Source of the DNA: an uncultured Thermoanaerobaculia bacterium
Lineage (GTDB): Bacteria; Acidobacteriota; Thermoanaerobaculia; Multivoradales; SZUA-115
Reading direction: 5' to 3'
DNA length: 64,000 bases
NCBI GenBank assembly: GCA_964420075.1
Contig: CAYQRE010000010.1
Coordinates: 77,885-141,884 of the forward strand
In this document: piece by piece, positions 1 through 64,000 of the stretch
How the letters are laid out: every line of letters starts with the position of its first letter
Numbering within the stretch: position 1 is the first letter of the stretch
The notes under the pieces: generated by a model
Database searches by the model: none
Told to the model about the DNA's origin: nothing
What the model saw: only the letters and a program-made list of their open reading frames with translations
Made by a program: the position numbers and the translations under genes

Positions 1-1092
1 GGCGCGCTGCTCGACCTGCCGCGCCTGGAGCTGGGCGAGCCAGGGCGCGAGCTCCTGCCCGAGGTCGAGGGCCACGCGCACCGGCAGGGTGTTGATGAAC
101 GGCCCGACGATCGTCTCGACGCCTGGAAGCTCGGCCGGGCGACCGGCCACCGTCGCGCCGAAGACCACCTCGGTGCGCCCCGTCTCCGCGGCCAGGAGCA
201 GCGACCAGGCGCCCTGGACGAGCGTGTTCAAGGTGAGCCGCTCGCGGCGGGCGAGGTCTCGCAGGGCCTCGGAGGTCGCTGCCGGCAACGCCGTGCGGCG
301 GCGGCGACCCTGCCGAAAATCGGCACCGCGACCGTGATGCGCCTCGCCGGCCGCCAACCAGCAAGGCTCGCTGAGCCCGGCCAGCTCGCGCCGCCAGAAG
401 GCCTCGGCGGCGGCCGGGTCCTGGCGCTGCAGCCAGGCGATGTAGTCACGGTAGGCGCGTGCCGGCGGCAGGCGTGGCGCCTTGCCGGCGGCGAGGGCCG
501 AGTAGGCGGCGAACAGCTCCTTGAGCAGCTGGCCCTGGGCCCAACCGTCGATCAGCAGGTGATGCTGGCTCCACACCAGGCGGTGGTCGGCCGGTCCGAG
601 CGCGAAGAGCGCCACCCGCAGCAGGGGGGCTGTGCCGAGGTCGAAGCCGCGCTCGCGATCGGCATCGAGATGGGCGGCGAGGCGGCCCTCCTGCTCGGCG
701 GGCGAGAGTCCCTGCCAGGACTCCTCGTGGAGGGGCAGGGGCACCTCGCGGTAAACCACCTGGACCGGCTTTTCGAGCTCTTCCCAGTAGAAGGCGGTGC
801 GCAGGATGGCGTGGCGGTCGAGCAGGTATTGCCAGGCGCGGGCGAAGGCCGCGTGGTCCAGGGGGCCGCCCAGGCGCAGCGAGAGTTGCACCACGTAGAC
901 CCCCGAGCCGGGGGCGTAGACGCTGTGAAAGAGCATCGCCTGCTGCATCGGCGACAGCTCGTAGACCTGCTCCACCTGGCTCTCGGCGAGCCCCTCGCTC
1001 GCCGCCTCGCCGGCCGCAGTGTCGTGGGCCAAAGAGTCGTCTGGCAGAGTGTCTTCTGCCAAGGTCTCGGTCGCTGGTCTCTCGTCGGTCAT
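1..1092 (-). CDS. NRPS, N-terminal part (DCL-type condensation domain); continues off the left edge
   Basis: My translation from ATG at 1092: MTDERPATET...VEQVYELSPMQQAMLFHSVY...RHAILRTAF...SQHHLLIDGWAQ...VGPFINTLPVRV, open to base 1. The LSPMQxxMLFH start and HHLLIDGW match DCL C domains that follow an epimerase. Absent from the ORF track because it has no stop in the window. Confidence 0.93.
   Translation of the reverse strand, partial: MTDERPATETLAEDTLPDDSLAHDTAAGEAASEGLAESQVEQVYELSPMQQAMLFHSVYAPGSGVYVVQLSLRLGGPLDHAAFARAWQYLLDRHAILRTAFYWEELEKPVQVVYREVPLPLHEESWQGLSPAEQEGRLAAHLDADRERGFDLGTAPLLRVALFALGPADHRLVWSQHHLLIDGWAQGQLLKELFAAYSALAAGKAPRLPPARAYRDYIAWLQRQDPAAAEAFWRRELAGLSEPCWLAAGEAHHGRGADFRQGRRRRTALPAATSEALRDLARRERLTLNTLVQGAWSLLLAAETGRTEVVFGATVAGRPAELPGVETIVGPFINTLPVRVALDLGQELAPWLAQLQARQVEQRA
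1018..1062 (-). repeat. Three imperfect 15-bp tandem units encoding LAEDT/LPDDS/LAHDT in the acidic N-terminal linker of the NRPS
   Basis: Plus strand agtgtcgtgggccaa / agagtcgtctggcag / agtgtcttctgccaa. Confidence 0.6.
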
Positions 1093-1126
1093 TCCCGTTG
1101 TCTCCCCGCGCCCAGGCACCTGCACC

Positions 1127-3541
1127 TCACTCCCCGCGCAGCACCCCCGCCGGATCGGCGAGGGCCCCCTTCAAGGCCCGCGCGCCCACCGTCAACCAGG
1201 CGATCAGCAGGGCCAGCGAACCTCCGGCGAGGAAGCTCCAGGCGCGCAGGGGGGTGCGAAACGCGAAATTGCCCAGCCAGGCGTGCAGCAACCAGTAGGC
1301 GCACGGCCAGGCGACCAGGATGGCGAGCAGCACCAGTACGGTGAACTCGCTCGTCAGCAGCAGCACCACCCGGCCGAGCGAGCTGCCGAGGGCCTTGCGG
1401 ATGCCGATCTCCTTGGCCCGCCGCTCGGTGGCGTAGGAGGCGAGGCCCGACAGCCCCAGGCAGGCGACGAAGATCGCCGCCGCTCCGAAGAAGGCGACCA
1501 ACGCCGCCAACCGTTCCTCGCTGCGGTAGAGGCGGGCCCACTCGTCGGTGAGCTGGAAGGCCTCGAAGGGCTTGCCGGGCGACAGCTGCTTCCAGGCCGC
1601 TTCCAGCCGCTCGAGGGTCGCCGCCTGGCCCTCGGGCGCCAGCCGCAGGTACATGTAGTGGAAGGCGATCGGCCGGATGTGCAGGAGGAGGGGGTTGAGC
1701 GGGAAGCGCAGCGGCCGCTGGTAGAAGTCCTTGACGACGCCGACGATCTTGCCCTTCTTCCAGCCACCCCAGGCGACGTCCTGGCCGAGGGCTGCCGCGG
1801 GGGTACCGAAGCCCCAGGCGGTGACGGCCCTCTCGTTGATCAGGAAGGCCGAGCCCTGGTCCACCTGGTCGGCGGCGACCAGCGGCCGGCCGGCGACCAG
1901 GCCGAGGTGGAAGACGTCCAGGAAGCCCTGGTCGACGATCAACGTGTCGACCGGTGCGAAGCCCTGCCGGCCGGCGATCTGGGCGCCGATGCGCGGCGTC
2001 TCCCGGCCGATCACCAACGACGAGAAGGTCGTGGCCTCGACGCCGGCCACCTGCGCGAGCTCGGCCTTGAGGCCCTCGAAGCGCTCGCGCAGGGCGACGT
2101 CGCGGATCGGCAGCACGAAGACGTCGGTGAGATCGAGACCCAGGCCCTGGCCGCGCATGAAGCGCAGCTGGTCCCACACCACGCCGGTCGCCACCAGGAG
2201 GCTGACGCCGATCGCGAACTGCAGCACGACGAGCACCTTGCGCAGGGTGCCGCGGCCCACGCCGGGAGCGCTCTTGAGCACCTCGACGGGCTGGAACGCG
2301 GAGAGGAAGAAGGCCGGGTAGGCCCCCGCCAGCACCCCGACGGCGACGGCGAGCCCCAGCACGGCGAGGGCGCTCGCCCAGCCCACGGGCAGGCTGATCG
2401 CCTTGCCGGCGAAGGCGTTGAAGGCCGGCAGGGCGAGCCACACCAGCAGCACGGCCAAGGCCATCGCGAGGAGCGAGAGGAGTACTGACTCGCCGAGGAA
2501 CTGCTGGACGAGCTGGCCACGGTGGGCCCCCACCACCTTGCGCACCGCCACCTCGCGCGAGCGCTGGGCGTAGCGCGCCGTCGACAGGTTGACGAAGTTG
2601 ACGCCGGCGATCAGCAGGGTGAGGGCCGCTACCGCCGCGAACAGGTAGACGTAGCCGATGTCGCCGTTGACCTCGTGCTCGAGCAGGAGGTCCGAGTGCA
2701 GGTGGATGGCGGTGAGCGGCTGCAGATGGAGGACCATGGTGGCCCCGGGCACCTTCGGGAAGTGGGCCTCGACGAAGGCCGGCAGGCGCCTGGCGAGGGT
2801 GGCGGCGTCCGCCCCGGGAGCGATCTTCACGTAGGTGTAGGCGTCCGCCAGCCACCACTGATCGAGCGCCACGCGCTGGTCTTTGACGTGCTCGAGGCTG
2901 CTGAGCGAGGCGAGCACGTCGAAGTGCAGGTGCGAGTTGGCCGGCAGGTCGGCCACCACCCCCGTCACCGTGTACTCCTCGTCCGAGAAGCCGGTGTCGA
3001 TGCGCAGCACCTGGCCCACGGCGGCGGCGTCCCCGAAGTAGCGGCGGGCGGCCGACTGCGACAGCACCAGGGTGTTCGGCGCCGCCAGCTGGCCAGCCGG
3101 CTCGCCGGCCAACCACTCGAAGGTCAGCACCGCGAAGAGGCCGGGGTCGGCCCAGAAGAAGCGCTCGTAGTGCTGCCTCTCGCCCCGCCAGCTCACCGCC
3201 ACCCGCCCTGGCAGGCTGCCCTCGAAGTAGGGGAAGAGCCGGCCGGCGGCGACCAATTCGGGCCAGGCGGCCGCGAGCGCTGCGGCCAGCGGTGGCGCCG
3301 TCACCGCGCCGTGCTGGGAGCTCTCGCCCACCTTGACCTCGGCGGTCACCCGGTAGATCCGCGCCGCGTCCCGGTGGAAGCGGTCGTAGGTCAGCTCGTC
3401 GCGCAGGAAGAGCAGCACCATCAGGCAGGAGGCCAGGCCGAGGGCGAGCCCGAGCAGGTGGATCAGCGTGTGGGCCTTGTCCCGGCGGAAGATGCGCAGG
3501 GCGACCGTCACGTAGTGGCTGAGCAATGAGTCCTTGAACAT
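1127..3541 (-). CDS. ABC transporter permease, MacB/FtsX-type duplicated permease (about 804 aa)
   Basis: Start MFKDSLLSHY with GAGGAG SD. Two permease halves carry NFVNLSTARYAQRSREVAVRKVVGA and ERRAKEIGIRKALGS motifs; multiple TM segments and large periplasmic loops; no ATPase domain. Confidence 0.9.
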   Translation of the reverse strand: MFKDSLLSHYVTVALRIFRRDKAHTLIHLLGLALGLASCLMVLLFLRDELTYDRFHRDAARIYRVTAEVKVGESSQHGAVTAPPLAAALAAAWPELVAAGRLFPYFEGSLPGRVAVSWRGERQHYERFFWADPGLFAVLTFEWLAGEPAGQLAAPNTLVLSQSAARRYFGDAAAVGQVLRIDTGFSDEEYTVTGVVADLPANSHLHFDVLASLSSLEHVKDQRVALDQWWLADAYTYVKIAPGADAATLARRLPAFVEAHFPKVPGATMVLHLQPLTAIHLHSDLLLEHEVNGDIGYVYLFAAVAALTLLIAGVNFVNLSTARYAQRSREVAVRKVVGAHRGQLVQQFLGESVLLSLLAMALAVLLVWLALPAFNAFAGKAISLPVGWASALAVLGLAVAVGVLAGAYPAFFLSAFQPVEVLKSAPGVGRGTLRKVLVVLQFAIGVSLLVATGVVWDQLRFMRGQGLGLDLTDVFVLPIRDVALRERFEGLKAELAQVAGVEATTFSSLVIGRETPRIGAQIAGRQGFAPVDTLIVDQGFLDVFHLGLVAGRPLVAADQVDQGSAFLINERAVTAWGFGTPAAALGQDVAWGGWKKGKIVGVVKDFYQRPLRFPLNPLLLHIRPIAFHYMYLRLAPEGQAATLERLEAAWKQLSPGKPFEAFQLTDEWARLYRSEERLAALVAFFGAAAIFVACLGLSGLASYATERRAKEIGIRKALGSSLGRVVLLLTSEFTVLVLLAILVAWPCAYWLLHAWLGNFAFRTPLRAWSFLAGGSLALLIAWLTVGARALKGALADPAGVLRGE

Positions 3542-3564
3542 GGCTCCTCGTGCGCGGCGGACGG

Positions 3565-6500
3565 TCAGCGGCCCTTCGGCGCGGCGGGTGAAGGCCGCCG
3601 GCCGATCTTCTTCATCAGCGTGTCGAGGTCCTTCTGGCTCACCCGCGCCTGGGGAAAATCGGTGGGGGTGAAGGCCGTCGGACCGGGGGCGGCCTCGGCA
3701 GGTGCCCGGCAATGGGCGATGAGGGCGGCGAGAGCGGCGCGGAAGCGTGCACCCCAACCCTCGACCGTGGCGCGAGCCAGCCGCTCTGGCGGGTAGGTCC
3801 AGGTGAGGCGCAAGCGCCCGCCGCTCACCCCGCCGTTGATCTCGAGCAGGTGGGTGCGGCGCTGGCTGGCGGCGCGGGGCGGCCCACCGCGCTCGGCAGC
3901 CGGCGCGAAGAGCGACGAGCCGGCCAAGCCGCGGTCGAGCTGGCCAAGGTAGTTGAAGACCACCTCGGGCGCCGGGATGGCGGCGAGGCGCTCCGCCGTC
4001 GCGGCCTCGCCCAGGTAGCGCAACAGCCCGTAGCCGAGGCCGCCGCGGGGCACCGCCCGCAGCTGCTCTTTGATCGTTCGCAGCTGCTCGCCGGGGGTCC
4101 GCTCGCGGCCGTCGAGGGAGAGCAGCACGGGGTAGAGGGCGGTCAGCCAGCCGACGGTGCGCGAGGCGTCGGCGTCGGGGAAGGCCTCGTCGCGGCCGTG
4201 CCCCTCGAGGTGAAGCCAGAGCGCGGCAGGGCGGCCGCTTGCGCTGCCTCCGTCGGCCGCACCGAGCGCCTGGGTGAGCGCCAAGAGCAGCGCATCGAGG
4301 GTGCTGGCGCGGGTCGCGGCCGGCACCTCCTGGACGAGGGCGCGCGTGGTCTCCTCGTCGAGCTCGACGGTGTGGCTCGCCGCCGCGGCCACAGTGCCGA
4401 AGTCGGCCACGGTGGCCACGTCGGTTGGCGGTGGCTGGTCGGCGCGGCTCCAGTCGGCCGTGGTCGGTTGGGTGGCGGCCGGCGCCAGCGGCGGCGGTAG
4501 GCGCCCCTCGGCGGCTGACCAGTACGGCAGCTCCGCACGGGTCGCGGCCGAGCCCGCCTCCGCCGCGAGCCGCGCCGCCCAGCCGGCGAGGGGCTGCGGC
4601 ACGGCGGGCAGAGCGGGCACCGCGGCCGCCGCCAGGCCCCGGTAGGCGAGCTCGAGGTCACCCAGCAGGATGCGCCAAGAGACGCCGTCGACGATCAGGT
4701 GATGGAGCACCAGGAAGAGCCGCTGCGCGGTGCCCGAGAGCTGGAAGAGGGCCGCCCGCCAGAGCGGCCCCGCCGTGAGGTCGAGGCTGGCCTGGAGGCG
4801 CGCCGCCAGGGCCTCGACGGCGGCGCTCTCGGCGGCGCCGAGGCCGCTCAGGTCGACACGCAGGAGCGGGGTCGGCGCCGTCCCGCTGTACTGGCGCCAG
4901 CGGCCGTCGGCGCGCTGCTCGTAGCGGCAGCGCAGCGCCGTGTGGCGGCGCGCCAGCAAGCCGAGCGCCCGCTCGAGCCGCGCTCCCTCGACGGGCTCGC
5001 TCAAGGTCAGCAGCAAGGATTGGTTGAAGTGGCCCGGCGCGGCGACGTCGAGGTCGAAGAACCAGCGCTGGATGGGCAGCAGGGGCACCTCGCCGTCCAC
5101 CTCGACCGCCTCGTCGCTCGCCGCGCTCGGCCGTACCACCGCCGCCAGCTCGGCCACCGTCTGGTGTTGGAAGAGGTCGCGCACGCCGAAGGCGAGGCCG
5201 GCCTGTTGCGCGCGCGAGACGACCTGGATCGAGAGGATCGAGTCGCCACCCAGCTCGAAGAAGTTGTCCCGCGGGCCCACCCGCTCGACGCCGAGGACCT
5301 GCGCCCAGATCGCGGCGAGCGTGGCCTCGACGCCGCTCGCCGGCTCCTCCACCGCTGCCTCGGCGGTCTCCCAGACCGGCGCCGGCAGGGCTTTCAGGTC
5401 GAGCTTGCCGTTGGCGCTCACCGGCAGCGCGTCGAGGCCCACGAAGGCGGCCGGCACCATGAAGGGGGGTAGCTTCTCGGCCAGGAAGTCGCGCAGTGTC
5501 GCCGCTTCGAGCACCACCCCCGGACGCGCCACCAGGTACGCCACCAGGCGTTTCTCACCGGGGCCGTCGGCGCGCGCCAACACCACCACCTCGGCCACCG
5601 CCGGATGCTCGGCGAGGGCCGCCTGGATCTCGCCGAGCTCGATGCGGAAGCCCCGCACCTTGACCTGGTGGTCGATGCGGCCGAGGAACTCCAGGGCTCC
5701 GTCGGCCCGCCGGCGCACCAGGTCGCCGCTGCGGTAGAGCCGTTCGCCGGGCGCCCCCCAGGGATGCGGCACGAAGCGCTCGGCAGTGGCCGCCGGCCGG
5801 CGCAGGTAGCCGCGGGCCAGGCCCTCGCCGCCGAGCAGCAGCTCGCCCGGCTCACCGAGGGCGAGGGCACCGAGCGAGCGGTCCGCTACGTAGGCCGAGG
5901 TGTTGCCGATCGGCAGGCCGATCGGCACCGTGACGAGGTCCGGCCCAACCGGCCCAACCTCGTGGTAGGTGGCGACGGCGGTGCACTCGGTGGGCCCGTA
6001 GCAGTTGAGCAACCGGCAGGCGGCCCCTCCCTGCTGGGCCAGGGCGAGGGCGCGCGGGTCGGCGGCGTCGCCGCCGAAGAGCACGTCGCGCAGGAAGCCG
6101 AAGGCCCCCGGCTCCTCGCGCACCATCTGGTGAAAGAGGGCGGTGGCGATGCCCATCGCTGTCACCCCCGTGGCGCGCAGGCGCGCGACGAAGACGGCCG
6201 GCGACAGCGTGACCTCCTTCGAGATCACCACCAGCCCGCCGCCGTTGAGCAAGGCCCCCCAGATCTCGAAGGTGGCAGCGTCGAAGCTGATGTTCGACAG
6301 GTGCGCCAGCCGGTCGCCGGGCCCGAGATGGACGTAGTTGGTGTCGCGCACCAGGCGCACCACCGCCTGCTGGGGCACGGCGACCCCTTTCGGCCGTCCC
6401 GTCGAACCCGAGGTGTAGATCACGTAGGCGAGCTCGAGAGAGGAGGCCGGCTTGACCAGCGGCAGGTCCGTCGCCACCGGCCGGGCGGCCAGGGCAGCGA

Positions 6501-9500
6501 CCTCCTCGTCCACCGGCACCAGCCGTTCGCGCACCTCGGGATGCGCCGCGAGGAGGGCCTCCAGCCGCTGCCGGGTGCGGGCGTGGACGAGGATCACCGT
6601 GGCCTGGGTGTCTGCCAGCATGAAGAGCAGGCGGGCGTCCGGGTAGCCGGGGTCGAGGGGCACGTAGGCGGCCCCCGCGGCGAGGATGCCGAGGAGGCTC
6701 GCCACCAGCTCGGCCGAGCGCTCCATCGCCACCCCCACGAGATCGCCCGGGCCCACCCCGAGGTCGGCGAGGCGCCGGCCGAGGCCGCCCGCGGTCGCCG
6801 CCAGCCGGTGGTAGCTCCAGGTCGCCGTCTCGTCGATCACCGCCGCCGCTTCCGGGGCGCGGGCAGCCTGCACCGCGAAGAGCTCGCTCAACCCGGCCGC
6901 GCGGGGGAAGGCGCTCGCCGCGTCGTTCACCTCACAAAGCACCTGCTGGCGCTCGCCGGCCAGCAGCCACGGCAGGGCGGCGAGCGGCGTCTCCGGGTCC
7001 ACGGCGGCGGCCGCCAGCCAGGCGAGCAGGCGGGCCTTCAGGCGCTCGATGGTGGTGGCATCGAAGAGGTCGGCGTCGTGCTCCAGCTGGCCGCGTAGGC
7101 CGCCCGCGGCTGGCCGCAGGGTGAGCGAGAGCTCGAACTTGGCGGTGACCGCGCCCTGCGCGATCGGCGCCAGCGTGAGGCCCGGCAACGCAAGGCCGGC
7201 GAGCGGCGCCTCCTCGAGGGAGAAGGTGGCCTGGAAGAGCGGCGAGCTCGCGAGGTCGCGGTTGGGGGCGATCTCCGCCACCAGCTGCTCGAAGGGCAGG
7301 TCCTGGTGCGCGAAGGCGCCGAGCACCGACTGGCGCACGCGGGCCACCAGCGCTGCCAGGGTCGGCGCACCGCCGAGATCGACGCGCAAGGCCAGGGCGT
7401 TGACGAAGAAGCCGATCAGACCTTCGGTCTCCCGCCGGTTGCGGTTGGCGATCGGGATCCCCACCACCAGCTCGTCCTGCTGCGCCGCCCGCCCCAGAAG
7501 GCCCGCCCACAGGCTCGCCAAGGTGATGAAGCGGGTGGCCTGCAGGCGGCGGCCGAGCGCGTCGAGGCCGGCGGTGAGCTCGGCGGAGATCACCAGCGGC
7601 CGGCTCGCGCCGCGGTAGGTGGGGGCGAGGGGCCGCGGCCGGTCGGTGGGCAGCTCCAGGCGCTGCGGCGCCCCGGCGAGCTGCGCGCGCCAATAGGCCA
7701 GCTGAGAGACCAGCACCTCGCCCTGCAGCCAGGCGCGCTGCCAGGCCGCGAAGTCCGCGTACTGCACGGGCAGGGGCGCGAGCGGCGAGGTCTCCCCGGC
7801 GACGAGGGCCGCATAGAGGCTGGCGACCTCACGTTCGAGGAGCCCCATCGACCAGCCGTCCGCGATGATGTGATGGCAGGTCATCAGCAGGGCGTGGTCG
7901 GCGGCGGCCAGGCGCAGGAGCGCCAGGCGGAAGAGAGGCCCACGTGCGAGGTCGAAGGGGCGCCTGGCCTCGCGGCGAGCCAGGGTGTCGAGGGTCGCCG
8001 CGCGCGCGGTGCCGGGGAGCGCCGCGAGGTCGACGACGGGGAGCGGCGGGCGCCAGCGCGGCCGAACCTCCAGCCTGGGCCGCCCCGCGGTGGCCGGGAA
8101 GCTGGTGCGCAGCACCTCGTGGCGGCCGGCGATGGTGGCGAAGACCTGGCGCAGTGCCGCCACCCGCAGCTCACCGCCGAGGCGCACCGCAGCCGGGATG
8201 TTGTAGGCGGGGTTGCCCGGGCTGAGCTGGTCGACGATCCACAGCCGCTGCTGGGCGAAGGCCAAGGGCAGCTCCTCGCCGTCCTGTCGCGGGCAGGGCT
8301 CGATGGGTGGCGCCTCGGGCTGGCCGCCGCGGCGCAGCTCGGCGATGACCGCCGCCAGGCCGGCGACCGTCGGGGCCTCGAAGAGGCGGCGCACCGGCAG
8401 CTCGACGTGGAACACCTCACGCAGCCGCGACACCAGACGGATGCCGAGCAGGGAATGGCCGCCGAGAGAGAAGAAGTCTTCCCCGGCGCTCACCCGCTCG
8501 CGGCCCAGGAGCTCGGCGAAGAGCTCGGCGAGCAGTCCTTCGACGGCACCGCGCGGGGCCTCGCCGGTGCTGGTGCCAGCCGCAGCCCAGTCCGGCGCCG
8601 GCAGGGCGCGGCGATCGAGCTTGCTCGACGGGGTCAGGGGGAGCGCCGCGAGGCGGACGAGCGCCGCCGGTACCATGGCGTCCGGCAGCGCCTGGCGGAG
8701 GGCCTGGCGCCAGTCGTCCAGCTCCGCGCCGCCGGCGGGGGCCACCACGAAGGCGACCAGCTGCCCCTCGCCGCGGGGGTCGGGGCGCACGGCGACGGCG
8801 GCCTCCCGCACCCCGGGAAGGCGGGTGAGCGCCGCTTCCACCTCGGCGAGCTCGATGCGGTGGCCGCGCACCTTGACCTGCTGGTCGCGGCGGCCCAGGA
8901 ACTCCAGGTTGCCGTCCGCATGGCGGCGGGCGAGATCACCGCTGCGATAGCAACGCCCGCCGGCCGGGCCGCCGCCGGGGCTGCCGGCGAGCGGGTCGGG
9001 CATGAAGCGGTCGGCGGTCAGCCCGGGCCGGCCGAGGTAGCCGCGGGCGAGGCCGGCGCCACCGATCCACACCTCGCCGGGGATGCCGACCGGGACCAGC
9101 TCGAGGTCCGCACCGAGGAGGGCCACCCGGCAGTTGGCGACCGGCAGCCCGAGCGGGGCCTTGCGCTCCGGCGCCGGCGCGCGGCCGACGTCGTAGAAGG
9201 TGGCGCAGACCGTGGCCTCGGTGGGGCCGTAGCCGTTGACGACGGTGAGGCCGGGAAGCGCCGCCGCGAGCCCGCTGAGCACCGGCTCACGGATCGGCTC
9301 GACGCCCACCAGCAGGCGGGCGAGGGGATGGGGGGCGGCTGCGGGCGCGCTCACCCGCGCCAGCAGCTCGCTGAGGAGGAACGGCGGCAGGTAGGCGCTG
9401 CGGATCGCGCGCGCTGCGAGCCACGGCAGCAAGGCCTCGGCGCGCACGCGCTCTTCCTCCCCGGGCACCACGAGGGTGCCGCCGTAGGCGAGGGCGGCGA

Positions 9501-12500
9501 ACACCTCCCACACCGAGACGTCGAAGCTGATGCTGGTCCACAGCGCCGCCGCCTCACCCGGCACCAGCGGCCGGCGGCGGTCGAGGTCGGCGAGCAGGTT
9601 CAGGGCCCCGCGGTGCGTACAGGCCACGCCCTTGGGTCGCCCGGTCGACCCCGAGGTGTAGATCACGTAGGCCAGATGGTCGAGCTCGAGGTCAGCCGGG
9701 GGGAGCGGCGGCGCCGGGCCCGGCGCCGGCCGATCGAGGCGGATCATCCGCGGCACCGCGGCGAGCTCGCCCCGCGGCTCCTCGCCGGCCAGCAGCACCG
9801 GCGCCGCCGCGTCCGCCAGCATGGCGGCGAGACGCGACGGCGGGTAGCTGGCGTCGAGCGGCAGGTAGGCGCCGCCGGCGAGGAGCACGGCCGTGATCCC
9901 CACCGCGAGCTCGACACGGCGCCCCACGTAGAGCCCCACCGGCACGTCCGGCCCGACGCCCTCCGCACGCAGCGCCGCGGCGACCTGCCAGGCCCGGCGG
10001 CCCAGCTCGCCATACGAGAGCGCTTCCTCCCCCGCCACCACGGCGATGGCCTCGGGCGTCGCCGCCAGCCAGTGGGCGAGACGGCGATCGAGCGTCGCGG
10101 TGAGGGCGAAGGGCTGCGGCCGCGCCAGCCAGCCGCGCAGCTGCGCCTCCTCCTCCGGGGTGAGCACCGGGAGCTCCCACAGACGCTGGTCCGGCGAGGC
10201 CACGGCCGCCGCGAGCAGGCGGCCGAAGTGGCCGGCCCAGCGCTCGGCAGTGGCGCGGTCGAAGAGGTCCGCCGCCACCTCGAGGCTGCCAACCAGGCGG
10301 CCGTCCCGCTCGGCGAGGGCGAGCGTCAAGTCGAACATCGCCGTCCGGCTGGCCAGTTCGCGGGTTGCGAGGCGCAACCCCTCGGCACCCAGGGCGAGGC
10401 TCGGCAGGGGCGTGTTGTGCAGCGCGAACATCACCTGGAAGAGGGGGTTGCGGCCGAGGTCGCGCTCCGGCTGCAGCTCCTCGACCAGGCGCTCGAAGGG
10501 CATCGCCTGGTGCTCGAAGGCGGCGAGCGTGGTGGCCCGCAGCCGCCCCAGCAGGGTGCGGAAGGAGGGATCTCCCCCGAGGTCGGCGCGCAGCACCAGG
10601 GTGTTGACGAAGAGTCCCACCAGGGCTTCCAGCTCGGGCAGCGGCCGCCCTGCGACCGGCGTGCCGATCGTCAGGTCCCGCTCCCCCGTCGCCCGCCGCA
10701 GCTGGCTGGCGAAGACGGCGAGGAGGGCCATGAAGGGGCTGGCGCCCTCGGTGCGGGCGAGGCCGGCGAGGGCGGCGGTCGTGGCGGCGTCGATGGCGAC
10801 GGGCACCGAGAGGCCGGCGAGGCTGCGCCGCGCCGGCGGTGGGCGGTCGGCCGGCAGCTCGAGGCCGGCCGGAGCGCCGGCGAGCGCCTGCCGCCAGAAG
10901 GCGAGGTCCGCCGCCAGGGCCGGACCGGCCAGCCAGGCGGCCTGCCAGCGGGCGAAGTCCGCGAACTGGGCTGGCAGCGGCGGCAGCGCGGGGGCCGTGC
11001 CGGCCCGCCAGGCGCCGTAGGCCGCCGCCACCTCGCGCAGCAGGATGCCCATCGACCAGCCGTCGCTCGCGATGTGGTGCACGGCGAGGGCAAGGTCGTG
11101 GGCCGTGGCCTGCCGCCGCAGCAGGAGCAGGCGCACCAGCGGCCCGCGCGCGAGGTCGAAGCCGCGGCCGGTGCCGGCCTGGGCCAGGCGCTCGGCCGTC
11201 GCCACCCGCACCGCCGGCGGCAGGCCGCCGAGGTCGACGACGTTGCGGCCGAGGGCCGCCGGGGCCCGCCCGTCGGCGCCTGCCGCGCTCGCCAGCCGCT
11301 GCTCTGGCTCGCCGTCGCACACCGTGAAGGTGCTGCGCAGCACGGCGTGGCGGCCGCACACCCAGGCGAAGGCGGCGACGAGGGCGGCGACATCCAACCG
11401 GCCGTCGAGCTCGAGGAGGTAGCGCAGGTTGTAAGCCGGGTTGCCGGGTTCCAACTGGTCGAGGAACCACAGCCGGCGCTGCGACGACGACAACGGTGCC
11501 GGCGCCGTGGCCGCCGTCACCCGCAGCGGCGGCAGCGCCGCGGTCGAGCTCGCCGCCTGGCGGGCCGCGACGGCGGTCGCGAAGGCGCCCAGCGTGGGGT
11601 TCTCGAAGAGGAGCTGCACGGGGGTTTCGACCCCCAGCCGTTGGCGCAGCCGGGCCACCACCTGGAGGGCGATCAACGAGTCGCCGCCGAGGTCGAAGAA
11701 GCTCTCCCCGGCAGCGAGCTGGGCGAGCCCGAGGACCTCGCGCCAGACGGCGGCGACCGCCTCCTCGTGCGGTGCGAGCGGTGCCGCCTCGGGCCCCTGG
11801 CCCGGGCCCGCCGCTGCCGCGGGCCCCTCCAGCCCCTCCCAGGCGAGGCCGGCCGGCGGCGCCGCCGGGTCCGCCGGCTCGATCCACAGCCGGCGGCGCT
11901 CGAAGGGGTAGGTGGGCAGGGCCAGCCGCCGCCGGCGCTCCTCGCCGTAGTAGGCCCGCCAGTCCGGTTCGAGGCCCTGCGTCCAGAGCGCCCCGAGGGT
12001 TCCCAGCACGGCAGCCGGCTCGGCCAGCGAGTCGTCGTCCCCGAAGCTGGCAAAGGCCGGCAGCCGGCGTCCGGCCTCGCCTTCCCAGCGCCGGGCCAGG
12101 CGGGTCAGGCCGCGGCCGGGGCCCACTTCGAGGAGCACACGGTTGGGCTCGGCGGCGAGCGCCGCGAGGCCGGCGCCGAAGCGCACCGTCTGGCGCAGGT
12201 GGCGGGCCCAGTAGGCGGGGTCGGTGGCCTCCTCGGCGGTGATCCAGCCGCCGCTCACGTTCGACAGGAAAGGGACCTGCGGTGGCGCCAGGGCGAGCTG
12301 CGCCACCCGGCGGCGGAAGGGCTCGACCACCGGCTCCAGCAGGGGCGAGTGGAAGGCGTGCGAGGTGCGCAGGCGGCGGGCCTCGACGCCCTCGGTCGCG
12401 AGCTCCTGGCGCAGCGCCTCGACGGCCGCCTCCTCCCCCGCCACCACCACCCGGTCGGCGGCGTTGACCACCGCCACGGCGAGGCCACCGCTCAACCGCG

Positions 12501-14553
12501 GTGCCAGCGCGGCCTCGTCGAGGGGTACTGCCAGCATGGCACCGGGGGGCAAGGCGGCGATCATTCGCCCCCGCTCGGCCACCAGGGCGAGGGCGTCCTC
12601 GAAGCTCATCACGCCGGCCAGGTGGGCCGCCACGTACTCGCCCACGCTGTGGCCGAGGAGGGCGCGCGGCACGAGCCCCCAGGACATCCACAACCGGGCG
12701 AGCGCCACCTCGAGCAGGAAGAGCGCCGGCTGGGTGAGGGCGGTGTCGGCGAGGCGCTCCTCGGCGACCGCGCGCTGCGCCTCCGGGGCGAACAGCAGCG
12801 CCCGCAAGTCCTCGCCGAGGAGCGGCGCGAGGTGCTCCGCGCCGCGGTCCACCTCGCGGCGGAAGACGGGCTCGGCGGCATAGAGCGCCGCCCCCTGGCC
12901 GGCCCGTTGGGCGCCCTGGCCGGGGAAGACGAAGGCGAGCTCCGGGCTGCCGTCAAGGGCGCGGCCGGTCCGCTGCCGCGCCGGCTCGCGGAGCGCCGCC
13001 AGGGCCTCGGCGCGCCCGGCGGCCACCACCGCCCGGCGCTCGCCGAGCCGCCGCCGCCCGACCTGCAGGGTGTAGGCGACGTCCGCGAGGTCGCGGCCGG
13101 GGTCGGCCTCCAGGTGGTCGGCGAGGCGCGTGGCCATCGCCTCCACCGCAGTGGCGCTGCGCGCCGCGAGCAGCAGGAGCTGCCACGGCCGCGACGGCGA
13201 GGTGGCGGGCGGTGGCGGCGCCTCTTCGAGCACCACGTGGGCGTTGGTGCCGCCGATGCCGAGCGAGCTCACGGCGGCCCGCCGCGGCCCTTCGCCGCGC
13301 TCCCAGGGGGTGAGCGTTGCCGGCACGTAGAAGGGGCTCTCCGCCAGCTCCAGGTGCGGATTGGGCACGGTGAAATGCAGGGTCGGCGGCACCTCGCCGT
13401 GCTCGAGGGCGAGCACCGCCTTGGCGAGGCCGGCGATGCCGGCGGCGACGTCGAGATGGCCGAGGTTGCCCTTGAGCGAACCCAAGGCGCAGAAGCCGCG
13501 ACGGCGCGCCCCCGCGGCCCGGAAGGCCCGGCTCAGGGCCTGCACCTCGATGGGGTCGCCGAGCGGTGTGCCGGTGCCGTGGGCCTCCACGAAGCCGATC
13601 GTCTCGGGGTCGATCTCGGCCGCCGCCAGGGCCCGCGCCACCACCTCCGCCTGGCCCTCGAGGCTGGGGGCGGTAAAGCCCGCCTTGGCGGCGCCGTCGT
13701 TGTTGATCGCCGAGCTCTTGACCACGGCGCGCACCGGGTCGCCGGCGGCGCGGGCGTCCGACAGCCGCTTGAGCACCACCAGGCCGGCGCCGCTGCCGAA
13801 AACCGTGCCGCGGGCGGCGGCATCGAAGGGGCGGCAGTGGCCGTCCGGGGAGAGGATGCCGTCCTCCTGGTAGAGGTAGCCCACGGTCTGCGGCGTGCGC
13901 ACGGTGACGCCGCCGGCGAGGGCAACGTCGCAGTCGTAGTCGAGGAGGGCCTGGCGGGCGAGGTGGACGGCGACCAGCGCCGTCGAGCAGGCGGTCTGCA
14001 CCGAGACGCTCGGCCCGCGCAGGTTGAGCTTGTAGGAGACGCGGGTGCACAGCGTGTCCTTGTCGTTGGCCAGCACCAGCGGCCAGCCTTCCTCGCTCGC
14101 GGCCCGCGGCAGGAGGTGAAAGAGCAGGTAGGTGCTGAGCACCGAGCCGGCGAAGAGGCCGATGCGGCCGGGATAGGTGTCGGGGTCGATCGCCGCCGTC
14201 TCGAGGGCCTCCCAGGCGCATTCGAGGAGCAGGCGGTGCTGCGGGTCGGTCACCGCCGCCTCGCGGGGCGACATGGCGAAGAGCCCAGCGTCGAAGCCCT
14301 CGATGCCGGCGAGCACGCCGCGCGCCGGCACGTAGCGCGGATCGCCGAGCTGGGCGGCGGGCACCTTGCCGGCAGCGAGCTCGGCGGCCGAGAAGCGGCG
14401 GATCGACTCGACGCCCTGGCGCAGGTTCTGCCACAGGCTGGCGACGTCCTGGGCGCCGGGGAAGCGGCCGGCGAGGCCGACGATCGCCACCTCGTCGAAG
14501 GCGTCGATCTCCGGCCCCTGGTCGTCGTCCGCGCGGCGCTCGTGCTCGCTCAT
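3565..14553 (-). CDS. Hybrid PKS-NRPS: KS-AT(malonyl)-ACP-C-A-PCP-C-A-PCP-E-COM(donor)
   Basis: KS QTACS / EAHGTGT / KGNLGH with hybrid-type NDKD motif. AT GHSVG and HAFHS; no KR/DH; ACP GGDSL. C domains HHIASDGWS and HHIIADGWS; two A domains YTSGSTGRPKG; PCP GGHSL then GGDSI. E domain PIQRWFF, HHLIVDGVSW, EGHGR, RTVGW; C-terminal TPTDFP. Start taken at MSEHERR (14553) after a GGGGAG SD; the ORF track extends to 14568. Confidence 0.96.
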   Translation of the reverse strand: MSEHERRADDDQGPEIDAFDEVAIVGLAGRFPGAQDVASLWQNLRQGVESIRRFSAAELAAGKVPAAQLGDPRYVPARGVLAGIEGFDAGLFAMSPREAAVTDPQHRLLLECAWEALETAAIDPDTYPGRIGLFAGSVLSTYLLFHLLPRAASEEGWPLVLANDKDTLCTRVSYKLNLRGPSVSVQTACSTALVAVHLARQALLDYDCDVALAGGVTVRTPQTVGYLYQEDGILSPDGHCRPFDAAARGTVFGSGAGLVVLKRLSDARAAGDPVRAVVKSSAINNDGAAKAGFTAPSLEGQAEVVARALAAAEIDPETIGFVEAHGTGTPLGDPIEVQALSRAFRAAGARRRGFCALGSLKGNLGHLDVAAGIAGLAKAVLALEHGEVPPTLHFTVPNPHLELAESPFYVPATLTPWERGEGPRRAAVSSLGIGGTNAHVVLEEAPPPPATSPSRPWQLLLLAARSATAVEAMATRLADHLEADPGRDLADVAYTLQVGRRRLGERRAVVAAGRAEALAALREPARQRTGRALDGSPELAFVFPGQGAQRAGQGAALYAAEPVFRREVDRGAEHLAPLLGEDLRALLFAPEAQRAVAEERLADTALTQPALFLLEVALARLWMSWGLVPRALLGHSVGEYVAAHLAGVMSFEDALALVAERGRMIAALPPGAMLAVPLDEAALAPRLSGGLAVAVVNAADRVVVAGEEAAVEALRQELATEGVEARRLRTSHAFHSPLLEPVVEPFRRRVAQLALAPPQVPFLSNVSGGWITAEEATDPAYWARHLRQTVRFGAGLAALAAEPNRVLLEVGPGRGLTRLARRWEGEAGRRLPAFASFGDDDSLAEPAAVLGTLGALWTQGLEPDWRAYYGEERRRRLALPTYPFERRRLWIEPADPAAPPAGLAWEGLEGPAAAAGPGQGPEAAPLAPHEEAVAAVWREVLGLAQLAAGESFFDLGGDSLIALQVVARLRQRLGVETPVQLLFENPTLGAFATAVAARQAASSTAALPPLRVTAATAPAPLSSSQRRLWFLDQLEPGNPAYNLRYLLELDGRLDVAALVAAFAWVCGRHAVLRSTFTVCDGEPEQRLASAAGADGRAPAALGRNVVDLGGLPPAVRVATAERLAQAGTGRGFDLARGPLVRLLLLRRQATAHDLALAVHHIASDGWSMGILLREVAAAYGAWRAGTAPALPPLPAQFADFARWQAAWLAGPALAADLAFWRQALAGAPAGLELPADRPPPARRSLAGLSVPVAIDAATTAALAGLARTEGASPFMALLAVFASQLRRATGERDLTIGTPVAGRPLPELEALVGLFVNTLVLRADLGGDPSFRTLLGRLRATTLAAFEHQAMPFERLVEELQPERDLGRNPLFQVMFALHNTPLPSLALGAEGLRLATRELASRTAMFDLTLALAERDGRLVGSLEVAADLFDRATAERWAGHFGRLLAAAVASPDQRLWELPVLTPEEEAQLRGWLARPQPFALTATLDRRLAHWLAATPEAIAVVAGEEALSYGELGRRAWQVAAALRAEGVGPDVPVGLYVGRRVELAVGITAVLLAGGAYLPLDASYPPSRLAAMLADAAAPVLLAGEEPRGELAAVPRMIRLDRPAPGPAPPLPPADLELDHLAYVIYTSGSTGRPKGVACTHRGALNLLADLDRRRPLVPGEAAALWTSISFDVSVWEVFAALAYGGTLVVPGEEERVRAEALLPWLAARAIRSAYLPPFLLSELLARVSAPAAAPHPLARLLVGVEPIREPVLSGLAAALPGLTVVNGYGPTEATVCATFYDVGRAPAPERKAPLGLPVANCRVALLGADLELVPVGIPGEVWIGGAGLARGYLGRPGLTADRFMPDPLAGSPGGGPAGGRCYRSGDLARRHADGNLEFLGRRDQQVKVRGHRIELAEVEAALTRLPGVREAAVAVRPDPRGEGQLVAFVVAPAGGAELDDWRQALRQALPDAMVPAALVRLAALPLTPSSKLDRRALPAPDWAAAGTSTGEAPRGAVEGLLAELFAELLGRERVSAGEDFFSLGGHSLLGIRLVSRLREVFHVELPVRRLFEAPTVAGLAAVIAELRRGGQPEAPPIEPCPRQDGEELPLAFAQQRLWIVDQLSPGNPAYNIPAAVRLGGELRVAALRQVFATIAGRHEVLRTSFPATAGRPRLEVRPRWRPPLPVVDLAALPGTARAATLDTLARREARRPFDLARGPLFRLALLRLAAADHALLMTCHHIIADGWSMGLLEREVASLYAALVAGETSPLAPLPVQYADFAAWQRAWLQGEVLVSQLAYWRAQLAGAPQRLELPTDRPRPLAPTYRGASRPLVISAELTAGLDALGRRLQATRFITLASLWAGLLGRAAQQDELVVGIPIANRNRRETEGLIGFFVNALALRVDLGGAPTLAALVARVRQSVLGAFAHQDLPFEQLVAEIAPNRDLASSPLFQATFSLEEAPLAGLALPGLTLAPIAQGAVTAKFELSLTLRPAAGGLRGQLEHDADLFDATTIERLKARLLAWLAAAAVDPETPLAALPWLLAGERQQVLCEVNDAASAFPRAAGLSELFAVQAARAPEAAAVIDETATWSYHRLAATAGGLGRRLADLGVGPGDLVGVAMERSAELVASLLGILAAGAAYVPLDPGYPDARLLFMLADTQATVILVHARTRQRLEALLAAHPEVRERLVPVDEEVAALAARPVATDLPLVKPASSLELAYVIYTSGSTGRPKGVAVPQQAVVRLVRDTNYVHLGPGDRLAHLSNISFDAATFEIWGALLNGGGLVVISKEVTLSPAVFVARLRATGVTAMGIATALFHQMVREEPGAFGFLRDVLFGGDAADPRALALAQQGGAACRLLNCYGPTECTAVATYHEVGPVGPDLVTVPIGLPIGNTSAYVADRSLGALALGEPGELLLGGEGLARGYLRRPAATAERFVPHPWGAPGERLYRSGDLVRRRADGALEFLGRIDHQVKVRGFRIELGEIQAALAEHPAVAEVVVLARADGPGEKRLVAYLVARPGVVLEAATLRDFLAEKLPPFMVPAAFVGLDALPVSANGKLDLKALPAPVWETAEAAVEEPASGVEATLAAIWAQVLGVERVGPRDNFFELGGDSILSIQVVSRAQQAGLAFGVRDLFQHQTVAELAAVVRPSAASDEAVEVDGEVPLLPIQRWFFDLDVAAPGHFNQSLLLTLSEPVEGARLERALGLLARRHTALRCRYEQRADGRWRQYSGTAPTPLLRVDLSGLGAAESAAVEALAARLQASLDLTAGPLWRAALFQLSGTAQRLFLVLHHLIVDGVSWRILLGDLELAYRGLAAAAVPALPAVPQPLAGWAARLAAEAGSAATRAELPYWSAAEGRLPPPLAPAATQPTTADWSRADQPPPTDVATVADFGTVAAAASHTVELDEETTRALVQEVPAATRASTLDALLLALTQALGAADGGSASGRPAALWLHLEGHGRDEAFPDADASRTVGWLTALYPVLLSLDGRERTPGEQLRTIKEQLRAVPRGGLGYGLLRYLGEAATAERLAAIPAPEVVFNYLGQLDRGLAGSSLFAPAAERGGPPRAASQRRTHLLEINGGVSGGRLRLTWTYPPERLARATVEGWGARFRAALAALIAHCRAPAEAAPGPTAFTPTDFPQARVSQKDLDTLMKKIGRRPSPAAPKGR

Positions 14554-14564
14554 CTCCCCTCCCC

Positions 14565-17500
14565 TCACCGCCGGCGCGCCAGGGCGCGGCGGCGCCGCTC
14601 GCGTGCCTCGCGCTCCTCGCGGGCCCGTTCGTGCAAGCCGCCGAGCTGCCCGGCCAGCGGCTCGTCCAGGCCTGCCGCCGCCTGCAGGCGGCGGGCGAGC
14701 CCTTGCACCGTGGGGTGCCGGAAGAGCTCGAGGAGGGGCAGCTCGCTCCCCATCTCCTCGCGCAGCCGGCCGTGCACCTCGGCGGCGGCCAGCGAGTGGC
14801 CGCCGAGGTCGAAGAAGTTGTCGTGGACGCCCACCCGCTCCACCCCCAGCACCTGCTGCCAGATGGCGGCGATCCGCCGCTCGGCCTCGCTCTGCGGCGA
14901 GACGAAGGCGGCCCCCAGCTGCGGGCGCTCGTGGCCGGGCTCGGGCAGGCCGCGGCGATCCACCTTGCCGCTGGGCAGCAAGGGCAAGGCGGGCAGGAAG
15001 AGGGCGAGCGAGGGCACCATGGGCGGCGGCAGCGTCTCTGCCAGGTAGGTGCGCAAGGTGTCCCAGGCGAGGTCGCCCCCCGCTTCCTGTACCACGTAAG
15101 CGACCAGGCGGGCGGCGCTCCCCGTGCCGTGGACCACCACCACCGCCTGGCGCACCGCCGGATGCGCCAGCAGCACGGCCTCGATCTCCCCCAGCTCGAG
15201 GCGGAAGCCGCGGATCTTCACCTGGTGGTCCCGCCGGCCGAGGTGCTCCAGGCGGCCGTCGGCGAGCCGGCGGGCGAGATCGCCGGTGCGGTAGAGGCGG
15301 GCCCCGGCGGCGCCCCAGGGGTCGGGCACGAAGCGCTCGGCGGCGAGGCCGGCGCGGCCGTGGTAGCCGCGCGCCAGGCCCTCACCGCCGATCAACAGCT
15401 CACCGGCGGCGCCAAGCGGCGCGAGCTCGCCGTGCCGGCCGGCGAGGTGCACCGTGGTGTTGGCGAGCGGCCGGCCGATCGACACCTCGGGCGTGGCGCC
15501 GAGGCGCTCGGCCGTCGACCACACGGTCGTCTCGGTGGGGCCGTAGACGTTCCACAGCTCGCCCACCCGCGGCAGCAAGCGGTCGGCGAGCGAGCGCGGC
15601 AGGGGCTCGCCGCCGCACAGCACCTTGAGGCCTGGTTGGCCGGCCCAGCCGCCGTCGAGCAGCAGGCCGAAGGTGGTGGGGGTGGCCTGCATCACGGTGG
15701 CGCCGGCCACGGTGAGGGCGGCGGCGAGCTCGCGCGGGTCCGCCACCACCTCACGGCGCACCAGCTCGATGCGGGCGCCGACCACCAGCGGCAGCAGCAG
15801 CTCACTGACGGCGATATCGAAGGACAGCGTGGTCACCGCCATCACCACGTCGTCCGCCGTCATGCCGGGCCGCTCGGCCATCGTCGAGAGGTAGTTGAGC
15901 ACCCCGCGCTGGCGGACGCTGACTCCCTTCGGGCGCCCCGTCGAGCCGGAGGTGTAGATCACATAGGCCACCGACTCGCCGTGCGCCGGCGAGCGCCACG
16001 GCCCAGGTGCCGGCGGCGGCGCGGCCTCCAGCCAGGCGACGGCCGGGGGCGGGCCGCCGCGGGCCGCGAGCTCGGCACCGGCGGCGTCGAGGGTCGCTGC
16101 CAGCGCCCGCTCGGCGAGCACCAGGCTGGCGCCGCTGTCGGCCAGCATGTGGGCCAGGCGGGCCGCCGGCAGCGCTGGGTCGAGCGGCACGTAGGCCCCC
16201 CCGGCCGCCAGCACCGCCAGCACGGCGACGAGCATCGCGGGCGTGCGCTCGCTGCAGATCGCCACCGCCACCTCTGGCCCCACGCCGCGCCGCGCCAGCT
16301 CGGCGGCCCAGGCCGTGGCCTGCGCGATCAGCGCACCGTAAGAGAGCTCGGCGCCGACGGCGCGCACCGCCTGCCGCGCTGGGTCGCGGGCCGCGGTGGC
16401 GGCAACCCACTCCCACACCGAGCCGGCGGCGGGCAGCGGCGCGGCGCTGTCGTTCACCTCCACCACCAGCTGCTGGCGCTCGGCAGCGGTGAGCGCGGCA
16501 AGCTGCGCGAGGGGTGCTGCCGGCCGCGCTACGGCACTCGCCAGCAGGGCCGCCAGCTGGCCGCCGAAGCGGTCGATCGTGGTGCGATCGAAGAGGTCGA
16601 GGTTGAGCTCGAGGCTGCCGGCGAGGCCGCCGTCGGGCTGCTCGGCAAGGTCGACGGTGAGGTCGAACTTGGCGCTGTCGGTCGTCAGGTCCAGGCGTTC
16701 GAGGGCGAGGCCCGGCAGCGCCAAGCGGGCCGGCGGCGCGTTCTGCAACGCCAGCATCACCACGAAGAGGGGCGCGTGGCCGAGCGAGCGCTCCACCCCC
16801 AACTCTTCGACCAGCTTCTCGAACGGCAGCTCCTCGTGCCGGGCCGCCGCGAGGCTCGCCTGGCGCGCCGCGGCGAGGAGATCGGCAAAGGGCGGGTCAC
16901 CCGGCAGCGCGGTGCGCAGCACCAGGGTGTTCATGAAGAGCCCGATCAGGCCCTCGATCTCCGTCCGGTTGCGGCCGGCGACCGGGGCGCCCACCGCGAT
17001 GTCGGTCTCGCCGCTCAGCCGGCGCAGCAGGGCGGTGAGCGCGGCGAGCAGCACCATGAAGAGGGTCGCGCCGTGGCGGCTGCCCAGAACGCGCGCCGCG
17101 GCCACCAGTGCCGGCGGCAGCCGGAACGGCAGGCGGGTGCCGCGATGCGTCTCGACGGCCGGCCGCGGCCGGTCGGTGGGCAGCTGCAGCAGGGGCGGCG
17201 CGCCGGCGAGCTGACGCCGCCAATAGGCCACCAGCTCGCCGTAGGCGGGGCCCGCGAGGTGGGCGCGCTGCCAGGCCGCGAAGTCCGCGTAGTCGAGCGG
17301 CAACGGCGCGAGCGGCGACGGCGCACCGGCGACGAACGCCGCGTAGAGGGCCGCGAGCTCGCGGGTCAGCAGGGCCACCGACCAGCCGTCGCAGACGATG
17401 TGGTGCAGGTTGAGGAGCAGCTGGTGCTCGCCGGCCGCGAGGCGCAGCAGCGAGAGCCGCCAGAGGGGTCCGCGGGCAAGGTCGAACGGCCGGCGGGCAC

Positions 17501-20500
17501 CGCGCGCGAGGAGCCCGCTCGCGACCTCCTCGCGCCGCCCGGCGGCGAGGCCGCAGAGGTCGACGGTGGCGAGCCGCGGCCGGCCCGGCGGGCGCAGACG
17601 CTGCACCGGCTTGCCTGCCACCGTGCCGAAGGTGGCGCGCAGCACGGCGTGGCGGCGCTCGATCTCGGCCAGGGCGCGGGCCAGGGCTGCCGGAGCGAGG
17701 TTGCCGCCGAGATGCACCGCCGCCGGCATGTTGTAGGCACTGCTGCCGGGCTCCAGGCGATCGAGGAACCACAGGCGCTGCTGCCCGAACGAGAGCGGCG
17801 GCCCGGCCTCACCGTCGGTGCCGCGGCGGGGGATCGCCGCCAGGGCCCCCCCGGTGGCCTCCGCTCGCGCGTAGCCCAGCCGCGCCGCGAGCTCCCAGCT
17901 CGCCGCGCCGAGCTCACCCACGTTCGACGCCGCGCGGTCCGCGACGGCTGCCTCGATCCGCCCGTAGCGGTGGAACTTCGGGTCTCCCATCATGCGCCCG
18001 GCGGCGTGCAGGCCGTCGGTCATCCGGCGGCCCTCGTAGGGGCGCAGCATCGCCGGCGCGAAGTCGAGGCCGAGGAAGGCGCAGAGGTGCTCGATCACCC
18101 GCTGCGGCGAGCGCACCAGCTCCTCGAAGCAGAGCCGGTGCTGCCGCTCGGCGGGCACCCCCGCCAGGTGGTCGAGGATGTTGGCGTGCGCCAGCCGCCA
18201 CACCATCTCGGCCTGGCGGCGGGCCGGCAGCGGGAAACGATAGACCTCGTCGAAGCTCGCCTCGAGGTAGGAGTGGATGGTCGCCGCCGGATGGCGCACC
18301 AGGTGGACGTAGAGGGGCGCCTCGAACCACGCCTCGGCGCGCGCGAGGGTCGCGCGGTCGAGGGCGTAGCGGGGCGTCTTGTCGACCAGCAGGCGGGGGG
18401 CCGCCATCGCCTGCAGCTGGCGGTAGAGCTCCTGGCTCGGTGCGTCACGCGCGACGGCCGCGGCCACCCAGGCCGCTGCGGCCTCGGCAGTCGAGCCGGC
18501 GAGCTCCATCACCGCCCGCAACAGCCCCTCGGCGCCGAAGCTGTCGCGGCCGGCGAAGGCCTGGGCGCGGGCGCCGAGAGTCGTGAACCCGAGGAGCTCG
18601 AGCTCGGGCGGCGCGAAGAGACCGGGGTGGCCGGCGAGCATCACCCGCAGCAGGGTCGAGCCGGAGCGAAACGGCGACAGCAGGAAGACGGCGGGCGGGT
18701 TGCGCTCCGCCGGGGCCGCCGACGGCGGCGAGAAGCGGCCCGCGAGGTGGGCGGTGAGGACGGCGAGGTCGGCGGCGTCATCCCGCGGCGCCGCGGCGGC
18801 ATCCGCCGCGGGGTGCGCGATGAGCGCTGGCGCCAGCCAGCCCGCCGCTGCGAGGGCCGGGCGGTAGCTCGCGGTGAGGAAGGCGGCGAAGCGGCGGATG
18901 GTCGGATGGTCGAAGAGGGCCATCACGTAGACGATCGCCCCCAGCTCGCTCTGCAGCCGGTTGATCAGCAGCGCCCCCTGGATCGAGTCGCCACCGAGGG
19001 CGAAGAAGTCGTCCTCGGCGCCGGGGGCGGGCACCCCCAGCTGGGCGCTCCACAGAAGGGCCAAGCGCTCCTCGACCGCGCCGGCGGGCGCGACCCAGGA
19101 GCGAACGGCCCCGGCACCCTCCTCGGCCGGCGCCGGCAAGGCGCGCCGGTCCACCTTGCCGCTCGGCGAGAGCGGCAACGCTGGCAGGTTCACGAAGACG
19201 GCCGGCAGCATGTAGTCCGGCAACCGAGCGGCGAGGTGCGAGCGCAGCGTCGCGACCTCCGGCGCGGCACCAGCCGCCACCAGGTACGCCACCAGGCGCC
19301 CGTCGCGCAGCACCACCACCGACTCGCGCACCGCCGGATGGGCATCGAGCGCCGCCTCGATCTCCCCGAGCTCGATGCGCAGGCCGCGCAGCTTGACCTG
19401 GTGGTCGAGGCGGCCGAGGAAGTCGATGGCGCCGTCTGGCCGGAGGCGGGCCAGGTCGCCGGTAGCGTAGGCCCGGCCACCCGCCCCTTCGGGGGTCGCC
19501 AGCGGGTCCGGCACGAAGCGCTCGGCGGTGAGGCCCGGCCGACCGCGGTAGCCGCGCGCCAGGCCGACCCCGGCGATGTGCAGGTGGCCGGCGGCGCCGA
19601 GGGCCACCGGCCGGCCGGCGCGGTCGAGGACCGCGAGGCGCAGGTTGCTGATCGGGCGGCCGATCGGCACGGCGCGGCCGTCGCCGGCGCGCTCGCGGCC
19701 GCAGGGCCATGCGGTGACGTCGACCGCCGCCTCGGTGGGGCCGTAGAGGTTGTGGAGCTCGGCCGGCAAGAGTGCCGCCGCCCGCTCCACGAGATCGCGG
19801 GGCAGCGCCTCGCCGCTCGCGATCAGCCGCCGCAGCCCGCGGCAGCTCGCCGCCCGCGGGTCGGCGAGGAAGACCTGCAGCATCGAGGGCACGAAGTGCA
19901 GGGTGGTGACCGCCTCGGCGCGGATCAGCTCCACGAGGTAAGCGCTGTCCTGGTGACCGCCGGGGCGGGCGAGGACCAGCTTCGCCCCCACCCGCAGGGG
20001 CCAGAAGAGCTCCCACACCGAGACGTCGAAGCTGATCGGCGTCTTCTGCAGCACCGCCTCGCCGGCAGCGAGCCCGTATTCGGCCTGCATCCAGGCCAGG
20101 CGGTTGACGATCGCCCGGTGGCAGACCATCACCCCTTTCGGCCGCCCGGTGGAACCCGAGGTGAAGAGTACGTAGGCCAGGTTCTCGGGACCGAGGCCGC
20201 TCGCCGGCGGTGCCGCCGCCTCGGCCGGCATGGCCTCATCGTCGAGGAGCAGCCAGCGGCCGGCGGGCAGCCTCTCCACCAGGGCCGCCTGGGTCAACCC
20301 CAAGAGGGCGCCGCCGTCCGCCAGCATGATCGCCAGGCGCTCCGCGGGGTAGGCGGGATCGAGGGGCAGGTAGGCCCCACCCGCCTTGAGCACGGCGTAG
20401 AGCGCCACCATCAGCTCGCAGGAGCGCTCGGCCGCCACCCCCACTACCACCTCGGGGCCGACGCCGAGCCCGCGCAGGCGATGGGCGAGGGCGTTGGCGC

Positions 20501-23500
20501 GGCGGTCGAGCTCGCCGTAGCTCAGGATGCGGCCCTCGGCGACCAGCGCCACCGCCGCGGGGGTGCGCGCCGCCTGCGCCTCGAAGGGGGCCAGCAGCAG
20601 GCCGGCATCGAGGCCGGCGACGGCCGTGTCGTTCCACTCGGCCGCCAGCTGCTGGCGCTCGCCCGGCGCCAGGAGCGGCAGCTCCCCGAGCGGTAGGCGC
20701 GGGTCCGCCACGGCGGCGGCGAGGAGGCGCGTGAAGGCGCCCGTCCAGCGGTCGACCGTGGTGGCATCGAAGAGGTCGCGGCTGTACTTGGTGACCGCGA
20801 CGAGCCCGTCGCTGGCGGGCTGGAGCGACAGCGCCAAGTCGAAACGGGCGGTGCCGGTGTCGACCTCCTCGGCGATCGCCGTGAGGCCCGGCGGCGGCGT
20901 CACCAGCAGGGGCGCGTTCTGCAGCACCAGCATCACCTGCACGAGTGGCGTGTGGGCGAGGTTGCGCTCCGGCACCAGCTCGTCGACCAAGCGCTCGAAG
21001 GGCACCTCGCGGTCGGCGAGGGCGGCGAGCACCCCCTGGCGGCAGCGGCCGAGGAGGGCGAGGAAGTCGAGGTCCGGCGCCAGCTGGGTGCGCAGGGGCA
21101 GGGTGTTGACGAAGAGGCCGACCATCGCCTCGAGCTCCGGGCGGTCGCGGTTCGCCACCGCCGAGCCGACCACCAGATCCCGCTGGCCAGTGAGCCGGTA
21201 GAGCAGGGCCTGGAAGGCGGCGAGGTAGACCATGAACGGGCTGGCGTCCTGGGCGGCGGCGAGGGCGGCGACGCCGGCGACGAGCGGTGCCGGTAGGGCA
21301 TGCCGGCGATGGCCGCCGCGGAAGCTCTGCTGCGCCGGCCGCGGGCGGTCGGCAGGCAGGCTCACCAGGGGTGGCGCCCCGGCCAGCCGCGCGCGCCAGG
21401 CGGCGAGCTGGGCTACCGCGTGCGGCTCGGCGAGGCGCGCCTGCTGCCAAGCGGCGAAGTCCCCGTAGTCGATCTCGAGGGCGGCGAGGGGCGCGGCCGC
21501 CCCCGCGGCGTTCGTGGCGTAGAGGGCCATCAGCTCGCGCAGCAGCACGCCGAACGACCAGCCATCGCTCACGATGTGATGGGCGGCGACGAGGAGGGCG
21601 TGTTCGTCCTCGCCCAGGCGGGCGACGGCAGCGCGCCAGAGCGGCCCACGAGCGAGCGAGAAGGGCCGGCGCGAACCCTGCCGGAGGACCGCGGCGAGCG
21701 CCTGCGGGCAGCCCTGGAGGTCCACCATCGGGATGGCTGGTCCTCCCGGTGCCGCCGGGGCCACCACCTGCACGGCGGCGCCGGCGTCCACGTGGATCGT
21801 GCTGCGCAGGGCCTCGTGGCGGCACACCAAGCCACGCCAGGCAGCTGCCAGCGGGGCGAGCCGCAGGGGCCCGGCGAGCTGCACCCCGACGCCGAGGTTG
21901 TAGGCCGGGTTGCCGGGATCCAGCTGGTCGAGAAACCACAGGCGGCACTGCGGCGACGACAGCGGCAACGGACGGTCGCGGGGTTGGCGCGGCAGGGGCC
22001 CGGCGGCGGGCGCCGCTGCCGTGGCGAGCCGGGCAGCGAGGGCGGCGAGGGTGGGCGCCGCGAAGAGCTCTGCGAGCGAGACGGCGAGGCCGATGCCTTC
22101 CAGGCGGGCGAGGAGCTGGCTGCCGCGCACCGAGTCCCCACCGAGGGCGAAGAAGCTGTCGGTGGCCCCCACGCTGCCGGCCGGCAGGCTCAAGACCTCC
22201 TCCCAAAGGCGGGCGAGGAGCACCTCCTCGGCGCTGCGCGGCGCGAGCTGCGCCGGCCCGGCGGCGAGGGGGCCGGCGAATTGCCCGACCGCCGGCAGCT
22301 CGCCGGCCAGGAAGAGCTGGCGGCAGGCGCTGCGCTGGACCTTGCCGCTCGTCGTCTTGGGCACGCCGCCGGGCTTGACCAGCACCAGCGTGGCGAGCTC
22401 GATCTCGTGTTCCTCCGCCACCGCCTGGCGGGCGGCGAGCGCCACTTCCTCCGGCACGGCGCGGGCGCGCAGATCGATCTCCTGCACCACCACCAACCGT
22501 TCCTCGCCGGCCGCCTCGACGGCGAAGGCGGCGACGCCACCCGGGCGCATGGCGGGGTGACTGCGCTCGACGCTGGCCTCGATGTCCTGCGGGTAGAGGT
22601 TGCGGCCGCGGATCAGGATCAGGTCCTTGCGGCGGCCGGTGACGAAGAGCTCGCCGCCAGCGAGGATGCCGAGGTCGCCCGTGCGCAGGTAGCTGCCGGG
22701 CTCACCCGCGAGCCGGGCGCCGAAGGCCTCGGCGGTGGCCTCCTCGCGCTGCCAGTAGCCGGCGGCGACCCCGGCCCCGGCCACCCACAGCTCGCCGACG
22801 CTGCCCGGCGGGCACGGCTCGCCGCGCTCCGCGTCCACCACCCGCACGGTGACGCCGCTCGGCATTTGGCCGCTGCTCACCAGCTCGCGCACCGCCGGCG
22901 CCTCGCCCGCCGCGGCGGGCTCCACCCGACCCGCGGCGAGCGCCTCGCTCGCCAGCCGCAGGCGCGCCGGTGAGGCGGCGGCACGAACGCCTGAAACCAG
23001 CAACGTCGCCTCGGCGAGGCCGTAGCAGGGAAAGAATGCCGTGGCCCGAAAGCCGGCACCGGCAAGGGCAGCCGCGAAGCGATCGAGGGTCTCGGCGCGC
23101 ACCGGCTCGGCGCCGTTGAAGGCCACCCGCCAGGCGGCGAGGTCGAGGCCGGCGCAGTCTCCCTCCGTGAGGCGGCGCGCACACAGGTCGTAAGCGAAGT
23201 TCGGTCCGCCGCTCACCGTCGCGCGGTGGCGGTCCACCGCCGCCAACCAACGCGCCGGCCGCTGCAGGAAATGAAGCGGCGACATCAAGATGCAGCGCGC
23301 ACCGAGGAAGAGGGGATGGAGCAAGCCGCCGATCAGGCCCATGTCGTGGTAGAGCGGCAACCAGCTCACCACCACCGTGCGCTCATCGGTGCGGAAGGCC
23401 TCGGCGATCATCCGCTGGTTGGCCAGCAGGTTGCCGTGGGTGACCATCACGCCCTTGGGCTCGCTGGTCGAGCCCGAGGTGTACTGCAAGAAGGCGAGGT

Positions 23501-24107
23501 CCTGCGGCCCGGGCGCCGCCGGGCGCCAGCTGGCCGCCAGCGCGCGGTCGAGGCGATCGGTGGCGAGGCGCGGCAGCGTGGTGGTGGCCGGCCGCTCACG
23601 CCCGAGGCGCTCCCAAGTGCTCTCCAGGCTGGCCGCCGTGAGCACCGCCGCGGGCGCCGCGTCGGCGACGATGGACAGCAAACGCGGCAGGCCGCGGCTG
23701 CCCGTGGGCGGGTAGGCGGGCACCGCCACCAGCCCGGCGTAAAGGCAGCCGAGGAAGCTCACGGCATAGTCGAGGCCGGGAGGCAGCAGGAGCAGCACGC
23801 GCGCCGCCGGCGCCAGCCGCTGCTGGGCGAGCCATGCCGCCACGGCCCGCGCGGCACGATCGAGCTCGCCATAGCTCAGCGCCTGCTCGTCGCCGTCGCC
23901 GTCCGCGAGCCAGACGCAGGCCACGCGCTCCGCATGGGCGCCGGCGCGCCAGCGCAGGAGATCCACCAGAGAGTTGACCTCGGCGGGAGCGCCCTCGGGG
24001 CCGCGGGACGGTGGGCTGCGGGTCTCTGCTGGTCTCGACATCACGCTGCGTTCGCTGGGTCTCTTGCTGGGATCGCTCGGAGTAGGGCCGCCCATGGAGA
24101 CAACCAA
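14565..24107 (-). CDS. Lipoinitiating NRPS: FAAL-ACP-C-A(Ser)-PCP-sulfotransferase-C-A(Gly)-PCP-docking domain
   Basis: FAAL LAFLQYTSGST, WLPLYHDMGLIG, CYGLAEATL, GRRKDLI, KTTSGK with the FAAL-specific insertion. A1 code read as DVWHISLVDK (Ser); A2 DISQLGVVWK (Gly-like). Internal ST motifs; Arg-rich C-terminal docking helix. True start uncertain (ATG 24041, 24095 or 24107). Confidence 0.95.
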   Translation of the reverse strand: MVVSMGGPTPSDPSKRPSERSVMSRPAETRSPPSRGPEGAPAEVNSLVDLLRWRAGAHAERVACVWLADGDGDEQALSYGELDRAARAVAAWLAQQRLAPAARVLLLLPPGLDYAVSFLGCLYAGLVAVPAYPPTGSRGLPRLLSIVADAAPAAVLTAASLESTWERLGRERPATTTLPRLATDRLDRALAASWRPAAPGPQDLAFLQYTSGSTSEPKGVMVTHGNLLANQRMIAEAFRTDERTVVVSWLPLYHDMGLIGGLLHPLFLGARCILMSPLHFLQRPARWLAAVDRHRATVSGGPNFAYDLCARRLTEGDCAGLDLAAWRVAFNGAEPVRAETLDRFAAALAGAGFRATAFFPCYGLAEATLLVSGVRAAASPARLRLASEALAAGRVEPAAAGEAPAVRELVSSGQMPSGVTVRVVDAERGEPCPPGSVGELWVAGAGVAAGYWQREEATAEAFGARLAGEPGSYLRTGDLGILAGGELFVTGRRKDLILIRGRNLYPQDIEASVERSHPAMRPGGVAAFAVEAAGEERLVVVQEIDLRARAVPEEVALAARQAVAEEHEIELATLVLVKPGGVPKTTSGKVQRSACRQLFLAGELPAVGQFAGPLAAGPAQLAPRSAEEVLLARLWEEVLSLPAGSVGATDSFFALGGDSVRGSQLLARLEGIGLAVSLAELFAAPTLAALAARLATAAAPAAGPLPRQPRDRPLPLSSPQCRLWFLDQLDPGNPAYNLGVGVQLAGPLRLAPLAAAWRGLVCRHEALRSTIHVDAGAAVQVVAPAAPGGPAIPMVDLQGCPQALAAVLRQGSRRPFSLARGPLWRAAVARLGEDEHALLVAAHHIVSDGWSFGVLLRELMALYATNAAGAAAPLAALEIDYGDFAAWQQARLAEPHAVAQLAAWRARLAGAPPLVSLPADRPRPAQQSFRGGHRRHALPAPLVAGVAALAAAQDASPFMVYLAAFQALLYRLTGQRDLVVGSAVANRDRPELEAMVGLFVNTLPLRTQLAPDLDFLALLGRCRQGVLAALADREVPFERLVDELVPERNLAHTPLVQVMLVLQNAPLLVTPPPGLTAIAEEVDTGTARFDLALSLQPASDGLVAVTKYSRDLFDATTVDRWTGAFTRLLAAAVADPRLPLGELPLLAPGERQQLAAEWNDTAVAGLDAGLLLAPFEAQAARTPAAVALVAEGRILSYGELDRRANALAHRLRGLGVGPEVVVGVAAERSCELMVALYAVLKAGGAYLPLDPAYPAERLAIMLADGGALLGLTQAALVERLPAGRWLLLDDEAMPAEAAAPPASGLGPENLAYVLFTSGSTGRPKGVMVCHRAIVNRLAWMQAEYGLAAGEAVLQKTPISFDVSVWELFWPLRVGAKLVLARPGGHQDSAYLVELIRAEAVTTLHFVPSMLQVFLADPRAASCRGLRRLIASGEALPRDLVERAAALLPAELHNLYGPTEAAVDVTAWPCGRERAGDGRAVPIGRPISNLRLAVLDRAGRPVALGAAGHLHIAGVGLARGYRGRPGLTAERFVPDPLATPEGAGGRAYATGDLARLRPDGAIDFLGRLDHQVKLRGLRIELGEIEAALDAHPAVRESVVVLRDGRLVAYLVAAGAAPEVATLRSHLAARLPDYMLPAVFVNLPALPLSPSGKVDRRALPAPAEEGAGAVRSWVAPAGAVEERLALLWSAQLGVPAPGAEDDFFALGGDSIQGALLINRLQSELGAIVYVMALFDHPTIRRFAAFLTASYRPALAAAGWLAPALIAHPAADAAAAPRDDAADLAVLTAHLAGRFSPPSAAPAERNPPAVFLLSPFRSGSTLLRVMLAGHPGLFAPPELELLGFTTLGARAQAFAGRDSFGAEGLLRAVMELAGSTAEAAAAWVAAAVARDAPSQELYRQLQAMAAPRLLVDKTPRYALDRATLARAEAWFEAPLYVHLVRHPAATIHSYLEASFDEVYRFPLPARRQAEMVWRLAHANILDHLAGVPAERQHRLCFEELVRSPQRVIEHLCAFLGLDFAPAMLRPYEGRRMTDGLHAAGRMMGDPKFHRYGRIEAAVADRAASNVGELGAASWELAARLGYARAEATGGALAAIPRRGTDGEAGPPLSFGQQRLWFLDRLEPGSSAYNMPAAVHLGGNLAPAALARALAEIERRHAVLRATFGTVAGKPVQRLRPPGRPRLATVDLCGLAAGRREEVASGLLARGARRPFDLARGPLWRLSLLRLAAGEHQLLLNLHHIVCDGWSVALLTRELAALYAAFVAGAPSPLAPLPLDYADFAAWQRAHLAGPAYGELVAYWRRQLAGAPPLLQLPTDRPRPAVETHRGTRLPFRLPPALVAAARVLGSRHGATLFMVLLAALTALLRRLSGETDIAVGAPVAGRNRTEIEGLIGLFMNTLVLRTALPGDPPFADLLAAARQASLAAARHEELPFEKLVEELGVERSLGHAPLFVVMLALQNAPPARLALPGLALERLDLTTDSAKFDLTVDLAEQPDGGLAGSLELNLDLFDRTTIDRFGGQLAALLASAVARPAAPLAQLAALTAAERQQLVVEVNDSAAPLPAAGSVWEWVAATAARDPARQAVRAVGAELSYGALIAQATAWAAELARRGVGPEVAVAICSERTPAMLVAVLAVLAAGGAYVPLDPALPAARLAHMLADSGASLVLAERALAATLDAAGAELAARGGPPPAVAWLEAAPPPAPGPWRSPAHGESVAYVIYTSGSTGRPKGVSVRQRGVLNYLSTMAERPGMTADDVVMAVTTLSFDIAVSELLLPLVVGARIELVRREVVADPRELAAALTVAGATVMQATPTTFGLLLDGGWAGQPGLKVLCGGEPLPRSLADRLLPRVGELWNVYGPTETTVWSTAERLGATPEVSIGRPLANTTVHLAGRHGELAPLGAAGELLIGGEGLARGYHGRAGLAAERFVPDPWGAAGARLYRTGDLARRLADGRLEHLGRRDHQVKIRGFRLELGEIEAVLLAHPAVRQAVVVVHGTGSAARLVAYVVQEAGGDLAWDTLRTYLAETLPPPMVPSLALFLPALPLLPSGKVDRRGLPEPGHERPQLGAAFVSPQSEAERRIAAIWQQVLGVERVGVHDNFFDLGGHSLAAAEVHGRLREEMGSELPLLELFRHPTVQGLARRLQAAAGLDEPLAGQLGGLHERAREEREARERRRRALARRR
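17870..18700 (-). other. Sulfotransferase domain embedded in the NRPS between PCP1 and C2 (boundaries approximate)
   Basis: AVFLLSPFRSGSTLL (5'-phosphosulfate loop), PPEL, VDKTPRY, HLVRHPAATIHS (3'-phosphate binding), FEELVRSPQRVIEHLCAFLGL, GDPKF. Confidence 0.88.
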
Positions 24108-24205
24108 ATGGTGATAAACAAGAGATGCGATTTTGGGCCGAAACGGGACGCTGAAACGCCACCAAAGCGCGCCCGCAAGGGCGAAATAACGAGCGAGCCG
24201 GGACG

Positions 24206-25918
24206 ATGACGAGCACGATCAAGCTGGACCTGACGACGACCTCGGCGACGACCTCGGCGACGATCGTCACCCTGCGGCACCGCGCTCTCGGGCTTCTCGC
24301 CGGCGGCTTGCTGGCCCCCTGCCTGGCGACCCTGGTCTTCGCCGCGATGCCGGCAGCAGGCGACGCGGCTCCAGCCGACAGGCGGGTGAGCACACCGGCC
24401 CCGGCGGGCACCACGCGCATGGTGGGCCGGGTGGGCGAAGCCATCGCCAGCGACCCCGAAGGCCGCCACCTGGTGGCTGCCTGGGAGAGCATCCAGGGCT
24501 TCTGTGGCCCGCCCCTCGGCAAGGACTGCCCACCGCCTTCCCGGCCCGGACTGACCGAGACCGCGTACTCGGCCGACGGCGGGCAGAGCTGGGTGGAGCT
24601 CGGGGCACCGCCGGTGGTCGACGGCGCGATGACCGGCGGCCACCCGTGGCTCGACGTCGGCGGCCGCGACGGCGCCACGTTCTTCCTCGCCAACCGCGCC
24701 CGCGCCCTCGCGCCGGAGCCCGCGGGCTTCGTGCCCGGCGGCCCTGGCCAGGTGGGTATCACCCTCCACCGCGGCCACTTCCAGAATGGCCGGTTCAGCT
24801 GGGACGACGGCAAGCTCCTCGCGCCGGCTGCGGCGGGCGATGTATGGCGCAGCCCGGCGATCGCCGCCGCCAAGGACGGCAGCGGTCGGCTCGTCCTGGC
24901 GATCAGCAACCTGCGGGGGATCTGCGGCTCGCCGGCCCGCTCCGGCGGCCAGATCGAGCTGCTCAGCAGCAGCGACGACGGCGCCACCTGGGAAGGACCG
25001 GTGATCGTCGGCCTCGACACCACGGCCGAGACCAAAGACCCCAAGGACCGCCTGTGCGGCCTCTCCGCCGCTTTTCAGCTGGCCCCCAGCCTGGCCCTGG
25101 GGCCGGAGGGCGAGGTCTACCTGCTGTGGCAGTTCGGGCCCTTCTTCTTCTCGCCCGACCTCTCGAAGATGGCGCCGATGGTCAACGTGCGCTTCGCGCG
25201 CTCGCTCGACGGCGGCAGGACGTGGAGCTATCCGAAGGACCTGGCGCTGCCCAGCTCGTTGCGCCAGGGCCCGCCCGTCGCCTACAGCAAGGACGCGATC
25301 AACGACTTCCCTCGCCTGGCGGTCGCCACGGCCGGGCCGCACCGCGGCCGTCTCTACGTCACCTACGCGAGCACCGTGGCGCCCGTGCTGGCGCCAGCCA
25401 CCAGCCAGACCGTGACGTCGTCGCAGGTCTACCTGCTCACCTCAGACGACCGTGGCAAGACCTGGAGCGACCCCCTGCCCTTGAGCCCCGAGCCACCGCC
25501 CACCGGCCTCAAGCGGCTCTGGCCGACGGTGGCCGTGCTGGCGGACGGCACCGTCGAGGCGATCTATCTCGAAAGCCAGGAACGGCAGGTGACGCCGGCC
25601 GCGGACGACGCCGAGTGCAGCAAGAAGCTCGTCTCCGGCGAGGTGCGCAGCGGCCGCGTGAGCTCGCTCGTGGACCTCTACCGCGTGCGCTCGACCAACG
25701 GCGGCGCGAGCTTCGGCGTGCCCGAGCGGCTCACCTCGACGACCACCAACTGGTGCACGGTGGCGGACGATCCGGTGAGCATCCTGTTCACCAACTTCGG
25801 GGACTACCTCGGTCTCGCTGCGGCGCGGGAGCGGGCCTTCGCCCTCTGGACCGACGGCCGCGGCGGGGTACCCGAGCCCTACTTCCGGGCCCTCGGCCCG
25901 CCGGGAGGCCTGCGATGA
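24206..25918 (+). CDS. Exported BNR/Asp-box repeat (sialidase-fold beta-propeller) protein
   Basis: Signal-like LAGGLLAPCLATLVFAAMPAAG; five Asp-boxes YSADGGQSW, SSDDGATW, RSLDGGRTW, TSDDRGKTW, RSTNGGASF. Start may be downstream of 24206. Confidence 0.82.
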   Translation: MTSTIKLDLTTTSATTSATIVTLRHRALGLLAGGLLAPCLATLVFAAMPAAGDAAPADRRVSTPAPAGTTRMVGRVGEAIASDPEGRHLVAAWESIQGFCGPPLGKDCPPPSRPGLTETAYSADGGQSWVELGAPPVVDGAMTGGHPWLDVGGRDGATFFLANRARALAPEPAGFVPGGPGQVGITLHRGHFQNGRFSWDDGKLLAPAAAGDVWRSPAIAAAKDGSGRLVLAISNLRGICGSPARSGGQIELLSSSDDGATWEGPVIVGLDTTAETKDPKDRLCGLSAAFQLAPSLALGPEGEVYLLWQFGPFFFSPDLSKMAPMVNVRFARSLDGGRTWSYPKDLALPSSLRQGPPVAYSKDAINDFPRLAVATAGPHRGRLYVTYASTVAPVLAPATSQTVTSSQVYLLTSDDRGKTWSDPLPLSPEPPPTGLKRLWPTVAVLADGTVEAIYLESQERQVTPAADDAECSKKLVSGEVRSGRVSSLVDLYRVRSTNGGASFGVPERLTSTTTNWCTVADDPVSILFTNFGDYLGLAAARERAFALWTDGRGGVPEPYFRALGPPGGLR

Positions 25919-27447
25919 GCTCGCCGCGCCACGGCCGCAGCCTCGTGAACCGCCGCGACCTGCTCAAGGGTGCGGCGCTCGCCCTGCCCGCCCTCGCCGC
26001 CTGGCCCCAGCTCGCGGCCCAGGAGACCGCGGCGCCCGCCAGCGGCCCGGCGACCAACCCCGCCGCAGCAGCCGCGCCCCTCGACGTCGTGGTGATCGGC
26101 GGCGGCCTGGCCGGCCTGGCCGCCGCCTTCGAGCTGCGCGCTCGCGGCCATCGGGTGAACCTGCTCGAAGCGCAGTCGCGCCCCGGCGGCCGCGTCTACA
26201 CCCTACGCAGCCCGTTCGCCGACGGGCTCTACGCCGAAGCGGGGGCGATCGGCTTCTCGGACAGCCGCCTGGTCCGCCACTACCTCGGCCGCTTCGGCAT
26301 CACCGCGGTGCCGCTCGGCCGCGGGCCCCTCGCCGCCCTCTACTACCTGCGTGGCAAGCGCCTGGTGGTCAAGCCGGGCGAGAAGATCGACTGGCCTTAC
26401 GCGCTCACCGCCGAAGAGCGCAGCCAGGGAATGGGTGGGCTCTTGCGCAAGCTCATCGTGCCCACCGCGCTCGCCATCGGGGACCCGAGCCGCGAGGGCT
26501 TTGCGCTCGCGCCCCACGCCGCCCTCGACGGCGAGACCTTCGCCGCCTTCCTCACCGTCCAGGGTGCGTCGGCAGAGGCGATCTCGCTGCTGCAGGACAA
26601 CTTGGTGGCCGGTTACGGTTGGGCCACGGGCTCGGCCCTCCATCGCCTGGTCTCCGACTTCGCGCTCTTCTTCGCCGGCAGCGGCATGGCGAGCACTCTC
26701 GAGGGTGGCTCGGAGCGCCTGCCGCTCGCCTTCGCCCGCGAGCTGCGGGCCGAGATCCACTACGGCGCCGCGGTCTCCCGCCTCGAGCAGCAGGGTGAGC
26801 GGCTGCGGGTGGTGTTCCGCCAAGGGGGCGCCGAGCGGGTGGTCGACGCCGACCGCGTGATCGCGGCCGTCCCCGTGCCGGCATTGGCGAGGATCTCCAT
26901 CGAGCCAGCGCTCTCGGCCGCCAAGCGGCAGATCTTCGCCCGCCTGGAGCACACGCCGGTGACCCGCCTCTACCTGCAGACCTCGCGGCGGATCTGGGCC
27001 GAGGCCGGCGTCGGCGGCACCTGCTTCACCGACCTGCCCATCCAGCTGGTGACCGAGCACCCGCTGCTGCCCACGAGCGAGCCCACGCCGCGGGGGATCC
27101 TCGAGGTCCACGTCAAGGGCGAGGAGGCGGCTCGGCTCGACGCGCTCGACGACGAGGCCCGTCTCGAGCGCGTGCTGGTGAGCCTGGAGAAGGTCCACCC
27201 GGGCGTGCGCGGAGTGGTGGAGGGCGTCACCACCATCTCCTGGGGGATGGACCCCTGGGCCGGTGGCGGCTACCCGTGGTGGAAACCGGGTGAGCTCACC
27301 GCCTGGCTGCCGGAGCTCGCCCGCCCCGAGGGCCGCGTCCACTTCGCCGGCGACCAGACCTCGCATCTCGCCCGCACCCTCGAAGGCGCCCTCGAGTCCG
27401 GCGTGCGCGCCGCCCGCGAGATCGACCCGGGGGTGAACGTCGGCTGA
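25915..27447 (+). CDS. TAT-exported flavin monoamine oxidase / L-amino-acid oxidase family protein (510 aa)
   Basis: ATGA overlap with the upstream stop; twin-arginine signal NRRDLLKGAAL; VVVIGGGLAGL, EAQSRPGGRVYT, AEAGA, RVHFAGDQTS, LEGALESGVRAA. Confidence 0.9.
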   Translation: MSSPRHGRSLVNRRDLLKGAALALPALAAWPQLAAQETAAPASGPATNPAAAAAPLDVVVIGGGLAGLAAAFELRARGHRVNLLEAQSRPGGRVYTLRSPFADGLYAEAGAIGFSDSRLVRHYLGRFGITAVPLGRGPLAALYYLRGKRLVVKPGEKIDWPYALTAEERSQGMGGLLRKLIVPTALAIGDPSREGFALAPHAALDGETFAAFLTVQGASAEAISLLQDNLVAGYGWATGSALHRLVSDFALFFAGSGMASTLEGGSERLPLAFARELRAEIHYGAAVSRLEQQGERLRVVFRQGGAERVVDADRVIAAVPVPALARISIEPALSAAKRQIFARLEHTPVTRLYLQTSRRIWAEAGVGGTCFTDLPIQLVTEHPLLPTSEPTPRGILEVHVKGEEAARLDALDDEARLERVLVSLEKVHPGVRGVVEGVTTISWGMDPWAGGGYPWWKPGELTAWLPELARPEGRVHFAGDQTSHLARTLEGALESGVRAAREIDPGVNVG

Positions 27448-27483
27448 GGGGCAGTCGAGATCAACTTTCGCGTAACACCGCAG

Positions 27484-27512
27484 TTGAAATGGTGATCAAA
27501 ATAAACTACGCT
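27484..27512 (+). promoter_or_regulatory. sigma70-type promoter, probably leaderless, for the Cys-rich peptide operon
   Basis: TTGAAA (27484-27489), 17-nt spacer, TACGCT (27507-27512), ATG 7 nt later; no SD; AT-rich patch. Confidence 0.7.
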
Positions 27513-27519
27513 GGCGGCC

Positions 27520-27786
27520 ATGATGAGCAAACTTCGCTCCGAGGGCCGTCGACTTGCTGTTGTCGTGGGCTTCGCCACCTTCTTGGGCCTCTGGGCTCCG
27601 GCGACCAGCCCCGCCGCCGGCGGGGCCTTCTGCGGCTGCCAGGACTGCCACTATCGGACCGTCTTCGGCACCACCTACGGCTTCTGCGTCTTCGCCACGG
27701 ATGGCGCTGAGCACTGCTCGGAGGACGTCTGGGGAGACTGCTGGCTGAGCGGCAACTTCTGCGGCTGCATCGAGGTACGCCCCTGA
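27520..27786 (+). CDS. Small secreted cysteine-rich protein (88 aa; 8 Cys in the predicted mature part)
   Basis: Basic N-terminus, hydrophobic core and Ala-rich cleavage region, then AFCGCQDCHYR...GFC...EHC...GDCWLSGNFCGCIEVRP. Good promoter upstream and GC3-biased codons. Confidence 0.72.
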   Translation: MMSKLRSEGRRLAVVVGFATFLGLWAPATSPAAGGAFCGCQDCHYRTVFGTTYGFCVFATDGAEHCSEDVWGDCWLSGNFCGCIEVRP

Positions 27787-30125
27787 GCCAACGTCTCTGC
27801 CTGCTGGCCGGAGCAGTCCTGCTCCTCGGGGCCGCTGGCCGTCCACCCTCGACCGCGGAGGCCGGATCGCTGACCGTCTCACTGGTGCTGGCCGCGGGAT
27901 GGCCGGATCGCCAGCAGGTACCGGTGGAGGTGCTCGTCGAGCCGGTGGGCACCACCACTGGCGCCAACCCACAGCCTCAGACGTTTCGCGGCATGGCTCC
28001 AGGCACCCTTTCCCTCTCTCTGCCCTCGGGGGTGGCCTGGCACCTCCAGGCGCAAGCAGCCGACGCATGGTCCGCCCCGGCTCTCGTGCTGACAGCGGAG
28101 GAGCGCTCTGCGGCCGATCGACCGACGAGCCCGACTCTCACTCTCTATCCCGCCGGCCTGCTGACGGGAAGAGTTCAGATGCCCGCCGGTGAACCATCGC
28201 CGCGCTCCCTCAGCCTACGCAGCGAGCCCTCGCCGGTCTCCACAGGGAAGCGATCGCCGCGGTTCGACATCACCTGCCCCGTGCAAGACGGCAGCTTCGC
28301 CTGCCGGCTGCGACGCGGCGATCATGACCTCAGCCTACGCACCGAGGGGTTCCTCTCCCACTATCTCTGGGACCTGCAGATCACCGCGAGGGAGCGGCAC
28401 GACTTGGGTACGCTGCGCTTCGAGCGGGGCGCCTCGGTGGTTGGCTGGGTCGCCGCACCGCAGCCACCGTCGGCGGCCGCTCCTTGCGTCGTGGCCCTGC
28501 AGCCCGAAACCGGCGGCTCACCTCGCAGCACCGCCGCCGCAGAGAGGGTCCGCCGCCTTGCGCTCTCCACCCGCGCCGATTCCAGGGGGTTCTTCCAGCT
28601 CCTGGGAGTCCCGGCCGGCTCCTACGAGCTGCGCGCCGAACAGGGTGCCGCCGCCGGCACCATGGCGCACGTCTGGGTGGAGGCCGGCGCCGAGACTCGC
28701 CTGCGCGACTCGCTGGCCCTGCTGCCACCGGTCACTCTCGAGGTGTGGCTCCAGCCGGAGGACGGCCCCTCGGGGGAGCCGTGGCAACTCAGCCTGGTGG
28801 CTGAGGGGCCGCCAGGCCTGCGCTCTCGACGGCCCACCGCCGTCCCCGTGGTAGCCACCGGCGGCTACGCGAAGGTGGCCGCGCTGCGAGCAGGCCGCTA
28901 TGGCCTGCAAGTGCTCGACGCTGCAGGCTCAAGCTACTTGTACCGCTCGCTCGACTTGCGCGAGAACAGCGGGCCCCTTCACTTGGAGCTGCCGCTCGTC
29001 ACGGTAGAGGGGCAGGTGCTCCTCGGGCGAGCGCCCCTCGCCGCCGGTCTCTTCTTTGGTGGCCGACATGGGCGAGAAAGCGTGCGGATGGCGTCCGGCG
29101 ACGACGGGCGCTTCCGGGGCCTGCTGCCACGGGGTGGAGCAGAAGACTCCGGTGTCTGGCCCCTTGAGGTCTTGGCGGAACAACCACCCGTCGGCCGACG
29201 CCTGAGGCTGCCCATCGGTGAACCACGCCGCCCTGGAGAGCCGGTGCGTCTCACCATCCGTCTGCCCAACTCTCGGCTCCGGGGCCAGGTGGTGGACGAG
29301 CAAGGCGAGCCAGCCCTCGGAGCAACGGTCGAGATCACCCGCACCGACGGCGTCGAGCTCGTGCCGGAGATCACCGTCGATGCCTCGGGTCGCTTCGAGT
29401 CGCGGGGCCTCGAGGCCGGTACCTACTCGCTGACTGCGGAGAGTCGATTCGCCACCGCGGACCCGCAGGTGTTGAGCCTCGCCGCGGGGCAGGACTCTGG
29501 AGAGCTGCGCCTCGTCCTGCATCGGCGCCGGGAGCTCTCCGGCATCGTCCTCTCCGCGGAGGGGCCGCTCGCCGGGGCACGAGTGCTCGCAACACCCACC
29601 GTGGGCGGCAGGCCGGCGCCGGTGACCGGAGTCGCCGCCGCGGTGACCACTGTCGATGGTGTGTTTCACCTGCAGCTGCCGGCCTGGGCCAGCGGCGCTC
29701 AGCTCACCCTCCTGGCGCCCGGGTTCGCGCTCTCTCAGTACCGCGTGGACCAGCTGGCCGAGTCTGCGAAGACGCTCCTTGCCTCGCAAGACGGGGGCAC
29801 CTTGATCCTCGATATGCCCCCCGATCTCGCCGGCCCGCGCGCAGATCTTCCACAGCCCGTCGTGTTCCACGATGGCGGGCTAGAGTTGTCCTGGCGCCTC
29901 CTCTGGGAGTGGAGCGCCCTCGGCGGGGCCGGTGACCCGAGTGCGTATCAACTCGTGGTCTCGCCGATCTCCCCGGGCCACTACACACTCTGCCAGTTCG
30001 ACTCTGCCGCCGAGTACTTGCGGGTCGCTGCCGGGTCGACGCCCCCCGCCCAGCGCTGCGCCAGTGGTGACCTCGCCTTGGGCGGTGTGCTGCATCTCCA
30101 GCTCCCCAGCGCTCAGCAAGAGTGA
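27783..30125 (+). CDS. Secreted carboxypeptidase-regulatory-like (prealbumin/Ig-fold) repeat protein
   Basis: Repeats TRADSRGFFQLLGVPAGSYELRA and LRGQVVDEQGEPALGATV...DASGRFESRGLEAGTYSLTA. The frame is open upstream of the tracked GTG (27885) to a CTG at 27783, which overlaps the previous TGA, has GAGGT upstream and adds signal peptide (M)SQRLCLLAGAVLLLGAAG. Confidence 0.75.
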   Translation: MSQRLCLLAGAVLLLGAAGRPPSTAEAGSLTVSLVLAAGWPDRQQVPVEVLVEPVGTTTGANPQPQTFRGMAPGTLSLSLPSGVAWHLQAQAADAWSAPALVLTAEERSAADRPTSPTLTLYPAGLLTGRVQMPAGEPSPRSLSLRSEPSPVSTGKRSPRFDITCPVQDGSFACRLRRGDHDLSLRTEGFLSHYLWDLQITARERHDLGTLRFERGASVVGWVAAPQPPSAAAPCVVALQPETGGSPRSTAAAERVRRLALSTRADSRGFFQLLGVPAGSYELRAEQGAAAGTMAHVWVEAGAETRLRDSLALLPPVTLEVWLQPEDGPSGEPWQLSLVAEGPPGLRSRRPTAVPVVATGGYAKVAALRAGRYGLQVLDAAGSSYLYRSLDLRENSGPLHLELPLVTVEGQVLLGRAPLAAGLFFGGRHGRESVRMASGDDGRFRGLLPRGGAEDSGVWPLEVLAEQPPVGRRLRLPIGEPRRPGEPVRLTIRLPNSRLRGQVVDEQGEPALGATVEITRTDGVELVPEITVDASGRFESRGLEAGTYSLTAESRFATADPQVLSLAAGQDSGELRLVLHRRRELSGIVLSAEGPLAGARVLATPTVGGRPAPVTGVAAAVTTVDGVFHLQLPAWASGAQLTLLAPGFALSQYRVDQLAESAKTLLASQDGGTLILDMPPDLAGPRADLPQPVVFHDGGLELSWRLLWEWSALGGAGDPSAYQLVVSPISPGHYTLCQFDSAAEYLRVAAGSTPPAQRCASGDLALGGVLHLQLPSAQQE

Positions 30126-30128
30126 GGG

Positions 30129-30314
30129 TCACTTCTCCCCGCAGGGGCAAGCCGGGGTGGCGAGGGTCCACTCGACATTGAAGTTGCCGCGGGTGAGGCC
30201 GCGCACCGAGCGGGTGATGGTATTGGCACCGCCGCCGCTGCTCTCGCCACCCTGGGAGATCACCCACGCGCGGGCCGGCCGCGCGCAGCCGATGGTGTGG
30301 GAGATGGGCGGCAC
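30129..30314 (-). CDS. Candidate 61-aa small protein of unknown function
   Basis: GTG start 7 nt after AAGGGG, coding-like GC3 usage over the distal two thirds, upstream sigma70-like promoter; no recognised homology. Confidence 0.4.
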   Translation of the reverse strand: MPPISHTIGCARPARAWVISQGGESSGGGANTITRSVRGLTRGNFNVEWTLATPACPCGEK

Positions 30315-30346
30315 CGAGCCGCCCCTTCTAGTTGAGCCTCTTAGGC

Positions 30347-30375
30347 ATCCTCAGCACAAGAAGGGGCGCTGTCAA
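30347..30375 (-). promoter_or_regulatory. sigma70-type promoter directly downstream of ppiA
   Basis: Minus strand TTGACA (30375-30370), 17 nt, GAGGAT (30352-30347). Confidence 0.55.
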
Positions 30376-30384
30376 GCGCGGTGG

Positions 30385-30960
30385 CTACTTGATCTCGGCC
30401 TTGGTGACGGTGATCGGCTCGACGGGGACGTTCTGGAAATAGCCCCGGTCGCTGGTCTTCACCTTGGCGATCTCGTCGACCACAGCCATGCCATCCACCA
30501 CCCGGCCGAACACAGCGTAGCCCCAGCCGCTGCCGCTCTCCGGCTGGTCGAGGCCGGCGTTGTCCACCAGGTTGACGAAGAACTGCGAGGTGGCGCTGTT
30601 GGGATCGGCGGTGCGCGCCATCGACAGGGTGCCGCGGGCGTTCTTGAGGCCGTTCTTCGCCTCGTTGGGGATCGGCGGCTGGGTTGGCTTCTGCTTCATC
30701 TCGGCCGTGAAGCCGCCGCCCTGGATCACGAAGCCCGGGATCACGCGGTGGAAGATGGTGCCGTTATAGTGCCCGGAGCGCACGTAGGCGAGGAAGTTCT
30801 CGGCGGACTTTGGTGCCTTGTCCTTGAACAGCTCGATGACGATGTCGCCCTTCGTGGTGTGGAAGACGACGGTGGGGTTGGCGGCCGCCGGCGCCGCTGC
30901 GGGCGCCTCGGCGGGCACGGCCAGGGCAGCGAGGAGCAGGAGGGAAGCGCTCAACGACAT
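30385..30960 (-). CDS. ppiA: Periplasmic cyclophilin-type peptidyl-prolyl cis-trans isomerase
   Basis: Signal peptide; APKSAENFLAYV, FHRVIPGFVIQGGG, GTLSMART, ATSQFFVN, GYAVFGRVVDGM. Confidence 0.93.
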   Translation of the reverse strand: MSLSASLLLLAALAVPAEAPAAAPAAANPTVVFHTTKGDIVIELFKDKAPKSAENFLAYVRSGHYNGTIFHRVIPGFVIQGGGFTAEMKQKPTQPPIPNEAKNGLKNARGTLSMARTADPNSATSQFFVNLVDNAGLDQPESGSGWGYAVFGRVVDGMAVVDEIAKVKTSDRGYFQNVPVEPITVTKAEIK

Positions 30961-31056
30961 GGAGAGACCTCCGGGAGTTCAGCTGGTTGGGCAGGTGGGT
31001 GGTCGGTGACCGCTCGCGTCGCTTCGGGCGTGGGCGAGCAACCGAAAGATCCTAGC

Positions 31057-31665
31057 ATGCGGTCTGGCGGGGCCCCGCTGGTCGGTGCCGTGGTCGGCGT
31101 GGTGCTCGCCGGGGGTCAGTCGACGCGGCTGGGGCGCGACAAGGCCCTGCTCCAGCTCGACGGGATGAGCCTGGTGGCGCGCGCCGCGGCCAGCCTCACC
31201 GGCGTGGTGGGCACGGTCGTCGTCGCCGATGCCGGCCGTGGCTACCTCGCGGGGCTGCCCTCCGTGGCGGACGGTCCCGGCCGGGGCCCCGTGGCGGGGT
31301 TGCTGGGAGCGGCCGCAGCCTACCCGGGCCGGCCCCTCCTCGCCCTCGCCTGTGACCTGCCGCGACTGCCTGCCTCGCTCCTCATCGAGCTGGTCGGCCT
31401 GGCCCACCATGATCTCGCCTGGCCCTGCGGCCCGGCCGGGCTCGAGCCGCTCGTCGCCCTCTACGGCCCGGTCGCCCTCGCCGCACTCGCGCGGCAAGTG
31501 GCGGCGGGGCGCTTCGCCCTCCACGGCCTGGCGCGGGCCGCGGGCCTCGATGTCGTGACCTTGACGGGCGAGCAACTGGCGCGGCACGGCGACCCCGGCC
31601 GCATCTTCCTCAACCTCAATCGCGAGGAGGACGTCGCCCGCCTGCCCGAGCTGGCGCCGCCCTAA
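31057..31665 (+). CDS. mobA: Molybdenum cofactor guanylyltransferase
   Basis: VLAGGQSTRLGRDKA, GPVAGL, ACDLP, EPLVALY, FLNLN. Start uncertain (ATG 31057 or GTG 31090). Confidence 0.85.
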   Translation: MRSGGAPLVGAVVGVVLAGGQSTRLGRDKALLQLDGMSLVARAAASLTGVVGTVVVADAGRGYLAGLPSVADGPGRGPVAGLLGAAAAYPGRPLLALACDLPRLPASLLIELVGLAHHDLAWPCGPAGLEPLVALYGPVALAALARQVAAGRFALHGLARAAGLDVVTLTGEQLARHGDPGRIFLNLNREEDVARLPELAPP

Positions 31666-31973
31666 CCGTCCGGCGGCAGGCCCGCCGCGATCTCGCGCAG
31701 GAACTCGTAGCGGTAGATGCCGGTGCCGTGGCCGTCCGAGAAGACGATCGACAGGCCGTAGTTGCCCACCGGCTGGATCGCGGTGATCTCGACCGCCGCC
31801 TGCGGCGGATGGAAGACGATCTCGCTGGCGTTGTGGCCCTGGCAGACGGCACAGGGGCAGAAGCCACGCAGAACGTCGTAGTCCACGGTGTCGACGGCGC
31901 CGTCGGTCCAGGTCAGCCGCAGCTGGCGCTCGACGGGCAGGCGGCGCGCTTCGGTCAGGTAGAGGGGTGGCAT
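31662..31973 (-). CDS. DUF971 / gamma-butyrobetaine hydroxylase N-terminal-like protein
   Basis: LRGFCPCAVC and VGNYGLSIVFSDGHGTGIY motifs. Confidence 0.85.
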   Translation of the reverse strand: MPPLYLTEARRLPVERQLRLTWTDGAVDTVDYDVLRGFCPCAVCQGHNASEIVFHPPQAAVEITAIQPVGNYGLSIVFSDGHGTGIYRYEFLREIAAGLPPDG

Positions 31974-32078
31974 GGGCGAGCGGTCTCGGGCGTAAGAGTG
32001 GACCGGCCGATGCTACCATCGGGGTGGCATCCACCTGCGCGGGCCCCCCCCGCCAGCAGACCCCTCAAGGAGAGCCCC

Positions 32079-32765
32079 ATGACCCTTCACAAAGCACGTT
32101 CGCCGCGTCCCGGCTGGCGCCTTCTCGCGCTCCTCGCGTTGATCCTGAGCGTGGCCACGCTCGTCCATCCGGCCCAGGCACAGCCACGCCAGTTCGAGCT
32201 CACTCCCACCGTCGGCTATCGCTTCTTCGGTGACCTCGAGGTGGACGACACCGAGTTCCTCGGCGCGAGCACCGACGTCGAGGACGGTGCGGCCTACGGC
32301 TTGAGCTTCGACATCCCGCTCACCTCGATCCTGAAGCTCGAGCTTCTCGCCAATCACCAGACGACGGACCTGACGGTCGACAACGGCCTGTTCTCGCACG
32401 CCTCCCACGTCGCCGATCTCGACATCGACTACTACCACGTGGGCCTGCTGGTGCAATTCGGCTCCGGCCAGGTGCGGCCGTTCTTCGTGGGCAGCCTCGG
32501 CCTCGCCCGCCTCGATGCCGACTTCGGCGCCGGTGTGCGCGAGAGCGAGGACCGGCCCTCGGCGAGCCTCGGCGGCGGCGTCAAGGTGTTCTTCAGCGAG
32601 CACGTGGGCCTGCGCTTCGAGGGTCGCGCCTACGCCGTGGCGCTCGACGACGACAACAACGACAACCACCGCGATCGGGATCGCGACCGTGACCGCGACC
32701 GTTGGGACAACGAGGACTCGCTGGTGCAGAGCGAGGCCTCGATCGGTCTGATCTTCGCCTGGTAG
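32079..32765 (+). CDS. Outer-membrane beta-barrel protein
   Basis: AAGGAG SD, signal peptide ending AQA, amphipathic strands (FELTPTVGYRF, GGGVKVFF, GLRFEGR), C-terminal IGLIFAW. Confidence 0.8.
   Translation: MTLHKARSPRPGWRLLALLALILSVATLVHPAQAQPRQFELTPTVGYRFFGDLEVDDTEFLGASTDVEDGAAYGLSFDIPLTSILKLELLANHQTTDLTVDNGLFSHASHVADLDIDYYHVGLLVQFGSGQVRPFFVGSLGLARLDADFGAGVRESEDRPSASLGGGVKVFFSEHVGLRFEGRAYAVALDDDNNDNHRDRDRDRDRDRWDNEDSLVQSEASIGLIFAW
32646..32703 (+). repeat. Low-complexity D/N and (RD)n tract inside the beta-barrel gene
   Basis: Encodes DDDNNDNHRDRDRDRDRDR before the last strand. Confidence 0.7.
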
Positions 32766-32823
32766 GGCCACCTGCCTGCGCCGCCTGGTCGCCGCCGGCG
32801 GCGCAAGCTAGGATCGCCCCACC

Positions 32824-34290
<1,467 letters not shown>

Positions 34291-34358
34291 GTGAGGGGCG
34301 GAATTCCGGCGGGAGGTCAGGGGTTGTGGGCTCTGCACACGACGAACGGAGGCCCGCC

Positions 34359-35264
34359 ATGTCGATCCGCTCGGTCCACAAGCTCTCCACCGCCCGACCC
34401 ACCCTCGAGGGCGCCGGCGTGCACCTGCGCCGCGCCTTCGGCTTCGGCAACACTGCCGACTTCGACCCCTTCCTCCTGCTGGATGATTTCCGCAACGAGC
34501 GTCCCGAGAACTACGCCGCCGGCTTTCCCTGGCACCCGCACCGCGGCATCGAGACGATCACCTATGTGCTCGCCGGCACCGTCGAGCACGGCGACAGCCT
34601 GGGCAACCAGGGTGAGCTCGGCGCCGGCGACGTGCAGTGGATGACCGCCGGGCGCGGCATCATCCACCAGGAGATGCCCAAGGGCGACGCCAGCGGCCGC
34701 ATGCACGGCTTCCAGCTGTGGGCCAACCTGCCGGCGGCGCTCAAGATGACGGCGCCGCGCTACCAGGACGTCCAGGCCGCCGACATCCCCACAGTGACCG
34801 ACGACGACGGCACCAGCGTGCGGGTACTCTGCGGCGAGTTCTGGGGCCAGCGGGGGCCGGTCGACGGCATCGCCGCCGAGCCTTGCTACGTCGACGTCTC
34901 GGTGCCGCCGGGTCAGCGCAAGCGGCTGGCCATCGACACCCGGCGCAACGCCTTCGCCTACGTCTTCGCCGGCGACGGCAAGTTCGCCAACGCGGCGCCA
35001 CCGCGCGGCGTGCTGACCGAGGCGGCGGACGGCGCCGAGACCTTGCGCTGGGACGAGACCGGGGACCGCACCCTGGTGAGCTTCGATCGCGGCGACGAGG
35101 TGGTGGTCGAGGCCGGCGAGGCGGGGATCCGTTTTCTCCTCGTCTCCGGGCAGCCCCTCGGCGAGCCCGTCGCCTGGCACGGGCCGATCGTGATGAACAC
35201 TCACGAGGAGCTCGCTCAGGCCGTCGCGCAACTGCGGGCGGGGACGTTTCTCGACGTGCGCTAG
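34359..35264 (+). CDS. Pirin family protein
   Basis: GGAGG SD; EGAGVHLRRAFG, DPFLLLDDF, GFPWHPHRGIETITY, GIIHQEMP, HGPIVMNT. Confidence 0.93.
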   Translation: MSIRSVHKLSTARPTLEGAGVHLRRAFGFGNTADFDPFLLLDDFRNERPENYAAGFPWHPHRGIETITYVLAGTVEHGDSLGNQGELGAGDVQWMTAGRGIIHQEMPKGDASGRMHGFQLWANLPAALKMTAPRYQDVQAADIPTVTDDDGTSVRVLCGEFWGQRGPVDGIAAEPCYVDVSVPPGQRKRLAIDTRRNAFAYVFAGDGKFANAAPPRGVLTEAADGAETLRWDETGDRTLVSFDRGDEVVVEAGEAGIRFLLVSGQPLGEPVAWHGPIVMNTHEELAQAVAQLRAGTFLDVR

Positions 35265-35374
35265 GGCCTCGCTTTTCTTCGCTGCCGCGCCTGTGCTGGA
35301 ATGCCCGCTCCACCGAGAGAAGCGGGCCCGCTGGCTTCCCGCACCGCAGGCGCCGGACGGCGCAAGGAGAGACG

Positions 35375-36469
35375 ATGTCGAGTTCGGCTGAGCGCACCAC
35401 TGCTGGGATCTCCGCCTTCGGGCTCGCCCTGCCCCCGCTTGCGATGGCGGTCGAAGAGCTCGCCCGGGTGCGCGGCGTGGACCCCGCCAAGTACGTCCAC
35501 GGCCTGGGCTGCCGCGAGATGGCGCTCTGCCCGCCGGGTTACGGAGTCGTCGACCTGGCCACCGCCGCGGCCCGCCGCGCCGTCGCCCGCTGGGGCGGCG
35601 ACGCGCAGCGGATCGGCCTGCTGGCAGTGGGCAGCGAGTCCGCCGTCGACATGAGCCGGCCGCTCTCCGCCTGGGTGGCCGAGGCCCTCGGCCTTGCCGG
35701 CGCCGTGCGCTCCTACGAGGTCAAGCACGCCTGCTACGGCGGCACTCTCGCGCTGCGCCAGGCGCTCGAATGGAAGCTCGCCGGCGCCAGCCACGGCAAG
35801 GCCGCGCTGGTGATCGCCGCCGACGTCGCCCTCTACGCGCCCGGCGACCCCGGCGAGCCGACGCAAGGGGCCGGCGCCGTGGCGATGGTGGTGGACGGCA
35901 CCGAGGTCGCCGCCGTCGACCTCGCCTCTTTCCCCTACAGCGAGCCGGCCTTCGACTTCTGGCGACCCGTGGGCGAGTCGTTCCCACGGGTCGACGGCCA
36001 GTTCAGCCTCGAGTGCTACAAGCGGGCCGCCGAGCGCTGCTTCCATGCCCTGGTGGGCGACGGCGACGCCGCGGCCGTGCTCGACGAGCTCGGCGCCCTC
36101 TGCTTCCACGTGCCCTTCCCCAAGATGGTCAAGAAGGCGGTGCTGCATGTCGGTGAGAGCTTCGGCTGGTCCGCCGAGCAATGCGAAGCGTTGTTCCGCG
36201 AGCGGGTGGACCCCACGATGGGCTGGAGCCGCCTCGCCGGCAACGGCTACACGGCAAGCCTGTGGCTGGCGGTGGCCGAGGCCCTCCGCGGCCGGCGGGC
36301 CGGCGAACGCCTGGCCGCCTTCTCCTACGGCTCGGGCTTCGGCTCCGAGCTCCTCACCTTGACCGCCGGGCCCCTCGCCGCGGCCGGCGCCTGGGCCGCC
36401 GACATCGAAGGCGACCTCGCCGGGCGGCGGCTGGTGAGCGGCGAGGAGTACCTCGCCCTGCGGGCCTGA
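35375..36469 (+). CDS. mvaS: Hydroxymethylglutaryl-CoA synthase family protein
   Basis: AAGGAG SD; ESAVD, EVKHACYGGT, EPTQGAGA, FHVPF, FSYGSG (Glu/Cys/His catalytic residues present). Confidence 0.85.
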   Translation: MSSSAERTTAGISAFGLALPPLAMAVEELARVRGVDPAKYVHGLGCREMALCPPGYGVVDLATAAARRAVARWGGDAQRIGLLAVGSESAVDMSRPLSAWVAEALGLAGAVRSYEVKHACYGGTLALRQALEWKLAGASHGKAALVIAADVALYAPGDPGEPTQGAGAVAMVVDGTEVAAVDLASFPYSEPAFDFWRPVGESFPRVDGQFSLECYKRAAERCFHALVGDGDAAAVLDELGALCFHVPFPKMVKKAVLHVGESFGWSAEQCEALFRERVDPTMGWSRLAGNGYTASLWLAVAEALRGRRAGERLAAFSYGSGFGSELLTLTAGPLAAAGAWAADIEGDLAGRRLVSGEEYLALRA

Positions 36470-36505
36470 GGCCCGCCGCTCCGCGGCCCTCCCCGGGGGC
36501 CCTGC

Positions 36506-37729
36506 TCAGTGCTTGGGGCGCCGGGGCAGCCGGCGGTGGGTGTGATCGCGCTCGAGGTCGTCGGGCCGGCGGGCGACGACGAACTCGCGGGGGTTCTCGC
36601 TGACCCGGCGGAAGCCCAGCAAGTGGAAGATCTCCATCACGTAGAAGCGGGCGATGCGGCGGTTGACGATGTAGGTCGCTTCGCGCTCTGGATGGCGGCG
36701 CACCCCCGGCAGCCAGTGCACGACGGCGTCGGCCCCCAGCTGGCGGAGCAGGCCGGAGACCCGCAGCCACAGCGGTGAGAAGCCGCGCACGAGGAAGAAG
36801 CCGTCATTGCCCTGCTTCTGGTAGAGCGGCATCAGGATGAGGCCGTCCGCCGGGCAGAGCACCGGCCCGCTGCGGTCGTCGGCGAGGATCTCGCCCTCGG
36901 CCACCGCCTGGAAGCTCTTGTAGTGCGGGCGCATCACGAACCCATCGGCCGCCGTGATGGCGTGCCGGTAGCGCACCTCGACGGCCCGCGGCAGGCCGCG
37001 CACAGCCTGTTCCAGCAGGCGTCCCAGGCGTTGCGGGCGGGCCACCGCGCCGCGCTCGAGCAAGCCGATCGCTTCGAGGGCGATCCACACCGCCGTCTCG
37101 GCATGGTCGATGGTCCGCTTGGCGTCGTGCTGGCCCCCCTCGAAGCCGAGGGTGATGTGGCCACGGTCGGAGAGGTAGCTGAGCAGCGTGCCCTCGAGCT
37201 CTTCTTCGATGCCCAGCACGACCGGTGCTTGCAGGCTCACCGCCCAGGCGCGGTTTTGCAGGTTGTCCGAGAGAACGACGAACGGTGCGCCCTCGCCCGA
37301 GGTCGAGTGCAGGTCGAGGACGAAGGTGGGGCCCTGGGAGCGCGCGAAGGCCGCTTCGAGCGCCTCGTCGAGCTCGAGCTGCTCGACGTCCTCCGCGCGT
37401 GCACTGTCGAGGGAGTGGCGGGAGCGCAGCAGCTGCAGGCGCTCCCGGGTCCAGGCCCGGTTGAGGTCGCGGTCGACGTAGCGGACCCCCCGCGAGAGGG
37501 CCTGGCGATTGCCCACCAGCGCCACCAGCTCGCCGGCGACGAGGTGCTCACGGCCGGCGAGGTCGGCGAGCACGCGCTCGAGGGCGGCGGGCCCACAGGG
37601 CTCGTTGCCGTGGATGGCACCGACCACCACCAGGGTGGGGCCGGGATGGGAGCCGACGATGCGGCCCAGCTCGCGAGGCGGATAGGGGGCGGGAGCGCTG
37701 CTCGGGGGTTGGGCTTCGAGGACGCTCAC
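36506..37729 (-). CDS. Succinylglutamate desuccinylase / aspartoacylase family (M14-like Zn amidohydrolase)
   Basis: GAIHGNEPCG, DRDLNRAW, VLDLHS, GFEGGQH. Confidence 0.85.
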   Translation of the reverse strand: MSVLEAQPPSSAPAPYPPRELGRIVGSHPGPTLVVVGAIHGNEPCGPAALERVLADLAGREHLVAGELVALVGNRQALSRGVRYVDRDLNRAWTRERLQLLRSRHSLDSARAEDVEQLELDEALEAAFARSQGPTFVLDLHSTSGEGAPFVVLSDNLQNRAWAVSLQAPVVLGIEEELEGTLLSYLSDRGHITLGFEGGQHDAKRTIDHAETAVWIALEAIGLLERGAVARPQRLGRLLEQAVRGLPRAVEVRYRHAITAADGFVMRPHYKSFQAVAEGEILADDRSGPVLCPADGLILMPLYQKQGNDGFFLVRGFSPLWLRVSGLLRQLGADAVVHWLPGVRRHPEREATYIVNRRIARFYVMEIFHLLGFRRVSENPREFVVARRPDDLERDHTHRRLPRRPKH

Positions 37730-37738
37730 GGGAACGGC

Positions 37739-39310
37739 TCAGGCGGGAAACGGGCGGGAGATCACACAGGCGTTGATACCGCCGATGCCCATCGACATCT
37801 TACCAGCCAAGCCCATCGGCGCGCTGCAGGCGCGATCGAAGAGGAAGCGGCGGTGCACCCGGCCGATCTCCTGGTTGAGCTCGCTCTCGGCCAGCGGCGT
37901 GGGGAAGAGCCGGCCAGAGGCATAGCCGAGGTACTGGGCGGTGAGCTCCCAGCCGCCGGCGGCGCTCATGCCGTGCCCAAAGGTCCCCTTGCGGGCGGTG
38001 ACCACCACCGACTCCGGCAGCACGCCGCGCAGGGTCTCCACCTCCAGGTAGTCGCCGGGCGTCGCCGTCGCATGGAGGTCCCAGGTACCCACCTCGGCCG
38101 GCTCGACCGCCGCCTGCGCCAGGGCCATACGGACGGCGGCGGTGGGCCCCTCCTTCGAGGGCGTGATGATGTGGTCGGCGTCGGCCGTCACCCCGACGGC
38201 GATGGGCTCCATCCCCAAGGGCTCGAAGCCGCGGGCCGTCATGTAGTCGTAATCGCCCACGATCCAGGCACAAGCACCCCCGGCGACGTGGGTGCCACGC
38301 AGGCCGGAGAGCGGCTTCGAGACGGTGCCGTCCGCCGCCAGCACGCGGGCGTTGTAGAAGGCGCCCACGGTCAGCGGATGGGGCGGTCCGTCGGTGGCGC
38401 CGATCACCACCGCCTTCGCCTCGCCGCGGCGCAGCGTGTCCATCGCCAGCTTCAGCGTGACGCCGAAGGTCGAGCAGGCAGCCACCGGCGCGAAGGCCAT
38501 GCCGGTGATCCGACCGAGCATCGAGATCTGCGAGGCCGGGGTGTTGGGGATGTTCCACAACAAGTTGGGCGAGATCGCCTTCCACGGCGGCTCGGGGGCA
38601 CCCCAGCGCTGGCGCAGCCGCTGGTGCCGGCGCTGCTTCTCCTTGATCAACGACAGCTTGCCGGCCTCGACCTCGCCCTCGACGACCAGCGCCTCGATCT
38701 CGCGATGCTCGGCGAGGAAGGCGTGGAGGCCCTCCGAGCGCGGTGCCCAGTAGGCCCACCAGGCTTCCTCGGCACTGTCGCGCTCGGCCGCCGGCACTTC
38801 GTCGGGCGTCGGCGGTGCCCCGGTCGCCTGCTTCTCCTCGGCGGCGAGGGCGAGGAAGTCGGCCAGCGCCTGGTTGCGCTCCGGGTCGGCCCAGAAGCGG
38901 TTCCAGCCGCGCTGGGCCCGGTAGAGGTCCAGGCTCGCCGACTCGATCGTCGATAGGCTGCCGAGGCCGGTCCCAAAGTAGACGTGGGCCTGGCTGCCGA
39001 GGCGCTCGAGCTCCTCCTCGAGGCCGGGGTTCTGGCCCAGCGCCTGGATGAAGGCGCCGATCGCGAACAGCGACGAGGGGTCCATCTTCTCGGCCAGCTG
39101 CGGATAGCGGTTGGGCCGGAAGCGGGCGTCGATCCACGGCTTGTAGTCGGCGAAGGAAAACTCCGGCATGCCGACGAGGAAGTTGTCGGGCCCGAAGCCG
39201 TTGAAGGAGGACAGCCAGGACTCGGAGCTGGCGAGATTCGCCGCGAAGCGCTCCATGTTCGGCGAGCGGGGCGCAACGATCCCCCACCCGAAGATGGCAA
39301 CTCGACCCAC
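37739..39310 (-). CDS. Stand-alone beta-ketoacyl synthase (FabF-like) with a large N-domain insertion
   Basis: VAIFGWGIVAP, GTGLG, PVAACSTFG (Cys), DLHATATPGD (His), KGTFGHGMSAAG (His), GIGGINAC. Confidence 0.82.
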   Translation of the reverse strand: MGRVAIFGWGIVAPRSPNMERFAANLASSESWLSSFNGFGPDNFLVGMPEFSFADYKPWIDARFRPNRYPQLAEKMDPSSLFAIGAFIQALGQNPGLEEELERLGSQAHVYFGTGLGSLSTIESASLDLYRAQRGWNRFWADPERNQALADFLALAAEEKQATGAPPTPDEVPAAERDSAEEAWWAYWAPRSEGLHAFLAEHREIEALVVEGEVEAGKLSLIKEKQRRHQRLRQRWGAPEPPWKAISPNLLWNIPNTPASQISMLGRITGMAFAPVAACSTFGVTLKLAMDTLRRGEAKAVVIGATDGPPHPLTVGAFYNARVLAADGTVSKPLSGLRGTHVAGGACAWIVGDYDYMTARGFEPLGMEPIAVGVTADADHIITPSKEGPTAAVRMALAQAAVEPAEVGTWDLHATATPGDYLEVETLRGVLPESVVVTARKGTFGHGMSAAGGWELTAQYLGYASGRLFPTPLAESELNQEIGRVHRRFLFDRACSAPMGLAGKMSMGIGGINACVISRPFPA

Positions 39311-39391
39311 GCAGGAAACCTCCGGCCGCGACGACGACTGGCCCAGTTCCGGGCGATGTTACCCCATCCCAAGCCGCCGCCGGGGCGGCCC

Positions 39392-39691
39392 CTAGGGTAG
39401 GTCGACGGTGCCGGCCGGCGTCCACGGGCCACAGCGCAGGATCCGCCAGGCGGCGAGCGCGCTCCCTTTGAGCGCGCCGTATTTGGCGATCACGGCCTCG
39501 CCGTAGTGGCTGCAGGTGGGGGTGAAGCGGCAGCGCACGCCCATCCCGGGCATGAGAGGAGAGAGCGTGCGCTGGTAGAGGTGGATGCCCGCCAGCAGGG
39601 CCCGCGCCGACAGTTGCTCGGCGGGTGGGCGGGAGAAGTCGACGGCGAGGGCGACGACGAGGAGGAGCAGTACCCGCCACAGCCAGCGCAT
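39392..39691 (-). CDS. YidD-family membrane protein insertion efficiency factor paralog with an N-terminal hydrophobic segment
   Basis: IHLYQRTLSP, CRFTPTCSHY, GSALAAWRILRCGPW, G.DLP; start chosen at MRWLWRV. Confidence 0.82.
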   Translation of the reverse strand: MRWLWRVLLLLVVALAVDFSRPPAEQLSARALLAGIHLYQRTLSPLMPGMGVRCRFTPTCSHYGEAVIAKYGALKGSALAAWRILRCGPWTPAGTVDLP

Positions 39692-39824
39692 CGCGCGGCG
39701 CGGCGGGTGAGCCGAGGCCTCCGGGGCAGGGCTGGCAGTCCGCGTGATCACGGCCGGCCGCTGGCAGCGCGGCCAGGGTGGGGACGGCAGGCCCTCCACC
39801 GCTGGCCGCGGGGCCCGCGAAGGA

Positions 39825-40229
39825 TCAGAAGCGGTCGGCGTACTGGCTCACGCCCGGCACCAGCAGGCGTTGGCCGTTGATGCCCTTGACGATGGCCATG
39901 ATGTGGAAGATGAACACCGCCAAGACGAGGATCGGGTAGGCCAGCAGGGTCACGCAGCCGAGAACGGGGATCTGGCCGATGATCATCATCATGATCCCGA
40001 CCACCGTGAAGAGGACGATCTCCGCCACCAGCAGCACGATGCCGTGCTTGGCGTGCCACTGAACCTCCTGGTCCTCCTTCTCGACGAGGAGGGGGATCAG
40101 GGCCAGCAGCCCCAGATACGACAGCGCGATCATCACGCCGCGGTTCTCGCTGACCTTGCCACCGCCGGGCGGCGGGGGCGGCGGGCTACCACCGATGGGG
40201 GGCGGCGGGGGGAAGTTCGGGTCGCTCAC
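39825..40229 (-). CDS. DUF4870-type membrane protein with a Pro-rich N-terminus
   Basis: AAAGGAGG SD with GTG; ALSYLGLLALIPLL, VQWHAKHG, IMAIVKGINGQR. Confidence 0.8.
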   Translation of the reverse strand: MSDPNFPPPPPIGGSPPPPPPGGGKVSENRGVMIALSYLGLLALIPLLVEKEDQEVQWHAKHGIVLLVAEIVLFTVVGIMMMIIGQIPVLGCVTLLAYPILVLAVFIFHIMAIVKGINGQRLLVPGVSQYADRF

Positions 40230-40351
40230 TCTGGTACCCTCCTTTGGGTTCCGAAACGACCAGCCGGCAGGCCGGAACTGGCCGACGAAGCGTGCACTGG
40301 GGCTCTTATGCCCGGCAGTCTATACAAGGGGCCGGGTACCGACAAGCGCGC

Positions 40352-40984
40352 TCAGGTGGGCCCGAAGGCCTCGGCGACGATCCCGAGGTCGGCGAGCGCG
40401 GCGTCGAGCCCGGCACGGTGAGACTGGCGGACGGCCAGCTCGAAGGTTACGGCCTCGCCGTAACGCTCGCCGAGGAGCTCGACCTCGGGGGGGTGCACCA
40501 GGCGCTTGACGGCCCCCACTCTCTCGTAGGGCACGGCGAGGCGCAGGTGGTCGAGGGGGTGCCGTTCGCTGGTCGGCAGCATGGCGAGGGCCTCGCGCAG
40601 CGCACCGGCATAGGCCCTCGCGAGGCCGCCCTTGCCGAGCTTGGTGCCCCCAAACCACCGCACCACCACCCCAAGCACGTCCGAGACCTCGGCGCCGCGC
40701 AGCACCCGCAGCATGGGGGCACCGGCGGTGCCGGCCGGCTCGCCGTCGTCGTTGCTGCGCTCGTCGAGCGATGCTGGCGCGCCGACCTGGCCCAGGCGCC
40801 AGGCCCAGCAGTGGTGAGTGGCGTCAGGGAAGTGCGCACGCACCGCGGCCAGCTCGCGCAGTGCTTCCTCGCGATGGGCGACCGGGATGAGCAGGGCCAG
40901 GAAGCGCGAGCCCTTTTCCCGCAGCTCGGCCGAGGCGCGCTCGGCGGCGACGCGATACGGCGGCGCTGGCGGCTCGGCGGGCAC
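40352..40984 (-). CDS. yigZ: YigZ/IMPACT family protein
   Basis: EKGSRFLA, ATHHCWAWR, DDGEPAGTAGAPML, VVRWFGGTKLGKGGLARAY; GTG start at 40984 inferred. Confidence 0.88.
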   Translation of the reverse strand: MPAEPPAPPYRVAAERASAELREKGSRFLALLIPVAHREEALRELAAVRAHFPDATHHCWAWRLGQVGAPASLDERSNDDGEPAGTAGAPMLRVLRGAEVSDVLGVVVRWFGGTKLGKGGLARAYAGALREALAMLPTSERHPLDHLRLAVPYERVGAVKRLVHPPEVELLGERYGEAVTFELAVRQSHRAGLDAALADLGIVAEAFGPT

Positions 40985-40997
40985 CGGCTGGCCGCGC

Positions 40998-42161
40998 TCA
41001 GCGAGCGACGCGCTCGTAGAGGTCCTGGTACTGGCGCACGACGTGGTCCTGGTCGAAGCGCTCGACGACCCGTTGCCGCGCCAGCTCGCCGAAGCGGCGA
41101 TGGCGGTCGGGATCGGTGAGGAGCTCGAGCGCGGCCGCCGCCATGCCGGCGACGTCCCCCACGGGCAGCAGGAAACCCGTCTCGCCGTGGTCCACCACCT
41201 CGGGGAGCCCACCTGCCCGGGCCCCGATCACCGGTACCTCGCAGGCCAGCGCCTCGAGGGCGGCGAGGCCGAAGGACTCGGCGTCGGACGGCAACAGGAA
41301 GAGGTCGGCGCCGATCAGCACCTCTTCGACCAAGGGCAGGTTGCCGATGAAGACGATGCGGTCGCAAGTGCCGAGCTCGCGGCAGCGCTGCTCGACCTTG
41401 GCGCGGTCCGGTCCATCCCCCACCAGCAGCAGGCGGGCCGGCAGCTCGCGGCGCACGCGGTCGAAAGTCTCGATCACGTCGAGCACCCGCTTGACCGGCC
41501 GGAAGTTGGAGATGTGGACGAGGACCTTCTCCCCCGGCTTCGCCCAGCGATGGGCGCAGGGGCCGCCCACGGCCCGCTCGAAGCGACCGGGGTCGATGAA
41601 GTTCGGGATCACCTCGATCGGCATCCCAACCCCGAAGGTCTCGTAGGTCTTGGTGCGCAGCCAGTCGGAGACCGCCGACACCGCGTCGCTCTCGACGATG
41701 CCGTAGCGCGTGGTCTCGAGGTAGGACGGATCGTTGCCGACCAGGGTGATGTCGGTGCCGTGGAGGGTCGTCACCACCGGCATGGGTTGTGGCGTGAGGA
41801 TCTGCCGGGCGAGGACGGCCGAGACGGCGTTGGGCACCGCGTAATGCACGTGCAGCACGTCCAGCCGCTCGTTGCGCGCCACCTCGACCATCTTGGTGGC
41901 GAGCGCCTGCGAGTAGGGCGGGTAGTCGAAGAGCGGGTACCGGGGCACGACCACCTCGTGGTAGTGCAGGTTCGAGAACAGCTGCGGATAGAGCTGCGCC
42001 TCGATCGACGACGGGTTGCCCCACAGCCCGGCGAGGCGCGACGGCAGCGCGTAGCTCAGGATGTGGACCTGGTGCTCGGCGGCGGCGAGGGCCATGGCGA
42101 GCTCCGTGGCCACCACGCCCGAACCGCCGAAGGTCGGGTAGCAGCTGATGCCGATCCTCAT
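40998..42161 (-). CDS. bshA: N-acetyl-alpha-D-glucosaminyl L-malate synthase (GT4)
   Basis: MRIGISCYPTFGGSGVVATEL, LHVHYAVPNA, TTLHGTDITLVG, HISNFRPVKR, ESFGLAALEA. Confidence 0.93.
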   Translation of the reverse strand: MRIGISCYPTFGGSGVVATELAMALAAAEHQVHILSYALPSRLAGLWGNPSSIEAQLYPQLFSNLHYHEVVVPRYPLFDYPPYSQALATKMVEVARNERLDVLHVHYAVPNAVSAVLARQILTPQPMPVVTTLHGTDITLVGNDPSYLETTRYGIVESDAVSAVSDWLRTKTYETFGVGMPIEVIPNFIDPGRFERAVGGPCAHRWAKPGEKVLVHISNFRPVKRVLDVIETFDRVRRELPARLLLVGDGPDRAKVEQRCRELGTCDRIVFIGNLPLVEEVLIGADLFLLPSDAESFGLAALEALACEVPVIGARAGGLPEVVDHGETGFLLPVGDVAGMAAAALELLTDPDRHRRFGELARQRVVERFDQDHVVRQYQDLYERVAR

Positions 42162-42877
42162 CGCACTCCTCCCGGGAGAACGGCGAGGGGGTCAGCCACC
42201 GCGAGCGGCAGCCGGCTCCAGAAGGGCTCGCCGAAGGTGGCGCCGATCATCTCGCCGAAGTGCCGCGCGCGGCCCTCGACGGCCAGCCGGAACTCGGCCG
42301 TCGCCACCTTGGTCACCGGTTCGTCGCGGCGCTCGCCCGGCTGGTGGAGCTGGCTGCGGTAGGCGGCGAGGGCGGCGAGCTTCGCCGGCCAGCCGGCGGT
42401 GGCGTCGACGACGAAGCGGGGCTCGAAGGGGTCGTGCTGCATGTAGGCGAAGAGCGCCGCCGGCCGGTGCGGCTCGCCCTCGCCGCGGCGGCGCAGGCCG
42501 GCGTAGAAGCAGGCGGCCTCGACCAGGCGGTGGGCTCGACCGTGGTCGGGGTGGCGGTCGGCCGGGGTCGGTGCCAGGACGAGCTCCGGGCGATGCCGGC
42601 GCAGAACGCCGATCAGCGCCTCCTCCTCGGCCTCGCCGCTGCGCAGGCGGCCGTCGCCGCAGTCGAGGAAGTCGAGGCTCGCCGCCCCCAACGCCGCCGC
42701 CGCGGCCTCGGCCTCGGCCAGCCGCTCCGCTGCCGTGCCACGGGTCCCCGCCTCACCGCGCGTCAGATGCAGCAGGCCCACTCGCCGCCCCTGGGCCGCG
42801 AGCTGAGCGAGGGTCGCGCCACAGCCGAGCTCCACGTCGTCCGGGTGGGCACCGATGGCGAGCACGTCGAGGGTCAT
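42158..42877 (-). CDS. bshB1: Bacillithiol biosynthesis deacetylase
   Basis: AHPDDVELGCGATL, LTRGEAGTRG, RHPDHG, AYRSQ; GGAGA SD; overlaps the bshA start. Confidence 0.92.
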   Translation of the reverse strand: MTLDVLAIGAHPDDVELGCGATLAQLAAQGRRVGLLHLTRGEAGTRGTAAERLAEAEAAAAALGAASLDFLDCGDGRLRSGEAEEEALIGVLRRHRPELVLAPTPADRHPDHGRAHRLVEAACFYAGLRRRGEGEPHRPAALFAYMQHDPFEPRFVVDATAGWPAKLAALAAYRSQLHQPGERRDEPVTKVATAEFRLAVEGRARHFGEMIGATFGEPFWSRLPLAVADPLAVLPGGVR

Positions 42878-42897
42878 GGCGTCTCCTGGAATCCCCC

Positions 42898-44517
42898 TCA
42901 CACCCGCACCACCTGCAGGCGGCGGGGGTCGAGGGCCATCTGCTCCCAGATGGCGTCGACGACCTCCAGTCCGTAGCGGGCGGGGTAGTGAGCGGTGGTG
43001 ACAATGCGCTCCTGCAGCTTGCCGCCGGGAAGGAGGTGCGCCCGCAGCTGCTCGAGGCGACGGCGCGCCGTCTCGTCGGCGCGGGCGGCGGCGGCGGTGA
43101 GCTTCTCGTTGAAGGTGGTGAGCGCCCGCTCGATGGTCTCGCGGGTCTTGCGGTAGGGGGTCTCGAGGCCGGGGTCGATGGCGAGCGCCTGCTCGCGCAG
43201 CGCCGCCAGCCGGCGCTCGAGCTCGGCCCCGAGATCGTCCGTCGTCGCCAGGCCCTGGCGGGCGGCGAGGCGACGGTCGACCTCGGCGGGGTCTCCCAGC
43301 AGGTGGGCCAGCTCCAGCCCGAGCTGGGAGAGCCAGGTGAGGTGGCGCTCCTCGACGATCGCGACCTGCGGCCGCAAGGTGGTCCACGGCGCCGTGATCC
43401 CCAGCAGCGGGTACGCCGCCGCCACCTGCGCCATGTAGGCGATCTCACCCGGACCCATGACCTGCAACGTGGTACCGAGGACGGCGTCCTGGATCGCCGG
43501 TCGGGCGAGCACACCCGGGCTCACCACCAGCGGGTTGTCCTCCACCAGGGCGAGCAGGTCGGCGACCGGCCGCTCGCGCCCGTCACCACCGCGCAGGGTC
43601 CAGGCCTCCTCTCCCCGCCACTCGATCCGTCGCCGCGCCCCGGCGTCGAGGGCGAAAAGGGGCGAGAGGCCGGGCTGCGGTGCCACCTGCAACGCGAATC
43701 CCCGCGCCTCGATGCGGCTGTCGGCGGCCCGGTAGGCCGCCTCCAGGGCGGCGCGCTCGCGGATGAGGCGCAGCAGGTGAGGCCTCTCGGCGGCTTTGAG
43801 CTCGGGGAGCTGCGCGTCGAGGAAGAGGGGCGAGCGCGCCCCCAGCAGGTGCACCATCAGGCGAGGGAACGCCTCGCCGAAGCGGGCGCTCGGCCGGTAC
43901 CAGCTGGCCACCTGCTGCCAGAAAGCGGTGTTGCTCGGCCCGTTGGGCAGCTCGCTGAAGCGGGCGAGCGCCGCCTCGACCCCGGGGCCGAAGCTGCGCG
44001 CCCCCACTGGCAGCAGGGGCGACGGGTCGGGACCGAGGTCACAGCTCGCGAGCTCGCCCGGCGTGGGCACCGCGGCGGTCGAGACCTCGGCCCAGTCGTG
44101 GTCCTCCGTCGCCACCCAGAAGACGGCGACGGCGCTCTCGCCGGCCGCCTCGATGGCCGCCGCCCAACGGGCCGCGGCGATCGCCTTCGAGAGGGTGAGC
44201 AGGGGGCCGCCGAAGAGGCCTGGCTGTTGGCCGGTGACCACCACGCGAGTGTGCGGGTCGGCCAGCTTGGCCGCCAGCTCATCCGCTGCTGGATGGCCGT
44301 AGGCCCGGTTGGCGGCGGCGAGGCCGGCGGCCAGCGCACGCCGTTCGACGGCGGGCGGCGGGCCGCTCGGCAGCGTGCCCGGGGGCAGGTGGCGCAGCGG
44401 CGCCAGCAGGTCGGTGTGCCGGCCGTCGAGGAAGGCTGCCGGCAGGGCACGCAGGCGGCCCAGGGCGACGAGGTCGAGGTCGCCGAAGGGCGGCGACGGG
44501 GTCTGCGGGTCGTTCAT
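42898..44517 (-). CDS. bshC: Bacillithiol cysteine-adding enzyme
   Basis: VVTGQQPGLFGGPL, VFWVATEDHDWAEV, SPGVLARPAIQD, GPGEIAY, LQER. Confidence 0.9.
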   Translation of the reverse strand: MNDPQTPSPPFGDLDLVALGRLRALPAAFLDGRHTDLLAPLRHLPPGTLPSGPPPAVERRALAAGLAAANRAYGHPAADELAAKLADPHTRVVVTGQQPGLFGGPLLTLSKAIAAARWAAAIEAAGESAVAVFWVATEDHDWAEVSTAAVPTPGELASCDLGPDPSPLLPVGARSFGPGVEAALARFSELPNGPSNTAFWQQVASWYRPSARFGEAFPRLMVHLLGARSPLFLDAQLPELKAAERPHLLRLIRERAALEAAYRAADSRIEARGFALQVAPQPGLSPLFALDAGARRRIEWRGEEAWTLRGGDGRERPVADLLALVEDNPLVVSPGVLARPAIQDAVLGTTLQVMGPGEIAYMAQVAAAYPLLGITAPWTTLRPQVAIVEERHLTWLSQLGLELAHLLGDPAEVDRRLAARQGLATTDDLGAELERRLAALREQALAIDPGLETPYRKTRETIERALTTFNEKLTAAAARADETARRRLEQLRAHLLPGGKLQERIVTTAHYPARYGLEVVDAIWEQMALDPRRLQVVRV

Positions 44518-44524
44518 CGCAAGC

Positions 44525-45241
44525 TCAGGTCTTTCTCGCCAGCAGGATCATCCGCTCGCTGTCCGCCGAGTAGGTCTCGCCGTCGAAGGCGCCGTAGGCA
44601 GCCTCCAGCTCGAAGCCGGCCCAGCCGAGCCCGTTTCGCGCCTCGTCGAGGCGGTAGGCCCGCACGCTTTCGAGGTAGCTGCGCGCCGGTTCGCCGGCGC
44701 GGCCCACCCGGATGCGTTTGTTGATGCGCTGGGTCGCCGGGTCGTACCAGCGCTCGAGCTCCACCTCGCGACCGGAGACCACCTTGCTCTCGCGCGGCTT
44801 GAGGCCGCGGATCGCTGGTTCCGGGTTGAGCAGATCGAGGAGAAACCAGCCGCCGGGGGCCAGCACCCGCGCCACCTCTTGGAGGACGAGGAAGTTCTCC
44901 CGCTCGCTCTCGAAGTAGCCGAAGGAGGTGAAGAAGTTGAGCACCCAGCCGAAGCTCGCGAGCCGGAACGGCAAGCGTCGCATGTCGCCGCAAGCCCGCC
45001 GGCTGCCGGCGCGGTGGGCGAGCAAGGTGAGCGAGAGGTCGATGCCCACGGCGACGTGGCCGCGGGCGGTGAGCGCGTCGGAGTGCCGGCCGGCCCCGCA
45101 GGCGAGATCGAGGACCGGCGCCGGCACCGGCGCCGGCAGCCTCTCCACGACGAAGCCCACCTGGTGCTCTGCCTCGTCGCGGTCGCGGTGGGCGTAGAGG
45201 TCGAGATAGTCCTCGCCGAACCACTCGCGGTACCAGGTCAC
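44525..45241 (-). CDS. Class I SAM-dependent methyltransferase, first gene of the bsh operon
   Basis: VLDLACGAGRH, GIDLS, GDMRRLP, FFTSFGYF; 7-nt gap to bshC; TATCAT 8 nt upstream of GTG. Confidence 0.88.
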   Translation of the reverse strand: MTWYREWFGEDYLDLYAHRDRDEAEHQVGFVVERLPAPVPAPVLDLACGAGRHSDALTARGHVAVGIDLSLTLLAHRAGSRRACGDMRRLPFRLASFGWVLNFFTSFGYFESERENFLVLQEVARVLAPGGWFLLDLLNPEPAIRGLKPRESKVVSGREVELERWYDPATQRINKRIRVGRAGEPARSYLESVRAYRLDEARNGLGWAGFELEAAYGAFDGETYSADSERMILLARKT

Positions 45242-45324
45242 GGTGGCGGATGATAGCGCGCCCGCCGCGGCACCCGGTGCGCAGGCGGGCGCCGTGGCCG
45301 CGAGCCGCGCTATCCTCTGGCGCC

Positions 45325-45594
45325 ATGACGAGAAGGCAGGTCCTCCTCGGCTGCTTTGCGGCCGGCTTCGCCGCCCACTGCCTGGCGGCCACCGCCGTCT
45401 GGCGGGGCTGGGCCCACGGCACGCGCGGGGTCTGGCTCGTTTGGATGGACTTTCCGCTCTCTCTGCTGTGGCTTTCCGCTCGCGGGCCGGCGCTCTTCGC
45501 CTGGACCCTCCTCGGCGGCGGCCTGTGGTGGGGCCTGCTCACCGCCGGGCTCGCCTGGCTCACCGGCCGGTTGCTCTCCGGCCGCCGGGGCTGA
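45325..45594 (+). CDS. Small membrane protein (89 aa)
   Basis: TATCCT 8 nt before ATG; three hydrophobic Trp/Gly-rich segments; precedes dus by 11 nt. Confidence 0.65.
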   Translation: MTRRQVLLGCFAAGFAAHCLAATAVWRGWAHGTRGVWLVWMDFPLSLLWLSARGPALFAWTLLGGGLWWGLLTAGLAWLTGRLLSGRRG

Positions 45595-45605
45595 GGGACC
45601 GCCGG

Positions 45606-46589
45606 ATGCTCACGCTCGGCTCGCTCGCCATCGACCCGCCGCTCGTCCTCGCCCCGATGGCCGGGGTCACCGACCGCGACTTCCGGCTGATCCTGCGCCG
45701 GATCGGCGGCGTCGGCCTCCTGACCATGGAGTTCGTCTCTGCCAGGGGCCTGGTCCGCGGCGACCGCGGGGCACACGGGGTGATGGTCTTCAGCGCCGAG
45801 GAACGCCCGCTCGCCATCCAGATCTACGGCTCCGACGCTGACACCATGGCTGCCGCGGCCGGCCTGGTCGAGGCCGCGGGCGCCGACGTCTGCGACATCA
45901 ACATGGGCTGCCCGGCCAACAAGGTGCTGGCCGGCTGCGCCGGCGCCGCTCTGATGGGCGACCTGCGGCGAGCCCGCGAGATCATCACGCGGGTGCGGCG
46001 GGCCACCCGCCTGCCGCTCACCGTCAAGTTCCGCCTCGGCCTCGACGAGCCCCGTCGCAACTACCTGGAGCTCGGCCGGCTCTGCGAGGCCGAGGGCGTC
46101 GACGCCGTCACCCTGCATGGCCGCACGGCGCGGCAGATGTTCCGCGGCGAGGCCGCCTGGGAACCGATTGCCCGCCTCAAGGCGGCGCTCGCGATCCCGG
46201 TGATCGGCAATGGGGACGTCGAGAGCCCCGAGGACGCTGTCGCCCTGCTGCGCCAGACGGGTTGCGACGGGGTGATGATCGGGCGGGCCGCCACGCGGGA
46301 CCCTTGGATCTTCCGGCGGATCGCCGCCCGGCTCGCCGGTAGCGCCTTCCAGGCGCCCACCCTCGCCGAGCGCTGCCAGCTGATCGCCGACCACTTCGCG
46401 ACGGTGGTCGCTCGCGACGAGGAGGGCGAGGCCCTGCACAAGCTGCGCGTCTTCACCCGCTGGTACAGCCTCGGCCTGCCCGACGGCGCCCGCCTGCGCC
46501 AGCAGATGCAGCAGCTACCGACCACCGGGGCCTTCCTCGCTGCCGTCGACGGCTACTTCGCCGACCTCCTCGCCCGGGAGGCGGCTTGA
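45606..46589 (+). CDS. dusB: tRNA-dihydrouridine synthase (DusB-like)
   Basis: LAPMAGVTD, QIYG, DINMGCP, TVKFRLG, HGRT, GNGDV, DGVMIGRA. Confidence 0.9.
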   Translation: MLTLGSLAIDPPLVLAPMAGVTDRDFRLILRRIGGVGLLTMEFVSARGLVRGDRGAHGVMVFSAEERPLAIQIYGSDADTMAAAAGLVEAAGADVCDINMGCPANKVLAGCAGAALMGDLRRAREIITRVRRATRLPLTVKFRLGLDEPRRNYLELGRLCEAEGVDAVTLHGRTARQMFRGEAAWEPIARLKAALAIPVIGNGDVESPEDAVALLRQTGCDGVMIGRAATRDPWIFRRIAARLAGSAFQAPTLAERCQLIADHFATVVARDEEGEALHKLRVFTRWYSLGLPDGARLRQQMQQLPTTGAFLAAVDGYFADLLAREAA

Positions 46590-47053
46590 GCAGCGAGACC
46601 CTGGTGGGCCGCACCTACGGTCGCGTTCTCGCGGCCTGCGACGCCGAGGCGAGGGCGGCCCTCGGCCGCGCCGCCGAGCAATGGGGGGCCGAGTGGCTGC
46701 CGGCCGAAGGCACGCTCCACCTGCCGCTCTCGGCCGGGCTGCGGGCGGGCTTCGTCAGCTGCCAGACCCGCCTGGCGGCGGCTGGCGCGGCGACCGAGGT
46801 CACTCTCACGGTGGGCGCCGAGCGCTGGTTTCTCCGCCGCAACGCCGTCGCCGTGCTGGTGATCGGCGCTCTCGGCGGCGGCGCGGCCCTGCTTTGGCCG
46901 CTCTGGCCCGGCCTCACCCCGCTCGCGCCCTTGGGCGCCGTCCTGGTGCTCACCGCCTGGTTCCTGGTGATCTCACGGCTGACCACCAACACGCCGGACG
47001 ACTTCCTGCGCTTGGTGGACGACGAGTTGGCCGGCGACGGCGGGGCGGACTGA
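46586..47053 (+). CDS. Hypothetical protein with two C-terminal TM segments
   Basis: TTG start overlapping the dus stop (TTGA); coding-like bias. Confidence 0.65.
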   Translation: MSSETLVGRTYGRVLAACDAEARAALGRAAEQWGAEWLPAEGTLHLPLSAGLRAGFVSCQTRLAAAGAATEVTLTVGAERWFLRRNAVAVLVIGALGGGAALLWPLWPGLTPLAPLGAVLVLTAWFLVISRLTTNTPDDFLRLVDDELAGDGGAD

Positions 47054-47128
47054 GCACGGAATATCGCCCCGCCCCGGCGGGTTCTGGTGAACGGTTCTTT
47101 GGCAATCGAAGGGCGACAGGACGACCAA

Positions 47129-47484
47129 GGGGGCGTACCGGTTTCGACGGGGAGCTGGCGAGCGGGGGGTTGCGTGCCGAGCTCGGGCTCGTAAAAGCCG
47201 AAACAACACAACTGCCAACGACAACTTGGCTCTCGCGGCCTAACTAAGGGCTGCGACGTGCTGCCGGAGAGGCTGATCCGCCACTCCCCGGCAGCGCGCT
47301 ACTCGAGGCGGATCAAGGGCCCGGATGGCTCCGCGACGGGTTCCGAGATCAAAGCGAAGCTGGCCAATGCACTGGGTGCCTTCTTCCCCGGAGCGGCGGC
47401 GAGACCCAAAGAAGAAGGCTACGCACGTAGAGATCTTCCGTAAGCGTTTCTCGGACGTGGGTTCAATTCCCACCGCCTCCACCA
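47129..47484 (+). ncRNA. ssrA: tmRNA; tag peptide (A)ANDNLALAA at 47214-47243
   Basis: 5' GGGGGCGTACCGGTTTCGAC; 3' GGTTCAATTCCCACCGCCTCCACCA; acceptor stem with G3.U; tag gccaacgacaacttggctctcgcggcctaa. Confidence 0.96.
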
Positions 47485-48515
47485 CCCACCGCCCGTTCGA
47501 TGCTCCCCTCGTAGGGAGGGGCCAAGACTCCCACCTCGGTGATGATGCCGGCGATCAGCTCGTGCGGCGTCACGTCGAAAGCGAAGTTCAAGGCGCGGGT
47601 GCCCGCCGGCGCCACCTCCACCCCGAAGACCTCGGTGACCTCGCGGTCGGCGCGCACCTCGATCTCGATCTCTGCCCCGGTCGCCGTCTGCGGGTCGATG
47701 GTCGACAGCGGCGCCGCGACGTAGAACGGCACGCCATGCCGCGCCGCGAGCACCGCCAGGGTGTAGGTGCCGATCTTGTTCGCCGTGTCGCCGTTGGCCG
47801 CGATGCGGTCCGCTCCCACCACGGCGCGATCGACCAGCCCGCGGGCCATCAGCGCACCGACCGACGAGTCCGTCACCAGCTGGAAGGGGATCCCCAGGCG
47901 CTGGAGCTCCCAGGTGGTGAGGCGCGCCCCCTGGAGCAGCGGGCGGGTCTCGTCGACCCAGACGTGGCTCACCCCGCCGCGGCCGTGCGAGGTCTGGATC
48001 ACGCCCAGAGCGGTGCCGATGCCGGCGGTGGCGAGCGCCCCGGTGTTGCAGTGGGTGATCACCCGGTCACCGGGCTGGAAGAGGGCGGCGCCATGCTCGC
48101 CGATCGCCCGGTTGGTCGCCACGTCGGCGGCGTGGAGCTCCTCGGCCCAGCGCAGCATCACCGCCACCGCCTCCTCGCGGCTGCCGCCGGCGAGGGGCGC
48201 GAAGACCTCACGGCCACGATCGAGGGCCCAGCGCAGGTTGACGGCGGTCGGCCGTGTCGAGCCCAAGAGGTCGGAAACCGCGGCAAAACGCTCGGCGAGG
48301 CTTATTCCCGCCGGCGTCGTCGCCAACCCCACGACCAAGCCGAAGGCGGCGGCGACGCCGATCGCCGGCGCCCCACGCACCGCCAGGCGACGGATCGCCT
48401 CGGCCACGGCCTCGGGCTCGCGGCAGGCGAGCCAGACCTCCTCGCGGGGCAGGCGGGTCTGGTCGAGCAGCTGCAGCGTTGCGTCCTTCCAGGCGATTGG
48501 GCTGAAATTTTCCAT
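47463..48515 (-). CDS. mtnA: S-methyl-5-thioribose-1-phosphate isomerase
   Basis: LLDQTRLP, VRGAPAIG, RPTAVNL, THCNTGALAT, ETRPLLQGARLT, GADRIAANGDTANKIGTY, FDVTP. Confidence 0.94.
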   Translation of the reverse strand: MENFSPIAWKDATLQLLDQTRLPREEVWLACREPEAVAEAIRRLAVRGAPAIGVAAAFGLVVGLATTPAGISLAERFAAVSDLLGSTRPTAVNLRWALDRGREVFAPLAGGSREEAVAVMLRWAEELHAADVATNRAIGEHGAALFQPGDRVITHCNTGALATAGIGTALGVIQTSHGRGGVSHVWVDETRPLLQGARLTTWELQRLGIPFQLVTDSSVGALMARGLVDRAVVGADRIAANGDTANKIGTYTLAVLAARHGVPFYVAAPLSTIDPQTATGAEIEIEVRADREVTEVFGVEVAPAGTRALNFAFDVTPHELIAGIITEVGVLAPPYEGSIERAVGGGGGGN

Positions 48516-48661
48516 GACGGCGCGATCTTACGACGAGGGTGCGTGCGCAGCCGCGGAGGGGGACAGGCGGGCTGCTACAATCCGCGCCCATCTCGCCACC
48601 GTCGGCGCAGCGGCCCGCGCCCCCGAGGCAAGGCACTCACTCTCTGTCCAGGAGTCATCCC

Positions 48662-49822
48662 GTGAAAGGCGACGCCAGCCAGCTGGGTTTTGCCACCCGC
48701 GCCATCCACGCCGGGCAGGTCCCCGACCCGTCCACCGGGGCCGTCGCGGTCCCCATCTACCAGACCTCGACCTACGTCCACGAGCGGGTGGGCGAGAACA
48801 AGGGCTACGACTACGCTCGCGGCCAGAACCCCACCCGCCAGGCCCTCGAACGCAACCTCGCCTCACTCGAGGGCGGCGTGGCGGGTCACGCTTTCGCCTC
48901 CGGGATGGCCGCAATCTCGGCGGTGGTGAGCGCTGTGCGCAGCGGCGAGCGCGTGGTGGTCTCCCGCACCGTCTACGGCGGCACATTCCGCTACTTCACC
49001 CAAGTGCTCGACCGCACGGAGATCGAGTTCGTCTGGGTGGACACCACGGACCTCGCTGCCGTCGAGGCAGCCCTCGCACCGGGCGCTCGGCTGCTCTACG
49101 TCGAGACCCCGACCAACCCGCTGATCGAGGTCACCGACCTCGCCGCCTGTGCCCAGCTGGCGCACGCCCACGGTGCCCAGCTGGTGGTCGACAACACTTT
49201 CATGAGCCCGTACTTCCAGCGCCCGCTGGAGCTCGGCGCCGACATCGTGCTGCACTCGGCCACCAAGTACCTCGGCGGCCACAGCGATTGCCTGGCCGGG
49301 ATCACCGTCGCCAAGAGCCAGGCCGATGCGGACTGGCTCGGCTTCGTGCAGAAGTCGGCCGGCGCCATCCTCGGCCCCCTGGACAGCTTCCTGGTGCTGC
49401 GGGGGATCAAGACCCTGGCCGTGCGCATGGATCGCCACGAGGAGAACGCGCGGGCGATCGCCCGCTTCCTCGTCGAGCACCCGAAGGTCCAGCGGGTCTT
49501 CTACCCCGGCCTCGTCGACCATCCGGGCCACGAGGTCCAGAAGCGGCAGGCGGGCGGCTTCGGCGGCATGATCGCTCTCGAGCTGGGCAGCCTCACGGCG
49601 GCGCGGAGCTTCCTCGACGCGCTACAAGTGGTGAGCCTCGCCGAGAGCCTCGGCGGCGTCGAGAGCCTCGCCTCGCACCCCGCCTTGATGACCCACGCCT
49701 CGGTGCCGGCCGCTCGGCGCGCCGAGCAGGGCATCACCGACGGCCTGGTGCGCATTTCCGTGGGGATCGAGGACCTGGACGACCTGCTGACCGACCTCGA
49801 TCGCGCCCTCGCCGCGATCTGA
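48662..49822 (+). CDS. PLP-dependent cystathionine gamma-synthase/lyase (Cys/Met metabolism family)
   Basis: AGGAG SD with GTG; TRAIHAGQ, PIYQTSTY, NPTR, FASGMAA, ETPTNP, VDNTF, HSATKYLGGHSD, AESLGGVESL. Confidence 0.93.
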   Translation: MKGDASQLGFATRAIHAGQVPDPSTGAVAVPIYQTSTYVHERVGENKGYDYARGQNPTRQALERNLASLEGGVAGHAFASGMAAISAVVSAVRSGERVVVSRTVYGGTFRYFTQVLDRTEIEFVWVDTTDLAAVEAALAPGARLLYVETPTNPLIEVTDLAACAQLAHAHGAQLVVDNTFMSPYFQRPLELGADIVLHSATKYLGGHSDCLAGITVAKSQADADWLGFVQKSAGAILGPLDSFLVLRGIKTLAVRMDRHEENARAIARFLVEHPKVQRVFYPGLVDHPGHEVQKRQAGGFGGMIALELGSLTAARSFLDALQVVSLAESLGGVESLASHPALMTHASVPAARRAEQGITDGLVRISVGIEDLDDLLTDLDRALAAI

Positions 49823-49827
49823 TCGCC

Positions 49828-49851
49828 AGGGGCGAAAGACCTTTCGCCCCT
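49828..49851. terminator. Perfect hairpin between convergent genes (terminator or REP-like)
   Basis: aggggcgaaa-gacc-tttcgcccct; a second small hairpin and a T-run follow. Confidence 0.6.
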
Positions 49852-49898
49852 ACGGCCCCGGCATCGCCGGTGGAGCTTTTTTCTGTGGTCGGGTAGCC

Positions 49899-50270
49899 CT
49901 ACTCGTAGGCGAGGTCGTCCTCGTCGTCGTCCTCTTCATCGTCGAACTCGGCGTCCTTGTCGACCGAGTCGGCGATCCAGGCGACGAAACGCGGGTCCCC
50001 CTTGGGGACGCTCACGGCGAGGATCTCGGGGAGCTCGTAGTTGTGCAGCTCGCGGATGGTCTCCGCCACCGCCTCGAACTCCGTGTCCTGGGTCTTGATG
50101 ATCAGCATGAACTCGTCGTCCTTGCAGATCTTGCCCTGCCAGCGGTAGATCGAGCGGACGCCGGGCAGGATGTTGACGCAGGCGGCCTGGCGGCGGGCGA
50201 CGAGCTCGCGCGCGATGAGATTGGCCTGGTTCTCCGTACCGACGGTGGTCACCACGGCGATCACGCGCAT
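49899..50270 (-). CDS. cutA: Divalent-cation tolerance protein CutA
   Basis: LVARRQAACVNILPGVRSIYRWQG, HNYELPEI; acidic tail. Confidence 0.92.
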   Translation of the reverse strand: MRVIAVVTTVGTENQANLIARELVARRQAACVNILPGVRSIYRWQGKICKDDEFMLIIKTQDTEFEAVAETIRELHNYELPEILAVSVPKGDPRFVAWIADSVDKDAEFDDEEDDDEDDLAYE

Positions 50271-50379
50271 CGGTCGACGTTACTCCAAGGCGTCGCGGGC
50301 CGTCAACGCCGCGAGGAGAGCGCCGCTCTCGGCCCCCGGTGCGGCGATCGGGAGCGCGCGAGGCGCTCCCGACGGGCCC

Positions 50380-50979
50380 TCAGGGCCGCCGCCAGAGCTC
50401 GTTCTCGGGGTCGTAGACGAGGATCCGCACGCGCCCGCTCGCCCCGAGCACGCGCACGGCCGCGAGGCTGGAGCGATGGTCTGTCAGGTAGACCGTCCCC
50501 GGCGTGGCGCCGCCGAGGGAGCTCACGGCCGCGATGTCGGAGTTGTTGAAGCGAATCGGATCGTCGAGTCGGTCGAGGCGCCGACGAGGGCTGCCGGGAT
50601 CGCGCGGCGCGGGTGGCGCGAGGATACCGAAGCCGACCCCGGGGCCCAGGTGATCGAGGCGGTGCGGCGGCCCCATCACCGGGTCGATGCCTGCCGCGAT
50701 GTCGTCGTTGCGCACGCCGTCACCGTCGGCGTCGCGGTAGAGGGTGTAGCTCACGGTGCCGTCCTCGGCGGTAACGAACTTCGCCCCCACGTTGAGGCCG
50801 TCCCGCATCGCCGTCGCCCGTGCCAGGCGGAAGACGCCGGCCACCTCGTAGGCGGCGAGGGTCACCCGGTCACGGGCGCTCGCCCGCAGGAGGTCCGGGA
50901 GGCCGAGTGCCGCGAAGAGCCCGATCATCGCCAGGGCGACGACCAGTTCGATGAGCTGAAATCCTGCCTGCTTGTGCAT
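50380..50979 (-). CDS. Prepilin-type (GspH/FimT-like) minor pilin
   Basis: Class III signal QAG|FQLIELVV with E5; hydrophobic N-helix; RLARATAM. Confidence 0.85.
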   Translation of the reverse strand: MHKQAGFQLIELVVALAMIGLFAALGLPDLLRASARDRVTLAAYEVAGVFRLARATAMRDGLNVGAKFVTAEDGTVSYTLYRDADGDGVRNDDIAAGIDPVMGPPHRLDHLGPGVGFGILAPPAPRDPGSPRRRLDRLDDPIRFNNSDIAAVSSLGGATPGTVYLTDHRSSLAAVRVLGASGRVRILVYDPENELWRRP

Positions 50980-51027
50980 CGTGCACCGTCCTTGACGAAG
51001 GGAGGGGTCCGGCTTTCAAGGGGGGAA

Positions 51028-51052
51028 GGGGCGGGGCAGCACGCCCCGCCCC
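51028..51052. terminator. GC hairpin between comEA and the pilin gene
   Basis: ggggcggggc-agcac-gccccgcccc. Confidence 0.45.
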
Positions 51053-51069
51053 CAAGACTGCTCGACGAC

Positions 51070-51420
51070 CTACTCCTCGCTCGGCGCTGCGGCCTGCTGG
51101 CTGCGCGGCGAGCGGACCTTCTCCTTGAGCGTGGTGGGGCCGCTGACGGTCACGTAGGGCTCGATCAGCGCCAGCGTCTTCTCGCCGATGCCACGGACCA
51201 GCAGCAGCTCGTCGACCTTCTTGAAGTTGCCGTTCTTTTCGCGGTGCTCGACGATCCGCGAGGCGACCGCCGGCCCCACCCGCGGCAGCAGCGCGAGCTC
51301 GCTCGCCGAGGCGGTGTTGAGGTTGACGACTCCCTTGCTCTCGGCGGCGAAGCCGGGCACGGCGAGGAGGGCGAGAGCGACGACGACGAAGGCGGCAGCG
51401 AAGCGACGGGTGCGGTTCAT
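51070..51420 (-). CDS. comEA: ComEA-family helix-hairpin-helix DNA-binding protein
   Basis: AAGGAG SD; signal peptide; VNLNTASASEL, LPRVGPAVA, REKNGNFKKVDELL.VRGIGEK. Confidence 0.9.
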   Translation of the reverse strand: MNRTRRFAAAFVVVALALLAVPGFAAESKGVVNLNTASASELALLPRVGPAVASRIVEHREKNGNFKKVDELLLVRGIGEKTLALIEPYVTVSGPTTLKEKVRSPRSQQAAAPSEE

Positions 51421-51525
51421 GGTGTTCTCCTTGTTCGATCTGGCAGTCGGGGACTGCGGTTTGGTTTGGGCTTGCTTCTCGCCGGCACCAGGCATCGCTG
51501 GCCGGCGTCTTGTCAGTTCGGTGAT

Positions 51526-51600
51526 GGGGCCCCCTTGCGGGGCCCCGGTTCCTTACCGTCTGGATTTGCTCTTGGCTTTCTCTGGCCTCCCACCTCCTTT
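51526..51600 (-). promoter_or_regulatory. Structured leader upstream of comEA: 10-nt perfect anti-SD complement plus an 8-bp hairpin
   Basis: Minus strand AAAGGAGGTG (51600-51591) with no start codon at normal spacing; hairpin GGGGCCCC-GCAAG-GGGGCCCC (51546-51526). Confidence 0.45.
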
Positions 51601-51910
51601 CTCCGGTCAGTGGCTGGCCAGGACGTAGATCAAGCCCGCTGCCAGGTCGTGCCAGGCTGCGCAAGTAACTGAAAACAGAGCAGTTGTTCGATTTGGCTAG
51701 AGGCCGTGGCAGCGGTCGGGCCGCAAGCGAGCTTGCGGCGACCGGGCTCGCGCCAGGGCGCGGCGACGGTCAACGCCCGTGGCAGCGAGCTCACGTGGGG
51801 AGCGCAGAGGATTGTGACGGGGGCAAAATGCTCTGCGGCTACCGGGGGCGGGTAGCGCGGAGGCCGGGGCGGTGGCGGTCGGGGGCGGCTTCGGTTAGAT
51901 TTGGCCGGCG

Positions 51911-52624
51911 ATGACCCAGTCCAGCACGAGGCCCCACTCCAAGTTCCGCGAGTACGCCGAGGCGATCCTCATCGCGGTGCTCTTCTTGAAGTTTGCCAAC
52001 ACGTTCGTCTTGCAGACCTTCTTCATCCCCAGCGGCTCGATGGAAGACACGCTGCTGATCGGCGATCACCTGTTCGTGAACCGCTTCATCTACGCCACTG
52101 AAGGGCCGCTGACGGGTGCGAGCTTCCTGCCTTCGCGGACCGTCCAGCGGGGCGACATCGTGATCTTCCGCTCGGTCGAAGACCCGAGCGTCGACCTCGT
52201 CAAGCGCTGCGTCGGCTTGCCGGGTGACGAGCTCAAGATGGTGGCGAAGCAGCTCTACGTCAACGGCCAACGGGTCGAAGACTCGAGCTACGCCCTGCAC
52301 AAGGAGGCCGGCGCCTTCGCCGCCGATCCGCGCACCCGCGCCTACGTGCAGAAGCGGGACAACTTCGACAGTTTCGTGGTGCCGCCCGACCATTACTTTT
52401 GCCTCGGCGACAACCGCGACAACTCCCACGACTCACGCTTTTGGGGTCCGCTTCCTGCCGAGAACGTGCGCGGGCGGGCACTGCTGATCTACTGGTCGAA
52501 CGGCGGCGAGACGCCCGACGGCAAGTGGCGCGGCATCGGCAACACCCTGGCTCACCTTGCCAAGACTGCGCTCGGCTTCTTTTCCAACACCCGTTGGGAG
52601 CGCACCCTTGACCTCATCCGCTGA
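51911..52624 (+). CDS. lepB: Signal peptidase I
   Basis: EYAEAILIA, FIPSGSMEDTLLIGD (Ser), VKRCVG (Lys), GDNRDNSHDSRFWG. Confidence 0.93.
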   Translation: MTQSSTRPHSKFREYAEAILIAVLFLKFANTFVLQTFFIPSGSMEDTLLIGDHLFVNRFIYATEGPLTGASFLPSRTVQRGDIVIFRSVEDPSVDLVKRCVGLPGDELKMVAKQLYVNGQRVEDSSYALHKEAGAFAADPRTRAYVQKRDNFDSFVVPPDHYFCLGDNRDNSHDSRFWGPLPAENVRGRALLIYWSNGGETPDGKWRGIGNTLAHLAKTALGFFSNTRWERTLDLIR

Positions 52625-53345
52625 TGGCGGCGGTGCCGGCGCCAGGCGTTGGCTCGCCAACGCCTGTGGCCTCACTCGCGAGCTGGGCGAGGCCTTCCTC
52701 ATCGCCGTGCTCTTCGCCCTCTTCGTCCGTACCTTCGTCTTCCAGGCCTTCCGCATCCCCTCGAGCTCGATGGAGCAGAACCTCCTGGTGGGCGACCACA
52801 TCCTGGTCAACAAGTTCGTCTACTCGCCCGGCGCCACGGCGGTCGAGCGGTTGCTCCTGCCGGAACGACGGGTCGAGCGCGGCGACGTGGTCGTCTTCCG
52901 CTTTCCCCGCGACCCCAGCCGCGACTTCATCAAGCGCTGCCTGGGACTGCCGGGAGATGTCGTCGAGCTGCGCGACAAGCACCTGTTGATCAACGGCCGG
53001 CCCCTGGCGGAGAGCGCCTACGCCTACTTCGCCGAGGACCACAGCCCTCGCGCGCCGGGCTATCAGCCCCGCGGGCTCGTGCCGCGGGACAACATGGGCC
53101 CGCTCACGGTGCCGCCGGGCGAGTATTTCTGCCTCGGCGACAACCGCGACCTCTCGAACGACTCGCGGTTCTGGGGCACGGTGCCGGCCCGTTTCGTCAA
53201 GGGCCGCGCGCTGCTGATCTACTGGTCGTCGGTCGAGACCGCCGCTTCAGACCTGCCTGCACCGCCAGCAGCCGGCCTCTGGGCACGCCTGCGACGCCTG
53301 CTCGCCGCCACTCGCTGGGAACGCTGCCTGCGCGTCGTGCGTTGA
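52608..53345 (+). CDS. lepB: Signal peptidase I, tandem second copy
   Basis: ELGEAFLIA, IPSSSMEQNLLVGD, IKRCLG, GDNRDLSNDSRFWG; start inferred at TTG 52608 with GGGAG 7 nt upstream. Confidence 0.88.
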   Translation: MTSSADGGGAGARRWLANACGLTRELGEAFLIAVLFALFVRTFVFQAFRIPSSSMEQNLLVGDHILVNKFVYSPGATAVERLLLPERRVERGDVVVFRFPRDPSRDFIKRCLGLPGDVVELRDKHLLINGRPLAESAYAYFAEDHSPRAPGYQPRGLVPRDNMGPLTVPPGEYFCLGDNRDLSNDSRFWGTVPARFVKGRALLIYWSSVETAASDLPAPPAAGLWARLRRLLAATRWERCLRVVR

Positions 53346-53408
53346 GCCTGGTCCCGGGCGGAACGCCCTGGGCTGGTACACTACGCCGAGCCTTCGAAGG
53401 GGGTCCGC

Positions 53409-53771
53409 ATGAAGAGCCGAGAGCGCGGTGACAGCAACCTGGGGTGCATCGTCTGGCTGCTCGTCCTGGTATTGGTCGGGATGGTGCTGTGGAAGGTGAT
53501 CCCGGTGAAGATCCACAACGCCGAGCTCTACGACTACATGGTCGAGCTCACCAAGTTCGCTGGCAACTCCCACGTCGAGGACATCAAGAAGAAGATCCTG
53601 CTGAAGGCCCGGGAGCTCGAGCTGCCCGTCACCGACAAGCAGGTCGTCATCGAGAAGACCCGCGAGAAGATCCGCATCCGCTGCTTCTACACGGTTCCCG
53701 TCGAGCTGCCCGGATACACCTGGGAGATGGAGGTCGACCACGACATCGATCGGCCCATCTTCTACCTCTAG
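53409..53771 (+). CDS. Single-pass membrane protein, DUF4845-like
   Basis: KSRERG-x-GCIVWLLVLVLVG N-terminus; position downstream of lepB is typical of this family. Confidence 0.65.
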   Translation: MKSRERGDSNLGCIVWLLVLVLVGMVLWKVIPVKIHNAELYDYMVELTKFAGNSHVEDIKKKILLKARELELPVTDKQVVIEKTREKIRIRCFYTVPVELPGYTWEMEVDHDIDRPIFYL

Positions 53772-53826
53772 AGCCGCGGCGAGCGGCACGGCCCGCTGCC
53801 CGCGGTGAGGCCGCGGTCACGATCGC

Positions 53827-55653
53827 ATGGACGCTGAGGGCGCGGTGCATCACGTGGAGGAGTCAGCGCCGCCCGCGGGCGGCGCGGCGACCGCCAGTGG
53901 GCGCCGCGCCGGGAGCCGGCGCGAATGGGCCCACCGGCTGGGCGTCGCGACACTGCTCGTCGAGGCCTTCCCTGGCTTCCTCCTCGGCACCCTCTTCGCG
54001 CAGCTACTCTTCTTCCTCAACCCCCACCTCCGGTTCGATCTACCGGTGATCGGCCGCGCCGTCGCTGCCTATGGTGCGACGGGAGCCGTGGCGAGCTTTG
54101 CTTTGCTGCGGTTGATGAGCCGCGGCCGGCGGCGGCGAGCCTGGCGGCAGGTACCATGGGCGATCACCCTGGCCCTCTGCGCTGCCGCCGTGCTCGGCTG
54201 GGTCCTGCCGTCCTACTACGCCTTCTATCTCCAGCCGGCGATGAACCGGCGGCTGATCAAGGCGGCGGTGTGGCTCTCGGCGACGGGCCTCGTCTGCTTC
54301 TACACGGCGCTGTTGCACTCGTTGTCGCGCCGCCGCTACGGCATCCGCAGCCGGCTGGGCTTCGTGCTCTGTACGGCAGCGGCGATCGCTGCGATGGCGG
54401 AGCGACGCGGCGCCTATCCCACGCCGACGCCACCGGCGGGCCGGCCGGCTCAGCTCGAAGAGAGGGCGCGCCCCCCCCTCCTCTTCGTGGGGATTGACAG
54501 CGCGACGCTGAGCGCCGTGCTGCCGTTGGCTGAGCAAGGGCGCCTCCCCTTCTTCGCCCACCTCCTCGAAAACGGCGCCCACGGCCACTTGAGCTCGCTC
54601 GAGCCCTTCCGTTCGGGTTCCCTGTGGGCGACGCTCGCCACCGGCAAGCTACCGTACAAGCACGGCATCGTCGGTCGCTGGGCCTTCGCACCGTTTTCTC
54701 TGCCTTCTGGGGCGGAGCTCAAGCTGCTGCCACCCTTCCAGCCCTTCCGTGGCTGGGCCAAGCTGGGGGCCGGAGGCCGGCACCTGGACGCCGGTGACCT
54801 CACCGCACTACCCCTCTGGCGGATCCTCGCCCGGGTGGGCCTGCGCACCAGCGTCGTGGGCTGGCCGGGCTCGAGCCCCGTGCAGGTGGAGCCGGCGGCG
54901 ATGGTGAGCGACGACTTCTTTGCGCGGCCCGAGGGGCGGGGGGCGATCTGGCCCACGGAGCTTCGCGAGCCGGCGCTCGCCTTGGCACGGGTGGCGCAGG
55001 AAGCCCCGCTCTTCGCCGCGGGAACGCTCGAGGGCGTCGCGCCGGGCCTGCTTGCCCAGGCCGGGATCGCCGATCGCTGGCGCCTCGAGGTGGCGGAGAA
55101 GCTCGCCGTCGAGGGTTGGGGCGAGGGCGCTCTCTTCGTCACCTTGCCCGGGCTTCGCGACGTCTCGGCGGCGGCCTTCGGCGGCTACTACGCCGCGCAG
55201 CTCGAGGGGGTCCGCAGCCCGAGCGTGCTCGCCGCGGAGCAGGCCGTCGAGACTTACTACGCTCTCCTGGATCGCTTCCTCGCCGAGCTCTGGCAGCTGA
55301 GCGGCGAGCGTGGTCTGCTGGTGGTGGCGTCGGCCTACGGAGCCGAGCCGCCGCGCGGCTGGCAGTGGTTCAAGGCCCAGTTCTCCGGCCGGCGGGCCCT
55401 CGAAGGCGACTTCTCAAAGGCGCCAGCGGGGTTGCTGCTGATGTACGGAGAGAGCGTGCGCCCTGGCGTGCGGCTCGAGGACGGCGAGCTGGTCGATGTC
55501 GTCCCGACCCTGCTCTACGCCTTGCGCTTGCCGATCGCCAACGATCTGGACGGCAAGGTCCTGCGCCATGCCTTCGACCCGGCCGTCCTCGCCCGCCACC
55601 CCCTCACCTTCCTGCCCTCCTACGAGCCGGCGGGCAGCGGGGCGCCACCCTAG
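53827..55653 (+). CDS. Membrane-anchored alkaline phosphatase superfamily (phosphodiesterase-like) protein with a degenerate metal site
   Basis: About 5 N-terminal TM; FVGIDSAT, LWATLATGK, GWP, DVVPTLLYAL, LDGKVL. Confidence 0.78.
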   Translation: MDAEGAVHHVEESAPPAGGAATASGRRAGSRREWAHRLGVATLLVEAFPGFLLGTLFAQLLFFLNPHLRFDLPVIGRAVAAYGATGAVASFALLRLMSRGRRRRAWRQVPWAITLALCAAAVLGWVLPSYYAFYLQPAMNRRLIKAAVWLSATGLVCFYTALLHSLSRRRYGIRSRLGFVLCTAAAIAAMAERRGAYPTPTPPAGRPAQLEERARPPLLFVGIDSATLSAVLPLAEQGRLPFFAHLLENGAHGHLSSLEPFRSGSLWATLATGKLPYKHGIVGRWAFAPFSLPSGAELKLLPPFQPFRGWAKLGAGGRHLDAGDLTALPLWRILARVGLRTSVVGWPGSSPVQVEPAAMVSDDFFARPEGRGAIWPTELREPALALARVAQEAPLFAAGTLEGVAPGLLAQAGIADRWRLEVAEKLAVEGWGEGALFVTLPGLRDVSAAAFGGYYAAQLEGVRSPSVLAAEQAVETYYALLDRFLAELWQLSGERGLLVVASAYGAEPPRGWQWFKAQFSGRRALEGDFSKAPAGLLLMYGESVRPGVRLEDGELVDVVPTLLYALRLPIANDLDGKVLRHAFDPAVLARHPLTFLPSYEPAGSGAPP

Positions 55654-56096
55654 CCCGCCCTGCCGGCCTTGCCGCCGCGCGGCTTCTCCTGCGGCTCGGC
55701 GCTCGCCGGCGCCGCGTCGCTCGGCGCCGTGGCAGGCGCGGCCGGAACACTGTTCGAGTCCATCCCGCAGCGTCCTTCGAAGAGCGCTCCATCTTCGATC
55801 ACCAGGGTGGGGGTCCGCAGCTCGGCGTAGACCTTGCCGCCGGGAGCGAGGTGGACCTTGCGCTCGGCGGCGATGGTGCCGCGCACCGTTCCGGCGACAA
55901 AAATCTCGCCAACGCGGATCTCGCCATCGACCTCGCCATGCTCGCCGACGACGAGGTTGCCGCTCGACGAGATCGTGCCCGTGATCTTGCCCTCGACGCG
56001 GAAGGTGGTCTCGAAGCGCAGCTCTCCCTGCAGATGGCTGCCACGATCGAGAAAGCCATTGAGCTCGTTGCCCGCGCCATCGGATCGGAATTTCAT
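55650..56096 (-). CDS. Bactofilin (polymer-forming cytoskeletal protein)
   Basis: GFLDRGSHLQGEL.F, RVEGKITGTI, GEVDGEI, IEDGALFEGRC. Confidence 0.9.
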   Translation of the reverse strand: MKFRSDGAGNELNGFLDRGSHLQGELRFETTFRVEGKITGTISSSGNLVVGEHGEVDGEIRVGEIFVAGTVRGTIAAERKVHLAPGGKVYAELRTPTLVIEDGALFEGRCGMDSNSVPAAPATAPSDAAPASAEPQEKPRGGKAGRAG

Positions 56097-56099
56097 CAG

Positions 56100-56963
56100 C
56101 TACTCACCTCGGTCCAGCAGGAGATCGTAGAGGCGCATCAGCTCCTCTTCCGAGTGGAAACGGATTCGGACCTCGCCGCCGCGGCCGCGGCGGCGGATCT
56201 CGACACGAGTCATCAAACGCTGCGTGAGCCTCTCCTCGGCCGCCACCGTGTGCACGTCCTTCGCCGGCTTGGGGCGGGCCGGGGCAGCCTCGGCAACCAG
56301 GGCCTCGGCGTCCGAAAGGGCCGTCATCTGCTCGAGATCGCGCGCGGAAAGGCCCTCGCGGACGGCGCGCTCGGCGAGCTCTACCTGGGCCTGCGGCTGC
56401 TCGAGAGCAAGGAGGGGTCGCGCCTGGCCAGCGGTGAGCCGGCCCTCGCGCAGGAGGTCCTGCACCGCGGTGGGCAGGCGCAGCAGGCGCAGCGCATTGG
56501 CGATCGCGGGCCGGCTCTTGCCCACCCGTTGGCCGATCTCGTCCTGCGAGAGCTGGAAGTCCTCGCGCAGGGCGCGGTAGGCCTCCGCCTCCTCCAACGG
56601 GTTGAGGTCGCTACGCTGGAGGTTCTCGACCAGGGCGAGCTCCAAGAGTTCCCGCTCGTCGGCAACCTGCCGCATCGCCACCGGCACCGTCGTGAGCCCG
56701 GCCAGCTTGGCGGCCCGCCAGCGCCGCTCACCGGCGACGATCTTGTACTTGCCGCCGGCCTCGGGGGTCACCACGATGGGTTGCACCACTCCCTGGGCGC
56801 GGATCGACTCGGCCAGCTCGGCGAGGCTCTCCTCATCGAAGCGGGTTCGCGGCTGGCGCTCGTTGGGCCGCAGCCGCTCGATCTCGAGGCGGTCGGTGAC
56901 CGCCGGCGGCTTCTCCCCCAGGAGCGCGTCGAGCCCCCGGCCCAGGCCCTTGCGCTTGGTCAT
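56100..56963 (-). CDS. parB: Chromosome partitioning protein ParB
   Basis: GLGRGLDAL, QPRTRF, GVVQPIVV, IVAGERRWRAA, ENLQRSDLNPLEEA, GKSRPAIANALRL. Confidence 0.96.
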   Translation of the reverse strand: MTKRKGLGRGLDALLGEKPPAVTDRLEIERLRPNERQPRTRFDEESLAELAESIRAQGVVQPIVVTPEAGGKYKIVAGERRWRAAKLAGLTTVPVAMRQVADERELLELALVENLQRSDLNPLEEAEAYRALREDFQLSQDEIGQRVGKSRPAIANALRLLRLPTAVQDLLREGRLTAGQARPLLALEQPQAQVELAERAVREGLSARDLEQMTALSDAEALVAEAAPARPKPAKDVHTVAAEERLTQRLMTRVEIRRRGRGGEVRIRFHSEEELMRLYDLLLDRGE

Positions 56964-57718
56964 GGCGCGCCGCCCAGGAGCTCGCGGGCCAGACCGAGGT
57001 AGGCCTCGGCGCCGCGGCTCTTGATGTCGTACTGGATGATCGGCTGGCCGTGGCTGGGCGCCTCGGCGAGCCGGACGTTGCGCGGCACGACGGTCTGGAA
57101 GACCTTGTCGCCGAAGTGGCGGCGGACTTCCTCGAGGATGTCCCGCGAGAGGTTGGTGCGCTCGTCGAACATGGTGAGCAGGATGCCGGCGATCTCGAGC
57201 CCGGGGTTGAGCCCGCCCTGAATCCGCCGCACGTTGGCGACCAGCTCACTGATCCCCTCAAGCGCGAAGTACTCGGCTTGCAAGGGCACCAGGACGCCGT
57301 GGGCCGCCGACAGGGCGCCGACGGTCAGGTGGCCGAGCGAGGGCGGGCAATCGATGAGGATGAAGTCGTAGGAGCCGACGACGCTCGCCATCGCGTCCTT
57401 CAGGCGCTGCTCCCAACCGGGCTCACCGACGAACTCCACCTCGACGCCGACCAGATCGCGGTCGGCGGGTGCCAGGTCGAGGTTCGGAAAGCCCGTCTTG
57501 CGCACCACGGAGCCGAGCGAGCAGTCGCCCGACAGCGCATGGTAGAGGTGCTGCGCGCCAGCCCGCTCGCCGATACCGCGCGTGGCGTTGCCTTGGGGAT
57601 CGCAGTCGACCAGCAGGACGCGCTTGTCGTAGGCCGCGAGCGCGGCCGAGAGGTTGATGGCGGTGGTCGTCTTGCCGACGCCGCCCTTCTGGTTGGCGAT
57701 TGCCAGGATTCGTCCCAT
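56960..57718 (-). CDS. parA: Chromosome partitioning ATPase ParA/Soj
   Basis: NQKGGVGKTTT, DCDPQGNAT, DCPPSLG, QAEYFALEG, PRNVRLAEAPSHG. Confidence 0.96.
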   Translation of the reverse strand: MGRILAIANQKGGVGKTTTAINLSAALAAYDKRVLLVDCDPQGNATRGIGERAGAQHLYHALSGDCSLGSVVRKTGFPNLDLAPADRDLVGVEVEFVGEPGWEQRLKDAMASVVGSYDFILIDCPPSLGHLTVGALSAAHGVLVPLQAEYFALEGISELVANVRRIQGGLNPGLEIAGILLTMFDERTNLSRDILEEVRRHFGDKVFQTVVPRNVRLAEAPSHGQPIIQYDIKSRGAEAYLGLARELLGGAP

Positions 57719-57800
57719 GGTGCCTCTGTCCCGCTCGGCGCCACCCGCGCAAGCCCAGATGCGCTGCCGGCTCGCGGCGGGTCGCGAAACTTGCGTCCGC

Positions 57801-58445
57801 TCAGCCGCGGACGAACTCGACGATGCTGCGCTCCGCGCTCCCTGCGAGGTGGGCTCGGCGCGCCACCCGCCAGGGTGCCGGCATGGCGGGATCCTCGCGG
57901 CCGACCCAGAGCAGGAGGCGGGCTGCCGGCGAACAACGTCCGAGCAACTCCTCTAGCGGCTCGCCTTCCAGTCGGATGGCGCGTGCGGTCAGCACGTCGA
58001 TGCTCGCAGGGACCCCCTCCGGCAACGGCCGCCGGACTCTAGCATTCAGGCAGTGGCACGGCAACGCGGCGCGACGGGCGACGGCGGACAGAAAGGCCCA
58101 CTTGCGCTCCCGCGCTTCGACCAGCGTGACCCGGGCCTGCGGCAGCAACGCCGCCAACACCAGCCCGGGAAAACCCGCACCGCTGCCCACGTCGACGATC
58201 TGGCTCGCTGGAGCCAGGTCGGCGAGAAGCGGCAGAGCGGCCATCGACTCGGCGAAGTGGCGCTCCAGGACCTGATCCAGGGTGCCCGGGCCGATCAGCG
58301 AGAGCGTGCGGTTCCAACGCCGGAGCTCGTCGTAGTGGAGGAACAAGGCGTGGCCCGCAGCCTCGGGCATCGGCGCCGGGGAGACGCCCGCGAGCCGCTC
58401 GAGAAAGAGGGGCTCCGCCAGCTCGGGAAATCCGTCTCGTTTCAT
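57801..58445 (-). CDS. rsmG: 16S rRNA m7G527 methyltransferase
   Basis: WNRTLSL, RHFAES, DVGSGAGFPG, LVEARERKWAFL, TARA. Confidence 0.9.
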   Translation of the reverse strand: MKRDGFPELAEPLFLERLAGVSPAPMPEAAGHALFLHYDELRRWNRTLSLIGPGTLDQVLERHFAESMAALPLLADLAPASQIVDVGSGAGFPGLVLAALLPQARVTLVEARERKWAFLSAVARRAALPCHCLNARVRRPLPEGVPASIDVLTARAIRLEGEPLEELLGRCSPAARLLLWVGREDPAMPAPWRVARRAHLAGSAERSIVEFVRG

Positions 58446-58510
58446 CGCTCCTCCACGCAGGGCCTACGGGTCACGGCCGCGACTCGTCGACTCTCCAGCC
58501 GCCCGGAGAG

Positions 58511-58526
58511 TGTTCCACGTGAAACC
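58511..58526. promoter_or_regulatory. parS site 1
   Basis: TGTTCCACGTGAAACC vs consensus TGTTTCACGTGAAACA. Confidence 0.85.
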
Positions 58527-58548
58527 TCCTTGGCGCCACCACGGGCAC

Positions 58549-58564
58549 AGTTTCACGTGAAACG
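58549..58564. promoter_or_regulatory. parS site 2
   Basis: AGTTTCACGTGAAACG with a perfect 14-bp palindromic core. Confidence 0.88.
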
Positions 58565-58671
58565 ACGCTGCGAGCCTGGCGGCGCGTAACGACGGGCGCG
58601 ACTGAAGGCGGCAGGCGACGAGCAGAGAGAGCGTCACCCAAGGGCGGCCGCAGCCCAGAAACAAGGCAACC

Positions 58672-58706
58672 CAAAAACAAGAAGGGCGGCCACCAGGCCG
58701 CCCTTC
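58672..58706 (-). terminator. Rho-independent terminator after jag
   Basis: 11-bp stem gaagggcggcc/ggccgcccttc followed on the minus strand by TTGTTTTT. Confidence 0.8.
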
Positions 58707-58729
58707 CGCCTTCCGAACGAGAACCCGGC

Positions 58730-59539
58730 TCAACGCGGGGCGACCAGTACCCTCTTGAAGAAGCCCTCGCCCTGGCTCTCGGTGGTGACGTTGGGGTCCT
58801 CCTTGAGCTCGAGGTGGACCAACCGGCGCTCCGCCGGGCCCATGGTGTCGAGCAGCACGCCTTGGCCCGTGCCGCGCACACGCTCGGCCGTTTCGCGCGC
58901 CAAGGCCCGCAGGCCGCGCTCCTTCTCGGCGCGATAGCCCTCGCTGTCGACGCGGCAGCTCATCGCCCCTTGGCGCTCCCGCGCCAGCATTCGCGGCAGG
59001 AGGTACTCGATGGCCTCCAGAAGCTCGGCCTCCTCGGCCAGCAGGCGCTCTCGATCCGCACCTGCGAGGTCGACCTCCAGCCCCTCCTCGGTCGTCGTCA
59101 CCCGCACGGACAGGTCGAGCCCCGCAAGCCGTAGCAGGTCGCCCATGGCGGCCGCCGCCTGCTCCGCCGCGTCACCCACACGCACGGCGCCGGTGGTCGC
59201 CAGCTCGACCTCGAGACGCTCCGGCCGCGGCCGACGCTCGCGCCGCTCCTCCCGGGAGTGGCCGGAGCTCCGAGCCGGCCCCTCGGCGGGACGGGGCGAG
59301 GCGGCCGGGCGGGCAGCGACGGCAGCCGGCGCCGCGGGCGGGCGGGCAAGCAGCGGTGCTGGCTCGCGCTCCGGGTTCGCCGGGTCCACCTCGATGACCA
59401 CCCGCCGAGGGGTCTTCACGAAGCCGTGCCGCTTCTCGACGAGACTGTAGTTGACCCTCTCGGGCGGCAGCAGGAAGCTGCTCGCGGCTGCCATCACCGC
59501 CTGCTCCAGGGTGTTGCCGGAAAAGAAACGCCGCTTCAT
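58730..59539 (-). CDS. jag: Jag/EloR (KhpB) RNA-binding protein with KH and R3H domains
   Basis: GNTLEQAV N-domain, LEAIEYL, VDSEGYR, ERRLVHLEL, TESQGEG. Confidence 0.87.
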   Translation of the reverse strand: MKRRFFSGNTLEQAVMAAASSFLLPPERVNYSLVEKRHGFVKTPRRVVIEVDPANPEREPAPLLARPPAAPAAVAARPAASPRPAEGPARSSGHSREERRERRPRPERLEVELATTGAVRVGDAAEQAAAAMGDLLRLAGLDLSVRVTTTEEGLEVDLAGADRERLLAEEAELLEAIEYLLPRMLARERQGAMSCRVDSEGYRAEKERGLRALARETAERVRGTGQGVLLDTMGPAERRLVHLELKEDPNVTTESQGEGFFKRVLVAPR

Positions 59540-59598
59540 CGCCACCTTCCAATCGCTCGCGCTGGGGGTTAGACGGGCGGAGGCCGAGAGCCCGCGCC

Positions 59599-61308
59599 TC
59601 ACGCCGACTTCTTGGTCTTCTCCTTGCCGCCGTCCTTCTGGTTCAGGACACGGTTATACACCGTCTGCTGTGCGATGCCGAAGACGTTGTTGGTCAACCA
59701 GTAGAGCTGCAGGCCGCTCGGGAAGCCGGCGAAGAGCACCGTGAAGACCAGCGGCAGGATCATCATCAGCCGCCGCTGCATCGGGTTACCGGTCGCTGGC
59801 ATCATCAGCTGCTGGCCGAGCTGGGCAGCGCCCATGATGATCGGCAGCAGGTAGTAGGGGTCGCGGGCCGAGAGGTCGTGGATCCACAGGATCCACGGCG
59901 CGTGGCGCAGCTCCACGGCGGCCGGAAAGATGCTGTAGAAGGCGATGAAGACGGGAAACTGCAGCAGCATCGGGAGACAGCCGCCGACCGGGTTGGCTCC
60001 CGCCGCCGAGTACACGGCCATCTGCTCTTCCTGCTTCTTGCGCTGCATCTCGAGGTTCATCCGCCCCTGCTTGTCGCGCAGCTTGCCGGCGTACTTGGCC
60101 TCGATCGCCTGCATCTTCGGCTGCAGCTCCTGCATCTTCTTCATCGACACCATGCTCTTGTGGGTGAGCGGCAGGAGCGCCAGGCGGATGAGCACCGTGA
60201 GCAACACGATGGCCCAGCCGTAGTTGCTCACCACGTGGTCGTGAAGCCAGCGCAGGGCGAGGAGGAAGGGGAGAGCCAGGAAGCGGAACGAGCCCAGCTC
60301 GATGGTGCGCTCGAGGTCTTGGCCGAGGGCCGAAAGGCGGGACAGCTCCTTGGCGCCCCAGTAGGCCTGGCCGGCGAAGCTACTGCCGGAGCTCAGGAGC
60401 TCGAGGGCGAACTCATGCGGCCGGCCCTTCGGCTCGTTGGGCGCTTCCCCGGACGCCGGTAGCGGCGTGAACTGCCAGCTCCCCGCCGCCTTGCCCGGGT
60501 CGAGGCCGTAGGCCGAGACGACGGCCCGCTTGAATCCCTGCCGCGGCAGCAAGACGGTCAGGAAGTAGTTGTCCTCGAGGCCGATCCAAGCGAGCTCGTT
60601 GCCCGCCAGCTCCTGCCGCTTGGCGGAGCTCTGCACGGCCGTCGACTTGACCGCGCCGGCGGTGAGATAGACGACGGACCGCTTGGCCAGCCGGCTGCCC
60701 AGCTCCTCGGTGCCCGGGTTGCTCACCCCGGGGCCGACGAACACCGCCCACGGGCCGATGCCCGCCGCCGTGACCTCGTAGTCGAAGAGGCCATCCTCGC
60801 CGAAGGTGAAGACCTTCTCTACCCGGCCCGCGCTGCCGCCGTAGCGGAACTTGACCGTCCGCGGCTCGTTGGTGTCGCGAACCACCTCGAAGAACACCTG
60901 GTCGATCGCCAGCTGCTGGCCTTCCGGGCCGAGGAGGGCAAAGGGGTACGGGCCCGCGTCGCGCCGGCGCACGAGGTCGAGCGGATTGCCGCTGCCATCG
61001 CGCTGGCTCTTCAAGCGGTAGGAGACGAGCTGAGCGCCGCGGTTCGAGAGCTGGACGACGGCCTGATCGGTCTCGATGCTGACGGTCTCTTCACCGCTCG
61101 CCTCGGCGACCAGCCCAACGAGCGCCTCCTCGGCGGGCGGGGTCGCGGCTGGCGCGGGCTCGGCAGCGGTCGCCGCGGCTGGCCCCGCACTCTCAACGGG
61201 CGGCGGAGCTAGTTTCGGCACTGGCTTCTTGGGAGGGAAGAGCCAAGCCCAGAAGGCCAGCACCCCGAACGACAGCACCACGGCCAGGATCAATCGACGG
61301 TTGTCCAC
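59599..61308 (-). CDS. yidC: Membrane protein insertase YidC
   Basis: DNRRLILA, NYGWAIVLLTVLIR, MQELQPK, GGCLPMLLQFP, WIHDLS..DPYY, LYWLTNN. Confidence 0.95.
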   Translation of the reverse strand: MDNRRLILAVVLSFGVLAFWAWLFPPKKPVPKLAPPPVESAGPAAATAAEPAPAATPPAEEALVGLVAEASGEETVSIETDQAVVQLSNRGAQLVSYRLKSQRDGSGNPLDLVRRRDAGPYPFALLGPEGQQLAIDQVFFEVVRDTNEPRTVKFRYGGSAGRVEKVFTFGEDGLFDYEVTAAGIGPWAVFVGPGVSNPGTEELGSRLAKRSVVYLTAGAVKSTAVQSSAKRQELAGNELAWIGLEDNYFLTVLLPRQGFKRAVVSAYGLDPGKAAGSWQFTPLPASGEAPNEPKGRPHEFALELLSSGSSFAGQAYWGAKELSRLSALGQDLERTIELGSFRFLALPFLLALRWLHDHVVSNYGWAIVLLTVLIRLALLPLTHKSMVSMKKMQELQPKMQAIEAKYAGKLRDKQGRMNLEMQRKKQEEQMAVYSAAGANPVGGCLPMLLQFPVFIAFYSIFPAAVELRHAPWILWIHDLSARDPYYLLPIIMGAAQLGQQLMMPATGNPMQRRLMMILPLVFTVLFAGFPSGLQLYWLTNNVFGIAQQTVYNRVLNQKDGGKEKTKKSA

Positions 61309-61338
61309 AGATGTCCTCTCGCCACACCGAACGGGGGA

Positions 61339-61545
61339 TCAGGGGAGGTCGATCCCGCCAGGATGAAATGGATTGCAGCGCAGCAGCCGAGCGCCGGCCC
61401 GCAAGGACCCTCTCCAGGCCCCATCGCGCAGGATGGCGAGGCGAGCGTACTCCGAGCAGGTTGGGCTGAAGCGACAGGCCCGAGGCAGCAGGGGGGAAAC
61501 ACGCGCCTTGTAGACATCCAACAAGGCGACCAGCCAGCGCCTCAT
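61339..61545 (-). CDS. yidD: Membrane protein insertion efficiency factor YidD
   Basis: [31 protein letters not shown]; ATGA overlap with rnpA. Confidence 0.92.
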
Positions 61546-61943
61546 TGCGCCGGCACGGCCCGCCAGCGGGCGAGCAGGGCCAGAAGGAGGCGCTGCAGCT
61601 CGCTCTCGAGCTGAGAAAAGGAGGCCCCGGCCGCCGCGGGCTTGAGGTGAACCACCAAGTCCACCGCCGGCAGACGTTCGCGCTCGGCCCAGCGGCGGTA
61701 GATCTCGCGGACCCGGCGGCGGAGCTTCTGACGCACCACGGCGCCCCCCACCTTGCGGGTGGTGGTGACGCCGAGCCGCGGATGGTCGAGCTGGTTGGGG
61801 ATGGAATGCAACGTCATCACGGAGCCATGCTGACGGCGCCCCGTCTGATAGCACCGTTGGTAGTCGACCCGCCGCCGGAGCTTCTGCGCGGGGATGAGCC
61901 GCTCGCTGCGTTCGGGGATCGAGGAATCTACCGCCGCGGGCAT
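61542..61943 (-). CDS. rnpA: Ribonuclease P protein component
   Basis: [37 protein letters not shown]. Confidence 0.9.
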
Positions 61944-61993
61944 GCCGGCGCTTTCAGCGGGAACTCCCCTCGCGAGGAGCTCCCTGCGGTGCG

Positions 61994-62128
61994 TCAGACG
62001 CTGAGGCGCTTGCGCCCCTTGCGCCGCCGACGGGAGAGGACGGCTCGCCCCTGACGGGTCCGCATGCGGACCAGGAAACCGTGGGTGCGCTTGCGGCGGC
62101 GATTGTTGGGTTGAAAGGTCCTTTTCAC
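61994..62128 (-). CDS. rpmH: 50S ribosomal protein L34 (44 aa)
   Basis: My translation from GTG: [44 protein letters not shown]. Confidence 0.96.
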
Positions 62129-62151
62129 GGTCGATCGCCTTTATGTACTCT

Positions 62152-62196
62152 GTTGATCGGTGATGGGTTGATCGGTGATGGCCTGATCGCTGTCGG
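62152..62196. repeat. 15-bp tandem repeat (two exact copies plus one degenerate) upstream of rpmH
   Basis: gttgatcggtgatgg x2 then cctgatcgctgtcgg. Confidence 0.7.
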
Positions 62197-62268
62197 TCGG
62201 CCCGTCTCGCCTGGCGCGCCGCGCCAGCACCTCCGGGACTACGGACGAAGGACGGAGATTAGAGCAGT

Positions 62269-63471
62269 TTGGGCGTCGCGGTCAAATCAGAGCAGAACGG
62301 ACGGCTGCGTGGCCACCACCTCGCCAGGGCCCGGGTACGGCTCTTGGCGGGCCTCGGCGAAGCCCTGTTGGCGGCGGCCGGCCTACGGCCGCCCCCCGAG
62401 CTTCCCGCACCCAGCCCCTCCACCGCCCGGGCCAGCACCTGGCGAGAGTTCGCGACCGGCCTCGCAGGGCCGCCGGCGCGCGGCTCGTCGTCGGGCCTAC
62501 GCATCACGCTGCGGGCGATCCGTGGCGATCTCGCGCGCAAGCAAGCCGACCAGTTTCCCGGGCTCGCCGGCCGCGGTGAGCTGCCGCCGGGCTTCACCCA
62601 CCTCGAGGCTGCTGCCGCGCCTGGGCGCGCTCCCCTCTACGCCCACTACAATCCACCCGCAACCGGACAACCGATCGTCATCCTGCTGCATGGGATGTTC
62701 GACTCGAAGCTGACCGGCTACCTGCGCCGCGTGGCGACGGCCATGGCCGCGAACGGCCTCGGCGTCATGGCGCCGGACCTCCGGTGGCATGGACAGCTGT
62801 TCTCGTCCACCTGGCCTCCTGGGCTGGGGAGTGAGGAGGCCGGCGACCTCGCCGCCTGGGCGGCCGAGCTCCGCCGCCGGCACCCCGCGGCCCCTCTCGC
62901 CCTGGTCGGCTTCAGCATGGGCTGCATCACTCTGGTGCACGCCCTCGCCAGGCCGGACGCGGCGGAGCTCTTCACGGGTGGCGGCATCGCTTTCTCGCCA
63001 CCGGGCCGCCCGACCTCGACCCTGCCCCACCTCGCGACGACCCCGCTTCTCGCGCGCCCGCTCGGCCGGGGCGCCCTGCCGTGGGTCTTCCGCCTGGCCC
63101 TGCGCGAGAGGCTCGCGCGCTCGTTTCCCCAACTGCCCCGCCGGCACCCCTTCGACGCCCTCCTCGCTCACCTCGCCGCCGAGACGAACGGTCGTCGCAC
63201 ACCGGCCGAGCTCCTCGCCGCCGGAGACCACCTGGCGGCCCTGGCGCAGGTCCGACGCCCCCTGCTCCTGATCAGCGCCGAGGACGACCCGGTGTTCCCC
63301 GCGAGCACGCTCGGCGAGCTGGCGGCGGCTGCCGCCAGCAACGCCTGGGTCCGCCTGGTCCGCACGGCCGGCGGTGGGCACATCGGCCACGCTGTCATCG
63401 ACCCGCAGTGGACGATCGACACCTTGCTGGGATTTGTACAGGGAAGCTGTTCCGGGCTCGCCGGTTGGTGA
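62269..63471 (+). CDS. Alpha/beta-fold hydrolase (YheT-like)
   Basis: ILLHGM, LVGFSMG nucleophile elbow, ISAEDDPV, GGHIG; start uncertain. Confidence 0.8.
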   Translation: MGVAVKSEQNGRLRGHHLARARVRLLAGLGEALLAAAGLRPPPELPAPSPSTARASTWREFATGLAGPPARGSSSGLRITLRAIRGDLARKQADQFPGLAGRGELPPGFTHLEAAAAPGRAPLYAHYNPPATGQPIVILLHGMFDSKLTGYLRRVATAMAANGLGVMAPDLRWHGQLFSSTWPPGLGSEEAGDLAAWAAELRRRHPAAPLALVGFSMGCITLVHALARPDAAELFTGGGIAFSPPGRPTSTLPHLATTPLLARPLGRGALPWVFRLALRERLARSFPQLPRRHPFDALLAHLAAETNGRRTPAELLAAGDHLAALAQVRRPLLLISAEDDPVFPASTLGELAAAAASNAWVRLVRTAGGGHIGHAVIDPQWTIDTLLGFVQGSCSGLAGW

Positions 63472-63557
63472 TTGCGCGGGCCTCGCCGCCGTGGGTTCCG
63501 GCAGGGGCAGCAAGAAGGGGACTCCGGGAGAGGGGGACTAAGCGAAGAACGAGGGGA

Positions 63558-63647
<90 letters not shown>

Positions 63648-63747
63648 TAGGCACTGCATGTCCGCGAGACCGCAGACGTTCGCCCGGCACGGGGCCGACC
63701 CACAACGCCCAGCGCCGCCGACGAGCGACGGAGCAGAGCGCGAAGCG

Positions 63748-63837
<90 letters not shown>

Positions 63838-63847
63838 TGGCGATTCC

Positions 63848-64000
63848 TCAAAGATCCTGGCGGCGCAGCCGCGCGAAGAAGCGGCGCAGCACCGCACTGC
63901 ATTCCTCGGCGAGCACTCCCGCCGTGACCTCCAGGCGGTGGTTCAGGCGGCGATCTCGGACGAGATCGCCGAGAGTGCCGCAGAAGCCCGCCTTGGGGTC
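63848..64000 (-). CDS. tadA: tRNA adenosine(34) deaminase, 3' end only
   Basis: My translation: DPKAGFCGTLGDLVRDRRLNHRLEVTAGVLAEECSAVLRRFFARLRRQDL*. Confidence 0.82.
   Translation of the reverse strand, partial: DPKAGFCGTLGDLVRDRRLNHRLEVTAGVLAEECSAVLRRFFARLRRQDL

Follow-up and report, generated by a model that had tools for sequence, protein, structure and literature searches.

A hybrid NRPS-PKS assembly line with a sulfotransferase domain behind its serine-type module in an uncultured Thermoanaerobaculia bacterium

Among the closest described systems in which a sulfotransferase (ST) acts within an assembly line are CurM (curacin A) and the olefin synthases (OLS), with the β-sulfated acyl-ACP of CurM remaining stable before the TE acts. 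To our knowledge, all biochemically characterized CurM-type STs install a leaving group and not a lasting sulfate, which counts against retention of a sulfate by a related domain. In the oci cyanopeptolins, the sulfate is placed on glyceric acid. Characterized dehydrating C domains form a separate clade. Sulfonation of a PCP-bound intermediate in trans has been described for SulN of the sulfazecin pathway (PMC11298585), and FAAL-ACP-C lipoinitiation has been reviewed (PMC11837247, PMC9113097). One cyanobacterial olefin synthase paper, which cites oci cyanopeptolin papers, considers STs lacking a TE to lead probably to sulfated metabolites (PMC11730487). Our literature search found neither an NRPS-made natural product with O-sulfoserine nor a published study of a Ser-loading module with a built-in sulfotransferase.

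Here we describe a 64,000-nucleotide stretch of DNA (the window), which carries a real orphan cluster, namely the intact front half of an uncharacterized hybrid NRPS-PKS assembly line. The best hits of its NRPS domains suggest as host a high-GC, uncultured soil bacterium of the Acidobacteriota, probably of the class Thermoanaerobaculia. We lean towards the reading in which the five modules in the window open a colinear lipopeptide line with a retained Ser O-sulfate, continuing leftwards beyond the window.

Gene order and domain organization

The genes lie on the minus strand in the order p1, p2, permease, and an NRPS gene cut by the left edge. Pfam searches of whole proteins and overlapping pieces (E 1e-24 to 1e-236, which excludes chance) returned the same domain orders that a preliminary description had read from the letters, FAAL-ACP-C-A-PCP-ST-C-A-PCP for p1 and KS-AT-ACP-C-A-PCP-C-A-PCP-E for p2; the permease and the DCL-type C placed after p2 were borne out by Pfam and by C-domain grouping. 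In the ORF list, the reading frames of p1 (3180 aa) and p2 (3667 aa) are uninterrupted, the two genes are translationally coupled, with the listed p2 start overlapping the p1 stop (GTGA), and every ORF of the window is intact. The HHxxxDG motif is present in 6/6 C/E domains and the adenylation cores of the A domains align, as in modular NRPSs. The first gene comprises:

14565..24107, minus: p1 gene, 3180 aa as listed; true start probably between 24041 and 24107
22290..23954, minus: FAAL, p1 aa 52-606; Pfam AMP-binding and AMP-dom_DIP2-like
22026..22217, minus: ACP fused to FAAL, p1 aa 631-694; PP-binding
20646..21968, minus: C1, p1 aa 714-1154; LCL-like; HHIVSDGWS; predicted to couple acyl-ACP with Ser
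19155..20585, minus: A1, p1 aa 1175-1651; code DVWHISLVDK, Ser
18876..19067, minus: PCP1, p1 aa 1681-1744; PP-binding
17928..18737, minus: ST, CurM/OLS-type, PAPS-dependent; Pfam Sulfotransfer_3, aa 1805-2017, 3.5e-24
16464..17798, minus: C2, p1 aa 2104-2548; LCL type; HHIVCDGWS
14964..16400, minus: A2, p1 aa 2570-3048; code DISQLGVVWK, Gly-like
14685..14876, minus: PCP2, p1 aa 3078-3141; PP-binding

The FAAL domain matches the NCBIfam fatty-acyl-AMP-ligase models at 1e-138 to 1e-117, as against 3.6e-56 for amino-acid adenylation, and its top PDB matches are FAALs (7r7f, 1.4e-171; 3kxw, 4.5e-138); with the ACP and C that follow, this upholds the proposed FAAL-ACP lipoinitiation. The assignment of Ser to the first and a Gly-like residue to the second module agrees with both the codes and the solved relatives, EntF (5e-117) and Txo2 (4e-164) being among the best for A1, and the Gly-activating AB3403 matching A2 at 1.2e-93, nearer than the remaining A domains of the window. 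The second gene comprises:

3565..14568, minus: p2 gene, 3667 aa, KS-AT-ACP-C-A-PCP-C-A-PCP-E
13372..14493, minus: KS, p2 aa 26-399; Cys-His-His motifs QTACS, HGTGT, NLGH
12118..12933, minus: AT, p2 aa 546-817; GHSVGE and HAFHS, malonyl type
11569..11760, minus: ACP of the PKS module, p2 aa 937-1000
10138..11499, minus: C3, p2 aa 1024-1477; LCL-like
8620..10077, minus: A3, p2 aa 1498-1983; code DVWYLGGVCK
8344..8532, minus: PCP3, p2 aa 2013-2075
6940..8274, minus: C4, p2 aa 2099-2543; LCL-like
5404..6879, minus: A4, p2 aa 2564-3055; code DAFGLGCAVK
5137..5322, minus: PCP4, p2 aa 3083-3144
3697..5094, minus: E, p2 aa 3159-3624 (C-type); HHLIVDGVSW; TIGR01720 1.4e-39

The KS motifs named earlier (NDKD, QTACS, EAHGTGT, NLGH) and both AT motifs are all read in the p2 translation, the latter supporting malonyl selection. 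A Cys-His-His KS directly after PCP2 and an AT with GHSxG and HAFH characterize a hybrid NRPS-PKS, and the placement of the KS behind an NRPS carrier suggests that it takes a peptidyl chain. No KR, DH, or ER is present in the PKS module, as the AT-to-ACP gap is only about 120 aa. The A3 code is nearly matched in a syntenic relative (DVYYLGGVC), and A4 has the DAF.LG prefix typical of A domains for aliphatic residues. The terminal E domain stands on both its motif and TIGR01720.

The absences reported for the window also hold: tblastn found no TE in it, no MbtH motif is present, and a scan of the ORFs to the right of the cluster, which took in most, not every, small ORF, revealed no PAPS-synthesis genes. 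The absence of PAPS genes from the window counts against the proposed sulfation route. No close characterized relative was found, in line with the preliminary description, the best full-length relative being 62% identical.

The embedded sulfotransferase and the fate of the sulfate

The solved homologs of the ST are the CurM and OLS sulfotransferases (4gox, 2.4e-43; 4gbm, 9.7e-41; PDB). The domain keeps the RSGST PAPS loop and the counterparts of CurM Arg39, Glu60, and Lys133 (CurM numbering, which agrees with that of the 4gbm chain once its 3-residue tag is subtracted); in a set of 151 NRPS-embedded STs, at least 99% do likewise. By homology and PAPS/catalytic residues it is thus of the CurM/OLS type, except that the His62 position is occupied by Glu, as in most NRPS STs; this replacement was counted against the ST proposal. 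A complete CurM/OLS-type ST-TE unit was rejected, since the ST precedes C2 and the window has no TE. In architecture, an NRPS-embedded ST that lacks a partner TE, the line fits the oci-type in-line class, whose product would keep the sulfate.

A-PCP-ST-C and A-PCP-ST-TE modules are widespread in metagenomes, with 1,104 cluster representatives found at a threshold of E<=1e-30; the module type is common and not unique to this locus. Ser/Thr codes were found in 47/105 ST-adjacent A domains, compared with 14/106 non-adjacent ones of the same proteins (OR 5.3, p=3.8e-7). A Ser code precedes the ST in 9/9 related proteins with an FAAL-ACP-C or ACP-C front end, and in 9/11 ST-adjacent A domains of the retrieved loci. 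Among the best representatives there are 33 A-PCP-ST-TE termini, 10/33 with Ser/Thr codes; one, L040, is C-A(Ser)-PCP-ST-TE.

From the domain order, the most likely early product would be fatty-acyl-Ser(O-sulfate)-Gly-(β-keto C2)-X-D-Y-…. The FAAL would adenylate a free fatty acid and load the fused ACP, after which Ser on PCP1 would be N-acylated by C1. The in-cis ST, with PAPS, may then O-sulfonate the β-hydroxyl of the (acyl-)Ser on PCP1, a thioester that would be chemically analogous to the β-hydroxyacyl-ACP substrate of the CurM ST. The sulfate would be kept, and C2 would hand acyl-Ser(OSO3-) to the Gly-like residue on PCP2; retention is proposed, by an indirect argument, from the ordinary LCL-type C that comes next in place of a CurM-type TE. 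KS-AT-ACP would add one unreduced malonyl unit, giving a 4-amino-3-oxobutanoyl unit, and two more amino acids would join, the second epimerized. Tyr-like codes stand beside the ST in 12 A domains, and, as an aryl sulfate cannot be eliminated, they suggest that this ST family makes retained sulfate esters. A precedent for retention is the in-line ST of the oci cyanopeptolin synthetase.

The ST may instead activate Ser as in CurM, O-sulfonation being followed by β-elimination, either spontaneously on the thioester or base-catalyzed by C2, to give dehydroalanine (acyl-Dha-Gly-…), which might serve at a later stage in a Michael-type cyclization. We regard this course as doubtful. In its favor, the two nearest solved relatives of the ST, CurM and OLS, are activating STs, sulfate leaves readily when placed β to an acidic thioester α-proton, the A-PCP-ST-TE termini common in the family represent the CurM arrangement moved to an NRPS, and at the active-site positions compared no difference was seen between STs before C and STs before TE. 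Against it, the C domains after ST are LCL-like in 73/73 cases, C2 among such ordinary domains, with ordinary post-PCP C domains as its nearest neighbors and without the extra His of the NocB kind; where a Tyr-like or Gly code precedes the ST, as it does in part of the family, no elimination product can form; dehydrating C domains, as noted above, cluster apart; sulfated acyl-ACP persists in CurM until the TE; and sulfate is retained in oci. C2 as a dehydrating (modified-amino-acid) C was rejected, as it has the sequence LNLHHIVCDGWS and falls among the LCL domains, the clade being compared by description only.

Extended to the whole family, the leaving-group reading, which we likewise consider unlikely, would have CurM-type STs of Ser/Thr modules yield dehydroalanine/dehydrobutyrine where a C follows, and C-terminal enamides, by decarboxylative elimination, at A(Ser/Thr)-PCP-ST-TE termini. 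If true, nonribosomal peptides would acquire dehydro residues by two routes not described before, both widely used by uncultured Acidobacteriota.

Non-Ser/Thr A domains precede about 36% of ST-to-C modules, two Gly codes included; hence the newly loaded residue does not in every case bear the acceptor hydroxyl, which counts against the favored reading. The ST could act on another hydroxyl of the tethered intermediate, e.g., of a 3-hydroxy fatty acyl chain, or be inactive or skipped, in line with the use of 3-hydroxyacyl thioesters by the CurM and OLS STs, the hydroxyl-free substrates (Gly or Val-type codes) before some STs, and the replaced His62. This appears improbable, as Ser/Thr codes are strongly enriched beside STs, internal non-lipoinitiated modules included, the PAPS loop and catalytic residues are kept, and the domain is preserved at 59-72% identity across diverged clusters.

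The permease and the continuation leftwards

Downstream of p2, two further features were identified:

1127..3541, minus: permease, 804 aa, ADOP-like; MacB_PCD and FtsX, each twice (Pfam)
1..1092, minus: start of the next NRPS gene; 38-aa leader, DCL-type C (LSPMQQAMLFH, HHLLIDGW); runs off the left edge

In its duplicated MacB_PCD and FtsX architecture the permease appears to resemble ADOP/MacB proteins. Membership in ADOP (acidobacterial duplicated orphan permease, NCBIfam TIGR03434) is not supported, as the score of 275.8 bits lies below the 622.3 cutoff despite a full-length alignment (11-804 vs 5-803). No ATPase gene adjoins it in the window; the syntenic relative carries a permease and an ABC ATPase at the orthologous position. 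It is the probable exporter of the product, in the proposed scheme an anionic lipopeptide.

The left-edge C spans positions 1-322 of 456 of the Condensation profile. Among its nearest neighbors, 8/24 stand immediately behind an E domain (9 if one whose E lies further upstream is included), compared with none of those of C1-C4, and post-E C domains score nearer to it, in agreement with the DCL-type C predicted after E. The D-configured chain would pass to this domain, in the protein beyond the permease gene, and the line would then run through several further modules outside the window. Such a continuation, also predicted earlier, agrees with a Logan contig extension and with at least three further modules after the permease in the syntenic relative (51-71% identity per domain). 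The suggested retrieval of the left flank succeeded in part: Logan contigs identical to the window added 372 nt and extended the gene to 488 aa, reaching only the C-A linker.

Homologs of the left-edge C are often N-terminal in NRPS genes without an upstream E, or follow a TE, and the window has no TE; the left-edge gene might therefore start a separate line, or the cluster might be decayed, the window making a short lipo-tetrapeptide-ketide that is otherwise released. We consider this very improbable, since p2 terminates in E and lacks a release domain, the left-edge C belongs with the post-E (DCL) domains, the window ORFs are all intact, and the order E / permease / (ATPase) / C-A-PCP… is kept in the syntenic relative.

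Comparison with known systems

The window ST shares with the CurM/OLS ACP-ST-TE units homology (E 1e-41 to 1e-43), the PAPS loop with the Arg39, Glu60, and Lys133 equivalents, and a position directly behind a carrier protein with a β-hydroxy thioester. It differs in that the carrier is a Ser-loaded NRPS PCP, the next domain is C and not TE, and His62 is Glu; decarboxylative olefin formation is impossible at this position. OciA (Planktothrix cyanopeptolin, oci) likewise has an ST within an NRPS and is described as yielding a retained sulfate ester in the side chain; in contrast, it is cyanobacterial and, compared by description only, uses glyceric acid via a GA domain and not A-domain-loaded Ser. 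As proposed for the window line, sulfazecin SulN uses PAPS to sulfonate an NRPS intermediate on its carrier protein ahead of chain release; however, it is free-standing and N-sulfonates a diaminopropionate amine. Dehydrating or β-lactam C domains (NocB C5, microcystin-type modified-amino-acid C) also face a peptidyl-Ser/Thr donor on the upstream PCP, whereas C2 has a plain HHxxxDG and belongs to the LCL group, and any leaving group here would come from the ST. Finally, the daptomycin- and puwainaphycin-type lipopeptide synthetases have the same FAAL and ACP, after which comes a C that N-acylates the first residue; in the window line, in contrast, both of these form part of the NRPS protein by fusion, C1 is LCL-like and not a classical starter C, and the first residue would be further modified by the ST.

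Layout, limits and predicted domain functions

The window's leftmost 24 kb, whose GC content (72-77%) is slightly over that of the sequence to its right (67-75%), carries four co-directional minus-strand genes:

14565..24107, minus strand: p1, lipoinitiation and first two NRPS modules, 3180 aa as listed, uninterrupted
3565..14568, minus strand: p2, PKS module and two further NRPS modules, 3667 aa, uninterrupted; its listed start overlaps the p1 stop
1127..3541, minus strand: permease gene, 804 aa, MacB_PCD and FtsX each twice (Pfam)
from 1092 to beyond the left edge, minus strand: next NRPS gene, starting 34 nt past the permease gene

Domain order was fixed by Pfam searches of the whole proteins and of overlapping pieces, and reads FAAL-ACP-C-A-PCP-ST-C-A-PCP / KS-AT-ACP-C-A-PCP-C-A-PCP-E / MacB_PCD/FtsX twice / C… (C, A and PCP domains of p1 and p2 are numbered 1-4 in this order; ST, sulfotransferase). 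This is exactly the order given in the preliminary description, and, as stated there, no TE, MbtH motif or PAPS-synthesis gene was found among the scanned window ORFs. A scan for promoters and terminators upstream of p1 found none. The genes to the right of 24.1 kb are of the housekeeping type (BNR protein, cyclophilin, NCS1 permease, BshC, Dus, MtnA, signal peptidases) and include a minus-strand row at 55650-61854 encoding bactofilin, ParA, RsmG/GidB, Jag (R3H), YidC, and YidD; the right limit of the cluster therefore lies at about 24.1 kb. Since this row is a classic origin-proximal gene set, the biosynthetic cluster is located about 35 kb from a probable replication origin. Standing apart from the NRPS cluster, an HMG-CoA-synthase-like gene (+), an AstE/AspA-like gene (-), and a divergent thiolase-fold KS-like gene (-) adjoin at 34637-39310.

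The loading domain of p1 belongs to the fatty acyl-AMP ligases (FAALs), as it matches NCBIfam FAAL models at 1e-138 to 1e-117 compared with 3.6e-56 for the amino-acid adenylation model, and its best solved relatives in the PDB are 7r7f (1.4e-171), 3kxw (4.5e-138), and FadD23/32/28. Adenylation codes were read by GrsA-PheA numbering, using a reference segment that reproduces all nine published positions, and were then re-derived on a 118-sequence MAFFT alignment. The A1 code, DVWHISLVDK, is a Ser code (EntF: DVWHFSLVDK), and A2, DISQLGVVWK, shares seven of ten positions with the Gly code DILQLGLIWK, the other three being small or aliphatic swaps. Solved relatives agree with the Ser and Gly-like readings: A1 is far ahead of the other A domains against EntF (5e-117), Txo2, and Txo1, the crystallized modules of the latter two teixobactin synthetase proteins being presumably Ser-specific, and A2 matches the Gly-specific AB3403 at 1.2e-93 (other A domains, 5.1e-65 to 7e-69). 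No substrate was assigned to A3 (DVWYLGGVCK) or A4 (DAFGLGCAVK), whose codes gave no confident match and whose PDB neighbors were uninformative.

The KS carries the Cys/His/His motifs QTACS, EAHGTGT, and NLGH together with NDKD, and the AT carries GHSVGE and the malonyl signature HAFHS; the AT-ACP spacing of only about 120 residues leaves the PKS module without a reductive domain. HHxxxDG is kept in all six C-type domains, the last of which in p2 shows HHLIVDGVSW and matches TIGR01720, a region specific to E domains.

Probable continuation beyond the left edge

To assign the C domain that opens the left-edge gene, we drew its 24 nearest neighbors from 243 C domains of related loci. Eight of them directly follow an E domain (nine with one having an E domain further upstream) and nine lie at protein N-termini; among the same 243 domains, no nearest neighbor of C1-C4 is preceded by an E domain. 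The two post-E C domains of a second set scored nearer the left-edge C than C4, and 81 of 84 post-PCP C domains scored nearer C4. The left-edge C is therefore of the DCL type, matching the E domain that ends p2.

An exact look-up of the permease returned only short Logan contigs; three match the window at 100% identity, and all end 372 nt past its left edge, at the C-A linker of the left-edge gene. NCBI records place the window's proteins on a contig of 141,996 bp. A scan with the left-edge protein of GTDB representative genomes and JGI metagenome contigs returned no identical contig, the best relatives there being 54-63% identical and derived mostly from Thermoanaerobaculia MAGs. Judging by best hits of the NRPS domains, the ADOP-like permease, and GC content, the host probably belongs to this class. 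The closest full-length relative of p1 (P0128, 62% identity over 2,326 aa) is encoded on ERZ25039541 contig_104271, from which a syntenic cluster was pieced together from two fetched stretches (L099 and L100), with 51-71% identity per domain to the window. Its first gene encodes FAAL-ACP-C-A(Ser)-PCP-ST-C-A(Ser-like)-PCP, followed by KS-AT-[about 530 residues]-ACP / C-A(DVYYLGGVC)-PCP-C-A-PCP-E, and, after the E domain, by permease / ABC ATPase / C-A-PCP-C-A-PCP-C-A(Ser)-PCP-C…. By this synteny, the line in the window most likely has at least three further modules leftwards, in keeping with the preliminary view that it continues past the edge.

The two clusters differ in three respects. The second residue is Ser-like in the relative and Gly-like in the window, and the AT-ACP insert is present only in the relative. 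This insert (~530 residues, 21943-23555 of the merged sequence) contains a degenerate Rossmann motif, YLVTGQAGF, and may be an inactive or degenerate KR. The relative also has an ABC ATPase gene (L100, 9345-10001), which separates the permease from the NRPS gene that follows, whereas the corresponding stretch of the window, 1093-1126, is merely a 34-nt gap, so the window permease is an orphan. The latter can be aligned to the ADOP model over its full length, but its score of 275.8 bits is below the curated cutoff of 622.3 bits. Conservation of the permease position across all relatives was rejected, as it was seen only in the syntenic relative and L096. Upstream of p1, the neighbor in the window is a divergent BNR-repeat gene, whereas in L006, L093, and L098 an adh_short/KR (short-chain dehydrogenase) gene directly precedes the FAAL-NRPS gene. 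In the long contigs of the ERZ250395xx assemblies (L005, L006, L092-L094, L099-L100), many NRPS genes are frameshifted and have their domains spread over neighboring frames; these contigs look like uncorrected long-read assemblies, and gene calls there thus understate protein lengths.

The sulfotransferase and its module in other NRPSs

The best solved relatives of the p1 ST are the two polyketide-pathway activating STs, those of olefin synthase (4gox, 2.4e-43) and CurM (4gbm, 9.7e-41); the next PDB matches, tyrosylprotein sulfotransferases, have E values of ~0.4. The RSGST PAPS loop is kept in the window ST, as are the residues aligned to CurM Arg39, Glu60, and Lys133; the same holds for no fewer than 99% of 151 related STs embedded in NRPSs. 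An inactive ST, or one with another acceptor than the preceding residue, appears improbable to us. The column of CurM His62 is occupied by Glu in the window ST and in 117 of the 151 NRPS-embedded STs. In place of His62 of the PKS STs CurM and OLS, these proteins have Glu or Asp, irrespective of whether C or TE follows; the replacement is a family-level active-site difference between NRPS and PKS STs.

When all 1.84 billion cluster representatives were searched with the ST domain by HMMER, 4,121 proteins matched at E<=1e-3, and 1,104 reached E<=1e-30. The best 143 full-length proteins, many from Thermoanaerobaculia and other soil lineages, are almost all NRPSs in which a PCP immediately precedes the ST. 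Many ST homologs, from several phyla, are free-standing carrier-protein-ST didomain proteins (e.g., P0093 and P0111, about 420-450 aa). When counts among the best 143 were limited to STs with a recognizable A domain two positions upstream, a C domain followed in 59 and a TE in 33. The A code preceding the 59 ST-to-C modules is Ser in 20-21, Thr in 17, and Tyr-like in about five, the rest being assorted and including two Gly codes. Within the same proteins, Ser/Thr codes occur in 47/105 ST-adjacent versus 14/106 non-adjacent A domains (OR 5.3, Fisher p=3.8e-7), and Tyr-like codes in 12 and 3, respectively. A strict Ser/Thr rule was rejected, as this is an enrichment and not absolute. In the fetched loci, Ser codes precede nine of 11 STs and a Thr code one; all relatives whose front end is FAAL-ACP-C or ACP-C (P0128-P0132, P0134, P0135, P0139, P0217) have a Ser code before the ST, as do L005, L006, and L093.

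The obvious reading of these codes is that the ST would sulfonate the side-chain hydroxyl of the residue on the preceding PCP. Bound to its PCP, Ser forms a beta-hydroxy thioester, the functional arrangement on which CurM ST also acts. Several STs are preceded by the code DIWEITADDK (DIWE[IL]TADDK in the P-series proteins; e.g., L062, 163-2886), presumably Dab-like, which suggests that some modules N-sulfonate a side-chain amine.

Fate of the sulfate and comparison with known systems

We lean towards retention of the sulfate on the Ser-bound chain. The domain after the ST is a C domain and not a CurM-type TE, and all 73 post-ST C domains, C2 included, are of the ordinary LCL type, the nearest neighbors of C2 being plain post-PCP C domains; a specialized post-ST clade was rejected on these grounds. 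Elimination of the sulfate to give dehydroalanine seems to us distinctly less probable, although every biochemically studied member of the CurM/OLS-type ST family installs a leaving group and a literature search found no report of O-sulfoserine made by an NRPS. An ordinary C2 argues against it, showing no sign of adaptation for alpha-proton abstraction and lacking a NocB-like extra His. NRPS termini that read A(Ser/Thr)-PCP-ST-TE, frequent among relatives, also speak for elimination. Found as C-A(Ser/Thr)-PCP-ST-TE in L040 (= L009; 3632-6949), P0151, P0163, P0171, and others, they put the ST-TE arrangement of CurM onto an amino-acid module and, by analogy, could release peptides with a C-terminal enamide by decarboxylative sulfate elimination. 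Retention is further favored by the Tyr-like codes before STs, which imply aryl sulfates that are not eliminable, and by precedent. Only one NRPS with an in-line ST has been published, the oci cyanopeptolin synthetase, and its product presumably bears a sulfated glyceric acid side chain. Citing the oci work, a study of cyanobacterial olefin synthase states that ST homologs lacking a TE probably yield sulfated metabolites (PMC11730487).

Across collections including NCBI and UniRef, the nearest relatives reach at most about 72% identity for the ST and about 62% for p1, which makes a high-identity MIBiG match unlikely, although MIBiG may contain an entry of low identity that shares the module order. 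The preliminary interpretation as an orphan acyl-Ser(sulfo?)-Gly-ketide-X-D-Y lipopeptide line was essentially right, the cluster being both real and orphan. Full-text searches returned no study of a C-A(Ser)-PCP-ST-C module and nothing relevant on STs in NRPS Ser modules, O-sulfoserine peptides, or sulfated lipopeptides.

Settling the fate of the sulfate would show what chemistry a large set of biosynthetic genes from metagenomes encodes: anionic sulfated lipopeptides if it is kept, dehydroamino acids or enamides if it is eliminated, and in either case a portable tailoring domain for NRPS engineering. The locus is a good test case because both p1 and p2 are intact. Hybrid NRPS-PKS lipopeptide clusters are common, and an orphan one is unremarkable in itself; its parts (FAAL lipoinitiation, a minimal malonyl PKS module within an NRPS, the E/DCL pair, and a MacB-type exporter) belong to known kinds. 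For the C-A(Ser)-PCP-ST-C module we found no characterized counterpart, and the main interest attaches less to this one locus than to the NRPS sulfotransferase module it represents, which is widespread and unstudied.

What the first reader, a model, noticed from the sequence alone, without database searches (positions are those of the whole stretch)
17870..19090. In-cis sulfotransferase domain inside an NRPS directly after a serine module
Seen: a roughly 275-aa region with PAPS-binding motifs (SPFRSGSTLL, DKTPRY, LVRHP...S, GDPKF) sits between the Ser-module PCP and the next C domain. That PCP has GGDSI, the variant usually found before an in-cis tailoring domain, not GGHSL. Established: similar carrier-dependent STs occur in CurM and olefin synthase (sulfating a beta-hydroxyacyl-ACP as a leaving group) and in some cyanopeptolin loading modules. 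There is no TE directly after it here and the next C domain has a canonical HHIVCDGWS. Inference: it either O-sulfates the Ser hydroxyl (or a hydroxy-acyl tail) on the line to give a sulfo-lipopeptide, or installs sulfate as a leaving group for elimination to dehydroalanine or ring formation. This is the strongest candidate for new biochemistry in the window.
Basis: partly seen in the sequence, partly recalled or inferred. Interest (0 to 1): 0.92.

Follow-up and report, generated by a model that had tools for sequence, protein, structure and literature searches.

The report
Sulfotransferase domain inside an NRPS serine module
A peptide-assembly enzyme of an uncultured soil-type Acidobacterium carries a built-in sulfotransferase right after its serine-loading unit, most likely to put a sulfate on that serine while the lipopeptide is being built; this kind of module is common in that phylum but I found no study of it.

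Summary
On the minus strand, an intact 3180-aa NRPS (14565-24107) reads FAAL-ACP-C-A(Ser)-PCP-ST-C-A(Gly-like)-PCP. The ST (17928-18725) aligns end to end with the CurM and olefin-synthase STs (E 1e-61 to 1e-64, TM 0.84-0.87). The PAPS motifs and the proposed catalytic Glu are invariant.

It is not a one-off. More than 588 relatives occur in GTDB species genomes, mostly Acidobacteriota. Among the best 80 loci nearly all are A-PCP-ST-C or A-PCP-ST-TE. Of 54 ST modules, 49 have Ser, Thr or Tyr specificity codes, against 12 of 60 neighbouring modules (p = 4e-15). No PCP before an ST has GGHSL.

Cyanobacterial FkbH-PCP-ST-C loading modules, the type known to make sulfated glycerate, nest among the NRPS STs and share their PPELELL motif; CurM and OLS have PPELHLL. 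C domains after an ST are ordinary LCL types, and a TE after an ST is generic, not CurM-like.

Best reading: PAPS-dependent O-sulfation of the carrier-bound N-acyl-seryl hydroxyl, with the sulfate probably kept in the product. Use as a leaving group (dehydroalanine or a ring) is not excluded.

This is a new variant of a known kind. Nothing here is tested biochemically.

The parts
14565..24107 (-). NRPS gene A, 3180 aa: FAAL-ACP-C-A(Ser)-PCP-ST-C-A(Gly-like)-PCP. Its stop overlaps the start of gene B.
   Evidence: ORF list, translation, Pfam domains, core motifs
22278..23975 (-). Fatty acyl-AMP ligase (FAAL) loading domain
   Evidence: PDB phmmer: FAAL structures 7r7f (E 2e-171), 3kxw, and FadD23/32/28
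22008..22235 (-). ACP of the lipid-loading unit (GGDSV)
   Evidence: PP-binding hit, motif at residue 656
20658..21977 (-). First C domain (lipo-initiation). It clusters with the equivalent C domains of related Acidobacteriota loci.
19128..20585 (-). A domain, specificity code DVWHISLVDK (Ser-like)
   Evidence: The same code recurs in other ST modules.
18873..19091 (-). PCP of the Ser module, with GGDSI instead of GGHSL
   Evidence: No His at this position in 54 of 54 PCPs before an ST.
17928..18725 (-). Sulfotransferase domain (Sulfotransfer_3, CurM/OLS-type fold). PSB loop 18654-18677; PPE with the proposed catalytic Glu1835 at 18591-18611; DK 18366-18386; RHP..S 18270-18302; conserved low-confidence stretch (probable mobile flap) 17973-18026.
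16458..17810 (-). C domain after the ST (HHIVCDGWS). It nests among ordinary LCL-type C domains.
14928..16400 (-). A domain, code DISQLGVVWK (Gly-like)
14673..14885 (-). PCP (GGHSL)
3565..14568 (-). PKS-NRPS gene B, 3667 aa: KS-AT-ACP-C-A-PCP-C-A-PCP(GGDSI)-E. No KR motif found.
1127..3541 (-). MacB/FtsX-type ABC permease between the NRPS genes, a likely exporter
   Evidence: Pfam; the identical gene call is on record
1..1170 (-). Start of a third NRPS gene (C domain). It runs off the window.

Best explanation
The domain is an active PAPS-dependent O-sulfotransferase built into the first amino-acid module of a lipopeptide/polyketide assembly line.

Proposed sequence of events:
1. The FAAL-ACP-C unit puts a fatty acyl group on Ser held as a thioester on the PCP.
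2. The PCP, whose GGDSI motif marks carriers that must visit an extra in-cis domain, delivers the (N-acyl-)seryl side chain to the ST.
3. Glu1835 (in PPE) deprotonates the beta-hydroxyl, and the sulfuryl group of PAPS is transferred to give Ser-O-sulfate.
4. The ordinary LCL C domain then joins this sulfated donor to Gly. The chain goes on through the KS-AT-ACP module and further NRPS modules.
5. The sulfate ester stays in the exported product, an anionic sulfo-lipopeptide.

Shown: domain identity, fold, intact motifs, and the family-wide link to Ser/Thr/Tyr modules.
Inferred: the substrate hydroxyl, the timing, and retention of the sulfate.
For: Identity and intactness:
- Pfam Sulfotransfer_3.
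- E 1e-61 to 1e-64 to the CurM and OLS STs over the whole domain.
- AF2 model pTM 0.82; Foldseek TM 0.87 and 0.84 to 4gbm and 4gox.
- RSGST, PPE, DK, RHP..S and GD are invariant across 17 aligned STs.

Substrate is the side-chain hydroxyl of the module's own residue:
- In 13 large NRPSs plus the window, 12 of 16 ST modules have Ser/Thr/Tyr codes against 6 of 40 others (p = 3.5e-5).
- In 80 genome loci the figures are 49 of 54 against 12 of 60 (p = 4e-15).
- Every member of the window's own ST clade for which a code could be read is Ser-specific.

Retention of the sulfate:
- Tyr-coded modules also carry the ST. An aryl sulfate cannot be eliminated.
- Cyanobacterial FkbM-FkbH-PCP-ST-C loading modules match the OciA/DysB type, whose products carry sulfated glyceric acid (PMC2533009, PMC6520454). 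They nest among the NRPS STs.
- All 89 NRPS-type STs sampled lack the CurM/OLS PPELHLL motif; 86 have PPELELL, 2 PPELQLL and 1 PPELEML.
- STs followed by C and by TE are intermixed in the tree and group by substrate.
- C domains after an ST are intermixed with ordinary LCL domains, with no discriminating column.
- The TE after an ST is a generic NRPS TE. CurM TE is not among the hits.
Against: - No biochemical data exist for any member, and no product is known.
- The closest solved relatives (CurM, OLS) are the two STs whose sulfate is a leaving group.
- The window's ST belongs to a separate clade (Ser only, always followed by C, always the first module after lipo-initiation). That clade is sister to the clade that holds the glycerate- and Tyr-type STs, not inside it, so the phylogenetic bracket for retention is indirect.
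- The tree is a single neighbour-joining tree without support values.
- A Ser-O-sulfate thioester is chemically set up for beta-elimination.
- No PAPS-supply genes are visible in the part of the cluster held in the window.
Confidence: 0.55

Rival explanations
1. Activating sulfation. The ST sulfates the Ser hydroxyl only to make it a leaving group. Beta-elimination then gives N-acyl-dehydroalanine, or the neighbouring acyl-amide oxygen or another nucleophile displaces the sulfate to form an oxazoline or another ring. Either happens on the PCP or in the next C domain, and no sulfur remains in the product.
For: - The nearest solved homologues are the two 'activating' STs, CurM and OLS.
- The window's clade is restricted to Ser, the only proteinogenic residue that gives Dha. 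It always sits directly after lipo-initiation, so an N-acyl-Ser (an oxazoline precursor) is always the substrate.
- This clade never pairs with a TE and has its own motif variants, SPFRSGST and GDPKF. The latter resembles the GDPNF/SDPNF of OLS and CurM.
- The alpha-proton of a thioester is acidic (chemistry, own knowledge).
Against: - The next C domain is an ordinary HHxxxDG LCL type with no extra His and no clade-independent signature.
- There is no lyase-like or Cy domain.
- The His of CurM/OLS (PPELHLL) is replaced, as in the glycerate-type STs.
- In CurM the sulfated beta-hydroxyacyl-ACP is stable until the dedicated TE acts (own knowledge of Gu et al. 2009). Nothing comparable follows here.
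Confidence: 0.25
2. The ST acts on a different hydroxyl: a beta-hydroxy fatty acyl chain delivered by the FAAL, or a later intermediate acted on in trans.
For: - CurM and OLS STs act on beta-hydroxyacyl carriers (own knowledge).
- In the window's clade the ST module always follows the lipid-loading unit.
Against: - If the acyl chain were the substrate, nothing would force the module's A domain to be Ser. Yet every readable code in the clade is Ser, and 49 of 54 ST modules overall are Ser, Thr or Tyr, many of them deep inside multi-module proteins.
- No KR or hydroxylase is visible to make a beta-hydroxyacyl starter.
Confidence: 0.08
3. The domain is catalytically dead and serves only as a structural spacer.
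For: None specific. No PAPS-supply genes lie nearby.
Against: All PAPS-binding and catalytic motifs are invariant, and the domain is conserved at 61-74% identity across the clade.
Confidence: 0.05

Closest known systems
CurM ST and olefin-synthase (OLS) ST (PDB 4GBM, 4GOX): 'activating' sulfotransferases of ACP-ST-TE termination modules
   Same: Same protein family and fold: 43-46% identity in the alignment, E 1e-61 to 1e-64, TM 0.84-0.87. Same PAPS motifs and the same Glu in PPE. The substrate is carrier-tethered, and the ST sits directly after the carrier domain.
   Different: Here the ST is followed by a C domain, not a TE, and sits in an amino-acid module rather than a KS-AT-KR module. The residue two after the Glu is Glu, not His (PPELELL against PPELHLL). 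The substrate is inferred to be a Ser side chain, not a beta-hydroxyacyl chain. The fate of the sulfate is probably different.
ST domains of NRPS glycerate-loading modules (OciA of cyanopeptolin/oscillapeptin, DysB of dysinosin; FkbH-PCP-ST-C)
   Same: Same PCP-ST-C order inside an NRPS. Same PPELELL and GG(D)SI features. About 50% identity. They nest among the NRPS STs in the tree. The known products keep the sulfate (PMC2533009, PMC6520454).
   Different: Those are loading modules that take glycerate through an FkbH domain and have no A domain. Here the ST serves an A(Ser) module that receives an acyl chain. The window's ST lies in a different clade. I inferred that the Nostoc loci are OciA/DysB-like from their domain content; I did not compare them with the OciA or DysB sequences themselves.
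SulN of the sulfazecin pathway (free-standing ST acting on a PCP-bound peptide)
   Same: It sulfonates an NRPS carrier-bound intermediate before release (PMC11298585).
   Different: SulN acts in trans and makes an N-sulfonate on diaminopropionate. Homology to the window's ST was not tested.
Tyrosylprotein sulfotransferases (TPST1/2)
   Same: These are the next-best structural matches after CurM and OLS (TM about 0.55). They are peptide O-sulfotransferases.
   Different: They are only distantly related (about 20% identity) and act on free protein substrates.

Membership tests
CurM/OLS-type sulfotransferase family (Pfam Sulfotransfer_3; PDB 4GBM/4GOX) | Full-length sequence homology to the solved domains | tested here: met
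   phmmer E 2.3e-64 (4gox) and 4.1e-61 (4gbm) over about 262 residues. Pfam PF13469 scores 86.7 bits against a cut-off of 27.
CurM/OLS-type sulfotransferase family (Pfam Sulfotransfer_3; PDB 4GBM/4GOX) | Same fold | tested here: met
   AF2 model pLDDT 80, pTM 0.82. Foldseek TM 0.87 and 0.84, well ahead of the next hits at about 0.55.
CurM/OLS-type sulfotransferase family (Pfam Sulfotransfer_3; PDB 4GBM/4GOX) | PAPS-binding loops (5'-PSB RSGST, 3'-PB RHP..S) and the proposed catalytic Glu in PPE | tested here: met
   Invariant columns R20, G22, T24, P39-P40-E41, D115-K116, R144, P146, S152 and D248. The role of the Glu is recalled from McCarthy et al. 2012; that paper could not be opened.
CurM/OLS-type sulfotransferase family (Pfam Sulfotransfer_3; PDB 4GBM/4GOX) | His two residues after the catalytic Glu (PPELHLL) | tested here: not met
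   The window has PPELELL. None of the 89 NRPS-type STs has the His; CurM, OLS and 14 of 23 free ACP-ST proteins do.
'Activating' ACP-ST-TE off-loading module (curacin, olefin synthase) | ST followed by a dedicated TE that hydrolyses and decarboxylates with loss of sulfate | tested here: not met
   A C domain follows the ST and gene A has no TE. Even in relatives with ST-TE, the TE is a generic NRPS type.
'Activating' ACP-ST-TE off-loading module (curacin, olefin synthase) | Sulfate used as a leaving group | not testable with these tools
   Needs mass spectrometry of carrier-bound intermediates or the product structure.
NRPS glycerate-loading ST modules (OciA/DysB type) | PCP-ST-C domain order inside an NRPS | tested here: met
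   The same order occurs in 14 cyanobacterial loci.
NRPS glycerate-loading ST modules (OciA/DysB type) | FkbH glycerate-loading domain upstream of the PCP, with no A domain | tested here: not met
   The window has a Ser-coded A domain upstream. The Nostoc locus L026 has FkbM plus FkbH (TIGR01686, E 4e-95).
A(Ser/Thr/Tyr)-PCP-ST-C/TE modules of Acidobacteriota (uncharacterised class defined here) | A-domain code for a hydroxy amino acid | tested here: met
   DVWHISLVDK. The class as a whole: 49 of 54.
A(Ser/Thr/Tyr)-PCP-ST-C/TE modules of Acidobacteriota (uncharacterised class defined here) | Carrier motif GG[DNST]S[IL] instead of GGHSL | tested here: met
   GGDSI in the window. The class: 54 of 54.
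A(Ser/Thr/Tyr)-PCP-ST-C/TE modules of Acidobacteriota (uncharacterised class defined here) | Groups with these STs in a tree | tested here: met
   The window lies within a clade of Ser-module STs followed by C (L003-L017, L019, L020; 61-74% identity). This is a neighbour-joining tree without support values.

The most novel reading that the evidence does not exclude
In the window's own clade ([FAAL]-ACP-C-A(Ser)-PCP-ST-C, Ser only, never followed by a TE), the sulfate is a leaving group installed on the assembly line. N-acyl-Ser-O-sulfate would then be converted, without any Cy or lyase domain, into N-acyl-dehydroalanine or a 2-alkyl-oxazoline (or another ring) before or during the next condensation. 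That would be a sulfation-driven route to dehydro or heterocyclic residues in nonribosomal peptides.
Probability: 0.22. Interest if true: 0.9.

Novelty: new variant of a known kind. Interest (0 to 1): 0.6.

Why it matters
In-cis sulfotransferases are documented in only two settings: PKS termination modules (CurM, OLS), where the sulfate leaves, and cyanobacterial glycerate-loading modules (OciA, DysB), where it stays.

This window shows a third setting, an ordinary amino-acid module, and the comparative data show that it is a large class. The class spans hundreds of loci, mainly in Acidobacteriota, a phylum rich in unexplored biosynthetic genes. It has simple diagnostic marks: a Ser, Thr or Tyr code, a carrier motif without His, and PPELELL.

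If the reading is right:
- These bacteria make many sulfated peptides that standard structure predictors would miss.
- The domain could serve as a portable tool for site-specific sulfation on assembly lines.

If the leaving-group reading is right for this clade, it would be a new route to dehydroalanine or rings. Either outcome can be tested directly with a four-domain construct.

Tried and rejected
- **PAPS supply or sulfatase genes near the cluster.** None found. The window from 24 to 64 kb holds housekeeping genes (BNR protein, cyclophilin, BshC, Dus, PLP enzyme, ParA, Jag, YidC). The cluster runs off the left end.
- **Extending the cluster beyond the window start.** I looked up the permease gene, but the public contigs that carry it are only 4.8-6 kb. 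A ParA look-up found nothing.
- **The window's own genome among GTDB species representatives.** Not there; the best ST match is 74%.
- **A specialised C-domain type after the ST** (dehydrating, or with a sulfate-binding residue). The tree shows these C domains intermixed with ordinary ones. No alignment column separates the two groups; the largest frequency difference is 0.42. A mild drop in acidic residues at three columns is too weak to use.
- **A CurM-like TE in ST-TE relatives.** Rejected; only generic NRPS, PKS and FAS TEs were hit.
- **Literature.** Eight full-text searches found no paper on an ST in an amino-acid NRPS module. The library lacks most subscription journals, so this is not proof of absence.
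- **The CurM/OLS ST structure paper.** It could not be opened, so residue roles are from memory.
- **First ST-only protein search.** It returned mostly free ACP-ST proteins of about 430 aa and hid the large NRPSs. The ST+C query solved this.
Full report
**Observation**

The window is 70-77% G+C. The finding lies on the minus strand inside an uninterrupted 3180-aa ORF, 14565-24107. Pfam finds three AMP-binding, two Condensation and three PP-binding stretches, plus one Sulfotransfer_3 domain at residues 1805-2017 (E 3.5e-24, 86.7 bits against a cut-off of 27).

Core motifs give the order FAAL-ACP(GGDSV)-C-A-PCP(GGDSI)-ST-C(HHIVCDGWS)-A-PCP(GGHSL). The first adenylating domain is a fatty acyl-AMP ligase; its best PDB matches are FAAL structures, from E 2e-171. 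In frame, the finding's span is 17871-19091 and contains the PCP, a linker and the ST. The ST core is 17928-18725.

**The cluster**

- Gene A overlaps the start of gene B (3565-14568). Gene B reads KS-AT-ACP-C-A-PCP-C-A-PCP(GGDSI)-E. The last domain carries the epimerase motifs HHLIVDG, EGHGR and FNYLG.
- A MacB/FtsX permease (1127-3541) and the start of a third NRPS gene (1-1170) follow.
- To the right of gene A the genes are housekeeping ones, and no PAPS-related gene is present.
- The specificity codes are DVWHISLVDK (Ser-like) for the ST module and DISQLGVVWK (Gly-like) for the next.
- The named best hits of a PLP enzyme in the window are Thermoanaerobaculia (Acidobacteriota) MAGs.

**The ST domain itself**

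- phmmer against PDB sequences gives the olefin-synthase ST (4gox, E 2.3e-64) and the CurM ST (4gbm, E 4.1e-61). Both align almost without gaps over about 262 residues.
- An AlphaFold2 model built on 15 sequences (pLDDT 80, pTM 0.82) superposes on 4gbm and 4gox with TM 0.87 and 0.84. The next matches are tyrosylprotein sulfotransferases at about 0.55.
- In an alignment of 15 NRPS STs with CurM and OLS, these are invariant: the 5'-phosphosulfate loop (RSGST), PPE (the proposed catalytic Glu of CurM ST, from my memory of McCarthy et al. 2012), DK, RHP..S and GD.
- One position differs by class. CurM, OLS and most free ACP-ST proteins have PPELHLL. Of the 89 NRPS-embedded STs sampled, 86 have PPELELL, 2 have PPELQLL and 1 has PPELEML.
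- The only long low-confidence stretch of the model is the sequence-invariant TDG.H...RM.GD.KF segment. It is plausibly the mobile active-site flap described for this family.

**How common it is**

- A HMMER scan of 1.84 billion representative proteins with ST+C as the query found that 13 of the 150 best-scoring proteins have one continuous match across both domains. All 13 are 3,400-7,000-aa NRPSs, and some carry two STs.
The best 80 loci come mostly from Thermoanaerobaculia, Holophagales, Blastocatellia and other Acidobacteriota MAGs. A few come from Herpetosiphonaceae or other Chloroflexota, one from a deltaproteobacterial MAG, and a block from Nostoc, Anabaena, Snowella and Crocosphaera.
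- Domain mapping shows that nearly all are A-PCP-ST-C or A-PCP-ST-TE. The cyanobacterial loci have no A domain before the PCP.
- One of these, Nostoc sp. C117 (L026), reads FkbM-FkbH-PCP-ST-C-A-PCP-C, with FkbH TIGR01686 at E 4e-95. This is the architecture described for the sulfated-glycerate loading modules of cyanopeptolins and dysinosins (PMC2533009, PMC6520454).

**What the ST acts on**

- In the 13 large proteins plus the window, 12 of 16 ST modules have Ser-, Thr- or Tyr-type codes, against 6 of 40 other modules in the same proteins (Fisher p = 3.5e-5).
- In the genome loci the figures are 49 of 54 (22 Ser, 23 Thr, 4 Tyr) against 12 of 60 (p = 4e-15).
- The carrier before an ST never has GGHSL. 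The motifs are GGNSI (20), GGDSI (18), GGSSI (10) and others (6). Ordinary carriers are mostly GGHSL.

The ST is therefore tied to modules that load a hydroxy amino acid, at any depth in the assembly line. This points to the residue's own side chain as the substrate rather than an acyl tail.

**Where the window's ST sits**

A neighbour-joining tree, without support values, places it in a clade made up only of Ser modules followed by C (L003-L017, L019, L020; 61-74% identity). This clade has its own motif variants, SPFRSGST and GDPKF.

Wherever enough upstream sequence is held, these loci read ACP(GGDSL)-C-A(Ser)-PCP(GGDSI)-ST-C. The first C domains also form one clade together with the window's. 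The conserved cassette is therefore lipo-initiation plus Ser plus ST. Loci L005, L006 and L008 continue with A-PCP-KS, as the window does.

The second, larger NRPS clade mixes ST-C and ST-TE modules and groups them by substrate. The cyanobacterial glycerate-type STs are nested within it. CurM and OLS fall outside, with some free ACP-ST proteins.

**Fate of the sulfate**

Evidence for retention:
- Tyr-coded modules carry the same ST.
- The glycerate-type relatives make retained sulfate esters.
- STs followed by C and by TE are interchangeable in the tree.
- C domains after an ST are scattered among ordinary LCL domains, with no discriminating column.
- The TE after an ST matches generic NRPS TEs (best 4zxh, E 7e-26), and the CurM TE is not among the hits.

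Evidence for a leaving-group role:
- The nearest solved relatives are the two activating STs.
- The window's clade is Ser-only, always N-acylated and never followed by a TE.
- It is sister to, not inside, the clade with known retaining members.

I put on-line O-sulfation of the Ser hydroxyl at about 0.75-0.8. Within that, retention is somewhat more likely than elimination or cyclisation. This gives 0.55 for the full best explanation and 0.25 for the activating rival.

**Comparison with what is known, and novelty**

By sequence, fold and motifs the domain is a member of the CurM/OLS ST family. It fails the two features that define the activating module: a TE partner and the His after the Glu. 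It shares the PCP-ST-C order and the PPELELL mark with the OciA/DysB-type loading modules, but it has an A(Ser) domain instead of FkbH.

Eight full-text searches found no description of an ST in an amino-acid NRPS module. The library omits most subscription journals, so I rate this a new variant of a known kind, not a new category.

**Limits**

- All functional statements are inferences from sequence.
- Specificity codes are predictions.
- The trees are distance trees without support values.
- The OciA and DysB sequences themselves were not compared.
- The rest of the cluster lies outside the window.

Noticed in passing
Proteins P0002-P0120, e.g. P0090 (Thiothrix nivea), P0074 (Synechococcus sp. 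CBW1004): Free-standing ACP-ST two-domain proteins of about 430 aa are the commonest relatives of this ST across many phyla. Most carry the CurM-like PPELHLL motif. I know of no described function.
   Followed up: partly
Loci L022, L031, L033, L036, L042, L046, L051, L055, L067, L069-L074, L081; P0168 residues 4606-5192: Many Acidobacteriota NRPSs end in A(Ser/Thr)-PCP-ST-TE. The TE looks like a generic NRPS TE, not the CurM type. The C-terminal residue is therefore either released sulfated or processed in an unknown way.
   Followed up: partly
L001 (ENA contig_31439), 2330-4345 and 10001-11329; also L021, L054, L058, L078, P0127, P0206: Single assembly lines can carry two ST modules, which points to multiply sulfated peptides. 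L001 looks like a frameshift-rich long-read assembly.
   Followed up: partly
window 3565-14568 (-): Gene B starts with KS-AT-ACP and has no recognisable KR, so a beta-keto unit would follow the Gly-like residue. It ends in PCP(GGDSI)-E. Two of its A-domain codes (DVWYLGGVCK, DAFGLGCAVK) match no specificity I recognise.
   Followed up: partly
window 1127-3541 (-): A MacB/FtsX-type permease gene lies between two NRPS genes, as expected for export of a lipopeptide.
   Followed up: no
window 34637-39310: An HMG-CoA-synthase-like ORF (+), an AstE/AspA-like gene (-) and a thiolase/KS-like gene (-) lie together, outside the NRPS cluster. Coding statistics for the first ORF are weak.
   Followed up: no
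window 56960-61308 (-): parA, jag (R3H domain) and yidC lie in a row, the usual origin-proximal gene set. The cluster may therefore lie within about 35-40 kb of the replication origin.
   Followed up: no
window 17973-18026 (-), ST slice residues 236-255: The most sequence-conserved stretch of the ST (RMTDG.H...RM.GD.KF) is the least confident part of the AF2 model (pLDDT below 50). This fits a mobile active-site flap.
   Followed up: no
Logan runs SRR17659510, SRR17659526, SRR17659537, SRR17659544, SRR17659559 (L083-L087): Genes identical to those in the window recur in a series of public sequencing runs, so the organism is present in those samples. The sample type was not looked up.
   Followed up: no

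What the first reader, a model, noticed from the sequence alone, without database searches (positions are those of the whole stretch)
27484..30125. Leaderless 8-cysteine secreted mini-protein coupled to a large carboxypeptidase-regulatory-like protein
Seen: a textbook-spaced promoter, ATG at the predicted start site, a signal peptide, and a roughly 52-aa mature region bracketed by FCGC at both ends with 8 Cys. The next gene overlaps the stop and carries its own signal peptide. Codons look less GC3-biased than the NRPS genes (visual impression only). No RiPP-modifying enzyme is adjacent. Inference: a disulfide-rich bacterial mini-protein (defensin/knottin-like toxin, inhibitor or ligand) with a dedicated surface scaffold, chaperone or immunity partner. 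This two-gene module would be missed by most annotation pipelines.
Basis: partly seen in the sequence, partly recalled or inferred. Interest (0 to 1): 0.7.

Follow-up and report, generated by a model that had tools for sequence, protein, structure and literature searches.

The report
Cysteine-rich mini-protein coupled to beta-sandwich carrier
A small exported protein with eight cysteines and the large exported protein encoded right behind it form a real gene pair that recurs, always together, in a few uncultured Acidobacteria-type bacteria; it matches no published system and what it does is unknown.

Summary
Window 27520-27786 encodes an 88-aa precursor with a signal peptide and an acidic mature part of about 52 aa carrying 8 Cys. 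Its 3' end overlaps an 804-codon open frame for a secreted protein of about eight beta-sandwich domains (three Pfam CarboxypepD_reg matches).

The mini-protein family is tiny, about nine distinct sequences among 5.8 billion proteins. All Cys are conserved in the close subfamily, and a core C-x2-C...C-x9-C...C runs through all. The two genes lie side by side in 9 of the 11 loci read (8 of 10 counted by distinct sequence). In eight the mini-gene comes first: seven overlap by 4-31 nt and one leaves a 7-nt gap. In one locus the mini-gene lies 25 nt behind the large gene.

Three points need correcting:
- The mRNA is probably not leaderless.
- Public gene calls do not miss the mini-gene. They miscall the large gene's start, which must be a CTG (27765, homologous to the relatives' ATG, or 27783).
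- The peptide is not defensin-like: it has no CxxxC and its pI is about 4.4.

Best reading: a co-translated, co-exported, non-enzymatic complex of a variable disulfide-locked ligand or cap and a constant carrier. Function unknown. Earlier reports of this scan describe the same kind of cassette; I found nothing about it in print.

The parts
27484..27512 (+). Putative promoter hexamers TTGAAA-17 nt-TACGCT in the 72-nt AT-richer spacer after the amine-oxidase gene. Unverified.
   Evidence: Read from the sequence. 8 of 12 consensus positions match, and the -10 only 3 of 6. The promoter scan gives 0 sites. RNA-labelled contigs extend upstream of it.
27520..27786 (+). Mini-protein gene: 88-aa precursor (87 aa if started at the second ATG, 27523), with a Sec-type signal peptide (about 27520-27618) and a mature 8-Cys domain (about 27619-27783).
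   Evidence: Homologues P0013 (E=6.8e-9) and P0014 came from a full HMMER search of 1.84e9 representatives. Further members came from the profile search. The gene is identical on 10 metagenome contigs.
27765..30125 (+). Large partner gene: 786 aa if started at CTG 27765, the position homologous to the ATG of the relatives. It encodes a signal peptide and about eight beta-sandwich domains with two conserved disulfide pairs (C171/C180 and C743/C765).
   Evidence: Open frame runs 27711-30125, with the first canonical start only at 27885. Junction in the relatives reads 'tgc ggA TGy atc' where the window reads 'tgc ggC TGc atc'. N-terminal alignment. Pfam. AlphaFold2 model with pLDDT 80 and pTM 0.63, all-beta.
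27772..27785 (+). Alternative start: Shine-Dalgarno-like GAGGT (27772-76), 6 nt, then CTG 27783, which forms CTGA with the mini-gene stop. This gives a 780-aa product.
Evidence: Read from the sequence. Which of the two CTG codons is used was not decided here.
27627..27639 (+). First copy of the 13-nt direct repeat CTTCTGCGGCTGC (the FCGC codons). The second copy is at 27756-27768 and contains CTG 27765.
   Evidence: Read from the sequence.

Best explanation
This is a self-contained extracytoplasmic two-gene cassette.

Shown:
- The mini-gene and the large gene are adjacent on the same strand wherever a mini-gene was found. In most loci the large gene's start lies inside the last codons of the mini-gene.
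- Both products carry Sec-type signal peptides.
- The large product is a non-enzymatic array of about eight beta-sandwich domains.
- The mini-protein is a roughly 50-aa acidic, aromatic-rich domain with a conserved six-Cys core plus one variable extra pair.

Inferred:
- The two genes are probably transcribed together. This is not shown.
- Ribosomes finishing the mini-gene re-initiate on the large gene (translational coupling). In this genome that happens at a weak CTG, so the carrier would be made in smaller amounts than the mini-protein.
- After export and disulfide formation, the mini-protein docks on the carrier. The docking site is probably the variable N-terminal domain D1.
- The pair acts as a binding or recognition module of the envelope or cell surface, with the mini-protein as the variable ligand or cap and the array as the constant carrier.
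- Some relatives add a periplasmic PDZ protein that may hold the aromatic C-terminus of the mini-protein. This window has no such gene.
- In this genome the cassette looks horizontally acquired (GC3 0.80-0.84 against about 0.92) and evolves fast.
For: Family and Cys conservation:
-.
- Subfamily 1 motif: C-x(1,2)-C-x2-C-x(10-12)-C-x3-[DE]GAE[HY]C-x2-D[IV]WG-x-CW-x-[YS]G-x-[FY]CGCI-x-V.
- Shared core in all members: C-x2-C-x(8-15)-C-x9-C-x(7-14)-C.

Adjacency:
- Mini-gene directly before the large gene in the window, L011, L012, L013, L014, L015, L020 and L022. Overlaps are 4-31 nt in seven of these; L011 has a 7-nt gap.
- Mini-gene directly after the large gene in L016.
- Flanking genes otherwise differ between loci.

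Co-inheritance: mini and large pairwise identities correlate (Mantel r=0.62, exact p=0.011).

Start codon: the large gene's start sits in the CGC codons of the mini-gene. It is ATG in L014, L015 and L020, and CTG here because of a synonymous GGA-to-GGC change.

Export of the large protein: the homologous N-terminal signal peptides align, and two Cys pairs are invariant.

No catalytic domain was found:
- Pfam, NCBIfam and PADLOC give only beta-sandwich domains.
- Foldseek finds only Ig-like arrays: the Bacillus anthracis TIE protein, Gram-positive pilins, and CD109/C3 MG domains.

D1 as docking site: the only complete large protein without an adjacent mini-gene (L017) lacks the N-terminal domain D1.

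Fast evolution: between strain variants the cassette has 13 non-synonymous and 3 synonymous differences, against 12 and 14 in the flanking genes (Fisher p=0.05).

Composition.

Possible transcription in situ: short contigs over the mini-gene in RNA-labelled runs, with depth similar to the tmRNA contigs of the same run.
Against: - No physical interaction was tested; no multimer prediction was available.
- The mini-protein model is poor (pLDDT 60), so its fold and disulfide map are unknown.
- The D1-docking idea rests on one locus.
- Two loci, L017 and L018, have the large gene without an adjacent mini-gene. In L018 the upstream side is cut by the contig end.
- The CTG start and the excess of non-synonymous changes could instead mean that the cassette is decaying in this genome.
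- The RNA-labelled runs are patchy contigs and may contain DNA.
Confidence: 0.5

Rival explanations
1. Secreted antimicrobial or toxic peptide, with the large protein as carrier, delivery vehicle or self-protection factor.
For: Small, Sec-exported, multi-disulfide, fast-evolving, patchily distributed, with HGT-like composition. A C-terminal CxC and a GxC are present in subfamily 1.
Against: All 11 members are acidic (pI 4.1-4.8, net charge -3 to -8) and fail the cis-defensin pattern; none has the CxxxC helix staple. No exporter, maturation protease or membrane immunity gene is conserved nearby. The large protein has no toxin or enzyme domain.
Confidence: 0.12
2. The two proteins are only co-regulated envelope proteins. 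The overlap reflects compact operon structure, not a complex.
For: Overlapping starts are common in compact operons. The order is inverted in L016, and L017 and L018 lack an adjacent mini-gene.
Against: The pairing holds across sequences only 21-45% identical, in otherwise unrelated contexts. The mini-gene is never seen without the large gene. The two diverge in parallel.
Confidence: 0.15
3. In this genome the cassette is a horizontally acquired remnant on its way out. The large gene lost its ATG and both genes drift under relaxed constraint.
For: ATG replaced by CTG. Non-synonymous to synonymous counts are 13:3 in the cassette against 12:14 in the flanks. Low GC3.
Against: Both frames are intact over 88 and 786 codons. 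Every family-invariant residue and all Cys are retained. A new SD-like GAGGT sits before CTG 27783. The sequence is identical in many samples collected over years. The mini-gene region is present in RNA-labelled runs.
Confidence: 0.15
4. The mini-protein is a metal- or cofactor-bearing small subunit. One version: a Cys/Trp-derived quinone or metal cluster matured by the neighbouring Tat flavin amine oxidase and Asp-box propeller.
For: Invariant Trp, His, Asp and Glu in subfamily 1 (DGAEHC..D[IV]WG.CW). CxxCxxC in the relatives and CQDCH in the window. A flavin amine oxidase and a BNR propeller lie directly upstream.
Against: The oxidase is not found next to the cassette in any other locus, and a BNR protein occurs in only one other. 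CXXCH and the His are not conserved across subfamilies. The signal peptides are Sec-type in most members, so folding is periplasmic and oxidising.
Confidence: 0.05
5. RiPP precursor whose core is modified by enzymes encoded elsewhere.
For: Small and Cys-rich. One subfamily-2 locus (L021) has a DUF692/MbnB gene, a B12-radical-SAM gene and a methyltransferase gene 1-7 kb upstream.
Against: That cluster is separated from the cassette by opposite-strand genes and is absent from all other loci. The leader is an ordinary signal peptide.
Confidence: 0.02

Closest known systems
Bacterial cis-defensins (CS-alpha-beta peptides, e.g. xanthusin-1; five classes in PMC11561630)
   Same: Signal peptide, a mature part of about 50 aa, 3-4 disulfides, a GxC element and (in subfamily 1) a C-terminal CxC. 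Found in Myxococcota and, rarely, Acidobacteria.
   Different: No CxxxC helix staple. The published Cys pattern fails in 11 of 11 members. Acidic instead of cationic. No detectable sequence or fold match. Always paired with a large partner gene.
Tandem transthyretin-like/CarboxypepD_reg arrays, e.g. eukaryotic NOMO of the BOS complex (PDB 9c7v)
   Same: The large protein is a chain of the same kind of beta-sandwich domains. Best PDB sequence match is NOMO2, E=5.7e-10 over one domain. PF13620 is met.
   Different: No membrane anchor and no partners like NCLN or TMEM147. Only one domain matches by sequence. Bacterial and periplasmic or secreted.
Gram-positive pilins, the Bacillus anthracis TIE protein, and MG-domain proteins (alpha-2-macroglobulin, CD109, C3)
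   Same: Top Foldseek matches; multi-domain Ig-like arrays.
   Different: TM-scores are only about 0.1. No CxEQ thioester motif is possible, because the mature protein has only five Cys, none in that context. No sortase-type C-terminal sorting signal is visible at the C-terminus.
DegS-type PDZ recognition of aromatic C-termini
   Same: In subfamily 2 a small periplasmic PDZ protein gene follows the large gene, and those mini-proteins end in -CAY or -CSF.
   Different: This window has no such PDZ gene and its mini-protein ends in -EVRP. No protease domain is attached to the PDZ protein.
Colicin-type toxin/immunity gene pairs
   Same: A small acidic protein gene tightly coupled to a large secreted protein gene.
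   Different: Here the small protein is exported and Cys-rich, it precedes the large gene, and the large protein has no cytotoxic domain.

Membership tests
Bacterial cis-defensins (CS-alpha-beta) | Cys pattern C-X(2,18)-C-X3-C-X(2,12)-C-X(4,17)-C-X-C, including the CxxxC helix staple (PMC11561630, Methods) | tested here: not met
   The regex fails in 11 of 11 mature sequences, and no CxxxC occurs anywhere.
Bacterial cis-defensins (CS-alpha-beta) | Signal peptide and no transmembrane segment | tested here: met
   n/h/c layout read from the sequences of 9 members. No SignalP or Phobius run was possible.
Bacterial cis-defensins (CS-alpha-beta) | Helix tied to a beta-sheet by parallel disulfides | tested here: inconclusive
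   The AlphaFold2 model has pLDDT 60. It is mostly beta with one 5-residue helix, and has no Foldseek match below E=1.
Inhibitor cystine knot (knottin) | Disulfide connectivity I-IV, II-V, III-VI with a threaded ring | not testable with these tools
   No reliable model, and model coordinates could not be read.
CarboxypepD_reg (Pfam PF13620) domain proteins | Score above the Pfam gathering threshold | tested here: met
   93.2 bits against a cut-off of 32.3, in 3 stretches.
Alpha-2-macroglobulin/TIE thioester proteins | Cys-Gln thioester motif (CxEQ) in a thioester domain | tested here: not met
   The six Cys of the large protein are C12 (signal peptide), C171, C180, C241, C743 and C765, and none lies in such a motif. 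No Pfam A2M or TED match.
RiPP precursor | A modifying enzyme conserved in the gene neighbourhood | tested here: not met
   No enzyme is shared among the loci. The rSAM/DUF692 genes occur near L021 only.
Leaderless mRNA | Transcription start at, or within a few nt of, the start codon, with no Shine-Dalgarno site | tested here: inconclusive
   No TSS data exist. Contigs from RNA-labelled runs span 27410-27596. There is a weak GGCGG 5 nt before the second ATG. The relatives have strong SD sites.
Cys-rich mini-protein / eight-domain carrier (/PDZ) cassette of this scan's earlier notes (unpublished) | Exported Cys-rich mini-gene coupled to a carrier of about eight beta-sandwich domains; an optional PDZ gene follows | tested here: met
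   Mini-gene plus carrier shown in 9 loci, with a PDZ gene in L012, L013, L017 and L022. Sequence relatedness to the cassettes in those notes was not tested.

The most novel reading that the evidence does not exclude
The cassette is one type within an undescribed class of exported two-component modules of Acidobacteriota and relatives. A constant carrier of about eight transthyretin-like domains presents an interchangeable, fast-evolving, acidic, disulfide-locked mini-protein as a polymorphic specificity determinant, for example in cell-cell or kin recognition, adhesion to a particular surface, or a phage decoy. The carrier's N-terminal domain would be the docking site. Translational coupling through a start codon buried in the mini-protein's last codons would set the ratio of the two proteins.
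Probability: 0.2. Interest if true: 0.75.

Novelty: new variant of a known kind. Interest (0 to 1): 0.5.

Why it matters
Disulfide-rich mini-proteins are well known in eukaryotes as toxins, inhibitors and ligands. They are poorly charted in bacteria, where only the defensin-like peptides have been classified. This is a bacterial mini-protein family unrelated to those. It is acidic and aromatic-rich, and it has an obligate large partner whose start codon is embedded in the mini-protein's conserved C-terminal codons. If the two proteins form a complex, it would be a new, compact and testable model of a variable ligand on a constant carrier in the envelope of uncultured Acidobacteria. It would also be a possible source of stable mini-protein scaffolds.

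The case has a practical annotation lesson. A synonymous change in one gene (GGA to GGC) removed the ATG of the overlapping gene. Gene callers then truncated the partner by 53 residues and dropped its signal peptide.

Tried and rejected
There was therefore no search of the rest of this genome or of relatives, and no test for an empty site.
- Genome contigs with the mini-protein profile found nothing. The six-sequence large-protein alignment was too divergent to search with. The three-sequence one gave only three Thermoanaerobaculia/Holophagales MAG loci.
- Viral contigs gave no relatives of either protein.
- Pfam, NCBIfam and PADLOC gave nothing for the mini-protein. PHROGs was not run. A PDB sequence search with the mini-protein profile gave only noise.
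- The AlphaFold2 model of the mini-protein was too poor to use. Model coordinates are not readable in the Python box, so I did no disulfide or domain-packing analysis.
- A fusion of the two proteins by frameshifting was considered and rejected. There is no slippery heptamer in 27750-27790, and a second signal peptide would end up internal.
- A Tat signal for the mini-protein (GRRLAVV) was rejected, because the relatives have KR, KK or QR.
- A c-type haem site (CQDCH) was rejected as not conserved.
- A functional link to the upstream amine oxidase and BNR propeller was rejected as not conserved.
- Comparing depth with the tmRNA in the RNA-labelled runs could not establish that those runs are clean RNA.
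- Literature searches found no description of the pair.
Full report
**1. What is in the sequence**

The 72-nt spacer after a Tat-type flavin amine-oxidase gene (stop at 27447) is followed by ORF 27520..27786 on the + strand (88 aa). Its product has three parts:
- a charged n-region (MMSKLRSEGRR);
- a 15-residue hydrophobic core;
- after PATSPAAG, a mature part of about 52-55 residues with 8 Cys (FCGC-QDC-...-FC-...-HC-...-DC-...-FCGC).

The frame of the next gene is open from 27711 to 30125, but its first ATG, GTG or TTG is at 27885. Translated from upstream of that point it begins with a typical signal peptide: LHRGTPLSQRLCLLAGAVLLLGAAGRPPSTAEA|GS.

Pfam finds three CarboxypepD_reg domains (PF13620, 93 bits) and weaker hits to related beta-sandwich families.

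The -10 matches only 3 of 6 positions, and the consensus scan reports no promoter-like site.

GC3 is 0.84 for the mini-gene and 0.80 for the large gene. Adjacent genes have 0.89-0.94 and the NRPS genes 0.91-0.93.

**2. The mini-gene is real and belongs to a very small family**

The exact 87-aa product is already a called gene on 14 public contigs (NCBI, ENA, Logan), all from activated-sludge or wastewater metagenomes.

A full HMMER pass over 1.84 billion representative proteins found only two relatives:
- P0013, E=6.8e-9
- P0014, E=2.2e-4

A profile search over 5.8 billion proteins and one metagenome scan added P0015/L020, P0016, P0018 and P0019.

In the close subfamily all 8 Cys and a long motif are conserved:
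C-x(1,2)-C-x2-C-x(10-12)-C-x3-[DE]GAE[HY]C-x2-D[IV]WG-x-CW-x-[YS]G-x-[FY]CGCI-x-V

Across all subfamilies a core C-x2-C-x(8-15)-C-x9-C-x(7-14)-C persists. One extra Cys pair changes position, and it is absent in L016.

All members are acidic (pI 4.1-4.8) and rich in aromatic residues.

No Pfam, NCBIfam, PADLOC or PDB sequence match exists.

**3. The partner is obligate**

I first searched with the large protein. Its three best distant homologues (27-30% identity, full length) each turned out to have a small signal-peptide-plus-8-Cys ORF directly in front (L011, L012, L013).

The reverse search gave the same result. Each mini-protein homologue whose flanks could be read is followed by a large homologue of 717-800 aa: L014, L015 and L020 directly, and L022 as two adjacent calls of 250 and 442 aa.

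In one Thermoanaerobaculia MAG (L016) the order is inverted: the mini-gene starts 25 nt after the large gene.

Two loci lack an adjacent mini-gene:
- L017, a Thermoanaerobaculia MAG;
- L018, a Holophagales MAG, cut at the contig end on the upstream side.

Flanking genes otherwise differ from locus to locus, so the pair is the unit.

Pairwise identities of the mini-proteins and of the large proteins correlate (Mantel r=0.62, exact p=0.011, 7 loci). This fits inheritance of the two genes as a pair.

Subfamily 2 (L012, L013, L022) and L017 add a roughly 230-aa periplasmic PDZ protein gene right after the large gene. The window has none.

Neither protein has relatives in viral contigs.

**4. Gene overlap and the start of the large gene**

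| Locus | Junction or start | Overlap or gap |
|---|---|---|
| L014, L015, L020 | 'tgc ggA TGy atc gtc gtc tac tRR'; the large gene's ATG (M-[YH]-R-R-L-L...) lies inside the Gly-Cys codons of the conserved CGC | 19-nt overlap |
| L012, L022 | GTG | 31-nt overlap |
| L013 | GTG 841 (my reading; the gene caller's ATG 889 cuts off the signal peptide) | 13-nt overlap |
| L011 | ATG | 7-nt gap |

The window reads 'tgc ggC TGc atc gag gta cgc ccc tga'. A synonymous GGA-to-GGC change in the mini-gene turns the homologous ATG into CTG (27765). The N-terminal alignment (L-H-R-G-T... against M-H-R-R-L... and M-R-R-H-G-T...) supports this position.

A second candidate is CTG 27783. It forms CTGA with the stop and is preceded at 6 nt by GAGGT. 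That GAGGT is created by the window-specific Ile-Glu-Val codons, where the relatives have Ile-Val-Val. Another first-reader note proposed the same start (e1-5105049).

Either way the large protein needs a CTG start to keep the signal peptide that all its homologues have. Public gene calls start it at GTG 27924 (733 aa) and lose the signal peptide. All eleven near-identical contigs carry the same junction.

**5. 'Leaderless' is not supported**

- The relatives have strong Shine-Dalgarno sites before their mini-genes: AAGGAG, AGGAGA, AAGGA and GGGAGG.
- In the window a weak GGCGG lies 5 nt before the second ATG.
- Four wastewater runs labelled RNA-seq hold short contigs on the locus. Two of them span 27410-27564 and 27447-27596, that is, across the proposed promoter and start.
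- Their depth over the mini-gene (14-24) resembles that of the tmRNA contigs of the same organism in the same runs (12-19).
- Coverage is patchy and DNA carry-over cannot be excluded. I take this as weak evidence for transcription and weak evidence against a start at the ATG.
- The A-to-G change at 27737 seen in these runs is the D73G allele of strain variant L019, not RNA editing.

**6. The large protein**

- AlphaFold2 with ten homologues gives a confident all-beta model (pLDDT 80, pTM 0.63) with about eight sandwich domains after the signal helix.
- Foldseek against the PDB returns only generic Ig-like arrays, at TM-scores near 0.1: the Bacillus anthracis TIE protein, Gram-positive pilins, SpyCEP, CD109, A2ML1, C3 and ushers.
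- The best PDB sequence match is one domain of NOMO2.
- No catalytic, toxin, thioester, anchor or barrel domain was found.
- Two Cys pairs (C171/C180 and C743/C765) are conserved, as expected for an exported protein.
- The N-terminal 120 residues (D1) are the most variable part.
- L017, the only complete large protein without a neighbouring mini-gene, lacks D1.

**7. Evolution within the population**

Two strain variants (L019 and L002, 99.3-99.7% identical over 6-10 kb) differ from the window as follows.

| Region (window against L019) | Non-synonymous | Synonymous |
|---|---|---|
| Mini-gene | 3 | 0 |
| Large gene | 10 | 3 |
| Three flanking genes together | 12 | 14 |

Fisher's test gives p=0.05. 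None of the changes touches a Cys. Both diversifying selection on an exposed pair and relaxed constraint fit. The numbers are too small to decide between them.

In the other loci the cassette's G+C is close to the local background. In the window its lower GC3 suggests acquisition from a relative with less G+C.

**8. Interpretation**

Shown:
- a conserved pair of genes for exported proteins, overlapping in most loci;
- a new Cys-rich mini-protein family;
- a non-enzymatic multi-sandwich partner;
- no conserved modifying enzyme or transporter.

Inferred:
- translational coupling, with sub-stoichiometric carrier here because of the CTG start;
- a periplasmic or surface complex with the mini-protein docked on D1;
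- a binding or recognition role.

I put 0.5 on this reading. The rivals and their weights are:
- toxin or antimicrobial peptide with a carrier, 0.12. The acidic charge and the failure of the defensin pattern of PMC11561630 count against it.
- mere co-regulation, 0.15.
- a decaying acquired remnant in this genome, 0.15. This is compatible with the family being functional elsewhere.
- a cofactor or metal subunit, 0.05.
- a RiPP precursor, 0.02.

**9. Relation to earlier notes of this scan**

Notes e1-1527519, e1-935036, e1-1239105 and e1-3248130 describe, in other genomes, cassettes of a Cys-rich exported mini-protein, a carrier of about eight beta-sandwich domains and often a PDZ protein. They also found no published description. 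They are unverified AI notes. I reached the pairing and the PDZ association from my own searches before reading them, so they agree with this report but do not support it independently. I did not test whether their cassettes are sequence relatives of this one.

**10. Verdict**

The core of the interpretation (a dedicated partner) is right. Three details are wrong: leaderless, defensin-like, and missed by pipelines. I found nothing about the pair in the literature. It has been noted repeatedly within this scan, and its function is still unknown. Interest 0.5.

Noticed in passing
window 27627-27639 and 27756-27768: Exact 13-nt direct repeat CTTCTGCGGCTGC encoding the two FCGC motifs, 129 nt apart. 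The second copy contains the CTG that replaces the relatives' ATG start of the large gene. The N-terminal FCGC is specific to this genome.
   Followed up: partly
window 24106-24115 and 27487-27496: The AT-rich 10-mer AAATGGTGAT, followed by TAAAC at once in one copy and after 5 nt in the other, occurs in only two places in the window. One is upstream of the propeller/oxidase pair and the other upstream of the mini-gene. 3 of 100 shuffles give 2 or more matches. It may be a shared regulatory site.
   Followed up: partly
window 23520-29963 against L019; window 23330-33252 against L002: Strain variants at 99.3-99.7% identity show mostly non-synonymous differences in the cassette (13 N : 3 S), against 12 N : 14 S in the flanking genes (Fisher p=0.05).
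   Followed up: partly
L015 5782-6309: In this relative a deletion, judged against L014 and L020, removed the 456/488-aa upstream gene and the mini-gene's signal peptide. The intact 8-Cys domain is left fused to an HTH-gene reading frame.
   Followed up: partly
L021 1213-6327: A DUF692/MbnB_TglH_ChrH gene, a B12-binding radical-SAM gene and a methyltransferase gene lie 1-7 kb upstream of a subfamily-2 cassette. They look like a separate RiPP-like cluster, divided from the cassette by opposite-strand genes, and are not seen in other loci.
   Followed up: no
L015 5046-5345: Another, unrelated 99-aa secreted ORF with 10 Cys lies about 0.7 kb upstream of the cassette.
   Followed up: no
L022 1123-3278: The large gene of this subfamily-2 locus is called as two pieces (250 and 442 aa). 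This is either a frameshift or stop (decay) or an assembly error.
   Followed up: no
L014 2019-3389 and L020 2492-3958: A conserved 456/488-aa protein (78% identical between the two loci; weak MalT-like TPR hit, Cys-containing N-terminus) lies directly upstream of the cassette in two relatives. It may be a regulator. It is absent from the window.
   Followed up: partly
window 24206-25918 and L015 8886-11642: An Asp-box/BNR propeller protein lies next to the cassette in two of the loci, upstream in the window and downstream in L015 (26% identity over 330 aa, E=1.5e-7). It is absent from L020, a close relative of L015.
   Followed up: partly
window 47129-47484; 63561-63647; 63751-63837: A tmRNA gene (174 bits) and two tRNA genes.
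   Followed up: no
window 27649-27663: The window's mini-protein contains CQDCH, a CXXCH haem-binding-type motif. It is not conserved in any relative and is probably coincidental.
   Followed up: yes
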